Positions 1 to 64,000 of a DNA stretch of 64,000 bases are shown one piece after another. Position 1 is the first letter of the stretch; each line of letters starts with the position of its first letter. The position numbers and the translations under genes were made by a program. The DNA lies in NCBI RefSeq assembly GCF_044704955.1, contig NC_091984.1, positions 117,676,001 to 117,740,000 of the forward strand. Reading direction: 5' to 3'. This stretch comes from Pristiophorus japonicus. Taxonomy: Eukaryota. The notes beneath the pieces are model-generated. The model was not told where the DNA came from, made no database searches, and worked only from the letters and a program-made list of their open reading frames with translations.

Positions 1-250
1 TGTTTTGCGCAAGTTTACTTTTGTAATCTATCTTTCCTTTCTTTATTGCTTTCTTAGTCATTCTTTGCTGTCGTTTAAAATTTTCCCAATCTTCTAGTTT
101 CCCACTAACCTTGGCCACCTTATACGCATTGGTTTTTAATTTGATACTCTCCTTTATTTCCTTGGTTATCCACGGCTGGTTATCCCTTCTCTTACCGCCC
201 TTCTTTTTCACTGGAATATATTTTTGTTGAGCACTATGAAAGAGCTCCTT
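1..250 (-). mobile_element. CR1-type LINE fragment (endonuclease-RT linker region)
   Basis: Resembles the KGKVAQPWLT..EDWEKF region of the CR1 copies at 45650-45850 and 57700-57900; truncated by the window edge. Confidence 0.65.
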
Positions 251-329
251 AAATGCACAACTGCCTCTGAAAGATAAGGAAAGGTTAATGTATCCGGCAA
301 GAGTCTGAAATGCAATGTCAACCTGTCTT

Positions 330-957
330 GTTCTTAGATGCTGACTAATCCATGATGCATTTCCAGTATTTTCTGATCTTTACGTATACAAATATCCTCA
401 CAAATCTTGCACCTGAAAAAGCAGATGCAGAACCTACTTTTACAGGTGCAAGTTTTTTAAAACACACAAAACCATATAAAAATAAAGTTATGAAAACATA
501 TTTTATTGTTAAAAACCCTCCCCACAATGGTAAGTTTATTTTAAGGCATAATTAAAAAACTTTTTTAAAAATCGTGGAAATATTTTTTTTATAAGACATT
601 AATAACTTTAATTTAAACGAATCTTAAATATGTAGTGTATAATTTCTATTTTTTATTAGAATTCTGGGTGTTGGGAGGTGGGTAGTTTCTCATTCATAGC
701 AATAGGAGCTTCGGACTTACGAAACTCCTATTACTATGAATGAGAATATACTATACCTGATTGGCTGCCCAGAGCCATGTGACTCCAGCTCCAGGCCTGC
801 GCACGTCCCGACGTGCACGCACTGCGAAGCGCAGCAAGAGGAGGCCTGTGCATCGGAAAGTCGAGCGGGGGCAGCAGCTTCAGGTAGGTGCGTATTTTAT
901 CTCTAAAATCTAGTCGAACACCCGCGGGAAGGAGAAAGCAGAATTTCTGGGCCATTG
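330..957. mobile_element. Probable non-autonomous PIF/Harbinger-type element (right end only)
   Basis: Ends in GCAGAATTTCTGGGCC, similar to the termini of other Harbinger-like MITEs here; AT-rich core with GATTGGCTG as in 28496-29230; left end not found. Confidence 0.35.
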
Positions 958-1666
958 TCTTTGGCCTTGAAGTTATTTCATAGGATTATAGAGAAACTCC
1001 TCTCTGTTATTTTAGCAGAGTCGTTAACTGTTTAACATAAATTGGATAACTCCCTCTAAAATAACTGAGAATGAAGTTTCAAACTAATGTGTTAAGCTTT
1101 TTTCTGCTACTATCAGAATTGATGAAGGGTCATCGACTGCCTGGTGTATATGGTAGTCTTCAAATAGGGTCTTACATTTTATCTGCTTACTTCCACAGCT
1201 AACATAGTTACCTACTGAGTTTGGCTCCTTTATGATTCCACTTTGTTTGTCGCTGATGACTATCAGCCAGTTCCAAGGCTTAAGTTCCCTGGTCTGACTC
1301 ATAGCACTGGGGAACCTAGACCTTTATTTGACCTTTACTAGTTGTTCTTATAGGTGTCCGCTGACAGCCTCCGAGTCAGAAGCTGGTGGCTTCAGGCCCC
1401 ATTCCTGATATTTCATCACATAATCACTACTGCAAAACGTCTGTTTTGTTGGGGGAAATTAATAAAGGCTGACAGCCTTTATCTTCTTTAAGCCTTTCTC
1501 CCCTCAAAATGTCAGACTCCAATCTCCTCATACCATCACAGCCCAATTCCCTCCATCTCCTACTTCAATCCTACCAGATCCCAAGACCTTTCCTCAATCA
1601 TCCCAGACCTTCACACTCCCCTCCCAAATACTTCCCAATCGTGTGAATTCTCTCCTGCTCCCACAC

Positions 1667-1955
1667 TAGGGTTGCCAACTCTGGTTGGACATATTCTTTG
1701 GAGGTGTCATCACATGACCTCCTGCCTCCAACAGCCCCGCCCCCACACTCCTGCCGATGGTCACCCAACATGTCCATACTGGAAAGTGAACAGACACTTC
1801 ATTACATGAGTGGATCATTCTTGGCTGTCAGTCAAACAGCCTTTTTCCCACATTCAATATTTTTATAATTAGTAAACAAAAGTGTTCAAAGAAAATTGAA
1901 AAAAAAACATAATTTTTTACTTCCCCAATGATTTTACTCCTGGGTTGCTTGCAAC
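1667..1955 (+). mobile_element. Possible hAT-type MITE fragment
   Basis: Begins TAGGGTTGCCAACT, a Blackjack-like hAT terminus; partner end not seen because a LINE fragment follows. Confidence 0.3.
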
Positions 1956-2250
1956 AGTACCCTCCACTTACCTGGATGAGTGCAGCTCCAATAACACTCA
2001 AGAAGCTCGTCACCATCCTGGACAAAGCAGCCTGCCTGATCTGCATCCCATCCATCTCCTTAAACATTCACTCCCTCCATCACCAGCGTACTGTGGCTGC
2101 AGTGTGTACCATTTACACGATGCCCTGCAGCAACTCACCACGGCTTCTTCAGCAGCACCTCCCAAACCCACGACCTCTACCACCTAGAAAGACAAGGGCA
2201 GCAGGCGCATGGGAATGCCGTTACCTTCAAGGTCCCCTCCAAGTCACCAG
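1956..2250 (+). mobile_element. CR1/L2-group LINE 3' fragment
   Basis: Translates as PLTWMSAAPITLKKLVTILDKAACLI, an RT C-terminal region; related piece at 16840-17040. Confidence 0.6.
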
Positions 2251-2868
2251 GGTACCAAGCAATCCATTAAAAACATACAAAGAAATTGAGGAGCTTCTCA
2301 CACTGTGGAGATATTCATTCAGCTTTACAATATTCTGTGTAATAAAAACATAACTTTACTTATTTACTGGCTCTGATTATATTGCACATTGCATAGCATA
2401 AAACAAGGTATCCTCTAGCTTATTGTATATACACACACGATACTCTGTTTTATGCCATGTAATCATAGGAACATAGGAGAACAGGAGCAGACCATTCAGC
2501 CCCTCGAGCCTGTTCTACCATTCAATTAGATCCTCACTGATGTGTATCTTAACTCCATCTACCTGACAATTTGCAATATAATCAGCACAGTGAATAAGTA
2601 GAATATATAGTCCAGCATTTGTATTAACGAGTTACTAGAATATATTAAGAAATTTTAAAAATATATAATTAAAATACTTCCTTCCTATACTATACTATAG
2701 TTGCAATAGACATGGGTTTCTTCAATATTGACAGAACACAATCCATAAAATGTGCTTCATCTTATTTTAATTCATAACATGCTAAAAGGTACTGTCGTGT
2801 GCTGCAACCTAACTGGAGTTACCACAGCAGGAGACTAACTTGGCCATTGAGGAGTTAAAAATGCTTTG

Positions 2869-5800
2869 TGTCATTTATTCAAAAGTCATTGTAACCCATG
2901 TATAAACTGACTTAAGTTGTACACCGTGAGAGCATTGTCCACTAGGTGGTGAACTTGTGGGAGACACTCCTAACCTGGACTTTCAGGTATAAAAGGGGAA
3001 GCTCCAACCACCTTCATCACTTCAGTGCTGGCTAATGAAGGTAACTGGTCACAGAGTGGTCTTTTCTCAAGTATGGGCCTCGTGTGCATTTATACTGTAT
3101 AGTAAGGACATATTATTGGCGACGAGAAACTGGGATTTAAACCACGCGATCATGGCCACTAGCAGCACAGACGAGAGGTACTGTGTTGGTGATGATTGGG
3201 ACGATTTTATTGAGAGACTACAGCAAAGTTTCGGCACTAAGGAATGGCTGGGACAGGATTCGGCCGACAAACGCAGGGCTCATCTCCTGACGGTTTGTGG
3301 ATCCAGGACGTACTCCCTGATGAAGGACCTTCTAGCGCCAGAGAAGCCGACGGACAAGACTTTTGAAGAGCTCAGTAAGTTGATCAGGGAACACTTTAAA
3401 CTGGCGAGCAGCATGCACATGGCGAGACACCGGTTTTACACGCACCGGCGGCGAGAAGGGCAAAGTGTTCCAGACTTCGTGGCAGACCTCTGGCGACTGG
3501 CGAGCCTATGTAAGTTCCCAGATGCATGCAGAGCGGAGATGCTGCGAGATTTTTTATTGATGGCATCGGGCACGCTGGGGTTTTCAGGAAACTGATTGAG
3601 ACCAAAGATTGACCCTGGAAACGGCGGCTTTGACATTTACCTCAGGGGAGGAAGAGACCAGAATAATGTTTGACAAAAATCTTGGTTTAAATGCAGCAAA
3701 TGGATAGGGAGTCAACATTGTTAACAGTTCTCCAGGCAGACAGGGGCAATCGGACATGCCCGAGCATGTAGTCGAACCCAAAGGGGATTTCAACAGAGAT
3801 AATGGCTAGCTGAACGGTGATTCATGCCATCGCAAGGGATAATGCGGCCAGTAATGGGGCCATCAACACCTGTCAATGGTGCGTTTAAGGACAGTTACAG
3901 AGACAATCAGAGACGATCGATGGGTAATGGACCTTTTGTTTCCAACAATGGTTTATGTTGGAGATGTGGAGGCAAATACACACAGCCAGAGCTTGCAGGT
4001 ATCAGCAATATACCTGCAGAAACTGCAACGTCAGCGGTCACTTGGTGCGTATGTGCAGGAAGCCTGCAGCCAGGTTGATGTATGAGGAGGACGGGCCCGA
4101 TGTAAGCCCTACGGAGCCAAATGGACACTGGGGGAATTTGTTGGAAGCTGAAGTATAGCGAGTTCATGTGGAGCACATATACAGTTCATACACCAGGATG
4201 CCACCAATAATGATGAAAGTGCTTCTCAATGGCATCCCAGTATCAATGGAGCTAGACAGAGGGGTCAGCCATTCCCTGATGAGTATCAAATTGTGGGCGT
4301 CCAAGGCCAGGAGGCCAAAATTATTGCCAATTGATGCACAGCTACGGACATATACAAAGGAGATCATTCTGGTGCTAGGTAGCGCCACGGTAGTCGTGAC
4401 CCACAAAGATTCGGAGAACAGGTTGCCACTCTGGATTGTCCCAGGGGACGGTCCCGACTGCTCGGGAGGAGTTGGCTGGCTGTCATGAACTGGAAATGGG
4501 GCGATGTCAATGCAATTTCTTCTGTGGAGCAAATATCATGCACACAGGTCCTAGACAAATTTGACTCATTATTTCAACCCGGCATTGGCACTTTCATGGG
4601 GACCAAGGTAGTGATTCACATAAACCCGGACACCAGGCCAGTACACCACAAGGCCAGAGCGGTGCGTACGTGATGCGGGAAAAGATAGAAGGCAAATTGG
4701 ACCGCCTGTTGAGGGAAGGCATCATCTCGCCAGTCGAATTCAGTGACTGGGCGAGCCCGATTGTGCCGGTGCTCAAGGCGGATGCGTCGGTCAGGATATG
4801 TGGCGATTACAAGGCCACCATCAATTGGGTGTCACTCCAAGACCAGTACCCGCTACCGAGAGCGGAGGACTTCTTTTCAACGCTATCCGGTGGCAAACTC
4901 TTTTCAAAATTGGACCTGACCTTAGCTTACATGACCAAGGAGCTGGCAAGTGAGTCGAAGAAGCTGACCACCATCACGACACACAAGGGGTTGTTTGAGT
5001 ATAACAGATGTCCGTTCGGGATTCGTTCGGCCACCGCGATCTTTCAACGAAATATGGAAAGCCTCCTCAAGTTGATTCCAAGGACAGTGGTTTTTCAAGA
5101 CGACATCCTCATCACGGGTTGAAGAAGACCTCCGTAACCTGGAGGAGGTGCTACGCAGACTGGACCGGGTAGGTCTGCGACTGAAAAAGGCGAAGTGCGT
5201 CTTCCTGGCTCCAGAGGTAGAATTCCTGGGGATGAGGGTAGCAGCAGATGGAATCAGACCTACAGCATCCAAAACAGAAGCAACCAGAGAGCACCCAGAC
5301 CCGCAACACGACGGAGCTGCGTTCGTTCCTGGGGCTCCTGAACTATTTTGGTAACTTTCTTCCCAAATTGAGCACGCTGTTAGAGTCGCTACACGTGCTC
5401 CTACGCAAAGGTCGCGAATGGGTCTGGGGGGGACAGCCAGGAAAGGGCTTTTGATAGAGCACGAAATTTGTTATGCTCCAACAATCTGTTAACGCTATAT
5501 GATCCATGTAAGAAACTTGTTTTAACGTGCGACGCATCACAAACCCCTAACATCCCTTTTGGCCGACAACAAGGCCATTAATGCAAATACATCGGCCTGC
5601 ATACAGAGGTGGGCACTCATGTTAGCCACCTATGACTATACAATTCGGCACAGACCGGGCACTGAAAATTGCCCGATGCACACAGCAGGCTCCCACTAGC
5701 CACCACCGAGGGGGCAACCGAGCATGCTGCTGAGATGGTCATGGCTGTTGAAGCCTTTGAAAGCGAAGGCTCGCCCGTGACAGCCCGTCAGATTAAAGTC

Positions 5801-7379
5801 TGGACAAATAGAGACCCGCTGCTGTCTTTAGTCAAGAAATGTGTCCTGAATGGGGACTGGGCAGCCACGTACGGGGCATGCCCTGAGGAATTCAAACCAT
5901 TTCACAGGCGCAAGGATGAACTCTCGATTCAGGCCGATTGCCTACTATGGGGAAACCGCATAGTCATGCCCCAGATGGGCAGAGAGGTGTTCATCAGAGA
6001 ACTCCACAATGAGAACCCGGGCGTTGTCATGATGAAAGCAATTGCCAGGTCACACGTTTGGTTGCCAGGGATAGATGCAGACTTGGAACTTTGTGTTCGC
6101 AGGTGCAACACGTATGCCCAGCTGGGCAATGCGCCCAGGGAAGCTCCCCTTAGCCCCTGGTCCTGGCCTGCCAAGCCATGGTCACGCATCCATGTGGACT
6201 ACGCAGGTCCTTTCATGGGAAAAATGTTTTTGGTTGTAGTAGATGCCTACTCCAAATGGATTGAGTGTGACATTCTCAATTCAAGCACATCCTCTGCCAC
6301 GGTAGAAAGTCTATGGGCAATGTTTGCCTCCATGGTCTGCCAGACGTCTTGGTCAGTGACAATGGCCCGTGCTTTACGAACATTGAATTCCAGGACTTCA
6401 TGGCAGGAAATGGTATCAACCATGTCAGAATGGCACCGTTCAAGCCGGCCTCAAATGTCCAGGTGGAACATGCAGTACAGACAATCAAACAGGGGATGCT
6501 CAGAATCTAAGGGGGTTCCCTACAAAGCCGCTTATCACGCCTCCTGTTGTCCAATAGATCCCGACCACACTCACTCACAGGGGTTCCACCCGCAAAGCTG
6601 CTAATGAAAAGGATGCTCAAAACCAGGTTATCCCTTATACACCCCACTATGAAAGAAATTGTTGCGAGAAGGCGCCAGTCACAATGTGACTACCATGACG
6701 GAAATGCGAGGGCGCGATGTATCGATGTCAATGACCGTGTCTTTGTCCTCAACTATGCTGCAGGGCCTTAATGGCTCGCAGGCACCGTGATTGCCAAAGA
6801 GGGGAATAGGATTCTGGTAGTTAAACTTACCAATGAACAAATCTGCCGCAAACACATGGATCAAACAAAAAAGAGGTTCAGCAACCCCACAGAAGAAGCA
6901 GAGGAAGAACACGATGTAGAGTTCACTCCTCCACAGGTGACCGAACACCGGAACCAAGTGGAGGAGAGCCCAGTCACTGTGGGCAGTCCGGACAGGCCTG
7001 AGGCACCGCAAACAGCAGACACTCAGGCCAGCGCCCAACAACCGGAGCCCCAACTCAGGCACTCTACAAAGGAGCATAAACCACCAGAGAGACTTAACCT
7101 GTGATCCCAATAAGGCTTTGGGGGGGAAGTGATGTCATGTATTCAACTGTCATTGTAACGCATGTATAAGCTGACCTAAGTTGTACACCGTGAGAACATT
7201 GACCACAAGGGGGTGAATTTGTGGGAGACACTCCTAACCTGGACTTTCAGGTATAAAAGGGGAAGCTCCACCCACCTTCATCACTTCAGTGCTGGCTAAT
7301 AAAGGTTACTGGTCACAGAGTGACCTTCTCTCAAGTATGGGCCTCATGTGCATTTATACTATATAGTAAGGACATCTTA
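2869..7379 (+). mobile_element. Gypsy/Ty3 LTR retrotransposon copy A (full structure, decayed)
   Basis: LTRs 2869-3115 and 7133-7379 (about 20 differences in 247 bp); 5-bp TSD CTTTG (2864-2868, 7380-7384); PBS TGGCGACGAG at 3117 matching the tRNA-Ser(GCT) 3' end; PPT GGGGGGGAAGTGA before the 3' LTR. Confidence 0.95.
3152..7104 (+). pseudogene. Gypsy gag-pol of copy A (capsid, two Zn knuckles, PR, RT FQDD, partly deleted RNase H, integrase)
   Basis: ORF pieces 3035-3595, 3955-4158 (CRNC..GH..C), 4168-4488 (PR, MELDRG), 4670-5122 (RT), 5669-7104 (IN, IHVDYAGP and VSDNG); many stops and frameshifts; RNase H core deleted near 5540 (CDA joined to HKPL). Confidence 0.9.
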
Positions 7380-7937
7380 CTTTGAACAAAATATTTCCCT
7401 TTTGACAAGTAATAGATGCTGGTGCCCAGGAAATGAAGGATCTACATGACCAGTTTAAGGAATGCTTTTACTTGCAGGAAAGGATCTGTGAAAGGAATTG
7501 CTTGGTGGATTTTGCTTGTTCAGTTTTGTAAACATACCAAGAGACCGAGAAGCTTCTAGCACCACGGAGATATTTATCCAACTGGTATATATTTGCTGAT
7601 ATTACATTTTAGTATCATAAGTGAATTAGTGTTAAAAGCAATGAGATGATTAAAAGCAAGGTATACCTAACAGTATTTTTTTTAGTTCGGAGTTTAAACT
7701 CCAGTCCCAGGATATGTGTAATTCTCTTTGGGGAAAATCCAGGGGCAAACAGTGGTTTCTCAAAGATGTTGGGACACAGTGCAGGGTTGTCATTTCTGGT
7801 AAGATAAACAAATTGTGGCTGCTTAGTGCATCATGCTAGTCAGTCTGTTGACTTTGGCTGTTAGTCGTCATCACTGCTGGTTTACTGCAGAGGCTGTCAT
7901 TGGCCAGCTGCTTGGCCCCTGTCCATTGAACACACCA

Positions 7938-7944
7938 TATAAAA
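7938..7944 (+). promoter_or_regulatory. TATA box of the RGS4 promoter
   Basis: TATAAAA 113 bp upstream of the ATG, with an inverted CCAAT (ATTGG) near 7900. Confidence 0.6.
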
Positions 7945-8050
7945 GCCCTGTCTCTGCTGAGAGCTGGATCAGAAACTCGAATATATCAAAGCCGAAGTGA
8001 AGCATTGCCATAGAACTGACACTAGTCAACAGAGACTGATTAATATCAAC

Positions 8051-8094
8051 ATGTGTAAAGGACTAGCTGCACTGCCTGCCACTTGCCTAAGGAG
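8051..8094 (+). CDS. RGS4: RGS4 coding exon 1 (MCKGLAALPATCLRS)
   Basis: 44-nt exon with GT donor at 8095; R4-family amphipathic N-terminus with Cys2 and Cys12. Confidence 0.93.
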
Positions 8095-9142
8095 GTATGT
8101 ATTTAACTGTATGGAGTTCAGATTTATTTTTGTGCTTATATTTCCAGCAATGTTCACTTAATGTATTGTTTAACCAAATACAGCTTGAAAGATTATAGCA
8201 TGCGTGTATTTTATGCACTTTAAATGACCAGACGAGTGGATTTCAATAAGAAAGAATTGGAAGGTTTGCGGCAGCATAGTGTAAATTATTGGGTGATTTG
8301 CCGAGTTGCCATTTACATGAGAAAGGCACAGAGAGTTAAATCAATAGCGACCTGCACAGATACCTGGCCCATAGCGTCTCTTAGTTCTGTGTGAAAATAT
8401 CAATTTAAAAAAGAAATGATTTCAGATGGAAAGGATTTCTGCGCTCACAACGGGTATAATGACAGATGTTGCTGCTGTAAATCCCTCTGAGTTCTGCTCA
8501 TGTTAGATAAGAGTGTGCTGTGTGCTTTTTGATAGACCCTTTATTAGATCCTTTCCCATTGTGACATGTTTAGTTTCCTGAGTGCAGTGTCAGTTCCTCG
8601 AAGGGCTTGAATATGACCGAGGAAAATCATTGATGTAAAATAACTATTTCTGCACTGACCCGGTTGCTGTTTTCATGTCTTAATACTGATTTGGCGTTAG
8701 CAACAATTCAAGCCCCAGAGCCTGGCAATTAAAAAAAAATCTGTGTTTTCCCCTGGAACAGTTTTTTTCCACCCAGTACTATTTCCATCTGATACAGTAA
8801 CTCCTCCCTACTACAGTCTCTCTAAGAGTCTGATAAAATCTTTATTATAGAGTGCTGCACAGTATTTTTTTAAAACTGGGAGCTATAAATAATGTGCCTT
8901 ATATTACAGATCATTGTAGTGAAATACTACCATTTAAATAAAGTATCGTTTATTCTGTGTTTTATTGAAGTGTTTTATCACTGATATATTTACTTGCGCA
9001 AGGTGCTCACAATTAGTTAATGCATTTTTGCATGCACTTTATGTAGTACTTCAATGTTTGTGAGGTTTCAGAGCTATTGGTAATCTTTGTAACACAGGCA
9101 TTAGTTCCTTTTCTTAATCACATGTCTGTCGATTCCTCATAG

Positions 9143-9250
9143 TGCAAAGGATATGAAACATCGCCTTGGCTTCTTGTTGCCAAAGCCGGAGACGCTGAGT
9201 GATCACAGCTCAGCGTCCATCAAGAAGGACAAACCAGGCGCAGCTCACAG
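9143..9250 (+). CDS. RGS4: RGS4 coding exon 2 (AKDMKHRLGFLLPKPETLSDHSSASIKKDKPGAAHR)
   Basis: AG and GT flanks, 108 nt, phase-compatible; AKDMKHRLGFLL is the RGS4 signature (RGS5 has AKEIKIKLGILL). Confidence 0.93.
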
Positions 9251-9704
9251 GTAATTGTCTCCCTGAAACCACCGTAGACCATATTCAATGTGCAGTTTTG
9301 CACTGCTCCCTGACCATGAGATGCACAGATGCAATGAGAAGAAAAGAAAATTAGTCTGTATCTGTTTTTTTTGATTTCTTGCTTCCAGTTTAAAAATAAT
9401 GTATTTTAAATCCCTGCTGGTTTTCAGACCTGTGATGAGCAAACCCCTTGCATCTTGAATTCTTTCCCTTTTGGCAACGCTCTGTGATCTCTCTTTTCCA
9501 ACCACAAGTCCGCCCCCTCCTCCCCAACAGTGGAAAGTCTCCTGACTCTCAAAGTCAAGCTGGTTGAAAAGGGCATTAAAAGGCCAAGTAGATTGATTTT
9601 ACTTGTGTATATCTGAAAACCGAAGGGATAAATCAGAATAAAAGAAACAACTGATTGGTGGGGTGGGGGTACAGGTCAGGTTTTATTCTCCCCTCCCTTC
9701 CCTG

Positions 9705-9970
9705 ACGTGTGAAGATGAGGAGAAACTTCTTCACTCAGAGAATTGTGAACCTGTGGAGTTCTCTACCACAGAAAGTTGTTGAGACCAGTTCGTTAGATAT
9801 ATTCAAAAGGGAGTTAGATGTGGCCCTTACGGCTAAAGGGATCAAGGGGTATGGAGACAAAGAAGGAGTGGGGTACTGAAGTTGCATGATCAGCCATGAT
9901 CATATTGAATGGTGGTGCAGGCTCGAAGGGCCGAATGGCCTACTCCTGCACCTATTTTCTATGTTTCTAA
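9705..9970 (+). mobile_element. CR1 LINE 3' end in RGS4 intron 2
   Basis: MRRNFFTQR-type terminus and the GGCCTACTCCTGCACCTATTTTCTATGTTTC tail. Confidence 0.85.
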
Positions 9971-11570
9971 ACTCATTGGATGACCGATTACCTCTTGTAT
10001 TACAGACGGCTTTTCTTATGTGTTAACCTGCTACAGAAATGTGAAAAGCACACCTTAATCCATTAGTAACAAGGGAACTTAAGTAGGATCCTTTCCAATA
10101 TCATTATTATTTTCAAAAGTAATACTCTACCAACCCTGTCGCTACTGGCTACCTGCTCATTGAGATGCTTGTTCAGTACATTCAAAACCTAATAGTACTA
10201 TTCGGCCGATATCACCAATTATATAACAAATGTAAGGAATCTTATTTTATAGCTTCACTCACCTTGGTACAATGTGAAGGGTAAAGCAAATTAATTTGGT
10301 ATTGCTTTTGATCATTACCTCACTTGGTCTTGACAAGGAACCCTTGTTGCGTTCTGACTGTATTAAGAATTGAAGCAGACAGTGAGTAGGATGGGAATAG
10401 TCTGAAAGCAGTCTTCACGTGGTACTGCGACAGATTGGAGAATTTTCATTTTTTTATCCCCAAACCTCCTGGAGCTGAACTGAGCACATTAGGTGAGCTG
10501 GGAAGTTCTACTGCAAAGTCAGGAGGAGTAAAAATATGTATTTTTTTCTCCCCACCTCTCCGGAAGGCATTCATTAATGCTGGGACATAGCTCCAAGGGC
10601 CTCTGCAGCTCTCTGGTCCCTTGCCCAACCGGCCATTTGTTGTCTGAGGCCAGACAAAGAGTGTCTTGCAGCCATTTCAACTGGGATGGAAGGAGTGCTC
10701 AACAAAGTCAAGCCTAACACCTGCCCTCACTCAATATCCACACATTCCAGCAGAAGAAAGAAAGAAAAAAGTTTTGTATTTATATAGCACCTTTCGGGAC
10801 ATCCCAAAATGCTTTGCAGCCAACAAAGTACTTTTTTTTTGAAGTGTAGTCACTGTTGTAATGTCACTGATAGCAATCAAGAGTGGGAACCCAGACAGAT
10901 TTAATGCAATTAATTTTCTCTAACCTTTTTCTCTTGCCAATTCTCTCTGGGGGAGAGGGGGCAGATAGCAACATAGAGCAGCATATTTCCCATTGTTGAT
11001 GGTGGCTGTTCTTTGCAAGTATCAACAATGGTGCAGTCAGCCAATGATAAAACATTGGACTGCTCCCTGGCCTCAGTGAACTGAAGTGACACTTTTTAAC
11101 TATTGGGATCTGACTGGTCATGCACTCAGCAAGCTTTGTTGAACAATAATTTGTGCACTGAATCTTGTTGCAAACTGACTGGTTCTTGCTGGAGCATCAG
11201 CTGAATAATTGATGTTATTACCACTTTCTACATGCTGAAAAATGTATCTAGTTCTGTGTCTCTGAATCCTATTTGTTGTTTGTGGGTGTAATACTGTAAC
11301 AAGGGTGCAACAAAAAAAATTCAAATATGGGATCGACACAGTTGCATTATTCTCTCTGATGCAGATTTAAGGAATCGATAAATTAACGCTAATTCCCACA
11401 AACATAAAGTAGGTGTTTATTTACATTCCAGAGTAAATCATATTTAAGCTGTAGGGTTGGCATTTATTTTACGCTGCCTCATCACCAGCATTGATCAGTT
11501 GTACACAATCCTTTTAGTCCATAATGTGAAAGGGTTTTGCCTCTAATCGACTTACTCTTTCTTTGAACAG

Positions 11571-11632
11571 ACTCAGCTGTGCTGAAGTTAAGAAGTGGAG
11601 CGAATCTTTGCTACAACTAATATCTCATAAAA
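11571..11632 (+). CDS. RGS4: RGS4 coding exon 3 (LSCAEVKKWSESLLQLISHK)
   Basis: 62 nt; polypyrimidine tract plus CAG acceptor, GTAAGT donor; start of the RGS box. Confidence 0.93.
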
Positions 11633-12599
11633 GTAAGTAATTCTTTAAAGAAACTCACACTTGCTTCATTCATTCAACATTCAGTGTTACAGAATTTACT
11701 TGCAGCATAAAGGAAGGTTCTGGAAAATGGAACCTGGAAGATTCATCTCAATAAATTCATGTAAAAGCTATTAAGTTCTGAACTGTAATTGGCACAGTCC
11801 GAGCAAACTGTGATTAATCCAGTCATTAATCTTACAAGATTAATATTGCAGTACACAAAGCTCTTGAGAGATCAACAGTCTTTGTAATGAGCCATGACTT
11901 GTTCTATAAAGCTTCTCTCCAGTAATTATCCAAGATCTTAAATTGGCATGTAGTTTTATTAAAACTTAGCTACCATTTTTTAGCATCTCCATTTAAAATT
12001 TATATTCATCCTTTACAAAAATATTGAAATAATTTGTAATTAGTGTTAATAAAAAAAAATCCAGTTTTCTCACTAACAATATTTGGTTATAAAAATTAGA
12101 ATTTTAAGTTAATTGTCCTCTTTCCACAGGGGTTATTGATGTATGTCACTAGGATTATTAAGGTTTCTCATTAGATATCTTACAAGGGTTATTGAAATAT
12201 CCTGTAGCATTTGAATCCAGGCGGTTGCTTAGAAACCTAACAAAGTCAGCAAACTTGCACAATTACATTTTCGATAGTAACTCCGCTCGTTTAGACAAGA
12301 AACTATGAACATCCACCAGAACATGCTTATAATAAATGGGGTTAATTTATATCACTACTGAGGATGAAGTTCAGAAACAGCCTTGAGAGAAAAAAATCAA
12401 TTACTCAAGATTAAGAATCTGTACCCAGATGTTCATTTATTTAAGTTTCAATTTAAGTTTATTTTTATTAGTAGTAAATCTGGCAGTGGTTCTATCCCCA
12501 AATTAACAACTTATCTCCCGAGAGGGGAAGAAACCTCATGGGGAAATACACGTTTAAAAAAAGCTCTCTCCATATCCTTCCTAAACTGAAAGCAGTGAA

Positions 12600-12930
12600 T
12601 AATAATGATGGGATCTGCTTCCACCGGCTCTGATACCTGACCCAAGTAACCATTTGTCACGTGAAAGCAGAGACAGGCTCTCCGGGCAATTATTTAGCCA
12701 CTGCCTCAAGCTAGTCATCAACTAGTATCCAGAGGTGTGCATTTTGCCAGTGTTCACTGGATAGTGATCATTTTTGCCCCACTTTCTAATTGGGAGATCT
12801 TGAGGCTAGGTTTAGTGAACCCACTGCTGTCTGAGCTGAGATTGGCAATCCATCAGTGATTCAACCTTTGACCTTCCAGTGCTGTCATGAGATGAATGAA
12901 CCACGTGGTGCATCTACCCACTGTGTGCTC
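12600..12930 (-). mobile_element. Old tRNA-derived SINE (degenerate)
   Basis: Minus strand has A-box-like CAGTGGGTAG and B-box-like GGTTGAATC; related body segment at about 24560-24800. Confidence 0.35.
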
Positions 12931-14594
12931 CTGGTGGGGTTTAAAGGAGCACTGTTTTCTGAAAAAATATTTTGCAAAGTTTTTTGCTTTTTCAGTTTTG
13001 TTTGCATTGAGTGATGCAAATAACATCACTCTGTAACACAGGTGTGAAGTCATCATTGGTGGGAGGGTTATTCTGGCGTTTCTCTCTGCCTAGGCCAAAA
13101 AAATACAATTTGTCAACAGGTTATCTTTTAAGACAGTGCCCCTTTAAAGGAAAAACAGTCTGATGATCGTTTCTACTCGGAAAAAAACTGGGTTACATCT
13201 ATTTTCCTACAGTGTGATTAAAGTTCTGGACTGTTCCATGGTGCGACGTAGGTTCATCTCATGACAAGTTCCAGCTGTGTCTTCAAACGAAGCACAAGCA
13301 AGGCCTCACTGACTGCAAAAGACAGGATGCAGTGTATCATCTGGCAGTCCAAGTTGTATAGTCCAGTCACCAGGGAGCCCCGCGCAGCCCTGTGCCAATG
13401 AGAGCTTCCCAGGCTCCAGGCTTGATGTACGTGTAAGCAGTCAGCTCTGGAGGGTGCTTGTTTGTGTTGTCAGCTGTCCCAGTCATCAAGAGCCATATGG
13501 TGGATGTTATTTCACATCTGGGTATGGCCTCTTGGGGTTTCGCTGTCACTCACAGGCAGTTTGCGTTGATTCCCAGCAATCTATTCAGACGAATGTTCAC
13601 TGCGAGGGTCATCTACCGCCAATTCCTTCACAGGCACAATCTATAAAGAGTTTTTTTTCATGTGCACAGTGCATCGTTTGTTGGGACAGTTGTTCGAAGG
13701 AACATGCTCGAGTGTAAATGAGCGACAGGGCCCTATTACCTCTGCACCACTCAATTCAAGACCCTACTCAATCATTCCAAACTACTGAAGGTGCAAGCGA
13801 ACGTGAATGGAAGGTCACATTCTAGAGGCTTGCTATTTAGGGAGCTGCTTTACAATTTAGAATTGCTGTATTTTTTTTTCGATTTCAGTTTCAAATCTTC
13901 CTTGCACGCTCGAGCTGATTGCACGTTGTGGCTGGCAGTAAATAGATAAATGCGTTTATCTATAAAGGCATTTATTTTGTGATGGGGAAGCAACAGCATA
14001 CGTGCAAAGAATGAGAAGTGCCATGTTATTATGGGTTGTGACCATTTCCAACCGAAGGCACGAGACAAAGGATCTGTCTGGTTTTAATTGTTGCATTGCA
14101 CAATGGGCTGTCAATGGAAATCCGGCTCCTGCATTCCCAACTGTGTGTTACTGATTGATAGCTACAAACTAATGCAAAGTCTGGCATGTCGGGATAGATC
14201 TTGACTTTGTGCGATAGTGTCAAACTGGCAATAGCGAGTCGCTGGCTTGTTTAACATCACTCAATTATTTGTTTCTATTGACCTGTTTTACACTATTGCA
14301 CAAAGTCCAGATCGACCCCATTGGGTTTTTAAAATCGTCATTTGAGGGTGAAAATTATTGTTGGGGTTGATATCAATGTATCAAATTCCTCTCTCTCTCT
14401 CTGCTATCTTAGCTGAGGTGTTAACTCAATTATTTTAAATAGGTTAACACCTCTGTCAAAATAAAGGAAGGGGGGAATTTGATGCAAGTGCATGAGTGTG
14501 ATAACACTGCCCAGTCATTTGTACTGTGAGCTGCTGCTACATTGTCTATTAGTTTCTGCTAACACACGAGGCTTCTCATTTTCTTTACCCCCAG

Positions 14595-14761
14595 ATGGCC
14601 TGGCAGCATTCACTGAATTTCTGCAATCCGAGTACAGTGACGAAAACATCAAGTTCTGGTTGGCGTGTGAGGAATACAGAAAGCACAAGTCACCCGCAAA
14701 GCTAGCCTCCAAGGCAAAGAAGATTTATGATGAATACATTGCAGTCGAGGCTTCCACAGAA
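14595..14761 (+). CDS. RGS4: RGS4 coding exon 4 ([27 protein letters not shown]...EASTE)
   Basis: 167 nt; CAG acceptor, GTAAGT donor; RGS domain core. Confidence 0.95.
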
Positions 14762-15094
14762 GTAAGTCTGCTATCATGGAGCAACATGTCATTCAGTGGG
14801 GGAGACATTTTTGTTGGGTAACGGTTTCAAGGGATATGGATCAAAGGTAGGACCAATGGGAGTTGAGGTACAGATCAGTTATGTACCTGGGCTGAATGGC
14901 CTACTCCTGTTCCTGATGTTCATATATTCCTAGACATTGGGAACTGGCGCGAAACTGGCGGCGGGTTGACAATATACGCCTGAAGATGGGGGCTCAAGGC
15001 TCCAAATTGCGCCTTGATCCTCATCTCCGTAATATAGGTGCAGCGGGGACCAATTCCATCCCCTCTTCTCCAGTATGTGTATCAGAATGGAGAA

Positions 15095-15500
15095 GAAAAA
15101 ACGTGTTTGTATAGCACTTCTCACATCCTCGGGAAGTCTCAAAGCATTTCATCACCAAGTAATTATTGTTGAAGTATAGTCACTGTTGTAATATAGGAAA
15201 ATGTGGCAGCCAATTTGCACAGAGCAAAGACTCACAGACAGGAAAGTGAGATAAATAACCAGATAACTTGTTTTGTGATACTGGTTGAGGGTAGAAAGTT
15301 GGCCAGGGCACCAGTAGAACTCCCCACCATCTCTTCATCAAATAGTGCCATGGGATCTTTGACATCCATCTGAACAGCCAGATGGGGTCCCAGTTTAACA
15401 TTTCTTCCAAAAGCATCACTTTCAATGATGCAGCACTCCCTCAATGGGGCACTGAAGTGTTAGCCTAGATTATGTGCCCTATGTGGGTCTTGAACATTTT
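15095..15500 (-). mobile_element. Deu-domain-type SINE in RGS4 intron 4
   Basis: Reverse complement aligns with the body of the SINE at 23760-24110 and the tail at 25915-26030. Confidence 0.7.
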
Positions 15501-15983
15501 AACACCAGATGAGGAATGTTCACCTGGTTACAGGGTGAACAACAGACAGAGTCAGACAAACATTCACAAAGAGGGCCGTTTAATCCAACAATCTAGACTG
15601 GTTTCAATGCAGGTCCTAGAGGTGACATGGTACTGCAATAGCCCATTGTGCTACTTGGGACTCCTATTTCCCTCCCAAAGATATCAGCCATTAAACTACA
15701 ATTAAAATATTGCTATAATTATATTTAAAGATGAATAAATAGCCATGTTCATTAAACTTTGATGTAGATTTTATTGACCACTATCTTTATTGTTTAGCAA
15801 TAATATACCGACTGAAATTATTTTTTATTATGATATCTTTGTTGCAAAGATAATTTTTGAATTTTATTAAAATACGATATAAGAACTTGCCAGTAAAAAT
15901 ACACTCTTCTACTTCTTGCTTCTGCGTAACAAAGTAGACTTAGTTCTGTTGTACTGACAGACTTTTCCTATTTGAATTTTTAG

Positions 15984-16220
15984 GTGAACTTGGAATCCCA
16001 GATCCGCGAGAAGACCGGAAAGAATATTCTAGAGCCAACTTCCTCTTGCTTTGATGAGGCACAGAGCAAGATCTTTACCTTGATGCAGAAGGACTCTTAC
16101 CCCAGGTTCCTCAAGTCAAAGACATACTTGGATTTACTGAACCAAACTCAGATCAGAAGGCTGCAAAAGGGCAAAACACAAATGCCTTTGACCTCTGACC
16201 CACAACGCTCACGTGCTTAA
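15984..16220 (+). CDS. RGS4: RGS4 coding exon 5 (VNLESQIRE...[10 protein letters not shown]...stop)
   Basis: TAG acceptor; completes the RGS domain; exons total 618 nt = 205 aa plus stop. Confidence 0.95.
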
Positions 16221-16577
16221 TTTACTTGGACAGTCAACAGAAAGTTGTTGATTATGTGACAATGGCATCAAAATACTTGTTAGATAATGTAAAAATATGG
16301 GTCCAAATTCTTGTCAATGTTAGTTATTGCAAATACATTTGACCAAAAGCAGCACTTTAACCCCCTGAGAATGAAAGCATGTTTCTTGTACCATTTCAGC
16401 AAAGATGTGGTAGAATATTTCAATTTTTTCCAGTATTATTTATAAATAGTAGTAAATGTTTTTTTGTTGCAAACTTGTTTACTGTGCCCTTCACAATTAT
16501 ATGCACTGGAATTAGGCCGACAACTGTTCTTATTGATGTGAGGAGATATGAACAAGTTTGTGGTCTGAATAATATGA

Positions 16578-16583
16578 AATAAA
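16578..16583 (+). terminator. Candidate polyadenylation signal of RGS4
   Basis: AATAAA about 360 nt after the stop, followed by a GT/T-rich tract; a second AATAAA lies near 16804. Confidence 0.55.
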
Positions 16584-17896
16584 TTCAACACTCATGGTTG
16601 TTATACGTTTTATTTTCAAGTAGGGTTCAATTTAATACATTTGTTTACAATTTATTTACCATAAACAAGTGTCCACTGTCAAAATACCAATGCTGAGCTG
16701 TCTATCCTCTTTGGTATTCCATGCGGTGTCAATAATCTGTAAATGTGTGTTGTAACTTCAGGAATCTGAGTCATTGCTTTGTACTTACTGTAGTACAGGT
16801 GAGAATAAATAGTAAGTACACGGCAATGTTGCATTCCAAGCAGTAACACCTAAAAGGACAATGGCAGCAGGTGCATGGGAATACAATCCAAGCTCCCTTT
16901 CCAACTTGAACATATATCACAGCTCATCCATAATTGCTTGGTCAAATTCCTGGAGCTCCCTACCTAACAGTATTGTGGGAGGACCTTCACCACATGGACT
17001 GCTGCGGTTCAAGAAGAAGACCCACCACCACCTTCCCAAGAATAAGTTCAAAAAAACTATAGGCATCCACTTGTTCCTTAGATATATTCATGATTAAAAC
17101 ATTGAATCGCACACCTTACAGTATGACAACATATGACCACTATTGGTTGATTCTTTTTCAACTGAAAAGTACTGCTAAAGGTCTGTTGGAAATGCAACAT
17201 GACACAATCTGTACAGAAATCACCCTTGTACTATTTTTCATGCAAACTACTTGAAAACAGTTTTCATTGTTTTGAAATGTATATTGTACCACAGTGCAAG
17301 TTTCCAGAACTTGTCACAAAGGTGTTATTACACAAAGCAGAGTCTGTGATAGGGGATAATGCTCTATGGAAACAACAACCTTGCTTGTTCTGTATGTTTG
17401 TCAAGAATCTACTTGTTTGTACAAAAGTCAATTGTTGAGTTTGACGCTATCTGAGAATAATTTATTGTATTTCAGGATTGACATGAAAGTTTAATTATTT
17501 TTACGTGCATAATATTCACTATTGTTGAATCCTAAGTATATTTGAGTTACTCTAACAGACTGCAGTGTGATGTCCTTGTGGTAACTACCACAATGGCAGA
17601 ATTCTAAGTTCAGCCACTGATGTAGAGTTGTTGTAAGAGTCAACATTGCTCTTGTATATTTATTGCCTAAGTTATAATGCGTGGGAATTTCTTTTTGTTT
17701 TGAATACTTAAATATATTATGTTTCATATTAACCTACTGGTTTAAATGATTATTTTAACTGACAAATCAAATCGCCGGCATGTGGAAAAAATGAATTGTT
17801 TTAATATCTGAATTTAAATTGTGTTCCGACGACCTCTGTTTTCCTGAAATTGGTGATTTTTATTGGGGTACAGTTCCACAGGCACTAGCCAAAGAA

Positions 17897-18045
17897 CGAG
17901 AGAGAGGGAGACACACAAAGAGAGATGACAAAGGGAATGACAACCATATAGATAGGAGAGAGAGAACAAGAGAGATAGATAGAGAAAGAGGAAATGAGAG
18001 AGAGAGGGAGTGAGAGAGAGGGAGAGTGAGGGAGACAGAAAGAAT
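17897..18045. repeat. Degenerate (GA)n low-complexity tract
   Basis: Directly visible. Confidence 0.85.
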
Positions 18046-18454
18046 GTGACAGATTTGAACTTGGCCACCTGGCATAAACGGGGTGGTAATAGCCTCAAGA
18101 TGGCATAAGTACATTTACTGCCCTGTTTATGTTGGCAATATGCCTGGCACCATTTTGGATAGGGCTCTGACCAGGGCATCCCAGGCACTCACCTGTTTCT
18201 GGTGACAGCCTCATTTCATTATAAGAAAGAATGAGACAGAGCAAGAAGTGAGTCACACCTTGGCTAACCAGATATGGTTGTTGAACATTTTCCTGCACTG
18301 TACGTGTTCTCAAATCTCTCTCCAGGCCTGTTGCGGGCACTGTCTTGCGACTCTGCCGCCACTTGTACGCTGTGACCTGTTTGAGCAGCAGGATCACTAC
18401 TGCTGCACCAGAGAGATTTGCAGATGATACCAAGTAGTGTGAGCGGGAGAGGGG

Positions 18455-18890
18455 GGGCGGGTTGTATTGCTGATAATGTGGAGGACTGCACCAAAATACA
18501 GGAAGACATAAACAGGCTTGCAGATTGAGCAGAACAATGACAAATGAAATTCAATGTAACAAAGTGTGAGGTGGTTCTTTTTGGTAAAAAGTATAAGTTG
18601 GCTACTTGGGGTAGCGGAGTAAGGAAATTTGGGAATGCAGATACAGAAGTCATTAGAGGTAGCAAAACCAGTTGATAAGACCATAAAGAGTACAACAAAG
18701 TGCTGGGGCAATTTCCAGAGGAATAGAATGCACAAGCTGGGAGATAATGTTAAACTTGTATGGAACCTTCGTTAGACCACTTTAGGAGTACTGTGTACAG
18801 TTCTTGTCTTCATACTAAGAAAATGATATTGAAGCACTGGAAAAAGTGCAAAAGTGATTTTCAAGGATGTTACCAGAATTGAGAGGCACC
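18455..18890 (+). mobile_element. Old CR1 RT fragment
   Basis: Degenerate QMKFNVTKCEV and LVRPLLEYCVQF motifs. Confidence 0.7.
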
Positions 18891-20404
18891 ATATCCAGCT
18901 AAGCTTAAAGTTCTAATATTGTTTCCATGCTTATCCCTGATTTCCAGCAACTTATTCACGATTGATATCAAGTTGACTGACTTGACAAGCTGGATTTGTA
19001 CATTGAAACCATTCTCAGAATCAGATCTACTATTCTATACAGGGGCTGCATCTCCAATCGTGGCTGTTGATACCAGAAGATTGTGGTGGTACCAGTAAAC
19101 TAGTAAGCACACTCTCAAAGGATTCAGATAATTTTATAGAAATAATAGAAAAGGGATTTTGACTAAGAAAATTGAACCTTGAGGAAGTGTGCAACTCAGA
19201 TGGAACACTCTCAAAGAATACTTAAGGCATTAGGAGCATGTCTGTCTGAAATCCTTTTTCTTGGGAGCAAGGTAACAGCAGAATATAGGTTCACAAAGGA
19301 TATCACATAGATCCCAATCATAGAATCAAAGAAATTTACAGCACGGAAGGAGGCCATTTTGGCCCATTGTGTCCGAACCAGACATTCATGCAACAAGTAT
19401 TCTGACCTCATAAAACATCAGAGATAGGGTTGATGTCATATTTATTTATAGTTGTTACATAAATATGATATCACATCACTTATCAACCCAAAAACCTCAT
19501 TGTAAATTCCCACAAAGCATGGCATATGAATTATAAGGGCAATAAATATGCAGAATACACCAGAGAATATAATGGTTCAACTGAATCATTAGCAAAGAGG
19601 CAGATACCATTCAGCATCATCATTGGTCTCAAATTTGCTAATGGAACTGTCCAGAATGGGAACAGTTTATTGTAAATTACATAATAAGGATAATATACAG
19701 TTAATGAGGCGACAAGTCTTGGGTAATACATTTTCCAATTATATGTATTATGAGATACCTTAGTATTTCTGTGAAATTATCTTTAAGCGACAACATAAAC
19801 AACACAAAAAGTAGCTTTGCAATAGATTTAAAGAAAAAGACCCATTATTCGATTATATCACTGCAATCTTCTATTGTGACCTTTTGAGAATAACTCATTT
19901 AAATGTTCGGGCGCACATTTCCTTTCAGACACAGATTTCCATTCAGATGCTGAAGAGGATTTAGGAATTCCTTAATAGTTTGCTTACAAGGAGTTAGCCC
20001 TAAAAATTCTCTTGTTCTTCTCCATGCCACTTGATTTTGGATTTGAGCGTCCCTTTATCCTGTTTCTCGTAACTGAATTTATCCATTGTAGTTTCTTCTC
20101 TCCCAAATTCCATTCATCAGTTTTGAGTCGTTTTATTTTTCCTTTCTCTTTTTTTATATTTGCTTTTCTTTCTGTTTTTCACCTGCGTGGATCTAATAGG
20201 AAAGAATGTTGTTTGGGTACAACATTCTTAATGATAAATATTTAATTTGCATCTTTTCCGGTTTGAACATGGTCCATTTTTATGCAATTTTCCCATCCCC
20301 AAAATGTATTCTAAGTTTCCCATGGTTGCGATATTACAGCTGTTCGTGTGGGAAGATGGTAGCATAGGTTAGAGAAAGAGCTAAGTAAAGGAACAAAAAC
20401 TCAA

Positions 20405-21155
20405 AGCTGTCTGACAGAGCTTGGAGCATGTGTTTCATGTGTTTCAACTAAATATTGGGAAGACCGAAGACATTGTCTACAGTCCCAGCCACAAACTCCG
20501 TTCCCTTGCCACCGATTCCATCCCTCTCCCTGGCAACTGTCTGAGGCTGAACCAGGCTGTTCGCAACCTTGGTGTTGTACTTGACTCCAAGATGAACTTC
20601 CAACCACATATCTGCGTCATCACTAAGACCCGCCTATTTCCACCTCTGTAACATTGCCTGACTCCGCCCTGCCGCAGCACATCTGCTGCTGAAACCCTCA
20701 TCCATGCCTTTGTTAGACAAAGCCCTGCTGCTCGCTGACCTATATTGGCTCCCGGTTAAGCAACGCCTTGATTTCAAAATTCTCAACCTTGTTTTCAAAT
20801 CCCTCCACGGCCTCGCCCCTCCCTATCTCTGTAATCCTCCAGCCCCACAACCCCCCGAGATGTCTGCGCTCCTCCAATTCTAGCCTCTTGTGCATTCTTG
20901 ATTTCCATCGCTCAACCATTGGTGGCCATGCCTTCAGCTGCTGAGGCCCCAAGCTCTGGAATTCCCTCCCTAAACCTCTCCGCCTCTCCACCTTTCGCTC
21001 CTCCTTTAAGACGCTCCTTAAAACCTACCTCATCTGCCCTAATATCTCCTTATTTGGTTGGGTGCCAAATTTTATTTGATAATGCTCCTGTAAAGCATTG
21101 GGGCGTTTTACTACATTAAAGGTGCTATAAAAATGCAAGTTATTGTTGTTGTTGA
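20405..21155 (+). mobile_element. L2-clade LINE 3' fragment
   Basis: QLNIGKTE and VRNLGVVLDS motifs; tail TATAAAAATGCAAGTTATTGTTGTTG. Confidence 0.75.
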
Positions 21156-21263
21156 ATGGAGTGCTTTTTGATTTGTCAATGTGTATAAAACCAGTGAGGA
21201 CATAATTGACTTTCAGATTATATTTTGGAGCAGAGGTGAGTGAACCATAAGGGTAGGGTAGAG

Positions 21264-21295
<32 letters not shown>

Positions 21296-21419
21296 AATCC
21301 TATTGTGTGGGATCACCAACAAACATGGGAAATAATACTTTGGGAATTGCAGTAGCACTTCTCCCCCCCAAAATGCAATAAAAAAAAAATAACATCCAAA
21401 AATGAGATGCCATTACTGA

Positions 21420-21812
21420 CCTTAGAGCAGAGAAGGTTAAGGAGAGATTTAAGAGAGGTTTTCAAAATTATGATGGGTTTTGTTAGAGTAAACAGGGAGA
21501 AACTGTTTCCACGAGCGGGAGGGTCGTAACCAGGTGACATAGATTAAAGATAATTGGTAAAAGAATCGGACAGGTAATGAGGAGAATTTTTTAATGCAGC
21601 AAGTTGTTTTGATCTGGAATGCACGGCCTGAAAGGGTGGTGGAAGCAGATTCAATAGTAACTTTCAAAAAGGAATTGGATAAATACTTAAAGAAGGAAAA
21701 TTTTCAGGCCTATGGGGAAAGGGCAAGGGTGTGGGATGGCTCTTTCTAAGAGCCAGCACAGGCATGATGGGCTGAATGGCTTCCATCCCTGCTGTGTGAT
21801 TATATGATTCTA
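21420..21812 (+). mobile_element. CR1 LINE 3' end
   Basis: LRGDLREVFKIM motif through the GGCTGAATGGCTTCC tail. Confidence 0.75.
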
Positions 21813-21834
21813 AGAACACAGTGAATTAAAGAAA

Positions 21835-22557
21835 GGGGGAGAAATTGGGTGCATTTACGCCTCCTGTTAACACTCCCGGAGGCATTAACAGGGCGCAAAA
21901 GACTTTGCAACTGGGCTAACGACGCCTGCTAAATTCGGTGGGAGTTTAGCAGCTGCGCCTGGAGATTGTGACGTCATCGCCGTGCGCAATGCCCCGTTAA
22001 TGCCCCGGACTGTAAATTGGGTTTCGCCCCCTGAAGCTGTGCTGGGTGATGAGAGCGCCAGCTTCAGGGGACGTGTACTGGGTGGCCGGCCGCTTCCGGG
22101 GCAAAATTTAAAGCGGGGATTCCAGCTGCTGCTTAATAAAATCTGCCGTTTTGCTTCCTGCTCCGTTCGCGCTTTGGTTGCGGGGTCTGTGCCACGATCG
22201 CTCAGCCCGGCACTCTGCTTGAGTGTCGAGCTCATCCCCCGGCATCCCTACTCCCCGGTGGTCCAGGTAGGTGGGTTCCCATTATGCAGAATATGCAGCT
22301 TGGGCCCTTCCATTTAATTCAGGGAGAGCCCCTCGTACATGGCAGCGCCACACGGCCCTGTGAATAGCGCTGCTGAGCTGTGCGCCCTGCTCCGGCTCCA
22401 GGAAGGAAGTGGAGCACTTAATTTAGTGCTCCATTTCCTTCCGGGGGTGGTAACCCGAATTTAGCGAGTGGGACGACACTTCGGTATCTTGTATGAGATG
22501 TCCCGCCTCACTGGATTTAACCATCCCCGAACCGGGCGATACCCAGTTTCTAGGCCC
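21835..22557. mobile_element. GC-rich non-autonomous Harbinger-like element
   Basis: Imperfect inverted termini GGGGGAGAAATTGGGT / ACCCAGTTTCTAGGCCC; CpG-rich interior with no coding signature. Confidence 0.45.
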
Positions 22558-23759
22558 AAGTTTTTAAAAGGTCTCGAGACAAATGGCCTGGTTCTAAATG
22601 ATGGACGCTATCCATCTGTGCAACATCCCAGCCAGTGAGCACATTTCCCTGACCCACATAAATAGCTACCTCGGGAAGAAAAACAGAAAACGCCGGAAAT
22701 GCACATCAAACCAGTCAGCATCTGTAAAAAGAAAAAAAACAGGGCAATGTTTTGGGTAAAAGACCCCCCTCAGGTCCTGGAAGGTCTCGGGAGTAAATTA
22801 AAAAATGATCTCTGAAAGCATAAACAAAAACAGCAGTCATGGCCAAACCCGACTGCATCGCTACCATCAGTCTCCACCGCAGAATAAGGGTATTTATTGG
22901 GACTTCGAACCGCCATGGCATGCAGCATGTAACCTCATATTGGCAGCAAGGTCTCTGAGTGTCAAAGATACAGACTTCATAATGGGCTGTGCTGTGTTGC
23001 AGCCATGTATTGTTGCATTGGGTCACAAATAGTGGCTCTGTGGTAAATAATCATCAGTCAGGTAATGGAACTCCCTATTGAGTTTCAAGCAACTTAGAGG
23101 GAGAGACCTCAGAAGTACAACTCCATTTTATGGTAGATCAGCGAATTAAATCCATTTGATGTTTTTCATATGCCAACAGAAATATGAAGGGTAAGAAGGC
23201 AATGTGACAAAGCTGAAAGCTGAAAGAGTCCATGATCGGATCAGCCATGATCATATTAAATGGTGCAGCAGGCACGAGGGGCTGTATGGCCTACTCCTGC
23301 TCCTATTTCTTATGTTCTTATGTTCTTAATCCTTCAGGCGGAATGGGTTAATGTACAACCTGCCACATCCAGACTATCTTGAAATGTGGGCCACAGGAGT
23401 AGGAATCCACAGCAGAAGTATGTATACTGCTTATTTGATGGCATACATTTTGACCAATAGAATGTGTTTATAAATGGAGGTGAATTCAATGGTATATGAA
23501 TACATCCTAGCGTTAGATCTCAGGCTTGCATGCAAGAGAGCACTTGATGTCCAAATCTCTGCAGATGATGTGATAAGGATGAGGACAGGCATTCATTTCT
23601 CAGCCAGAGAGGCAGACACTAATTGAGGCCGTTTCTAAATCCTGTGTAGGAACCACTAGAGTCCCATTGAAATGAAGTTGGCTAGCTCCGTGCGCTGTGA
23701 TGCTTGCTGAAGATGCAGTGAGAGTAGAGCACGCTGTCTCACATTCTGATCTAATTTAA

Positions 23760-23770
23760 GGTAGCAGCCT

Positions 23771-23806
<36 letters not shown>

Positions 23807-24110
23807 TGATTGTGGGTTTAAGTGGCACTCCAGAGACGTGAGCACATAATTTAGACTGAGGGAGTGCTGCATTGTTGGAGGTGCCGTCTTTTGTATGAGA
23901 CTTAAACCAAGGCCCCGTCTGCCTTCTCAGATGGACATTACTGATTCCACGGCACTATATGAAGAAGAGCAGGGGAGTCCTCTCCAGTGTCTTGGCTAAT
24001 ATTTATTCCTCAACCGGTATCACAACAGCAGATTATCTGGTCATGATCACATTTCTGTTTGTGGGAGCTTGCTGTGCGCAAATTTGCTGCTGTTTTTCCT
24101 ACGTTACAAC
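23760..24110 (+). mobile_element. tRNA-headed Deu-domain-type SINE (SacSINE1/AmnSINE-like)
   Basis: Pol III A box TGGCTCAGTGG and B-box-like GGGTTTAAGT followed by the conserved central body; family name from recall, not a search. Confidence 0.7.
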
Positions 24111-26646
24111 TCTCTCTTAGGTAAGTGCACTTCTACATCAATATACATAGCATCACATTAACAACATAAAAGGGATCCTATCCTCATGCATCAAATGCAT
24201 TTGCATCTTATTCCTGGAACACAGTAGCGAATGATGACCCTTTATATTCTCCCAGGGCTATCTGCACAGTATGTCATGGGATTGGGTTCAATTGCACATC
24301 ATTAGCCTGTGCCACAGCAGCAGGGCAGATTTGCTTACCTAATTGATGTCCCAGATGTGCTCCCTTCGTTCCATATTTCAGTTGTATGGGTTATTCTGGG
24401 CTGTTGCTCCCTTTCATCTTCATCTACTTGCTTTAAAAAGAAAGATTAGAAGCAATTGATAAATAATGTGTGGGGGAAAAATTGTTGATGTTGCATGCGT
24501 CGCTTTTTTTTGTGTTTTTCCCTTCTCTGCTGACTCATGGTTGGACACAGGTGCTGGTCATTCTTCATGTGTGAGGCTAGACTGTGGCATAAGCAGGCTA
24601 TTTAACTTTGAAGAGCATCGCACCTACACCCAATCTTGTCCTCGCTCAATGTCCGTGTGCCTTGACTTTCCAGCAAATGTCACTATATGATGAAGAGGAG
24701 GAGGATTCTTGGTTGATATTTTGTTCTCTCTCACCACCAGGGACGCTGAAGGCAATTGTAGCATGCAGCTGCTGACCCAGCTGAGATCAGTTAAGTTCCC
24801 AGGGAGTGCTCTCTGTATCTATCTCCAGTTGAACATCCAAAGTGAATGAAACTGTGCATAAGGTGTATTGAGGCAACATCACAATATCTCTGAGGGGCCT
24901 CTAGTTGCATCTATTTTGTTAAATCTACTATTTGAATGATATCATCAATGAGATATTGTTTTATTACATGAGATGAGGCACAAGGGCTTTATTACGTAGA
25001 ATGACATAATATTTATAGCACAGAAACAGGCCATTCGGCCCAACAGGTCTATGCTCTACACGAGCCTCTTCCCACTCTATTTACCATCTCATCATATCGA
25101 CATAGCTTTCTATTCCGTTATCCCTCATGTACTTATCACCTCATGATGCAATTCCACTTGTCTCCATTTCCCACAAAGGATGAGGAAAATTATTCCCTTC
25201 CAGGCATCTGTAATATTTGATAATATAAACCAAACAACAAATCTTTGTTTAAAATTGTGAAGGCTTTCTGATACTAATTCAATTTAAAATGTATGTAGTT
25301 AACCAGTGCAGGATGTTGAAAGCAGATCTCCTCACATAGCCGCACTTACTATATTGCATTGTTATTTTTATCCACAATAAGATGTGTGGAAATTCAATAC
25401 AGAGAGCACATTATGTAGAAGAAGAGCTTTGAAAACCGAGCAGGAGTGACCCGGTACTCAAAGGGTTCATAGTCCCCAGCTTTGTTTTTGCTTTTCCAAA
25501 TGGTCATGCTCTGTATGTCCAGTTTGATTGTAATAAATTGTGGGATTATCTTGTTGCAGCAGTTCTCACCAATGTATAATCCCACAGGGGTTATCCCAGA
25601 GTTCATCCAGCCAAGGGTAGGATGTAAGTAATAATAAATTATCTACATTAAACCTGAAGAAACCAGAAGAAAGAAGTCTGTCAACATGTGCAGACCAGTG
25701 GACGCACTGCTTTCTGTATTTTAAGTAATAGTAAATCTAGGTTATGTGTAATGCTACAGATTCATGAGTTAATACTACAATGGCACTATTTGGCATGCTC
25801 TCATTACCGTATCATTATTCCATGTCCTCTGGGTTTATGAGTAGATTTAGTTTTAAAATACTCCCTTTTTCCATACCTCCTCCCAAAGAAAAATCGAAAC
25901 AAAATCTCATCAAAATTTCCTACATTACAACAGTGACTACACTCCAAAAGTACTTCATTGGTTGTAAAGTGCTTTGAGACGTCCGGTGATCGAGAAAGGT
26001 GCTATACAAATGCAAGTCTTTCTTTATTTTCATCACAGGAGTCCAACAATATGCTTTAGCAATTTCCTTTCATTACATTGGCACGCTTCCTCCTATCAAC
26101 AAACCATCTTGGAGACTTGCAGTGACATTTTCACTATGATTAAATACGTTGATTTTATTTCTTCAATAAGTAACCTAAATGTCAAGTCCATTTTCATTCT
26201 ACATGCATATAAGTCACTTGACTTCTTCATTGTAGCAAGCCACTGAATTTCAAAAAATGGTAATAAATCAATAAAGCTTTGGCCTTTCTTTCTGTTAGTT
26301 TTTCTTGGAAGCAGTGAACTATTATTTTACTGTGTTGAAAATACGATATTCTGTTTTTTTTTGTAATGTAATGTTTTCGTCATGTGAGTCAAAGTTGATG
26401 TATTGAAGACTAGGAACTTGAGAATGAGGCATTGGCTAGAGCTTAGACAAGGTGTCAGGGGCAAATCCTAGACTTGAGGTTTTAAGGAAGATTGATGGAT
26501 CTGAACTTGTTTTTGGTTGGAACAAGGAAGATTGAGAAGATCCAGCTTCTTTGAAATGCAGAGAGGAATGGCCTGTGAGCACAGAACTAGAGGACAAAAA
26601 GGATAAAATCAACAAATCTCAAGCAAGACTTGAGACTGGAGACATT

Positions 26647-28264
26647 GGGAGTGAAATCGGACATGGGAGGAAGACACAAAAGGTGCGATATCACATCTGC
26701 CGATTGACTCATGTCTTGTCTGGTTCCACTGGCTTCATTAGAACTGAATATCGGGCAGGCGTATAACTACTGTAAGGTTCGAAAATCCACGGCCGCATTT
26801 TCTTTTGGAACACCCTAAGGACAAGAAAACTAATATGGGATCGTCCTATATATTATAAATGAACATTTTTGGCCAAGTAAAATCCTCAGACCAGGCAGGC
26901 TGGGAACCGTGTGGGCGGATACAGACATTATGGACCTGGCTCACAAGCGAGACAGAGGCACTGGCCAATGGGGGAAAAGTGCATTCTGGCAGGCCAATCA
27001 GGAGTCGAGTCGGGCCTGAAGCGGGGAAATCCTCAACCAATGGGGACTACCCGGCCCAGTTCGAAAATATGACTCACCCCTAATCAAATTATGAATGTGG
27101 ACCATCATCTACCTGATTAATATGGGCAGTGGACAATAGTCCTGAGATCACTGCGGTGATGGCCCATCAAAGGGGAGGCCCAAACCGATTGACTCCCAGG
27201 ACTATTACAATGGACCAGCAGACTTTGAGGCACCAATGTGCACTGAAACAATACCCCTGTCCTCACACCTACCTGTACCTGTGACATCTTCTGATTAAAT
27301 ATTCAAAGCTGTCTCCCCGCCCAAACTTACACAATGGACCACCAACTGAGTTTGGGCGCAAAAAGGCCAGAACTAAATTGGATACAAATATAGGACCTAC
27401 AGAACGTCCAGGAGGGGAGAAGCAGCTGGAGCAGTAGGAGAAGGAGTCGAGGAGCAGTAGCAGTTACAGACAGACAGAAACCGAGAGAGAACGGAGACGG
27501 ACTGTTACCGGCTGGGAAACTACCATCGAACGGGCCCTGGACTCGACTTGTGTGCAGAATATACAACCCAACTACCGGGAGGCTCAAGAAGCCGAGCCGC
27601 ACACCGAACAACGCTCCGAGGCCAACCAGCTGAAGAACCGGAGACCGAAGTAACTGGGAGAGGCAACATTCACTCCAGCTACCCCGTAAACCAACCATCC
27701 TAAGGCTAAAAAAATAACTGTCAAAAGGGATCGTAAGTATTATCCTGGGGTTTCTTTTCCTAACTGTCAGCCTCCGTCAGTCAGGTAAAAAGTGGGGTGG
27801 GGGTGGTGTTGGAAATGTCTTGTAAAGATAAAATTGTGTAAGGTTTTCGTTGTGTCCGTTTCTTCCCATAGATTTTCATAGTTTATAAGTGTGTGTCAGA
27901 TATGTGTTTTGATGAAGTTTGACCTTGTTGGAAACTTACCGTGGTTAATAAATTGGACTTACCGTTTTTTTCGTTCCAAGGTTTCCACTTGTCTCTGAGT
28001 GTTTTGTTTTCCCTTGTGGAAGCTCATAATCACCAAAATTCTGAGGTTAGAACCAGATAGGGGTGCGAGGGTACTTCGAAACCGCCAGTTTAGTGGTCAG
28101 CGAGCCATAAGCTGCAGGACTGTCCCCTAGAAGGGACAGAGAGGCCCAATACACCAACAGCCACCAAAGATCCCCGTAATTGGGCAAAGCAAAAAACCCC
28201 CTACACTGCCGGCTCATGCCATTCCGCTCATTTTGTGTCCCCGCTCATGTCGAATTTCACCCCC
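26647..28264. mobile_element. Harbinger-type MITE (about 180 bp) split by a solo LTR
   Basis: TIRs GGGAGTGAAATCGGACATG / CATGTCGAATTTCACCCCC; 3-bp TSD ATT (26644-26646, 28265-28267). Confidence 0.7.
26771..28205 (+). mobile_element. Solo LTR, 1435 bp
   Basis: TGTAAGG...CCCTACA termini; near-TSD CTAC/CTGC; CCAAT boxes at 26960-27040; AATAAA near 27947 followed by a GT-rich tract. Confidence 0.6.
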
Positions 28265-28495
28265 ATTATTTTTCCCACAGCCAATAGACGTGGGACAGAC
28301 ATCCTGAGAGAGCACTTTATGCTGTGCTCATTAACACCTTTAAAAATGAGGTCAGTGAATATCGACTGTGCAACTGGAATAAGGGTTATAAAAATTAATA
28401 TAGAGTGAGACAATAGAACTTTCTGAAGAAAATTATGGTTTCTTAACTGCTGATAGCTTGCAAATATCATCTTGAAGAAGGTAACTGAAAACTGT

Positions 28496-29230
28496 AAGGC
28501 CCGGCTTTTGCGGCAGGTAATGGCGGCAAACTATCCACCATTACCTTTGTGAAACTGACCGTAACTTCAGGATTTAGCATATGCGCATCTAAATGCAGAA
28601 TCCTGACATTGTCAGTCATTCCCTGCTCCACCACAGGCTGCGCTGTGAAGCTCCCCATAGCCAGCAATTAGTGAAATCAGTTGAACGGACGAAAACTTAA
28701 GTTTTTCCGTTGTAACATTACTGTGAAACACCCCATTAAAAGTTAAACCTTGTTAGAATAGGTGTAACTGGGATTTTAATGGTGTATTGATTGCTAAACA
28801 ACTGTTCTGGCCCTAAAAATACAAATGTTATATTTGTGGAATGTCAAATTTCTCTTGTATGATAGAAAATTATTAGATTTTTAAAATAATTTTAAAAATT
28901 AAAGTTTGTTTATGATATTTTAACTTCTACCTTAACCCCATGTGTATGCCCCAATCTTCATTTCTCTCTCTATAATTAAAAAAAATGAATTGAATCAGTG
29001 TTTTTTATTTCCTGGTTTGCTGGCTGCAAGAATTCTTCAATGTGATTGGTTGCTTAGACAGCTTGATGACATCACTGCTGCTCTGCACTGGAGATACCAG
29101 TTTGACAGCACTACAATCAATTTAATGTTGAAAACATTTAGGTTTTCGCCACAAGAGATCTCTGTGGGTAGCTTTCTTCAAGGTCAGCTGCAGTTGCCAT
29201 CGCTTCGCTGCTGACTGCAAATTCAGGGGA
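28496..29230. mobile_element. Probable Harbinger-like non-autonomous element
   Basis: Imperfect termini GGCCCGGCTTTTGCGG / CTGCAAAATTCAGGGG. Confidence 0.35.
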
Positions 29231-29861
29231 TTAAGCCATAGTGTCTTGCTAGAGGCTCCTCAATACGACAGGGCAAGCTGAGTAAGCCCACTTCCATGGG
29301 GCTCTTTTGCTTTTTCTTATTCTTCATCGTGAGTCAAAAGAAAACCATTATAATGGAACTGGCACATGTGACCTGGTGGGCTGTGAAGACAGAAGGAAAT
29401 AGGCAATGCACATAAAGGCCTTACAGGAAATGCTTAGTCATTGTAAAGATAGTGAGAGAACAGACCAGGAAAATTAGGAGCAGGAGTAGGCCCTTCGAGC
29501 CTGCTCCGCTATTCAGTAAGATCGTGGCTGAACTTCTACATCAACTCCACTTTCTCACCCTATCCCCATATCCCTTGATTCCCTTAGTTCCCAAAAATCT
29601 ATCGATCTCAGCCTTGAATATACTCATTAACTGAGCAGCCACAGCCCTCCGAGGTAGCGAATTCCTTAGATTCACAACCCTCTGAGTGAAGAAATTTCTT
29701 CTCATCCCAGTCCTAAATGGCCGACCCCTTATCCTGAGACTATGACACCTATTTCTAGACTCTCCAGCTGGGGGAAACAGTCTCAGCATCTACCCTGTCA
29801 AGCCCCCTAAGAATTTTATACATTTCAATGAGATCACCTCTCATTCTTCTGAACTCCAGAG

Positions 29862-32800
29862 TGTCATGTATTCAACCAGCATTGTAACCCATGTATAAAC
29901 TGACCTAAGTTGTACACCGTGAGAACACTGACCACTAGGTGGGAGACACTCCTAACCTGGACCTTCAGGTATAAAAGGGGACGCTCCACCCACCTTCATC
30001 ACTTGAGTGCTAAGGAATAAAGGACAGGTCACAGACTGACCTTCTCTCAAGCATGGGCCTCATGTGCATTTATACTGTGTAGCAAGGATGTATCAATGGC
30101 GACAAGAAACTGGGATTTAAACCACGCGAGCATGGCCACTAGCAGAACAGACGAGAGGTACTGTGTTAAGGAATGGGACAGAGATTCAACATTGTTAAAG
30201 CAGCACACAGTTCTCCAGGCAGACAAGGGCAGTCAGGCATGCCCCAACATGTAGTCGAACCCAGAGGGGGAGTTCAACAGAGACAATGGCAAGCTGAACA
30301 GCGATTCACGCCATTGCAAGGGACAATGCGGCCAGTAATGGGGCCATCAACATTTGTTAATGGTGCACTCAAGGACAATAACAGGGGCAGTCAGGGACGA
30401 TCGACTGGCAAGGGACCTTTTGTTTCAAACCGCAACTCATGCTGGAGGCATGGAGGCATACATTCAGCCGGAGTTTGCAGAGATGAGCAAAATACCTGCA
30501 GAAATTGCAGAAATGGACACTGGGCGAAATCGCTGGAAGCTGAAGTTCAGCGAGTTCATGTGGAGCACGTATACAGTTCATACACCAGGACGCCACCGAT
30601 AATTATGAAAATGCTCCTCAATGGCATCCCAGTATCAATGGAGTTAGACACGGGGGCCAGCCAGTCCCTGATGGGTATCAAACAGTTCAAAAAGTTGTGG
30701 GCATCCAAGGCCAGGTGGCCAAAATTATCGCCGATTGACGCACAGCTATGAACTTACACAAAGCAGATCATTCCGGTGCTAGGCAGCGCCACGGTAGTCG
30801 TGACCCACAAAGATTCGGAGAACAGGTTGCCACTCTGGATTGTCCCGGGGTACGGTCCCGCACTACTGGGGAGGAATTGGCTTGCTGTCATGAACTGGAA
30901 ATGGGGCGATGTCAATGCAATTACCTCTGTGGAGCGAGTATCATGCTCACAGGTCCTGGACAAATTTGACTCATTATTTCAACCCGGCATTGGCACTTTC
31001 ATAAGGGCCAAGGTAGTGATTCACATAAACCCGGACGCCAGACCAGTACACCACAAGGCCAGAGCGGTGCCGTACGTGATGCGGGCAAAGATAGAAGGCG
31101 AATTGGACTGCCTGTTGAGGGAAGGCATCATCTCGCCAGTCGAATTCAGTGACTGGGCGAGCCCGATTGTGCCGGTGCTCAAGGCGGATGGTTCGGTCAG
31201 GATATGTGGCGATTACAAGGCCACCATCAATCGGGTGTCACTCCAAGACCAGTACCCGCTACCGAGAGTGGAGGACCTCTTTGCGACGCTATCCGGTGGC
31301 AAACTTTTTTCAAAATTGGACCTGACCTCAGCTTACATGACCCAGGAGCTGGCAAGTGAGTCAAAGAAGCTGACCACCATCACGACACACAAGGGGTTGT
31401 TTGAGTACAACAGATGTCAGTTCGGGATTCGCTCGGCCGCCGCGATCTTCCAACGAAATATGGAAAACCTCCTCAAGTCGATTCCAGGGACGATGGTTTT
31501 TCAGGACGACATCCTCATTATGGGTTACGATACTGAAGAACACCTCCACAACCTGGAGGAGGTGCTACGCAGACTGGACTGGGTAGGTCTGCGACTGAAA
31601 AAGGCGAAGTGCGTCTTTCTAGCTCCAGAGGTAGAATTCCTGGGGATGAGGGTAGCAGCAGACGGGATCAGCCCTACTGCATCCAAGACGGAAGCGATCC
31701 AGAGAGCACCCAGACCCCATAACACGACGGAGCTGCGTTCGTTCCTGGGGCTCCTGAACTATTTTGGTAACTTCCTTCCCAAATTGAGCACGCTGCTAGA
31801 GCCGCTACACGTGATCCTACGCAAAGGTCGCGAATGGGTCTGGGGGGACAGCCAGGAAAGGGCTTTTAATAGAGCACGCAATTTGTTATGTTCCAACAAT
31901 CTGTTAACGCTATATGATCCATGTAAGAAACTTGTGTTAACGTGCGATGCGTCGTCCTATGGTGTCGGGTGTGTGTTGCAGCATGTCAATGCCAAGGGTC
32001 AGTTACAGCCGGTAGTTTATGCCTCCAGGAGTCTGTCCCAGGCAGAAAGGGGCTACGGGATGGTAGAAAAGGAGGCGCTCGCATGTGTATATGCGGTAAA
32101 GAAAATGCACCAGTACCTGTTTGACAGGAAATTTGAGCTGGAGACAGATCACAAACCCCTAACGTCCCTTTTGGCTGACAACAAGGCCATAAATGCAAAC
32201 GCATCGGCCCGCATACAGAGGTGGGCACTCACGTTAGCTGCCTATGACTACACAATTCGGCACAGACCGGGCATCGAAAACTGCGCCGATGCACTCAGCA
32301 GGCTCCCACTAGCCATCACTGAGGGGGCTACCGAGCATGGTGCTGAGATGGTCATGGCTGTTGAAGCTTTCGGAAGCGAACGCTCACCCGTGACAGCCCG
32401 TCAGATTAAAGTCTGGACAAATAGAGACCCGCTATTGTCTCTAGTCAAGAAATGTGTCCTGAATGGGGACTGGGCAGCCACGTTCAGGGCATGCCCTGCG
32501 AAATTTAAACCATTTCACAGGCGCAAGGATGAACTCTCAATTCAGGCCGATTGCCTACTGTGGGGAAACCATGTAGTCATGCCCCAGATGGGCAGAGAGG
32601 TGTTCATCAGAGAACTCCACAATGGGCACCCGGGCATTGTCACGATGAAGGCAATTGCCAGGTCACACGTTTGGTGGCCAGGGATAGACGCAGATCTGGA
32701 ACTTTGTGTTCGCAGGTGCAACACGTGTGCCCAGCTGGGCCATGTGCCCAGGGAAGCCCCCCTTAGCCCCTGGCCATGGCCCGCCAAGCCTTGGTCACGC

Positions 32801-33975
32801 ATCCATGTGGACTACGCAGGTCCTTTCATGGGGAAAATGTTTTTGGTAGACGCCTACTCCAAATGGATCGAGTGTGACATTTTAAATTCAAGCACATCCT
32901 CTGCCACGGTAGAAAGAATACGGGCAATGTTCGCCGCCCACGGTCTACCGGACATCTTGGTCAGCGACAATGGCCCGTGCTTCACAAGCACTGAATTCCA
33001 GGACTTCATGGCAGGCAATGGAATTAACCATGTTAGAACGGCACCGTTCAAGCCGGCCTCAAACGGCCAGGCAGAACGAGCAGTGCAGATAATCAAACAG
33101 GGGATGCTCAGATTCCAAGGGGGTTCCCTACAAACCCGCTTAGCACGCCTCCTGTTGGCCTATAGATCCCGACCACACTCGCTCACAGGGGTTCCACCCG
33201 CAGAGCTACTAATGAAAAGGATGCTCAAAACCCGGTTATCCATTATACACCCCACCATGAAAGAAATTGTCGAGAGCAGGCGCCAGTCACAATATCGCTA
33301 CCATGACAGGAATGCGAGGGCACGATGTATTGATGTAAATGATCCTGTTTTTGTCCTCAACTACGCTGCAGGGCCGAAATGGCTTGCAGGCACTGTGGTT
33401 GCCAAAGAGGGAAATAGGATTCTGGTAGTTAAACTTACCAATGGACAAATCTGCCGCAAACATGTGGATCAAACAAAAAGGAGGTTCAGCAACCCCATAG
33501 AAGAAGCAGAGGAAGAACATGATATAGAGTTCACTCCACCACAGGTGACCGAACACCGGAACCAAAGGGAGGAGAGCCCAGTCACTGTGGGTTGTCCGGA
33601 CAGGCCTGAGGCACCGCAAACAGCAGACACTCAGGCCTGCGCCCAACAACCGGAGCCCCAACTCAGGTGCTCTACAAGGGAGCGTAAACCACCAGAGAGA
33701 CTCAACCTGTGATCCCAATAAGACTTTGGGGGGGGAGGTGATGTCATGTATTCAACCAGCATTGTAACCCATGTATAAACTGACCTAAGTTGTACACCGT
33801 GAGAACACTGACCACTAGGTGGGAGGCACTCCTAACCTGGACCTTCAGGTATAAAAGGGGAAGCTCCACCCACCTTCATCACTTGAGTGCTAAGGAATAA
33901 AGGACAGGTCACAGACTGACCTTCTCTCAAGCATGGGCCTCGTGTGTATTTATACTGTGTAGCAAGGACGTATCA
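29862..33975 (+). mobile_element. Gypsy LTR retrotransposon copy B (young, gag-deleted)
   Basis: LTRs 29862-30095 and 33742-33975 (TG..CA, 5 differences in 234 bp); TSD CAGAG; PBS TGGCGACAAG; G-rich PPT at 33728-33741. Confidence 0.97.
30173..33712 (+). pseudogene. Gypsy Pol (PR LDTGAS, RT FQDD, RNase H, integrase) with one premature stop
   Basis: ORFs 30173-30751 and 30776-33712 share one frame, separated by a single TGA at 30749-30751 where copy A has an Arg codon. Confidence 0.93.
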
Positions 33976-36157
33976 CAGAGAATATAGGCTCAGTCTACTC
34001 AATCTCTCCTCATAGGACAGGCCTCTCATCCCAGGAATCAATCCAGTGAACCTTTGTTGCATTCCCTCTAAGGCAAGTATATCCTTCCTTAGGTAAGGAG
34101 ACCAAAACTGTACAGAGTAGTCCAGGTGTGGTCTCACCAAAGGCCTATATAAATGCAGCAAGACTTCCTTTCTCTCATATTCCAACCCCCTTGCAATAAA
34201 GGTCAACATACAATTTGCCTTCCTAAATGCTCGCTGTACCTGCATGCTAATTCTCTGTGATTTGTGTACAAGGACACCCAAATCCTTCTGCATATCAACA
34301 ATCAGGCAGTGTTTTAGAATGTAATTTAAAAAAAATGGGCTTTAAAAAATATTCCTTGATATATTTAAGAGTGTTATTTGGCGCAGTTTGATTAACACAG
34401 CTGACAATGGGTTTATCACAAAAATAAATATTTTTAATCAGTGTCAATCCACTACTTGTGAGTAACCCGATTTTATATAACTGTAAAAGACTTTAACCAT
34501 TTGCTATATTGGTGTACAGTAGTCAGTTTCTTGATAAATGAAACAAAATTATATATTCAAAAGCTTTGAAAACGATCCTATTAGTGTCCTTGCGCCGAAA
34601 AAAGTCAGGGTAATTTGAAGAACCTCGTCGAAGGCCAACAAACGGGCGTGATTTGCCAAAATGTGCAATGGTGATTAATTCGATCTGGGGGCATGACCAG
34701 TTTTGTGGGCGGGACCAGATTCTAGCACAATGTTTTTAAAATTAGCGCAAACAATCGTGGAATCTCGATTGGCGCTGGATGTAATTTGCACTCTTTTGCG
34801 CTGGTTTGGCCGATTTTCAGTGAATTGGACTGAAAAACCCCACAAACTAGCGGAAACTCCAGGCCGAATACTTTGATTGTCACCGAAAGAGAAACTTCCA
34901 GGTGGAATGTCAGACAGAGAAAGCAGTTGGTAATATTCCAATCCCACTTCCTTCTGTCTCCATCCATGGCAAAAATTATTCCCTACGTCATTTAAAACTG
35001 CACCTGCAAACTCCTAATTGTCTAGTCTTTGTCCTTCCATTCACCGTGATACTTCTGCAACTGCTGATTTGTGAACCAACATCTCCACCTTTGATGACTT
35101 TGACCCCAGCCAAATTTTAGCCAAACCAGCAGAAGATCTTGCTGGAGCATAACAAGCACTAACCGGTCCCATTCGCCCACTAGTCCAGGATCAACCCGGA
35201 GAGTAAAAGTAAACCCTGGCCTCTTTTGTCCACAACCAATTGTTTTCCCTGCCACCTCTACATTCACTTCCAACAACAAGTGCTAGAACCTTATGGACTT
35301 CTTTGTCACTAAGATTGAGACCATCCATTTAGCTGCCTCTGTTGCTTCCTCCCCTTTCTCTTTCCAACCAAGCCAAACCTCTGTCCAGGGTCCAACTTGC
35401 TCTAGTCCTGACTTTGCGTTTCTCTCTGGTTTCTTTCCCTTTTCCTTCAAGCCCTCTCCGAGGATATCTCATCCATGAGTCCCACCTCCTGCTCCTTTAC
35501 CCCCATTTCCATCAAACTGCTGACCACCCAACTCCACTTCCTGGTTCCCATGCTAGTGGACATTGTAAAAGATGCCCTCTCCTGAAGTATTGTCACCCTC
35601 CCTTCTTAAAAAAAACATCCTTGACCCATTTGTCCCAGTAAACTACTGCCCTTTCCCTTTCCATTCTAAAGTCTTTGAACGTGTCATCGCTTCCCACAAA
35701 TCCATGTTTGAATCTTTGCAATCAGGTTTCCGCCCTGCCACAACACTGAAACGGCCCTAATCAAGGTCACAAATGACATGCACGGGGACTGTGACTACAG
35801 TACACTGTCTCTCCTCATCGCCTTCTCTGTAGGCTTTGACACAGTTGGCCACACCGTCCTCCTCCTCTGTTGTTCAGCTCAGTGGAACATCCCTCACTTG
35901 GTTCCAGTTTTATCAATCAACTTATAGCAATGGTGCTGGATTTTGGGCTTTTTGGATTTTGGGACGTTAATCGTGGCGGGGCATTAAAGTTAGCGCCTGA
36001 AAATAGTTTGCGCCTCCGATTGCAAGTTTTGGCGAAAATGTAAGTTGGAGGAGCGTTGGCGTTAAGTCAGGCATTACACAACGGACTTTGTGCACCTGAG
36101 CCGAAACTTGCGTAAGAAGTCTCATTGTTGTTTAGTGCCCTGCAACATAACATTGTA

Positions 36158-36515
36158 CAGGTTGAACCTCCCTTAACCGGAACCCTCGGGACCTGGCCTG
36201 TTCTGGATAAGGGATTTTTCCGGACGAGGGGTGGTCACGTTAAATTGGGTGGTACAGGTACTGAGCAAGAGGATATTGGGGCTGGCTGGTTTGGGGCTGG
36301 AAGTGCATCAGAGAAATCATGGGGGTGGGTGGGGAGGGGGCGGTAGATCACAGGGACAGGCCAGCGATTGCGGGAGTCGGCAGTGAGGAAGCACTTCAAT
36401 TTGTTCAATTTGTTCATGTTGGAGTTCTACGCATGAGCCACCCTGTTGCCAGGAATGGTTCTGGACGAGTGGTCGTTCTGGATAAGGGAGTTTTGGATAG
36501 GAGAGGTTCAACCTG
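36158..36515. mobile_element. Tc1/mariner-pogo MITE
   Basis: Perfect TIR CAGGTTGAACCTC / GAGGTTCAACCTG flanked by TA on both sides. Confidence 0.9.
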
Positions 36516-39500
36516 TATAGTATATGGTTTTATTTTGGTAGGGGGTGTTTTTGTGACTTTGCTGCAGCAAAATCTATGACTCATCATTTGCCATTGTGTC
36601 TTGTGCATCATTCCAACGTTCACCGGAGATGTGCCTTTATGGGGGCACATAGTGTGTCCAGTATTAGCTCCATCCCTCAGTTTCCTCCATTTAGGAGAAC
36701 CGGTCCATTATGAGCTGGCGACATACGACTGTTGGTCCGGCAGCATCGCCATGCTGCCTCCCCCATGGATGGGGTGGCTATCCAATGGGGGCCTTGCCAG
36801 GCTCCTCTCCATCGTCCTGCTCCTCCTGAGGTGGGCCTGCAATTCCCACTGGCAATGCCTGACCCAACATGATGGCCAAGCACACCAGGCAACATGCAGC
36901 ACACCACAATGAATTTGGATACCTGTTGAGGGGAATATTGAAGGCTGCCTCCAGAGTGGTGCAGGCATGGGTCTGCCTGTAGGAGATGGCATATCTCTGT
37001 CAGCACTTCCTTTCAGAAGTGCAGCCATCTCACACACTGCTCCTCAGAGAGCTGGAGATCTGAGCGTTGGTGCCTGTAAGCCTGCGGGGAGTAAGCCCTC
37101 TTCCTCAGATGTCTTCGATCTCTCATTATCCATGGGCCGACATGGCCAAGAGTCCTTCCTCTAGCTTGACATCGCCTGGCAATAGCATGGAGCATGATAT
37201 GCTGGCAAACTATTAATGGCCCCATTAAATTCTCTCACTAAAGTTGTAAGGGCACTGTAATGGCAGATAAAAGTGAAGTTTTCAAGTTGGAGCTTCACAC
37301 AGCATTATGTGCGCAACGGTTGTAGTCAAAATGACCTAGAAACATAGAAACATAAAAATTAGGTGCAGGAGTAGGCCATTTGACCCTTCGAGCCTGCACC
37401 ACCATTCAATAAGATCATGGCTGATCATTCACATCAGTACCCCTTTCCTGCTTTCTCTCCATACCCCTTGATCCCCTTAGTCATAAGGGCCATATCTAAC
37501 TCCCTCTTGAATATATCCAATGAACTGGCATCAACAACTCTCTGCGGCAGGGAATTCCACAGGTTAACAACTCTCTGAGTGAAGAAGTTTCTCCTCATCT
37601 CAGTCCTAAATGGCCTACCACTTATCCTGCGTCCCCTGGTTCTGGACTTCCCCAACATCGGGAACATTCTACCCTATGGCATCTAACCTGTCCAGTCCCC
37701 TCAGAATCTTATATGTTTCTATGAGATCCCCTCTCATCCTTCTAAACTCCAGTGAATAAAGGCCCAGTTGATCCAGTCTCTCCTCATATGTCAGTCCTGC
37801 CATCCCAGGAATCAGTCTGGTGAACCTTCGCTGCACTCCCTCAATACCAAGAACGTCCTTCCTCAGATTAGGAGACCAAAACTGAACACAATATTCCAGG
37901 TGAGGCCTCACCAAGGCCCTGTACAACTGCAGTAAGACCTCCCTGCTCCTATACACAAATCCCCTAGCTATGAAGGCCAACATACCATTAGCCTTCTTCA
38001 CCACCTGCTGTACCTGTATGGCAACTTTCAATGACTGATGAACCATGACACCTCCCCTTTTCCTAATCTGCCGCCATTCAGATAATACTCTGTCTTCGCG
38101 TTTTTGCCCCCAAAGTGGATAACCTCACATTTATCCACATTATACTGCATCTGCCATGCATTTTCCCATTCACCTAACCTGTCCAAATCACCCGGCAGCC
38201 TCTTAGCATCCCCCTTACAGTTCACACCGCCACCCAATTTAGTGTCATCTGCAAACTTGGAGATATTACACTCAATTCCTTCATCCAAATCATTGATGTA
38301 TATTGTAAAGAGCTGGGGTCCCAGCACTCAACCCTGCGGCACTCCACTAGTCATTGCCTGCCATTCTGAAAAGGACCCGTTTATCCCGACTCTCTGCTTC
38401 CTGTCTGCCAGCCAGTTCCCTATCCACGTCAGTATATTACCCCCAATACCATGTGCTTTGATTTTGCACACCAATCTCTTGTGTGGGACCTTGTCAAAAG
38501 CCTTTTGAAAGTCCAAATACAACACATCCACTGGTTCTCCCTTGTCCGCTCTACTGGTTACATCCTCAAAAAATTCCAGAAGATTTGTCAAGCATGATTT
38601 CCCCTTCATAAATCCATGCTGACTTGGACCGATCCTGTCACTGCTTTCCAAATGCGCTGCTATTTCATCCTTAATAATTGATTCCAACATTTTCCCCACT
38701 ACTGATGTCAGGCTAACCGGTCTATAATTACCCGCTTTCTTTCTCCCTCCCTTTTTAACAAGTGGTGTTACATTAGCTACCCTCCAGTCCATAGGAACTG
38801 ATCCAGAGTTGATAGATTGTTGGAAAATAATCACCAATGCATCCACTATTTCTAGGGCCCCTTCCTTAAATGCTCTGGGATGCAGACTATCAGGTCCTAG
38901 GCATTTATCGGCCTTCAATCCCATCAATTTCCCTAACACAATTTCCCGCCTAATAAGGATATCCTTCAGTTCCTCTGTCGAAATCTCGACCTCAGAAAAG
39001 AATGACTCCGACACTTACAGCTCCGATAGAAGTTTCCCTTTTAATTTACTTGCTCGCAAGGGGTAGGTTTCACTCAGTCAAGGGCTAAATGAACACCTCC
39101 GCAATGGTACAGCTTCACAAGATATTTATACAGTAAAACCCAAGTTCTGGCCTCTCCCTGTGTATTGCTCTGTCTCACAGTCAGTGAATACAGATAAAGA
39201 GTTAATTACTATATCCTGGTCCTGACATGGTGTCAAGATATTTCCTTTTGTCAGGGTTATCAGAAAGCCAAACGGCCATTACTCCATGAGTCATAGGTAA
39301 TGGGCTATCACCTGTCTTGTATTGTGTCAGGATTATCCAATTTCCTGGTCAGTTTACCTGTTTGCTTCAAATGGATGAGGTAAAGGAAAGAGATAATGGC
39401 TAGAAGATAAGGGTGGGGTGACATGGAACTCCTGTAGTGTAGACAATAGGAGAGCACCATGGGGGGTTACTTGTCTCAGCATGACTTGTCTCCTAGCTGT

Positions 39501-39683
39501 CTGATAACCATCAGCCATCTAACAGCAGGTTTAGCTGTTTATGCAAGCTGGCTGCTAAAATGCAGAAAGTTCTGGAAGGGCCAGGACTCCATTTTAATCA
39601 AAAGGCACACAAATACCGTATGGTATCAGCTTAGATAAAAATACTTTTCCACATTCCCCCATTTTGTCCTTCACAAGGACAAC

Positions 39684-40900
39684 TCAATCCATTCTGATCT
39701 TGTACAGTCTCTCCATTTCCATTTCTACACAAGAGCCTTCAGCAGTTGTTGCTACCATAACTCTAGCCGTGGTCTCGGTAGGTAACATAGTTTCTCCAAC
39801 CCTGGCACAGCAACACTTAATGACGACAAATAATAGATACAGGGCGAAGACTATCAGCAGGAATATGATCAAACCCTGTACCACAGATTTCCCCAGGGCT
39901 CCCAACCATCCTGATGCCCAACCCCACAAGGTGATACCGTCCTGGCCAACTGTCTGTTTATACTCTATTACCTTTTTCCTGATTTATCCCTTCAAAGGCT
40001 TGGGAAGTTGCTGATTCTACTAAGTTAGCCAGTTCCCGTAACTGCCATTCGGTCGATGCTATTCCATAGGGTGGCACCATTACCTTGAATATTCCGTTTA
40101 GCCACGTCAAATCCCGTTTAAATCTGTGGCTTCCATAGGCCTCCCTTAGAGTCCTTACTGATCTGATAAGGGGTACCACATATCCTAAGTAACAGGACCC
40201 TGTCCAGTTGGCTGGTAACCATGGGTAGGCTTTATGGCCACAAATAAAGTAGGTGCAATTATAGGACGTCAGCTCCTGGTCCTTTCGCACTGTCCCTACT
40301 CGAGTGGTCTCACCTTCCCACCCTTCACCTGGGGCTTTGTTATGGACCGTTGTCCAGCCAACGGTTGCTATCTTTCTCTCAGTGGGATTAGTTGTGGCTT
40401 GCCATTTAATCATTTGGGAACACTTGCTGCGTCCCATTTCTGGTCCTTTTGTCTCATTACTCACTAGGCATATTATACCCTCAGGATTTCTTATTCTGGG
40501 AGTAATGCTTAGGAAGGGAGGCTGATGGTTATTATCATAATTGGGCTGGTACCATCCCTGGAAGGCTGTAAGTTTATACCCTGCCGACCTCCATTCTGTT
40601 TGCTCCTTCGTTTCTGGCCCCTTAGTTAGTTTTGTCCTGTTTTGCACTGTCAACCATTCTACCATTTCTGATTCGTTAAAGGGGACGGATCTCAGGGGAA
40701 TACCCCCCTGGAGTGGACAGGTACATGGGAACATATCCAACAACTCGACAAGTTTCTTTCTTGAGCATACCTATGACTCAGTGCCATAAATACGTTTACG
40801 TGCAATTCCCTTCGGTGGTGGGTCTGTACCCCTGGTGTAATCAATAATGCGAAGTAAAACCCTGTCAAGCCCAGCACCATCAGTCCCCATAGTCCATACA
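39684..40900 (-). pseudogene. ERV env remnant (gamma-type)
   Basis: Hydrophobic leader, CWIC (CXXC), WLPANWTGSCYLG, furin site RFKR, fusion peptide, TM anchor; ISD/CX6CC region absent; frameshifted. Confidence 0.85.
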
Positions 40901-40909
40901 GTTCCTTAT

Positions 40910-43138
40910 TCAGTCTTCCTTTTTCTGTTCCTCTGATTCCTTCGTCCCTTCCTCCTGGTCGGGTGCCCGTTTGCAATGGGATGCGTGGATCCATGTTGGT
41001 CTTTCCTTTACCTTGATTGCAGTATTGGTCGCCAGCAGGACCTGGTATGGTCCTTCGAATCTTGGCTGTAGACTGCTTTTCCTTTTAAAAATCTTGATGT
41101 AAACGAATTCCCCTGGCTCCAGGTTATGACACTTCCCTTCCGCTGGCTTGACTTGGGCTTCCTTTACCTGTGAATGAAAGCTGGAAATACATTTGGTTAG
41201 TGCAATACAATAATTCAACATATTTTCCTCCATTTTGTGGATGTCCATCTGTTTTGCAGTAAATGGTGCTGTAAAGGGTAGTCATTGGGGACGTCCCATA
41301 ACTATCTCATGTGGTGACAGACCTGTTGTTCTGTTGGTTGCAGATCGCATTACCATCAAAGCTAAGGGCAGCAGTTCTGTCCATTTCAGTCCAGTGTCAT
41401 TGCATAGTTTTGCCAGCTTATTTTTAAGCATTCCATTATATCTTTCAACAAGTCCAGCTGATTGTGGATGATAACTGCAATGAAAACGTTGATTAATCTG
41501 TAAAGCTTTACACATTTCTCTTATGACAGTTCCCGTGAAATGTGACCCGTTATCACTGGAAAGCTTAGCAGGGATTCCGAAGCGCGGTACAATTTCTTTT
41601 AGCAAACATTTAGCAACAGTAGTGGCATCGGCCTTTTTACATGGAAAGGCTTCAATCCATCTAGAGAACACATCTACAATAACTAATACATACTTGAATC
41701 CCATACACATAGGTAATTCAATAAAATCCATTTGTAAATGTACAAAAGGCCCGACTGGATTTGGGTGGGAGGCAGATTCTACTTTTTCCGTCTTACCCGG
41801 ATTCATTGTCTGACAGGTAACACAATTTTCACAGATTTGTTTTGCAATTGCCGAAATACCTGGTGCATACCAAGTTGCCAAAATATAATCTGCCAATCCC
41901 CCTTTGCCTGCATGTGTGAATGTATGAACACATCGGGCAATCCATGGAAGTAAGGATCTAGGGGCCACCACGCGGCCGTCATGGTGAACCCATATTCCTT
42001 CTGGATTTTTATAACATTGATCCTTCGTCCAGGTCACCATCTCCTCCGTGCTGGCCTATGTCTGAAAGGCCAGCACGTCATTAATAGTGGGTGGCGGGTC
42101 TGAGCAATTATTTTTCCTTAGTGGGAACAATGACACCTGCATCCCCCCTTTCGACAGAGCTGCTGACTTAGCTGCATTATCAGCTCTGGCATTCCCAAGT
42201 GCCACCTCATTCGACTGGCCTGTATGTGCTTGGCATTTGATAATGGCAAGTTTCAAAGGGCATTGAATGGCTCGCAGGAGATTTTCCACTTGTTCTGCAT
42301 TTTTGATAGGGGTTCCTGAAGAAGTCAGGTACCCGCGAATCTTCCAAATTTGTCCATAGTCATGTGATACCCCAAAAGCATACCTGGAGTCAGTGTAGAT
42401 ATTAACTGTGTGTCCTTCAGCCAGAATACAGGCTCGAGTTAACGCAAACAATTCGGCTTGTTGGGCTGAAAAGGAGTCTGGAAGAGAGGCTGTTTCGACA
42501 ACATTAAACTGAGTTACAATTGCATAAGCCGCTCTAGGTTGGCCCCTATCATTTCGTAAGGCTGATCCGTCAACATAGTACACTAGATCAGGATTACACA
42601 TTGGTACATCTGTTAGATTGATACGTGGTTTAGTCACTGATTCGGTTACCATTTCACATGAATGGGGTTCGCCGTCGTCTTCCGTGGGGAGTAGAGTGGC
42701 TGGATTTAAGGTAGTACATCTTTTGATGACAAGGTTCGGATTTGATAACAGTTCGACCTCGTATTTAGTGGTTCTTGCGGAGGTTAGGTGTTGGGTGGCA
42801 CATTTAGTAAGTAAAATCTCGACAGAGTGTGGGATATACAAAATGGTCTGATGATTTAGAGTTATTGGCTGAGCCTGTTGCATAGCATAATAAGCTGCTG
42901 CCAACGAAGGAAGACATCCTGGTAGTCCGCGTGCCACTGGGTCTAGTTGGGTACTGAAATACGCTACCGGTCGCTGCCTGTCCCCATGTAACTGAGTCAA
43001 AACAGATTGTGCAAAACCCGACTTGTGATGCACAAATAAGTTGAATAGCTTAGTGTAATCTGGTAATCCCAAGGCGGGTGCTGAAGTGAGGGATTGTTTA
43101 AGGTTCTGGAAAGCATTCCGGGATACTTCATTCCACAT
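40910..43138 (-). pseudogene. ERV pol remnant: tether, RNase H (YVDGS, AQQAEL, YTDSRY), integrase (HHCC, LQMDF, SSDNG, GPY)
   Basis: Three ORFs in one frame separated by two point stops; no PR or RT palm motif seen upstream. Confidence 0.9.
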
Positions 43139-46100
43139 CCTTGAAGCATTGTGAGAATATTTGTGTGGGCTTCTGAACTGGACGAATCTGTGTGTTACAC
43201 GGACTTCTCATTTATGCTTATGGTGATTCACAGATCACAGAATGTAAAGTACTTGTTTTCTAATTTTATTAAAAGGCTTCCAAACCCAAGATTTTTCCAA
43301 TACACCCAAAATGTTGATCAAGAGATCACCTGAAATATCTCAAAATCCCAATTCAACTATTGTACTGCCACTCTTTATCAAAAAAAATCCTCTTACTGAG
43401 CTAGAAGCTTTTGTACCAAGAATTTACGCCAAGGACAATGAGAGTGTACTCCCCCAGCCTGCACCTCGAGAGACCCACAAAGGCTTTTTTAAAAAAAAGG
43501 CATTACAACTTTTAACCACCGGGACCATGTCTCAACAAACCTATCCTTTGTGCATTTCCTAGCTCCGTAACCTCTCATCCGAATAAATCCACGCTTCTAA
43601 CTTAAAATGTCTTAAACTTCCCACATACAGGACAACACTATGAAGGGTTAAAAAAACTTCACTTTGTTTGAAAAAGTGGGTGGAGCTAAAACAAACAGGC
43701 GGTTCCACAACCTTTCCAAACAGGCTTCCAGACACAAGGAAAAAAGACAGAAGCACTCTCATTCAAAGACAAGACATTCACGCACTCTCATTGAAAGACA
43801 AGACATTCACAAGTCTCTCTCCATTCAATAAAGCTTTTTCTTTTGCTAGCTTCATTTTTTTTTTTAATCCATAAGTCACTATCAGGTTCTCTTTTTTTTT
43901 TACATTTGATTTACTTCCTCTGTTAATTTTACATGGACTTGAAGAATCGGAACCCAGGCCTTTTCTATTACTTTCCTTTTTTTTTTCTACCTGGATCTCT
44001 GTTTATAAGACACTCCTGGAGACAAGTTGTTCTCTCTAAATTAAATGAACCATCGGGTGGAAATGGCCTGTTTTCACCCTTAGTCCACTTTACCGTTTTT
44101 GTTTCTTTGGTCAATTGAAGACTGACCACAATTCTGGAGCATGACATAGGCTGGTGTGCCTTTTGTGGTGTTTTAACTTGCTCCGGCACCCATTCTGGAT
44201 GATTAAGATTTTCCCACAGTTTCTGATCTCACAATCCTTTCGGCCAACCGAGTTCTCTACGCCCACTTCTCCTGGCCGTTACGTGGCCTGAAAAGGCTCT
44301 TAATTCGGGCTCAGTCTGGGTGTGTGAGAGATGTTGGCACGAACCAATCGTAGTTGATCAATCAGTTACTGTTTCTTTTCCTAATCAATCCTTGTGTTTT
44401 TTTTTTTCGAATCACAACTTTCCCGAGTGACTCTTCCCGTTTCTCTAATGGCAATGACTCATAAAGGTATTGCACACGACAGTAATACAAGGACAACAAA
44501 CAATATTCCCGTGAGTACACAAATCATAACCTCTAAACAAATTCTCAGTCTGCGTTGTACGCCACTACAGACCGAGTCCTTAACTTATCCTAATAACAGC
44601 TGATAAAACTTAAGGTTCCGTACCCAAACTCTTTGATCGATTGCGCTCTTTTTTTTTAATAGTCTTATCACATAAGAACCCCTTCCGAATTAAAAACAAT
44701 AAAAATCTTATCACATAAGAACCTTCGATCGATTAGCGCTTTCTTTTTTCTTTTTTTTTTTAATAGTCTTATCACATAAGAACCCCTTCCGAATTAAAAA
44801 CAATAAAAATCTTATCACATAAGAACCTGGAACTCTTTTCGATCGACTAGCGCTCCCTTACCTACTGAAACCTTCCCCGGGCTGTCTCGAGATTTTTTCC
44901 AGAACCTGTTCTCTTCTGCTGGCGAGCTGAGAAAGAAATGGTTATAAAAAAAATACCTTTAACTTTTAAATGCCGAGTCTTGTAGATGCAGTACCTCAGC
45001 TGTGGACAACAGATTACATCTGCGATTCAACAGTGAAGAAACCTCTTGTGAGCAAAGGCTCACCTTGTTTGGCCACCGAAGCCTTTCACTGGAGAGGCAC
45101 TATGCCTGTATCCGTTTTACTCACAGAACAGAGAGTATGCATCTCGGTGGAACCTCCAATAACTGTCCATATAACTCCAATAACCCCCCATGGGGGGTTA
45201 CTTGTCTCAGCATGACTTGTCTCCTAGCTGTCTGATAACCATCAGCCATCTAACAGCAGGTTTAGCTGTTTATGCAAGCTGGCTGCTAAAATGCAGAAAG
45301 TTCTGGAAGGGCCAGGACTCCATTTTAATCAAAAGGCACACAAATACCGTATGGTATCAGCTTAGATAAAAATATTTTTCCACACCTCCTTCTTACTAGA
45401 TACTCAGTCCCCTAGTACTTCCAGAAGGTTATTTGTGTCTTCCTTCATGAAGACAGAACCAAAGTATTTGTTCAATTGTTCTGCCATTTCTTTGTTCCCC
45501 ATTATAAACTCACCTGAATCCAACTGCAAGGGACCTACGTTTGTCTTCACTAATCTTTTTCTCTTCACATATCTACAGTCAGTTTTTATGTTCCCGGCAA
45601 GCTTCTTCTCGTACTCTATTTTCCCCTTCTTAATTAAACCCTTTGTTCTCCTCTGCTTAATTCTAAATTTCTCCCAGTCCTCAGGTTTGTTGCTTTTTCT
45701 GGACAATTTATATGCCACTTCCTTGGATTTAACATTATCCTTAATTTTCCTTGTTAACCATGGTTGAGCCACCTTCCCGGTTTTATTTTTACTCCAGACA
45801 GTGATGTACAATTGCTGAAGTTCATCCATGTGATCTTTAAATGTTTGCCATTGCCTATCCACCGTCAACACTTTAAGTATCATTTGCCAGTCTATTCTGG
45901 GCAATTTACGCCTCAAACCATCAAAGTTACCTTTCCTTAAGTTCAGGACCCTAGCTTCTGAATTAACTATGTCACTCTCCATCTTAATAAAGAATTTTAC
46001 CATGTTATGGTCACTCTTCCCCAAGGGGCCTCGCACAACAAGATTGCTAATTAGTCCTTTCTCATTACACATCAATCAGTCTAGGATGGCCAGCTCCCTA

Positions 46101-48644
46101 GTTGGTTCCTCGACATATTGGTCTAGAAAACCATCCCTAATATACTCCAGGAAATCCTCCTCCACCGCATTGCTACCAGTTTGGTTAGCCCAATCAATAT
46201 GTAGATTAAAGTCACCCATGATAACTGCTGTACCTTTATTGTATGCATCCCTAATTTCTTGTTTGATGCTGTCCCCAACCTCACTACTACTGTTTGGTGG
46301 TCTGTACACAATGCCCACTAGCGTTTTCTGCCACTTGGTATTCCGTAGCTCCACCCATACACATTCCACATCATCCAGGCTAATGTCCTTTCTTACGATT
46401 GCATTAATTTCCTCTTTAACCAGCAATGCCACCCCGCCTCCTATTCCTTCTTGTCTATCCTTCCTAAATGTTGAATACCCCTGGATGTTGAGTTCCCAGC
46501 CTTGGTCACCCTGGAGCCATATCTCCGTGTTACCAATTACATCACACCCGTTAATTGCGATCTGTGCCGTTAATTTGTCCTCCTTTTTCCGAATACTCCT
46601 CGCATTGAGGCACAGAGCCTTCAGGCTTATCTTTCTACCACACTTTGCCCCTTTAGAATTTTGCTGTAATGTGGACCTTTTTGCTTTTTGTCTTAGGTTT
46701 CTCTGCCCTCCACTTTTACTTTTGTTCTTTCTATCTTTTGCTTCTGCCCCCATTCTACTTCCCTCTGTCTCCCTGCATAGGTTCCCATCCCCCTGCCATA
46801 TTAGTTTAACTCCTCCCCAACAGCACGAGCAAACACTCCCCCTGGGACATTGGTTCCGGTCCTGCCCAGGTGCAGACCATCCGGTTTGTACTGGTCGCAC
46901 CTCCCCCAGAACCGGTTCCAATATCCCAGGAATTTGAATCCCTCCCTTGTGCACCACTCCTCAAGCCACATATTCATCTGAGCTATTCTATGATTTCTAC
47001 TCGGACTAGCACATGGCACTTGCAGCAATCCTGAGATTACTACTTTTGAGGTCATACTTTTTAATTTAGCTCCTAGCTCCCTAAATTCGACTTATAGGAC
47101 CTCATCCCATTTTTTACCTATATCGTTGGTACCTATATGCACCATGACAACTGGCTGTTCACCCTCCCTGTGATCCTCATCCTTCCATTTAAAAATGGTG
47201 CCAATAATGACTGCCGCAACCTGGGACCGCCTGTTTTTTCCAGGCGTTTCCTGGTGCGTGCGTTAAATGAGGTGTTGAGGCCGCATGTTCCATCCGGGGC
47301 ACGAGCGCAGCACTGCATGACGATTGACGTCATCACACTAAAAACGGAGGGTGGAGCGGTAAGTTTTTGCGCTGGTGCAAACCAATAGCCGAATCTTCCG
47401 CCCGTGTGGTAAATCCTGGACAACCGGCATAACGCCCAAAAATAGCATTTAACCGCTGGGGCGCTAATTGAGGTGCAAATGAGTCGAAAATCCAGCCTAG
47501 AGTATCTCCAGTATTGGTTTCTATTCCCGGCCTTGCGCCATTACCTCCAGATCCCCCAAGGATCTATCTTTGACCCCCTCCTCTTCCTCATCTATAGGCT
47601 TCCCTTTGGCAAAATTATCCACGGTCATGGGGTCAACTTCCACATTTATGCTAATCACAACCAGTTCTTCCTTTCTAACACCTCTCTCGACCCCTCTATT
47701 GCCTCTGTGTTGGCAGACTGCTACATCAGTCTTGGATGAACCGTAATTTCCTGTAATTATCCGTAATAGTATTAAGACCAAAACCATTGCCTTCTGCCCC
47801 TGCCACAAACTCAGTACCCTTGCCACTGATTCTAACCCCGGCCTGGCCACTATCTTAAGCCAGACTGTTTAAAACCTTAGTGTCCTAATCAATCCTGAGC
47901 TGAATGTCCAACCAGATATCCCTATCATTTGGGGAGGGCAAAGGAATACATAATAAGAAGTAGGATACTGAAAAGTGTCGAGGAACAGAGGGTTCTTGGA
48001 GTGCATGTCCTCCACAGATCCCTGAAGGTAGCAGGACAAGTAGATAAGGTGGTTAAGAAGTCACATGAGATATTTTCCTTTATTGGCCGAGGCATAGAGT
48101 ATAAAAGCAGGGAGGTTACACTAGAACTGTATAAAACATTAGTTAAGCCACAGCTAGAGTACTGCGAACAGTTCTGGTCACCACAAAACAGGAAATATGT
48201 GATTGTACTAGAGAGGGTGCAGAAGAGATTTCTCTTCTCTTACGCAGTCCCTCAGAGTTAAAGATGACTTTCTTCCACACTAAAATGAGTTCTCAGGTAA
48301 CTGAAGAGTCCGATGCAGGACCTACAGTCTCTGTCACAGGTGTGGCAGACAATGATTGAAGGGACGGGTGGGTGGGGTGCATGGGTTGTCGTGCACTCCT
48401 TCTGCTCATTGCGCATGGCTTTCGCTTGCTCCCGGCAAAGAGACTCGAAGTGTTTGGCGCCTTCACGGATGCTGTTCCTCTACTTTGAGCGGTCTTGGGC
48501 CAGGTATTCCCAGGTGTCGGTGGGGATGTTGCACTTTTTCAAGAAGGCTTTGAGGATGTCCTTGAAGCGTTTCCTCTGCCCACCTGGGGCTCCTTGCAGT
48601 GTCGGAGCTCTGATTAGAGCACTTGTTTTGGGAGTCTCGTATCA

Positions 48645-50016
48645 TAGAAACATAGAAACATAGAAAATAGGTGCAGGAGTAGGCCATTCGGCCTTTCGAG
48701 CCTGCACCACCATTCAATAAGATCATGGCTGATCATTCACATCAGTACCCCTTTCCTGCTTTCTCTCCATACCCCTTGTTCCCTTTAGCCACAAGGGCCA
48801 TATCTAACTCCCTCTTGAATATATCCAATAAACTGGCATCAACAACTCTCTGCAGCAGGGAATTCAACAGGTTAGCAACGCTCTGACTGAAGAAGTTTCT
48901 CCTCATCTCAGTCCTAAATGGCCTACCCCTTATCCTAAGACTGTGTTCCCTGGTTCTGGACTTCCCCAACATCGGGAACATTCTTCCCGCATCTAACTTG
49001 TCCAGTCCCGTCAGAATCTTCTATGTTTCTATGAGATCCCCTCTCATCCTTCCAAACTCCAGTGTATAAAGGCCCAGTTGATCCATTCTCTCCTCATATG
49101 TCAGTCCAGCCATCCCTGGAATCAGTCTGGTGAACCTTCGCTGCACTCCCTCAATAGCAAGAACATCCTTCCTCAGATTAGGAGACCAAAACTGAACACA
49201 ATATTCCAGGTGAGGTCTCACCAAGGCCCTGCACAACTGCAGTAAGACCTCCCTGCTCTATACTCAAATCCCCTTAGCTATGAAGGCCAACATACCATTT
49301 GCCTTCTTCACTGCCTGCTGTACCTGTATGCCAACTTTCAATGACTGATGAACCATGACACCCAAGTCTTGTTGCACCTCCCCGTTTCCTAATCTGCCAG
49401 CATTCAGATAATATTCTGCCTTTGTCTTTTTGTCCCCAAAATGGATAACCTCACATTTATCCACATTATACTGCATCTGCCATGCATTTGCCCACTCACC
49501 TAACCTGTCCAAGTCACCCTGCAGCCTCTTTAGCATCCTCCTCACAGCTCACACCGCCACCCAGTTTAGTGTCATCTGCAAACTTGGAGATATTACACTC
49601 AATTCCTTCATCTAAATCGTTAATGTATATTGCAAAGAGCTGGGGTCCCAGCACTGAGCCCTGCGGCACCCCACTAGTTACTGCCTGCCATTCTGAAAAG
49701 GACCCGTTTATCCCGACTCTCTGCCTCCTATCTACCAACCAGTTCTCTATCCACGTCAGCACATTACCCCCAATAAATTGTGCTTTGATTTTGCACACCA
49801 ATCTCTTGTGTGGGACCTTGTCAAAAGCCTTTTGAAAGTCCAAATACACCACATCCACTGGTTCTCCCTTGTCCATCCTGCTAGTTACATCCTCAAAAAA
49901 TTCCAGGAGATTCGTCAAACATGATTTTCCTTTCACAAATCCATGCTGACTTGGACCGATCCTGTCACTGCTTTCCAAATGCACTGCTATTTTATCCTTA
50001 ATGATTGATTCCAACA
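48645..50016 (-). mobile_element. 5'-truncated CR1 LINE inside the RTE
   Basis: RT motifs and (CATAGAAA)n tail; TATCA duplicated at 48640-48644 and 50017-50021. Confidence 0.93.
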
Positions 50017-50165
50017 TATCAGGCATGCGGACGATGTGGCCCATCCATCGGAGCTGATTGAGTGTGGTCAATGCTTCGATGCTAGGGATGTTGGCCTGAT
50101 CGAGAAGACTGACGTTAGTGTGCCTTACCTGCTAATGGATTTGCAGGATCTTGCGGAGGCATCGT

Positions 50166-50576
50166 CAGTGAGAACACCACCGCAGGTCGGGGCTATAAAT
50201 AGAGCTGGAGCGCCGGGCCCTGGAACATCGTGGCGGAGGTGCAGCGAATGAGGGTACGGGACCCAGAATAGCCAAGGGCCCAGGGGCAGCACGGGCCAGC
50301 CCACACTGTGATATGTGTGCGCACTAGGTCCGTGCAGCAGATCAGGTCTTCAGTCGTCCCGGTTCATCTTTGCCACTGGATAAAGGCCTAGCTCTGTCAA
50401 GCCTTTGTGGTGGCTGATGTGCAACAGTCACCACATGTTAAAAAAATTCACGCACAGGCATCTTCCACATCCTCAACTAGAGTTCAGGACTGGAACATCG
50501 GGTCCTTCATTGAAACATCTGTGAACTCATGTGGAAGCAAGTCATCCTTGTTCAAGGGACCGCCTATGATGATGAC
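50166..50576 (+). mobile_element. Non-autonomous bipartite RTE derivative (SINE-like)
   Basis: Matches the RTE 5' UTR and ORF start (reverse of 53350-53660) fused to the RTE 3' tail CGCCTATGATGATGA. Confidence 0.7.
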
Positions 50577-50652
50577 TTCTCCAGTACTCTGAGGTGCCTG
50601 CTGTACATAGTCCATGTCTCTGAAGCATATAGGAGGGCGGGTATCACTCACT

Positions 50653-50958
50653 CATCATCATCATCATCATAGGCAGTCCCTCGAAATTGAGGAAGACTTG
50701 TTTCCACTCTAAAAGTGAGTTCTCAGGTGGCTGTACAGTCCAATGCGGGAATTAATCTCTGTAATAGGTGGGGCAGACAGTCATTGGAGGAAAGGGAGGG
50801 TGGGGAGTCTCGTTTGCTGCATGCTCCTTCCTTTGTCTGCGCTTGGTTTCCTGATGCTCTCGGCGATGAAACCAGTGGTGCTCAGCGCCCTCCTGGATGC
50901 TCTTCCTCCACTTTGGGTGGTCTCTGGCCAGGGATTCCCAGGTGCTGGTGGGGATCTG
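50653..50958 (-). mobile_element. Short RTE 3'-end copy inserted in the RTE
   Basis: (TCA)n tail at 50653-50670; similar to 48245-48520. Confidence 0.7.
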
Positions 50959-53684
50959 TCATCGACGTCTGCCCTTGTTGACAGTAGGCTCCCGAGGTAT
51001 GGAAAATGGTCCATGTTGTCCAAGGTCTTGTCATGGATTTTGATAATCGGGGGGCAGTACTGTGTGCTGGGGGTAGGTTGGTAGAGGATCTTTGTCTTAT
51101 GGATGTTTAGTGTAAAGCCCATGCTCTCGTACACTTCGGTGAAGGTGTTGATGATAATTTGGAGTTCGGCCTCCGAGTGTGCGCAGACACAGGTGTCGTC
51201 TGCATACTGTAATTCAATGCCAGAGGGTGGGACGACCTTGGATCTGGACTGGAGGTGACAGAGGTTGAAGAGTTTCCCGTTTGTTCTGTAGATTAGCTCC
51301 ACTCCAGCGGGGTGCTCACTGAGGGTGAGATGGAGCATTGCAGCAAGGAAGATCGAGAAGAGCGTTAATGCGATGACACAGCCTTGCTTGACCCCGGTCC
51401 GTACATGAATTGGGTCTGTGGTGGATCCGTTGGTCAGGTTTACATGTCATCGTGAAGCAGGCGGAGGATGGTGACAAACATTTGCGGGCAATTGAATTTG
51501 AGGACACTCCATAATCCATCACGGTTGACAGTGTTGAAGGTCTTTGTGAGGTCAAAGGCCATTTACAGAAGTTGGTGCTGCTCCCTACATTTCTCTTGAA
51601 TTTGATGCGCAGTGATGATCATGTTCACTGTGCCCCTAAGTGGGCGGAATCCGCATTGCGACTCTGGGAGGAGCTCTTCAGCCACTGGGAGACGGTGATT
51701 GAGGAGGGTTCTTGTGGCAGACAGCAGAGAGACTCCTCCGTCATTACCGCAATCGGACTTGTCACCTTTCTTGAAGATGGTCACGATTGCGGTGTCTCTG
51801 AGATCTCCTGGCATGTTCTCCCCTTCCAAATAAGAGAAATGAGTTCATGGATTCATGCCAGTAGTGCTTCTCCGCCATGCTTTAGTGCTTCGGCAGGGAT
51901 TCCAGCTGCTCCTGAGGTCTTGTTGTTCTTTCAACCTCATGCTGGACTGGGGTTGTGCTGAGGTGATGGCGAGTAGCATGCTGCGGGATGGAGTCGAGGA
52001 CATTCACGTCGAAGACAGAGTCTCGGTTAAGAAGATCTTCGAAGTGTTTCTTCCAGCGGGCCCTAACTGCCTCACTGTCCTTGGTGAGCACCTCTCTGCT
52101 CTTGGCCCTCAGTGGGGTAGGACCTTGGGTGCTTGGGCCGTAGGTAGCCTTGACTGTGCTAAAGAATCCACACACGTCATGGTTGTCGGCTATTTGCTGG
52201 ATCTCCTCTGCTTTCTCCACCCACCATCTATTCTTTTGGTCGTGAGTTTTTTATTGGACTTCGGCCTTCAGACAGCTATAGAGCTGCTTTCTTGCTCTCG
52301 AGTTGTGTTGCTGTTCCCAGTTCAAGAATGCCTTGTGCTTACGACTTATTAGCTCCTGGATCTCCTGGTCATTCTTGTCGTGCCAGTCTTGGTGTTTCCT
52401 GGTCGGGTGACCGAGCGTCACTTCACAGGTGCTAATTATGGAGGCCTTGAAGGCAGACCAGGCACTGTGGACACTCTTCATCTTTGGATCACTGGGAGTC
52501 ATCAGGTTGGTTGTGAGGCACTGGCTGAATAGGGCTTTCTTAGCAGGGTCTTTAAGTGATCCAGTGTTGATTTTCCTGCAGAATTGTTTCTGTTGCCGCT
52601 GCTGTTTTGGGACTACATTGATGGAGATGACAGAATGGATTAGGCGGTGGTCCGTTCAACAGTTGTCCACTCCTGTCATGTGCATGTCCTTGCGGTCCCT
52701 CGCTCGGACAATGACGTAGTCTAGCAGATGCCAGTGCTTGGAGCAAAAGTGTTGCCATGAGGCCTTGTATTTGTCTTTCTGATGGAACAAGGTGTTGGTT
52801 ATGACAAGATCATGTTGTAAGCATTTCATCAGGAGGAGGGTACCGTCGGGGTTGGCTTTCCCTACCCCCTCTCTGCCGATCACACCTCCCCTGAGGTCTG
52901 TGTCCTTTCCAACTCTGGCGTTAAAGTCACCAAGAAGAATCAGCTTGTCGCCCGGTGGGGCTCGGGTCAGGGATTGATCAAGGCTGGAGTAGAATTCCTC
53001 TTTGGTCTCATCTGTAGCTTCCAGTGTTAGGGCGAACGCACTGCTGACTGTAGCGCACTAGTTCTGGGCTAGGGTGAGCCGAAGGGTCATGAGGAGTTTG
53101 TTTATCCCACAAGGGAGTCTCTGAGACGGCCAACTAGTTCATTTTTTATGGCGAAGCCCACCCCATGGAAGTGGCGTTCTTCTTCTGGTTTACTTTTCCA
53201 GAAGAAGGTGTAACCATCACCTTGTTCCTTGAGCTGGCCTTCCCCTGCCCTCTGAGTCTCGCTTAGAGTGGCGATGTCTACATCGTAACGTCTGAGTTCC
53301 TGGGCAATGATAGCGGTGTGGCCTTCCGGTCTGTTGCTGTTGGGGTTGTCCATGAGGGTCCTGACGTTCCAGGTCCCGAACTTCATTTTAAAGGATGGAA
53401 AAAGTCTATGCGGGAATTTTTTTAACGTGGGGTGGACGTTGCACACCAGCCACCACACGGGTTCAGCAAAGCAAAATCTTGGTCCAGTGGCAAGGGGATC
53501 CAAGATGTCTGGAAACCAGGCTCCACTGCATGGGCCTCGTTCATACACACACACATACTCCCACTGCCCTCCTTCCCACAGGTCCTCTCTCTCTGGGACT
53601 TATAGGACCTCGCTGTTGGCCCGTACTGTTCCTTCCCTGGGCCCCGACCCCACTGCTGGTCCATGCTGCGACACTCCTGGGCCC

Positions 53685-54110
53685 TGACCTCACCGCTCCC
53701 GAACTCCGCTTCCGACCTCTGGACCTTGGCTCTCCTGGCCTCCGCTCCTCGCCGCTCCCGACCTTCGAACCTCGCCACTTCCGACCTCTGCTCCCGACCT
53801 CCGCTTCCGATCTCTGGACCTCGTCGTTCCCGGCCTCCGCTCCTTGCAGCTCCTGACCTTCGGACCTCGCCGCACCCAACCTCCGCTCCCGACCTCTGGA
53901 CCTCACCGTTCCTGACCTCCGCTCCCAACTTCTGGACCTTGCCACTCCCGACCTCCTCTCCCAACCTCTGGACCTCGCCGCTCCCGACCGTTGGACCTCG
54001 CCGCCCCCAACCTCCGCTCCCGACCTCCGCTCCTGGCCTCCGCTCCTCGCTGCTCCTGACCTCAGCTCCTCACTGGACCTGATCTCCGGACCTCACCGTT
54101 CCTCCCGCCG
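53685..54110. repeat. GC-rich degenerate tandem repeat (CCTCCGCTCCCGA / CCTCTGGA units)
   Basis: Directly visible; lies upstream of the RTE ORF on minus. Confidence 0.85.
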
Positions 54111-56403
54111 CTGGGCTTGAGCTTGCTCCAAGATACGCCACCAACCTGGTCGTCACCCTTCAATTTTGTCGGCCTCTCTGGTTGGCTTGCGCTTCTCCCT
54201 GCAATGGCTAGCTCCTGGTGTCTCCCACCAGGTTTGGTCGGTGCCATGCTGAGTCCTGGGGCACTGCTCTTCTTATCCCCGGTGTTGCTCCTGGTGTCTT
54301 CAACCAGGTCGGCTCGGCACTGTTCGATTTACAAGTATGATTTACGAGGATGTTGCCAGGACTGAAGGATTTTAGCTATGAGGAAAGATTGGATAAGCTG
54401 GGGTTGTTTTCTTTGGAATAGAGGATGATAAAGGGAGATTTAATTGAGGTGTATAAAATTATAAGGGGCCTGGATAGAATGGATAGGAAGGACATATTTC
54501 CCTTAACAGAGAGGTCAATAACCAGGAGCATAGGTTTAAAGTAATTGGTAGAAAGATTAAAGGGGAGTTGAGAAGAATTATTTTTACCCAGAGGGTTGTG
54601 GGGTTATGGAACTCATTGCTGGAAAAAGGGTGGTAGAGGCAGAAACGCTCATCACATTTAAAAAGTAGTTGGATGTGGACGTGAGGTTTCATAACTGTTG
54701 TATATGTATACGATAGATATACTCTCTGTGTAGTCACTGTATAGTTGCATAAGATGGAGACTTGTTTACCAGATGTACCATCATCAAGGCTCACACTGTA
54801 TACACTATGCTGGCACCACCAGAGGGTGCAACTGGTGGAGGCCCAGGGGTCACCTGTACACCACAGGTACCCAGGTATAAAAGGGAGTCCACCATGTGGT
54901 ATCCTCACTCAGGAGTTACTTTAAATGGATTATGGACTTTCACGCGAAAATGGCTAACCTTGGTACGTTGCAGCATTTCGCCGATGGTGATGATTGGGAC
55001 ACCTTTGTGGAGAGGCTCGACCATTTCTTCACAGCAAATGACCTGGCAGGTGATGATCCGGCCACACTGGCTGATAACGCAGAGCTATCCTGCTCACCAG
55101 TTGTGGGCCCACAGTCTATGGCCTCGTCAGGGATTTGCTGGCACCAGCGAAGACAATGACCAAGACGTACGAGGAGCTTGTAACACTGATCCAAGAACAA
55201 GTCAAGCCCAAAGAGAGCATCCTCACAGCCAGACACCGGTTTTACACCCACTGACGGCCTGAAGGCCAGGAAATCGCGAAATATGCTGCAGACCTCAGGA
55301 GGCTGGCGGCACCGTGTGATTTCGGCGAACACCTCACCGAAGCACTGCGGAATATCTTTGTCATCGGAATCGGCCATGAGGGCCTTCTTCACAGGTTACT
55401 ATCTGCAGATACCACAGTCACACTGCAGAAGGCCATCACCGTGAGCCAGGCATTCATGATCTCGATCTGCGGCTCCAGGCGGATGACTCATCCTCAGGAC
55501 TCAGACCCGGCAAGTACTGTACACAGACTGGCACCTTTTAGAGGCAGGACTGTAGAACGTAAATCTCCTCAGGGGAGAGAGAACAAGTCCCTGAGTCCGT
55601 TAACTCTGAGTCCGCTGAAGGGGGCTAATCGGTTAGTGTCATGCTGGCATTGCGGAGGAAATCACCGGGCTCACGTGCTGTTTTAAAGACTATGTGTGCA
55701 AAGGGTGCAGCACAAAGGGCCACTTCCAGTGAATGTGGAAAAGAAATAGGATTCACTGTGTTGATGAAGAGTCTGCAGAGGGCCATGAATCCAGCGCGGA
55801 TTATGAAGAAGTGGTCAGAGAGGCAGCTCAACCCCACGATGAGGTGTGCGGAATGTTTAGCTGCACCCCAGAATGTTCCCCGTTGAGAATGGAAGTCGAG
55901 ATAAACGGCGTTCCAGTCTTCATGGAAGTGGACACGGGGGCGCACCAGTCAGTAATGAATCAAGAAGCCTTTGAGAGGCCATGGGACAATCAAACCGAAC
56001 GACCCAAATTGGTCCCAGTTCAAGCTAAACTGCTCACCCGCACCAATGAACTTATCCCAGTCGTTGGTAGTGCGGATGTAAAGGTACTCCATGATGGTGC
56101 GGTGCACAAGTTCCCACTGTGGATTGCTGCAAGGGATGGACCAACGCTACTCGGAGGAAGGTGGATGGAGAAGATCCATTGGAGCTGGGAAGATTTCATC
56201 CCTCCAGCGATCAATGTCCCCCATGCTCAGAGGTAAAACAAGCCCCCACCTGAGGTTGGACCCGGCACTAGAGAGCAGACTAGCACAGCACCCGAGGCGC
56301 AGACTGCTCAGCATGACTGCGTGGCGATGATCCAGCTGAGACGACCTGAACGCACCTTCCAGGCTCCAGTGGCAGGACACAGGAGGAAGAAAATTGGATC
56401 CAA

Positions 56404-59400
56404 AGGTAAAAAATGGGATGAGGTCCTACAAGAAGAATTTAGGGAGCTAGAAGCTAAATTAAAAAGTAGGATCTCAAAGGTAGTAATCTCAGGATTGCTA
56501 TCAGTGTCACATGCTAGTCAGAGTAGGAATAGCAGAATAGTTCAGATGAATACGTGGCTTGAGGAATGGTGCAGAAGGGAGGGATTCAAATTCCTTGGAC
56601 ATTGGAACCGGTTCTGGGGGAGGTGGGACCAGTACAAACCAGACAGTCTGCACCTGGGCAGGACCGGAACCAATGTCCTCGGGGGAGTATTTGCTAGTGC
56701 TGTTGGGGAGGAGTTAAACTAATATGGCAGGGGGATGGGAACCGATGCAGGGAAACAGAGGGAAGTAGAATGGGGGCAGAAGCAAAAGATATAAAGAAGA
56801 AAAGTAAAAGTGGAGGGCAGAGAAACCCAAGGCAAAAAGCAAAAAAGGCCACATTACACCAAAATTCTAAAGGGGAAAAGCGTGTTAAAAAGACAAGCGT
56901 GAAGGCTCTGTGCCTCAATGCGAGGAGTATTTGTAATAAGGTGGACGAATTAACTGCGCAGGCAGCAATTAACGAATATGATGTAATTGGCATCACAGAG
57001 ACATGGTTCCAGGGTGACCAAGGCTGGGAACTCAACATCCAGGGGTATTCAACATTCAGGAAGGATAGACAGAAAGGAAAAGGAGGTGGGGTGGTGAAGC
57101 TGGTTAAAGAAGAAATTAACTCAATAGTAAGGAAGGACATTAGCTTGGATGATGTGCAATCGGTATGGGTGGATTATGGAATACCAAAGGGCAGAAAATG
57201 TTAGTGAGAGTTGTGTACAGACCACCAAACAGTAGTAGTGAGGTTGGGGACAGCATCAAACAAGAAATTAGGGATGCATGCAATAAAGATGCAGCAGTTA
57301 TCATGGACGACTTTAATCTACATATAGATTGGTCTAACCAAACTGGTAGCAATGCGGTGGAGGAGGATTTTGTGGAGCGTATTAGGGATGGTTTTCTGAA
57401 CCAATATGTTGAGGAACCAACTAGAGGGCTGGCCATCCTAGACTGGGTGATGTGAAACGAGAAAGGATTAATTAGCAATCTTGTTGTGCAAGGTCCCTTG
57501 GGGAAGAGTGACCATAATATGGTAGAATTCTTTATTAAGATGGAGAATGACACAGTTAATTCAGAGACGAGGGTCCTAAACTTAAAGGAAGGTAACGTGG
57601 ATGGTATGAGACGTGAATTGGCTAGAATAGACTGGCGAATGATACTTAAAGGGTTGACGGTGGATAGGCAATGGCAAACATTTAAAGATCACATGGATGA
57701 ACTTCAATTGTACATCCCTGTCTGGCGTAAAAATAAAACGGGGAAGATGCCTCAACCGTGGTTACCAAGGGAAATTAAGGATAGTGTTAGACCCAAGGAA
57801 GAGGCATATAAATTGGCCAGAAAAAGCAGCAAACCTGAGGACTGGGAGAAATTTAGAATTCAGCAGAGGAGGACAAAGGGTTTAATTAGGAGGGGGAAAA
57901 TAGAGTAAGAGAGGAAGCTTGCTGGGAACATAAAAACTGACTGCAAAAGCTTCTATAGATATGTGAAGAGAAAAAGATTAGTGAAGACACACGTAAGTCC
58001 CTTGCAGTCAGAATCAGGTGAATTTATAATGGAGAACAAAGAAATGGCAGACCAGTTGAACAAATACTTTGGTTCTGTCTTCACGAAGGAAGACACAAAT
58101 AACCTTTCGGAAATACTAGGGGACCGAGGATCTAGTGAGAAGCAGGAACTGAATGAAATCCTTATTAGGCATGAAATTGTGTTAGGGAAATTGATGGGAT
58201 TAAAGGCCGATAAATCCCCGGGGCCTGATGGTCTGCATCCCAGAGTACTTAAGGAAGTGGCCCTAGAAATAGTGGATGCATTGGTGATCATTTTCCAACA
58301 GTCCATCTACTCTGGATCAGTTCCTATGGACTGGAGGGTAGCTAATGTAACCCCACTTTTTAAAAAAAGAGGGAGAGAGAAAATAGGTAATTATAGACCG
58401 GTTAACCTGACATCAGTAGTGGGGAAAATGTTGGAATCAATTATTAGAGATTAAATAGCAGCGCATTTGGAAAGTAGTGACAGGTTTGGTCCAAGTCAGC
58501 ATGGATTTATGAAAGGGAAATCATGCTTGACAAATCTTCTAGAATTTTTTGAGGATGTAACTAGTAGAGTGGACAAGGAAGAACCAGTGGACGTGGTGTA
58601 TTTGGACTTTCAAAAGGCTTTTGACAAGGTCCCACACAAGAGATTGGTGTGCAAAATTAAAGCACATGATATTGTACTGATATGGATAGAGAACTGGTTG
58701 GCAGACAGGAAACAGAGAGTCGGGATAAACGGATCCTTTTCAGAATGGCAGGCAGTGACTCGTGGGGTGCCGCAGGGCTCAGTGCTGGGACCCCAGCTAT
58801 TTACAATATACATTAATGATGTAGATGAAGGAATTGAATGTAATATAGTCAAGTTTGCGGATGACACTAAGTTGGGTGGCGGTGTGAGCTGTGAGGAGGA
58901 CGCAGGGTGACTTGGACAGGTTAGGCAGATGCAGTTTAATGTGGATAAATATGAGGTTTCTACTTTGGTGGCAAAAACACGAAGGCAGAATATTATCTGA
59001 ATGGCGGCAGATTAGGAAAAGGGGAGGTGCAACGAGACCTGGATGTCATGGTACATCAGTCATTGAAAGTTGGCATGCTGGTACAGTAGGTGGTGAAGAA
59101 GGCAAATGGTATGTTGGCCTTCATAGTTAGAGGATTTGAGTATAGGAGCAGGTTGATCTTACTGCAGTTGTACAGGGCCTTGGTGAGGCCTCACCTGGAA
59201 TATTGTGTTCAGTTTTGGCCTCCTAATCTGAGGAAGGACGTTCTTGCTATTGAGGGAATGCAGTGAAGGTTCACCAGACTGATTCCTGGGATGGCAGGAC
59301 TGACATATGAGGAGAGACTGGATCGACTGGGCCTGTATTCACTGGATGAGAGGGGATCTCACAGAAGCATATAAAATTCTAACGGGACTGGACAGGTTAG

Positions 59401-59742
59401 ATGCAGGAAGCATTTTCCCGATGTTGGGAAGTCCAGAACCAGGGGTCACAGTCTAAGGATAAGTGGTAAGCCATTTAGGACTGAGATGAGGAGAAACTTC
59501 TTCACTCAGAGAGTTGTTAACCTGTGGAATTCCCTACCGCAGAGAGTTGTTGATGTCAGTTCATTGGATATATTCAAGAGGGAGTTGGATATGGCCCTTA
59601 CGGCTAAAAGGATCAAGGGGTATGAAGAGAAAGCAGGAAAGGGGTACTGAGGTGAATGATCAGCCATGATCTTATTGAATGGTGGTGCAGGCTCGAAGAG
59701 CCGAATGGCCTACTCCTGCACCTATTTTCTATGTTTCTATGT
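56404..59742 (+). mobile_element. CR1 LINE (ORF1 esterase end plus ORF2) inserted in Gypsy copy C
   Basis: Same family as 37337-47170; tail CTATGTTTCTATG at about 59740. Confidence 0.95.
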
Positions 59743-60980
59743 TCCCAGCTTCGGTGGCAGAACCCGGGGAGAAGAGGATCACAGCAGCCGACATTGTGGA
59801 TGGAAGAAAGATGGCACCCAAACCACGAGGTGAAGCGCTGAAGAAAAAGATGGTGGCGGCCAGACCACGAGGTGCAGTGCTGATGGAGCAACACGTGGTA
59901 CCAAGTGAAGAAGAGGATTGGGGTAAAGATAGCAAGGCTCTCTTAAAGGAGTCCAGCAACCCACCCCACTTAAAGGGACAGTCCCACATTCTCACTCAAT
60001 GTAATAACTATGAGCCAAATGTAAAGCTTGTAACTAATGATCAGAATTTTATACATGTAATAAGCAAAGAAAAGTCAGGCGATTGCGATCGGAGCTACAG
60101 TTTATCCACAATAAACAATAAAACGTTGTGCGATGTTAGATTTCCACTGTATTCTGATATTGTAGCAGGCAAACACCCATCGGGAGCACACAGGTCCAGT
60201 GGGCTGCCCAATGCTGTAGCCTGCGTCCCTGGGACCAGAATGATGCACCATGGAGTATGGCCACAAGCAGCTAATATAGACAAGCTGCAGAGCAAGCGAT
60301 CTCAGGAAGACAACAGCACTGGTATCGATACCCTGCCTCTGATCGGCTCCACCTCCCAGGCACCCGATGGCACCAACTGCCACGAGCCCGAAAGTGCAAA
60401 CTGCGCTAAGGCGCAGCCCCCAGACTCTATCGCCACCAAGGCTACAGCCGGGAACGAAGGGTCACCCGCAATGGTTCTCCCAAATGGGACCGGGACCAGC
60501 CAGGATCCCAAACCAAATAACGCCCAGGCAAGCGCACTGCTAGACGACTGCTCCTCTGGGAGCAGCAGCGGTCCGGGGTGTAAGGAAAGGACAGGGATGT
60601 CACAGGCATTTGTCCAGTTGCCCACCACCCGGGTGGAGACAGCGCGGCCCCCAGACCCAGTTACCACGGCCAGGTCCGGGAGCGAAAGGTCAGAACCAAC
60701 GAGTTCCCCAAACGGGACCTGGAACAGCCAAGTTCCCACAACCGTTCAAGAGCAGGCAGAAGACTCTGCAGCCCTCAAAGAAGGACAGGGAGACCACACA
60801 CATCTGTGGCTCTGCCCACCACTAGGCAATGGCAAAGGCCCTGTGTCCTGGCAAGGTGACCGAACCAAGTCCACTCTGCTAGCTGGGGGCACAGCGCGCC
60901 ATCAGACGACTAGGACCCCGTTCAGTTGCTCTGGAACTAGCGTCCTCGCATACCTGCACCTACCCAATCCAGGTGCATGA
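59742..60980 (+). CDS. Unknown S/T/P/A-rich ORF (about 410 codons) internal to copy C
   Basis: Stop-free part of ORF 59679-60980 after the CR1 tail; no recognisable domain; expression unknown. Confidence 0.4.
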   Translation, partial: FPASVAEPGEKRITAADIVDGRKMAPKPRGEALKKKMVAARPRGAVLMEQHVVPSEEEDWGKDSKALLKESSNPPHLKGQSHILTQCNNYEPNVKLVTNDQNFIHVISKEKSGDCDRSYSLSTINNKTLCDVRFPLYSDIVAGKHPSGAHRSSGLPNAVACVPGTRMMHHGVWPQAANIDKLQSKRSQEDNSTGIDTLPLIGSTSQAPDGTNCHEPESANCAKAQPPDSIATKATAGNEGSPAMVLPNGTGTSQDPKPNNAQASALLDDCSSGSSSGPGCKERTGMSQAFVQLPTTRVETARPPDPVTTARSGSERSEPTSSPNGTWNSQVPTTVQEQAEDSAALKEGQGDHTHLWLCPPLGNGKGPVSWQGDRTKSTLLAGGTARHQTTRTPFSCSGTSVLAYLHLPNPGA

Positions 60981-61848
60981 CTGTAAAATGCAATGAATGT
61001 ATCTCACCAGTCAAATGTACTTGCCTCACAACTGTACCACAAATGCAATGATGTAAATGCAAATTTCCTTTTGTGGACTTGAACGTATATGAATGTATCT
61101 GAATGTGATGAGCCACCGGCATGAGCTACATATGGTGAGGGGGCGGGGAAATGGATCTATGTGGCCATGGACACACATGGATCACACCCAGAACCCACTG
61201 AAGCCCCATTGCATCATCGAACCATCCCAACTGGTTACCACTACCCAACGTTGTGGCAATAAGGACTTGGGGTTGACAGGGAGAGAGCCAAGCCAAAACA
61301 CAGCCAAGGTGCAAGGGCTATTGGCACTTAGGTCTTGGGAAAGCTAAGCCAGAGCACATAGTGCAAAGGTAATTGGCACAAAAGACTTGGGGGCGAGTGA
61401 TGTTGTATATGCAGACTATACATATACTCTCTGTGTAGTCACTGTATAGTTGCATAAGATGGATACTTGTTTACCAGATGTACCATCAAGAAGGTTCACG
61501 CTGTATACACTATGTTGGCACCACCAGAGGTTGCAACTGGTGGAGGCCCAGGGGTCACCTGTACACCACAGGTACCCAGATATAAAAGGGAGTCCACCAT
61601 GTGGTGTCGTCACTCAGGAGTTAGATTAAATGGACGAAGGTCACTACAGTACAAGTACAATACCTTGTCTTGTGGAGTCATTATCAGAGCATCTAAAGAC
61701 ATAACAATAACCTACAGGGCTACAGACCAACGGGCCAAAACTCAGCCTCTTGAAAAGGCCTCTTACCACTGGAACGCGGCGACCAAGTGCCGGAGTCGAG
61801 TGGCCGCCGCCAGCAGAATTGTCCTCGGGGTTTTTTTGCAGCGGTGCT

Positions 61849-63298
61849 CACTTCCACCCCGCTTCCCCCACTTCCACCCCTTCCCCCCCACTTCCACCCC
61901 TTTCCCCCTACTTCCACCCCGCTCCCCCCACTTCCACCCCTTTCCCCCCCACTTCCACCCCGTTCCCCCCACTTCCACCCCGTTCCCCCCACTTCCACCC
62001 CGTTCCCCCCACTTCCACACCTTTCCCCCCCACTTCCACCCCATTCCCCCCCACTTCCACCCCTTTCCCCCCACTTCCACCCCGTTCCCCCCACTTCCAC
62101 CTCTTCCCCCCCACTTCCACCCCGCTTCCCCCACTTCCACCCCATTCCCCCCCACTTCCACCCCTTTCCCCCCCACTTCCACCCCTTTCCCCCCCACTTC
62201 CACCCCGTTCCCCCCACTTCCACCTCTTCCCCCCCACTTCCACCCCGCTCCCCCCACTTCCACCCCGTTCCCCCCACTTCCACCTCTTCCCCCCCACTTC
62301 CACCCCTTTCCCCCCCACTTCCACCCCGTTCCCCCCACTTCCACCTCTTCCCCCCCACTTCCACCCCGCTCCCCCCACTTCCACCCCGCTCCCCCCACTT
62401 CCACCACTTTCCCCCTACTTCCACCCCGCTTCCCCCACTTCCACCCCGTTCCCCCCCACTTCCACCCCGTTCCCCCCCACTTCCACCCCGCTCTCCCCCA
62501 CTTCCACCACTTCCCCCCCACTTCCACCCCTTTCCCCCTCACTTCCACCCCGCTCCACCCACTTCCACCCATTCCCCCCCACTTCCACCCCTTTCCCCCT
62601 ACTTCCACCCATTCCCCCCCACTTCCACCCGTTTCCCCCTACTTCCACCCTGCTCCCCCCCACTTCCACCCATTCCCCCCCACTTCCACCCCTTTCCCCC
62701 TACTTCCACCCCGCTCCCCCCACTTCCACCCATTCCCCCTCACTTCCACCCCTTTCCCCCTACTTCCACCCCGCTCCACCCACTTCCACCCATTCCCCCT
62801 CACTTCCACCCCTTTCCCCCTACTTCCACCCCGCTCCACCCACTTCCACCCATTCCCCCCCACTTCCACCCCTTTCCCCCTACTTCCACCCCGCTCCCCC
62901 CACTTCCACCCCTTTCCCCCCCACTTCCACCCCGTTCCCCCCCACTTCCACCCCGCTCCCCCCACTTCCACCCCTTCCCCCCCACTTCCACCACTTCCCC
63001 CCCACTTCCACCCCTTTCCCCCTCACTTCCACCCCGCTCCACCCACTTCCACCCATTCCCCCCCATTTCCACCCCTTTCCCTCTCACTTCCACCCCACTT
63101 CCACCCATTCCCCTCCACTTCCACCCCTTTCCCCCTCACTTCCACCCCACTCCCCCCACTTCCACCCCTTTCCCCCTCACTTCCACCCCACTCCCCCCAC
63201 TTCCACCCCTTTCCCCCCCACTTCCACCCTGCTCCCCCCCACTTCCACATCACTCCCCCCACTCCCGCCACTTCCACCCCGCTCCCCCCACTTCCACC
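61849..63298. repeat. Minisatellite with a 19-21 bp unit CACTTCCACCCC(G/T)(T/C)TCCCCC, roughly 70 copies
   Basis: Directly visible; extreme C versus G strand asymmetry. Confidence 0.97.
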
Positions 63299-63655
63299 AG
63301 ACAAGGCTGAGGACAGCTCTGAGTATTGAAACCAAACTGACCATTGCACTCAACGTTTACGCAACTGGCTTTTCCCAGTCTGCAACTGCAGACATACCTC
63401 AGTTCTTTGCCCATCGCTCCATCCGTCAAGTCACAGATGCTCTCTACAGGAGAAGACTGCAATACATTTTGTTCCCAATGAGCAGGGAGAAGCAGGTGGA
63501 GCGGCAGACCGGATTTGTGCGGATTGCGGGGTTCCCCAGGGTGCAGGGGGCCATCGACTGCACACACGTCGGACTGATGGCGTCACAAACCCATGCTGAG
63601 ATGTTGATGAACAGAAAGGGATCCCTCTCCCTCAACGTTTAGCTGGTGTGCGACC
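63299..63655 (+). pseudogene. PIF/Harbinger (HARBI1-like) DDE transposase fragment
   Basis: KLTIALNVYATG, VTDAL, IAGFPRVQGAIDCTHV, NRKG.SLNV*LVCD; probable left terminus GGGCCAAAACTC at 61732. Confidence 0.88.
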
Positions 63656-64000
63656 AATTGAACAAGTACTTTGGTTCGGTATTCACTAAGGAGGACACAA
63701 ACAACCTTCCGGATATAAAAGGGGTCAGAGGGTCTAGTAAGGAGGAGAAACTGAGGGAAATCCTTATTAGTCAGGAAATTGTGTTGGGGAAATTGATGGG
63801 ATTGAAGGCCGATAAATCCCCAGGGCCTGATGGACTGCATCCCAGAGTACTTAAGGAGGTGGCCTTGGAAATAGCGGATGCATTGACAGTCATTTTCCAA
63901 CATTCCATTGACTCTGGATCAGTTCCTATGGAGTGGAGGGTAGCCAATGTAACCCCACTTTTTAAAAAAGGAGGGAGGGAGAAAACAGGGAATTATAGAC
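63656..64000 (+). mobile_element. CR1 LINE fragment truncating the Harbinger transposase
   Basis: LNKYFGSVFTKED..KSPGPDGLHPRVLKE; runs off the window. Confidence 0.93.

Follow-up and report, generated by a model that had tools for sequence, protein, structure and literature searches.

The window, that is, the whole 64,000-nt stretch of sawshark (Pristiophorus japonicus) DNA analysed here, carries three LTR retrotransposon copies, A, B and C, with the following features.

2869..7379, + strand: copy A, full-length gag-pol element of B's family (LTRs 2869-3115 and 7133-7379; TSD CTTTG; LTR K2P 0.086)
29862..33975, + strand: copy B, capsid-less member (TSD CAGAG at 29857-29861 and 33976-33980)
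29862..30095, + strand: 5' LTR of B
30097..30106, + strand: primer-binding site (PBS) of B, TGGCGAC-type, present in 44 of 70 related loci
30132..30176, + strand: gag AUG and first codons of B with the double deletion junction (capsid domain removed)
30179..30589, + strand: gag linker/nucleocapsid remnant of B; an in-frame 90-nt deletion near 30510 took the second zinc knuckle
30590..33712, + strand: pol of B (PR-RT-RH-IN), single frame; one stop, 30749; integrase shortened in frame by 6 nt near 32846
33720..33741, + strand: polypurine tract (PPT)/LTR junction motif of B, common to A, B and C
33742..33975, + strand: 3' LTR of B (LTR K2P 0.022)
54696..61706, + strand: copy C, Gag-protease plus a degenerate remnant of pol (TSD ATAAC at 54691-54695 and 61707-61711)
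54696..54929, + strand: 5' LTR of C, truncated after insertion, with its final 72 nt and the PBS gone (LTR K2P 0.072)
54950..56236, + strand: gag-protease of C; two frameshifts, two stops (55252 and 55730), end of frame at 56234
56237..56403, + strand: post-protease remnant of C, aligning with residues 62-95 of protein P0001 as far as the LINE
56404..59743, + strand: LINE inside C, 3.3 kb, with 88-89% identity to its other copies within the window
59745..60980, + strand: ORF X of C, 411 open codons; homologue P0001 (40% over 375 aa)
61382..61400, + strand: PPT/LTR junction motif of C
61401..61706, + strand: 3' LTR of C, 306 nt, complete

Copies A and B are Ty3/Gypsy LTR retrotransposons, with the PR-RT-RH-IN order, paired LTRs and a TSD. 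Their best match among solved structures was Ty3 Gag-Pol, the closest proteins are labelled K02A2.6-like, and the nearest long relative is 54% identical. This family may belong to the Mag lineage, a label consistent with the K02A2.6-like protein names. Copy A is decayed and has its own 197-nt deletion in RNase H. The insertion site of copy B is an older LINE fragment.

The LTRs of copy B are 234 nt long and 97.9% identical. Alignment with copy A showed that the gag of B carries three deletions of 51, 455 and 90 nt, by which the capsid part is gone, and a profile search placed the Pfam domains of RT, RNase H and integrase all in one frame. The initial annotation, which described B as an element without capsid but with PR-RT-RH-IN in one frame, was right on these two points; however, the stop at 30749 lies inside the protease, and the pol frame is out of frame with B's own gag AUG. 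Compared with A, the pol of B has no large deletion and few extra amino-acid changes; the private changes of B were 18 non-synonymous and 2 synonymous among the 20 pol-frame sites listed. By eye, the large gag deletion is flanked in copy A by a 5-nt repeat. Splicing was considered as the origin of the deletions and rejected by eye, as their ends in the A-B alignment are not GT..AG.

The double deletion of B was found in 12 to 44 contigs per table row and run. These counts come from contigs of runs X1-X4, all of a single sample that may be the source of the window itself, and contig depth should not be read as copy number. In X1, the loose end behind 30176 was seen in 44 contigs and that before 30174 in 22; the indel row at 30173 had 23, 13, 13 and 12 contigs in X1-X4, respectively, with summed depths of 4343, 27,749, 27,749 and 27,412 against 7.5-15.5 for the unique flank. 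In the commonest B-type junction of this sample, the gag start is in frame with pol. The contigs continuing into full gag numbered 73, 53, 54 and 43 in X1-X4, respectively, and the junction depth was 0.2-2.2% of the pol depth (all depth at the junction base, 8-14%). Gag-bearing relatives dominate, and the B-type is a minority of its family.

Copy C was said to keep Gag and protease, and both are present, but with two stops and two frameshifts. Its Gag is homologous to that of A, as had been proposed, the capsids being 47% identical over 108 aa. The paired LTRs and exact 5-bp TSDs noted earlier for both copies were confirmed for both TSDs and for the LTRs of B, but the 5' LTR of C has lost its end. 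The statement that C has no recognisable RT, RNase H or integrase needs revision: no functional RT or integrase is there, but ORF X aligns collinearly with residues 343-546 of B pol. Profile tests of ORF X against pol were weak (hhalign 4.8%; by hmmsearch, P0001 scored E 0.02 and X itself gave nothing), and the pol match of the post-protease piece before the LINE was not significant alone. Judging from the alignment, ORF X is probably a degenerate RT-thumb/RNase H/tether remnant of pol. At the DNA level, the 3' half of C showed no similarity to B pol above shuffles save one 37-nt match (score 30 against a best of 29 in 30 shuffles), which we took as chance. No integrase remnant was found in C; the part behind the LINE matched 1 of 122 pol queries, in RNase H only. 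A search of the ESM Atlas with ORF X gave no usable match, and a second PPT-like stretch near 61243-61272 was not significant (193 of 1000 shuffles). The LINE, which is presumably CR1-like, was rejected as the deleter of C's pol, since P0001 runs unbroken over the insertion site, leaving roughly one codon unexplained.

C-type proteins recur in the sawshark proteome. P0001 is continuous from the protease end into ORF X over the LINE site, thus repeating the protease-to-X join of C, and is the sole C-type protein showing post-protease sequence. P0002, 53-63% identical to C, ends just past the protease, and P0003, P0128 and P0129 are further relatives. The C-type forms its own clade (FastTree support 0.99 for capsid and 0.84 for protease), its neighbours being the A/B family and a third family, with gag and RT, of the same proteome; in the capsid tree this third family is as close to C as the A/B family is. 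In the relatives P0005 and P0133, gag and pol share a single frame. The initial annotation's idea that both defective types propagated as families therefore stood, and for neither type were the deletion junctions unique to these loci.

The divergence between the LTRs of C is similar to that of A (Fisher p=0.61) and differs from that of B (p=0.023), with one copy each; copy C thus matches A in age (7-9%) and is older than B (2%). Between the pol genes of A and B, dN was 0.053 and dS 0.187 (dN/dS 0.28), values that describe the whole A-B path and not the capsid-less branch alone. The dN expected from decay, given the LTR ages of A and B, was 0.054. Because the observed dN is about what this decay accounts for, we believe that the lineages between A and B kept Pol under selection.

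The PPT/LTR junction motif common to B and C, which had been pointed out before, is a likeness beyond chance: its score was reached by 0 of 1000 shuffles, and neither GTGA|TG nor AAGACTT occurred in any of the 17 different junctions taken from related elements. The TATA region of C matches that of A and B alike (0 of 1000 shuffles). Copy A also carries every cis signal common to B and C, so these ends indicate A no less than B. The LTR 3' ends of B and C are alike, as claimed, but this is a generic likeness: judging by eye, among 27 distinct LTR ends from related metagenomic elements, at least 4 match the last 10 nt of C as well as or better than B does. We therefore discarded the LTR 3' ends, and likewise the PBS, which is of a widespread type, as signs of a partnership.

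We believe that B and C are probably defunct members of two distinct non-autonomous families, each of which relies on complete elements rather than on the other family. Such elements would be single-ORF gag-pol Ty3/Gypsy retrotransposons, namely the family of copy A and at least one more; copy A itself is broken and older than B. The B-type would have been derived from the A family by deletion of the capsid domain, its common form would yield a capsid-less Pol fusion, and it may take its capsid from a sibling. The C-type appears to be an older sister lineage that kept Gag-protease and lost the RT core and integrase, while the rest of its pol seemingly decayed yet stayed open; it would need RT and integrase from a complete relative. 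The common PPT, TATA region and leader could come from shared ancestry and the same kind of RT/RNase H. A helper common to both types, as suggested earlier, is plausible. Since complete relatives are far commoner, they are for each type a likelier source of the missing functions than the other type is.

It is also possible, with less weight than the above, that the open frames were kept for translation itself, through RNA stability or another cis effect, and not for their enzymes, B-type Pol being a passenger and ORF X an end state. ORF X has stayed open over 411 codons (by chance about 1e-7) with its protein sequence decayed, the B-type gag deletions are in frame, and in mouse IAP 1Δ1 the fusion, also in frame, works in cis (PMC6466679). 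However, the intact length of B pol and its few excess changes against A do not look like those of a passenger, and in C a stop separates the protease from ORF X, P0002 also stopping after the protease. This explanation is compatible with dependence on complete elements and differs only in the role of B-type Pol.

A three-way cooperation, in which C-type transcripts give surplus Gag to single-frame complete elements and to capsid-less ones, seems unlikely to us. Relatives with single-frame gag-pol do exist, the C-type has split into subfamilies with Gag-protease kept (P0002 among them), and a like role has been proposed, not shown, for wheat Quinta and Sabrina and for TR-GAG (PMC9744471, PMC11302176, PMC4350172). 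However, packaging of its own RNA in cis would explain the retention of gag equally well. More doubtful still is that C-type Gag fed the in-frame capsid-less B-type Pol so that for a period the two replicated mutually, with or without complete elements, which would make this a vertebrate retrotransposon nearing segmentation.

The initial annotation went further and proposed a segmented retrotransposon in which the B-type gives Pol, the C-type gives Gag, and both are maintained without complete elements. We consider this very improbable. Both types are multi-copy, their coding capacities complement each other, the PPT junction motif is specific, and the commonest B-type junction is in frame; however, full-gag relatives far outnumber the junction form, copy A has the same cis signals, the capsids of C and A share only 47% identity, the third family is equally near to C in the capsid tree, and C is of A's age and older than B (one copy each). 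That B and C are merely single copies decayed after insertion is hardly credible, and for the defining deletions it is contradicted by the junction contigs, 12-44 distinct ones with depths hundreds to thousands of times that of unique sequence, which one locus could not give, and by the join repeated in P0001; it holds for later damage in each copy, such as A's 197-nt deletion, the LTR/PBS loss and LINE of C, and the private changes of B.

LTR families without Gag, or with Gag alone, are known chiefly from cereals, and here both defective kinds surround a single, very abundant Gypsy group of a vertebrate. The unusual details are an in-frame capsid deletion with all of pol kept and a pol that seemingly decayed while open. 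The mainly open-access literature searched held no account of the shark system or of a demonstrated obligate gag-only/pol-only pair. In the order PR-RT-RH-IN and in single-frame gag-pol, the group resembles Ty3/Gypsy elements of the Mag lineage, which is described in PMC6238403 and to which the family may belong. BARE-2 of barley (PMC3735527, PMC4350172) is a multi-copy element that has a conserved Gag-abolishing deletion by which the gag start codon is lost; it keeps pol, is packaged in particles of an autonomous sibling, and outnumbers BARE-1. Similarly, the B-type is multi-copy and keeps pol, its gag lesion is common to many copies (one sample), and a gag-bearing sibling is present in copy A; B-type RNA may be packaged in sibling particles. 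In contrast to BARE-2, the B-type is a shark Gypsy element that retains the gag start codon, in frame with pol, and makes up only a minor part of its family. In mouse IAP 1Δ1, which is non-autonomous yet amplified, an internal deletion made an in-frame gag-pol fusion (PMC6466679), and the B-type is likewise an amplified vertebrate LTR element with an in-frame fusion; IAP 1Δ1 is an ERV derivative missing part of gag and pol, whereas the B-type has the whole of PR-RT-RH-IN.

For the C-type, the counterparts are RLG_Sabrina_SA/WHAM and RLG_Quinta of wheat and TR-GAG, which carry Gag or Gag-protease only and are described as long-lived and diversified (PMC9744471, PMC11302176, PMC4350172). Like Sabrina_SA and Quinta, the C-type has several copies, keeps Gag-protease and has no functional RT or integrase, and as these elements share cis motifs with an autonomous partner, C has the PPT junction and the TATA region in common with both A and B. 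The unexplained domain after gag in RLG_Quinta may be compared with the extra frame of C. TR-GAG is defined as shorter than 4 kb with gag only and no protease similarity, whereas C has a protease. For the plant elements a partner has been identified or proposed in these sources, whereas C lies in a vertebrate, its extra frame is apparently decayed pol, and it has two candidate partner families. With its many copies and datable LTRs, the sawshark genome could test whether Gag-only elements are donors or parasites, roles that the plant papers cited here only propose.

A capsid-less, pol-keeping Gypsy form (B-type) and a Gag-protease form (C-type) are each present in multiple copies. The common B-type junction preserves the reading frame, and relatives with full gag are abundant. 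The copies representing the two forms have the following features:

29862-33975: copy B, with target-site duplication (TSD) CAGAG and LTRs differing at 5/234 sites
54696-61706: copy C, with TSD ATAAC
54950-56236: gag-protease of copy C, with two frameshifts and two internal stops
56404-59743: LINE inserted in copy C

The internal part of copy B was 91.5% identical to copy A, its full-length gag-pol relative. Compared with A, B carried three deletions in gag (51, 455 and 90 nt), and its integrase was 6 nt shorter through a further deletion; the RNase H of A had its own 197-nt deletion. The RT, RNase H and integrase of B share one frame according to Pfam, and the best solved-structure match of B pol was Ty3 Gag-Pol. 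The RT active-site motif was FQDD in B (31500-31511) and identical in A; the usual motif is YxDD. The initial annotation described B as lacking capsid Gag but as encoding protease, RT, RNase H and integrase within a single frame. The capsid loss and the shared frame stood, but the pol frame has a stop within the protease at 30749, and the gag start and the pol frame are out of frame with each other; therefore, copy B is dead. Among the 40 differences listed, with 556 others falling outside the listing, 18 of the 20 private changes of B in the pol frame were non-synonymous, and A had the majority state at 19 of these 20 sites. These changes are consistent with neutral decay following insertion.

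Contigs from four DNA runs (X1-X4), all of one sample, were mapped on 26200-33740. The depths of the unique flank pieces and the pol bins were 7.5-15.5 and 1.2-2.0 million, respectively, where contig depth is not copy number. The A/B family is clearly very large. Its pol depth (29862-33740) was about 80,000-245,000 times the unique depth in contigs, a ratio inflated by contig overlap, and the family may be a major component of the Pristiophorus japonicus genome. The 51- and 455-nt gag deletions together were represented in X1 by a loose end behind 30176 in 44 contigs and before 30174 in 22, and by an indel row at 30173 in 23, 13, 13 and 12 contigs of X1-X4, respectively, with a depth about 300-3700 times the unique depth. 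Because such contig numbers and depth are impossible from one locus, the double gag deletion is multi-copy. Chance would not make two adjacent deletions co-recur. In this one sample, the B-type had thus propagated as a family, as first proposed. The common junction differs from that of B by a short indel and is open in frame from the gag start through the linker into pol; the reading frame of the linker was confirmed by the related protein P0227. The 90-nt gag deletion of B is in frame. The full gag at 30167 was continued into by 73, 53, 54 and 43 contigs in the four runs, and undeleted forms were also present at the 90-nt and 6-nt deletion sites. The junction form accounted for 0.2-2.2% of pol depth, with the total depth at the junction base being 8-14%. 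The full-gag contigs and the low junction share count against a dominant role of the capsid-less form. Further internal deletions were observed among the family contigs within 30142-32748 (for example, 30142 to 30376 and 30810 to 30880), and additional deletion subfamilies may exist. The LTR repeat accounts for contig joints that lead from the 3' end to 29862.

Copy C had been credited with paired LTRs and an exact TSD. The TSD was retained, but the LTR pairing is partial: the 3' LTR has 306 nt, of which the 5' LTR corresponds to just the first 234, and no PBS remains. Because reverse transcription yields identical LTRs, this loss was post-insertion. At 61283-61379, immediately 5' of the C PPT, a unit of about 45 nt is imperfectly duplicated in tandem. 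ORF X, located 3' of the LINE, has 411 open codons (random-opening probability about 1e-7) and no Pfam match. Among 7999 scored candidates, protein P0001 was its sole homologue (40% over 375 aa), relative to which ORF X has about 70 extra, duplication-like residues. P0001 begins at the protease end, matches C on either side of the LINE and runs on into ORF X. Because P0001 spans the site, the LINE took out no pol from C and is ruled out as the cause of pol loss, and the protease-to-X join is present in a second copy. P0002 is a Gag-protease protein 53-63% identical to C that terminates just past the protease, and P0128 and P0129 are additional relatives. FastTree trees were built from 24 capsid sequences (P0175 was left out for its short overlap) and 23 protease sequences. 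The C-type sequences formed a clade (support 0.99 for capsid and 0.84 for protease) nested in a shark group (0.95 and 0.87, respectively) that also contained A/B and one further (third) family. In this third family, P0136 is in frame from gag to the RT start, and P0131 covers this stretch with a frame change. The join, the relatives and the clade agree with the proposal that the C-type propagated as a family. The third family was placed beside C in the capsid tree (0.82) and beside A/B in the protease tree (0.85); C is thus a sister lineage, with A/B and the third family as candidate helpers.

Of 122 pol queries, B pol alone matched C 3' of the LINE (E 0.001). In collinear alignments, ORF X covered B pol 343-546 and P0001 covered 280-560, which correspond to the RT thumb, RNase H and tether. 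With two matrices, 1/1000 and 0/1000 shuffles of the window reached the ORF X score, and 0/1000 and 0/1000 reached that of P0001; B pol outscored all 120 other relatives. Profile tests were weak (hhalign 4.8%; hmmsearch E 0.02 for P0001 and no match for ORF X), the pre-LINE piece did not reach significance by itself, and comparison of C with pol at the DNA level gave no convincing match. We believe that ORF X is probably a decayed pol without RT core and integrase. C was originally reported to have no recognisable RT, RNase H or integrase; this holds for the RT core and integrase, but not for the probable RT-thumb/RNase H remnant.

Between A and B, dN and dS were 0.053 and 0.187 over 957 pol codons, and 0.132 and 0.232 in the nucleocapsid remnant, respectively. 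Half of the summed LTR distances of A and B was 0.054, so amino-acid change in pol is close to the decay expectation and synonymous change is in excess. The codon comparison indicates that Pol was conserved somewhere along the whole A-B path, before and/or after capsid loss. The LTR K2P distances of A, C and B were 0.086, 0.072 and 0.022, respectively, one copy each being too few to define activity periods; likewise for single copies, p was 0.023 for B against C, 0.003 for B against A and 0.61 for A against C.

The window contains three Gypsy-type LTR elements, several LINE copies and one endogenous retrovirus. The closest named relatives of the C proteins were UniRef entries labelled Pristiophorus japonicus (sawshark). 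Part of the C protease frame matched P0003 at 81%, a gene model labelled sialyltransferase-like that starts with a C-type protease fragment, which would be either mis-annotation or an exonised element. The retrovirus (38975-45384, minus strand) is young and sits inside a LINE. It has Pfam matches to RNase H and integrase and a weak env-like match; its 3' LTR is about 680 nt long, of which the 5' LTR matches just 197 nt, with 1/197 sites differing. No frame for gag or the RT core could be recognised, and the chosen borders showed no evident TSD. A different, more GC-rich LINE (50314-54100) has Pfam RT and endonuclease matches. It includes a repeat array (53635-54100), and its segments 50314-50513 and 53349-53549 resemble each other in inverted orientation. 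Directly 3' of C, a long G-poor tandem array (61458-63642; units of about 10 and 20 nt) gives rise to spurious long ORFs.

Of 70 related metagenomic loci, the 37 with matches reaching near the pol end were scanned, and PPT junctions were obtained from 26 (17 distinct). The LTR start TGT was present in 16 of these 17, and GTGA|TG or AAGACTT in none. The likeness of B and C beat 1000/1000 shuffles for both the PPT junction and the TATA region, and 990 for the leader. The PBS type of B occurred in 44/70 loci; PBS type and LTR 3' end are generic features. Copy A has the same junction, TATA and leader signals. The junction and LTR 3' ends had been taken to tie B to C: the junction, like the TATA and leader signals, is specific, yet common to A as well, and the LTR 3' end lends no such tie. 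The leader motif just 5' of the gag start in A, B and C (30123-30136 in B, 54941-54954 in C; 10/1000 shuffles) is a candidate packaging or dimerisation signal.

We propose that B-type RNA would give a capsid-less Pol fusion entering particles made of sibling Gag, one possibility being entry by binding its own RNA. C-type RNA would give its own Gag-protease, with a complete relative supplying RT and integrase. Alternatively, the frames may stay open for the sake of translation alone, which would account for the in-frame B-type deletion and ORF X together. Single-frame gag-pol has been described as creating a need for additional Gag (PMC3735527, in the part consulted), so the C-type as Gag donor is conceivable. 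That B and C supply each other as a segmented retrotransposon is unlikely, given the abundant full-gag relatives and the same cis signals in A.

In the main texts searched, this shark system was not reported. In the parts of the sources consulted, BARE-2 RNA is packaged within BARE1 particles (PMC3735527, PMC4350172), a functional likeness to B, with packaging seen in BARE-2 and conjectural in B. Similarly, IAP 1Δ1, a cis-acting in-frame fusion (PMC6466679), resembles B. Passages on Sabrina_SA (PMC9744471) and Quinta (PMC11302176) describe elements functionally like C. A passage of PMC4350172 had already proposed Gag-only elements as drivers of gag-less elements. The B-type and C-type are real, multi-copy forms and a variant of kinds already known.

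What the first reader, a model, noticed from the sequence alone, without database searches (positions are those of the whole stretch)
55733..61400. LTR element in which RT-RNaseH-integrase is replaced by a long unknown ORF behind the protease
After protease (..LLGGRWMEKIHWSW) the same frame continues through one TAA (56234-56236) into PPPEVGPGTREQTST..RRKKIGS. After removing the CR1 (56404-59742), the sequence resumes as about 410 stop-free codons rich in S/T/P/A, with a short internal repeat (KMAPKPRGEA / KMVAARPRGA). No YxDD, RNase H or D,D35E motif is visible. Weak echoes of Pol (NNYEPNVKLVTND vs TLYDPCKKLVLTCD) hint that it could be extremely diverged pol rather than captured sequence. It remains open while gag in the same copy carries several lesions. 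Inference: a Gag-PR-X polyprotein in which X is a repurposed or accessory, probably disordered, protein.
Basis: partly seen in the sequence, partly recalled or inferred. Interest (0 to 1): 0.7.

Follow-up and report, generated by a model that had tools for sequence, protein, structure and literature searches.

The report
Shark retrotransposon with eroded pol frame
The 'unknown gene' behind the protease is not new DNA but the worn-down remains of the element's own reverse-transcriptase/RNase H gene; it has lost its enzyme parts yet is still readable without a stop, which suggests the element gains from being translated rather than from the protein.

Summary
The anatomy is real: a Ty3/Gypsy-type LTR element (54696-61706, 5-bp target duplication, LTRs 16/234 different) with broken gag, a protease, a TAA, a CR1 insertion and a 412-codon open frame X (59742-60980). 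X is not captured or novel sequence. Codon-level alignment places X 59742-60509 colinearly and in frame on Pol residues 288-559 of the Gypsy element at 30755-33712 (RT thumb/connection, RNase H, linker; P~1e-6; other frames, 44 other Pols, ERV and CR1 frames not significant). The RT catalytic core and integrase are deleted, and X is padded by local duplications, one out of phase. A shark gene model (P0003) shows the same frame across the CR1 site. X has lost Pol-like constraint: identities are not enriched at conserved columns (7/20 vs 33/94), and a broad Pol profile misses it. The family is high-copy (29,235 contigs in one run). That this copy's X is open while gag is broken is unremarkable (P 0.11-0.29 for no stop), but frame retention through the long erosion suggests selection for an uninterrupted frame, as in IAP I-delta-1. 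Verdict: non-autonomous gag-protease element with a degenerate pol tail; modest interest.

The parts
54691..54695 (+). 5' target-site duplication (5 bp; repeated at 61707-61711); host site is the 3' end of an older CR1
54696..54929 (+). 5' LTR, truncated: its last ~70 bp and the primer-binding site are missing in this copy
   Evidence: 16/234 differences to the 3' LTR; other copies run from the LTR end into a PBS-like motif and the gag leader (table 7, 103 contigs in X1)
54947..55732 (+). gag, broken: frameshifts near 55065-55078 and 55664-55686, stops at 55252 and 55730; two Cys/His knuckle remnants
   Evidence: 39-50% identity to gag of the element at 2869-7379
55862..56200 (+). aspartic protease with DTG motif
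   Evidence: 43% identity over 53 codons to Pol residues 1-53 of the element at 29862-33975, nucleotide identity by codon position 0.64/0.75/0.34
56234..56236 (+). stop codon in the protease frame; the residues of P0003 at the matching place are not compatible with a stop in that frame
   Evidence: inferred from an ungapped block of the tblastn alignment
56237..56403 (+). start of the pol relic: 56315-56398 matches Pol 275-301 (end of RT palm/primer grip); the RT core (Pol ~100-272, with the QDD motif at 250-252) has no counterpart
   Evidence: P 0.002, ORF frame only
56404..59743 (+). 5'-truncated CR1 LINE inserted later, same strand
59742..60509 (+). X, Pol-derived part: RT thumb/connection, RNase H and linker relic (Pol 288-559)
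60410..60760 (+). in-frame internal duplication (60410-60530 vs 60641-60760) of the Pol ~500-559 relic
   Evidence: score 111, 500 shuffles max 65
60781..60980 (+). C-terminal part of X, partly an out-of-phase copy of 60587-60665; stop at 60978-60980
   Evidence: P 0.01; P0003 347-376 also aligns in a second frame, Z 4.5
60981..61400 (+). 3' non-coding stretch with three short tandem copies of the pre-PPT motif, then the polypurine tract
   Evidence: D3, D5
61401..61706 (+). 3' LTR, 306 bp, TG...CA

Best explanation
A dead copy of a high-copy, non-autonomous Ty3/Gypsy LTR retrotransposon family of a shark. The family descends from a single-frame gag-pol element related to the Gypsy elements at 2869-7379 and 29862-33975. 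It kept gag and protease, lost the RT catalytic core and integrase by deletion, and the pol piece in between (RT thumb/connection, RNase H, linker) eroded by point changes and local duplications into X (shown). RT and integrase must come in trans from an autonomous element (follows from their absence; the partner was not identified). The frame of X stayed open in the propagating lineage although its amino acids were free to drift; the most likely reason is selection for uninterrupted translation of the Gag-PR-X RNA to near its 3' end (RNA stability, or coupling of the new Gag to its own RNA), with X cut off by the protease as a disordered by-product (inferred, about 55%; the identity of X as pol relic about 92%).
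For: Origin: P0003 74-337 hits Pol of 31589-32431 by tblastn, E 1e-4; X 131-256 vs Pol 412-545, 0 of 1,000 shuffles reach the score, and P0003 74-162 vs Pol 279-361, 1 of 1,000; codon-level alignment X 1-256 vs Pol 288-559, score 70 vs shuffles 33+-4, P~1e-6, only in the ORF frame; 0 of 44 metagenome Pol ORFs at P<0.01 and none of the ERV, CR1 or off-frame controls; P0003 60-200 also lands on the RT thumb of two independent metagenome Pols (Z 7.4 and 4.2). Loss of protein constraint: identity 7/20 at family-conserved columns vs 33/94 elsewhere, nucleotide identity 0.64/0.54/0.54 by codon position vs 0.64/0.75/0.34 in the protease; a 44-45-sequence Pol profile scores X and P0003 no better than shuffles; hydrophobic residues 20% vs 32%; the tail reads a duplicated segment in another frame. 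Frame retention: all Pol anchors lie in one frame across at least five changes of offset; five of seven full-length P0003 windows align in X's frame at Z 6.7-29.5; neutral substitution at 15-35% would give 3-7 stops in the matching Pol stretch; of the 12 indel rows shown, those shared by many contigs lie 3' of the stop (46, 17, 21 contigs in X1) and only one lies in X (8 contigs). Precedent: IAP I-delta-1, in-frame gag-pol deletion whose fusion protein acts in cis (PMC6466679, passage).
Against: Only two near-complete X sequences were available, and both are ascertained for being open; P0003 is a gene model that may be spliced. In this copy no stop since insertion has P 0.11-0.29 at 3.4-5% divergence, and a one-base indel near 60896 separates it from other copies. 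The 29 shown differences inside X (of 337 rows overall, 40 shown) are 11 synonymous, 18 non-synonymous, not different from neutral (P 0.16-0.27). One X5 contig carries three frame-changing deletions at 60376-60390. 20 of 32 indel rows were not shown and contigs are under 260 nt. Copy A's Pol fragments alone do not give a significant match (best P 0.07). Codon-position identities come from blocks chosen by nucleotide score and are inflated; column counts are small. No test of translation or of a cis effect was possible.
Confidence: 0.7

Rival explanations
1. X is a pol relic under no selection at all; it is open in this copy and in P0003 through inheritance, T-poor composition and ascertainment.
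For: No amino-acid constraint; neutral pattern of this copy's differences and P 0.11-0.29 of no stop since insertion; T only 16%; both open examples were found because they are open.
Against: Other frames hold 7-19 stops; 3-7 stops expected over the erosion from Pol; at least five offset changes against Pol and the large gaps against P0003 all keep the frame; no off-frame Pol match in the Pol-derived part.
Confidence: 0.27
2. X has become a functional disordered accessory protein (for example a particle-condensing or competitor-excluding tail) whose sequence is now conserved for a new role.
For: Blocks of X are well conserved between this copy and P0003 (X 295-373 and 37-80); directional loss of hydrophobic residues; family is abundant.
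Against: The conserved blocks are no closer than expected for copies of one repeat family; P0003 lacks the RNase H-core part of X; no synonymous excess; tail read out of phase from a duplicate; only 2 proteins among 1.84 billion representatives; no Atlas hit above 0.79.
Confidence: 0.13
3. X is captured host or foreign sequence that replaced pol.
For: No Pfam, profile or structure match to Pol; about 150 C-terminal residues have no significant Pol match of their own.
Against: Colinear in-frame match to the local Pol at P~1e-6; the unmatched part is largely internal duplication; no non-shark homologue.
Confidence: 0.03

Closest known systems
Ty3/Gypsy elements of the same window (2869-7379 and 29862-33975); 'Mag-like/K02A2.6-like' is a recalled label, not tested
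   Same: gag 39-50% and protease 33-45% identical; single gag-pol frame; X colinear with their Pol 275-559
   Different: Different LTR (no blastn match); RT core and integrase absent; remaining pol eroded
Mouse IAP I-delta-1 (PMC6466679, passage seen; primary paper PMC2413153 not held)
   Same: Non-autonomous LTR element with an in-frame internal deletion giving one fusion ORF; highly successful; translation reported to act in cis
   Different: IAP is a class II ERV; its deletion removes part of gag and pol and the remainder is not eroded; no cis effect shown here
Wheat Fatima subfamilies with gag and protease ORFs only (PMC6097303, passage seen); pol-less Athila families with ORFs under purifying selection (PMC2410132, passages seen)
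   Same: Non-autonomous Gypsy families that keep gag (and protease) and borrow RT and integrase
   Different: Plants; the passages describe pol as lacking, not as an open eroded tail
TR-GAG (PMC4350172, abstract and passages seen)
   Same: Short non-autonomous LTR element with gag
   Different: TR-GAG was selected for no similarity to protease, RT, RNase H or integrase and carries Copia-type gag; this element has a protease and a pol relic

Membership tests
Ty3/Gypsy LTR retrotransposon, non-autonomous | Two LTRs, TG...CA, with 4-6 bp target duplication | tested here: met
   5' LTR truncated at its 3' end
Ty3/Gypsy LTR retrotransposon, non-autonomous | Primer-binding site and polypurine tract | tested here: met
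   PPT before 61401; PBS missing in this copy but present in other copies (table 7); the tRNA it matches was not tested
Ty3/Gypsy LTR retrotransposon, non-autonomous | gag and aspartic protease of Gypsy type | tested here: met
Ty3/Gypsy LTR retrotransposon, non-autonomous | Order PR-RT-RNase H(-IN) | tested here: met
   relic order PR, RT thumb, RNase H, linker; Pol of copy B is closest to Ty3 RT in the PDB
Autonomous Ty3/Gypsy element | RT catalytic core and integrase present | tested here: not met
   no match to Pol 100-272 or 610-985
Mag clade (label recalled) | Placement by RT phylogeny with named Mag references | not tested
   the element has no RT core; no named references were fetched; searches gave no usable definition
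TR-GAG | gag only, no protease/RT/RNase H/integrase similarity | tested here: not met
   vs PMC4350172 passage
IAP I-delta-1-like cis-acting fusion | Translation of the fusion frame needed in cis for transposition | not testable with these tools
   no functional data
Accessory/captured ORF of an LTR element | No homology to pol | tested here: not met
Accessory/captured ORF of an LTR element | Amino-acid conservation among copies (dN/dS < 1) | tested here: inconclusive
   11 synonymous of 29 shown differences, P 0.16-0.27; these are mostly private changes of this copy

The most novel reading that the evidence does not exclude
A very abundant shark retrotransposon family has turned the middle of its own pol gene into a new disordered protein, translated as Gag-PR-X and selected for a role of its own (for example favouring its own RNA for packaging, or capturing RT and integrase of the helper element): a new gene born by erosion of pol inside a parasite of a parasite.
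Probability: 0.13. Interest if true: 0.6.

Novelty: new variant of a known kind. Interest (0 to 1): 0.3.

Why it matters
Non-autonomous LTR families that keep gag and protease are known. What is less usual is a pol remnant eroded beyond recognition by Pfam or a Pol profile yet still in one open frame. With thousands of natural copies in one genome, the family would allow a direct test of whether LTR retrotransposon RNAs are selected for uninterrupted translation independent of the protein made (RNA stability or cis-preference), a point shown so far mainly for IAP I-delta-1. It is also a caution: such relics give 'uncharacterized protein' and chimeric gene models in shark annotations (P0003, P0004).

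Tried and rejected
No whole genome is held, so copies could not be compared directly. Longer homologues of X: none among 8,000 candidates; longer homologues of the protease: none among 161 candidates at E 1e-10, a strict cut-off; both weak evidence. No relatives of copy-B Pol in viral contigs or, by exact peptides, in metagenome contigs. ESM Atlas on P0003: best feature score 0.79, TM at most 0.25 by query, nothing usable. AlphaFold2 on X from one sequence: pLDDT 36.6, not searched further. Broad Pol profile: no signal. My by-eye match of X 130-205 and of 60981-61200 to the integrase C-terminal domain was rejected (RNase H fits better; 3' stretch P at least 0.045 in any frame, not at that site). 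The post-TAA 55-residue segment alone does not match Pol at protein level, only at codon level. Free nucleotide alignment supports only the protease, 56244-56394 and 59745-60039. No RNA holder listed among the 8 runs: no evidence on expression either way; contigs cannot show expression or copy number. Earlier findings of the scan: nothing. Paper searches for this family or structure in sharks found none that describes it (listings only); the library lacks most subscription papers and Repbase was not searchable, so absence from print is not shown.
Full report
Observation. The element runs from 54696 to 61706 between a 5-bp target duplication; its LTRs differ at 16 of 234 comparable bases. The 5' LTR stops about 70 bp short and the primer-binding site is gone, whereas 103 contigs of run X1 continue from the LTR end into a PBS-like motif and the gag leader, so this copy is dead in cis. 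gag has two frameshifts and two stops, and a third stop follows the protease. A CR1 spans 56404-59743. The frame 59742-60980 is open for 412 codons while the five other frames hold 7-19 stops and shuffles a mean of 16.

Homologues. One protein among 7,066 candidates and two among 1.84 billion representatives match X, both labelled Pristiophorus japonicus by UniRef: P0003 (378 aa, 40% identity over 91% of X) and P0004, a tetraspanin model with 42 X-derived N-terminal residues. P0003 reads the segment before the CR1 site and X in one frame; its first 50 residues come from two other frames of the protease region, so that copy too is broken upstream and open in X, and its residues do not fit a stop at the place of the TAA. 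Contigs of four runs cover 29-30 of 30 bins; 29,235 contigs were laid in X1 with summed depths of 20,180-572,008 against 14-37 for single listed contigs. The tool warns that this is no copy number, but it indicates an abundant family, present under two organism labels.

What X is. tblastn of P0003 against the window gave an unexpected hit on the Pol of the Gypsy element at 30755-33712 (E 1e-4). Local protein alignments put X 131-256 on Pol 412-545 (0 of 1,000 shuffles) and P0003 74-162 on Pol 279-361 (1 of 1,000); X 1-130 and 260-412 were not significant alone, nor were 12 off-frame and reversed controls. A codon-level nucleotide alignment joins these into one colinear chain, X 1-256 on Pol 288-559, score 70 against 33+-4, P~1e-6, only in the ORF frame; 56315-56398 falls on Pol 275-301 (P 0.002). 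The match is specific: 0 of 44 metagenome Pol ORFs reach P<0.01, and off-frame Pol, ERV pol and CR1 frames are null; copy A's short Pol fragments give at best P 0.07. P0003 60-200 independently lands on the RT thumb of L050 and L026. Pfam places RT at Pol 142-300, RNase H at 363-497 and integrase from 613, so X is the RT thumb/connection, RNase H and linker; the RT core with its QDD motif and the integrase are absent. The rest of X is largely self-duplication: a 42-nt-spaced repeat near 59810, an in-frame copy 60410-60530/60641-60760, and an out-of-phase copy at 60781 onwards.

Constraint. The protease differs from copy B as a constrained protein does (0.64/0.75/0.34 identity by codon position); X blocks are flat (0.64/0.54/0.54), and identical residues are no more frequent at family-conserved columns (7/20) than elsewhere (33/94) (blocks were picked by nucleotide score, numbers are small). 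A profile of 44-45 Pols does not recognise X. Hydrophobic residues fell from 32% to 20%. The 29 differences shown inside X are neutral in pattern (40 of 337 rows were shown). So the fold is gone.

Why open. For this copy alone the question is weak: no stop since insertion has P 0.11-0.29; five lesions in 1,457 nt upstream against none or one in 1,236 nt gives a binomial P of about 0.05-0.15 (hand arithmetic), before ascertainment. For the lineage it is stronger: 3-7 stops are expected over 15-35% neutral change in the matching Pol stretch, all Pol anchors share one frame across at least five offset changes, P0003 keeps the frame across large gaps, and among 12 indel rows shown (20 hidden) the widely shared ones lie 3' of the stop. 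Against: one X5 contig has frame-changing deletions in X, a one-base indel near 60896 separates this copy from others, and both open examples are ascertained. I put selection for an uninterrupted frame at about 55%, drift at about 27%, a new protein function at about 13%. The mechanism (RNA stability or cis coupling of Gag to its RNA) is inference; the precedent is IAP I-delta-1, whose in-frame gag-pol fusion is reported to work in cis (PMC6466679, passage).

Comparison. gag-plus-protease non-autonomous Gypsy subfamilies are described in wheat (PMC6097303, passages), pol-less Athila families with constrained ORFs in Arabidopsis (PMC2410132, passages), and gag-only TR-GAG in plants (PMC4350172, abstract and passages). 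This element works like them and is not a TR-GAG by definition. The label Mag-like is recalled and untested. Listings of searches showed no description of this shark family or of an open eroded pol tail; no supplements were read and the library is incomplete.

Verdict. Real feature, different explanation: an eroded pol relic in a non-autonomous family, not a replaced or captured gene. New variant of a known kind; interest 0.3.

Noticed in passing
P0004 (matches window 59850-59975): A shark tetraspanin-4-like gene model begins with 42 residues 64% identical to X: either exonisation of this element or an annotation artefact.
   Followed up: partly
window 29862-33975: Young Gypsy copy (LTRs 5/234 different) with an open 985-codon Pol but about 500 nt of gag missing relative to the copy at 2869-7379: pol without capsid, the mirror image of the X family. 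LTRs are unrelated to those of the X element, so complementation is only a thought.
   Followed up: partly
window 2869-7379: Older, multiply frameshifted copy of the same Gypsy family with full gag (LTRs 20/247 different).
   Followed up: partly
window 39457-45384 (ORFs 41282-43207, minus strand): Element with a 99% identical 197-nt direct repeat pair (D14) and a pol fragment holding an RNase H-like tether, a second RNase H and integrase: looks like a young endogenous retrovirus (label from recalled domain order).
   Followed up: partly
window 61777-63310: Long C-rich tandem array of about 10-nt units (D1), which gives stop-free frames of over 600 codons by composition; followed at 63330-63650 by what looks like a Harbinger-type transposase fragment (recalled motif; no Pfam hit).
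   Followed up: no
window 61254-61392: Three short tandem copies of the motif that precedes the polypurine tract (D3/D5); a similar motif precedes the PPT of the element at 29862-33975.
   Followed up: no
window 53635-54098: Imperfect tandem repeats (D2) upstream of a minus-strand LINE endonuclease-like region.
   Followed up: no
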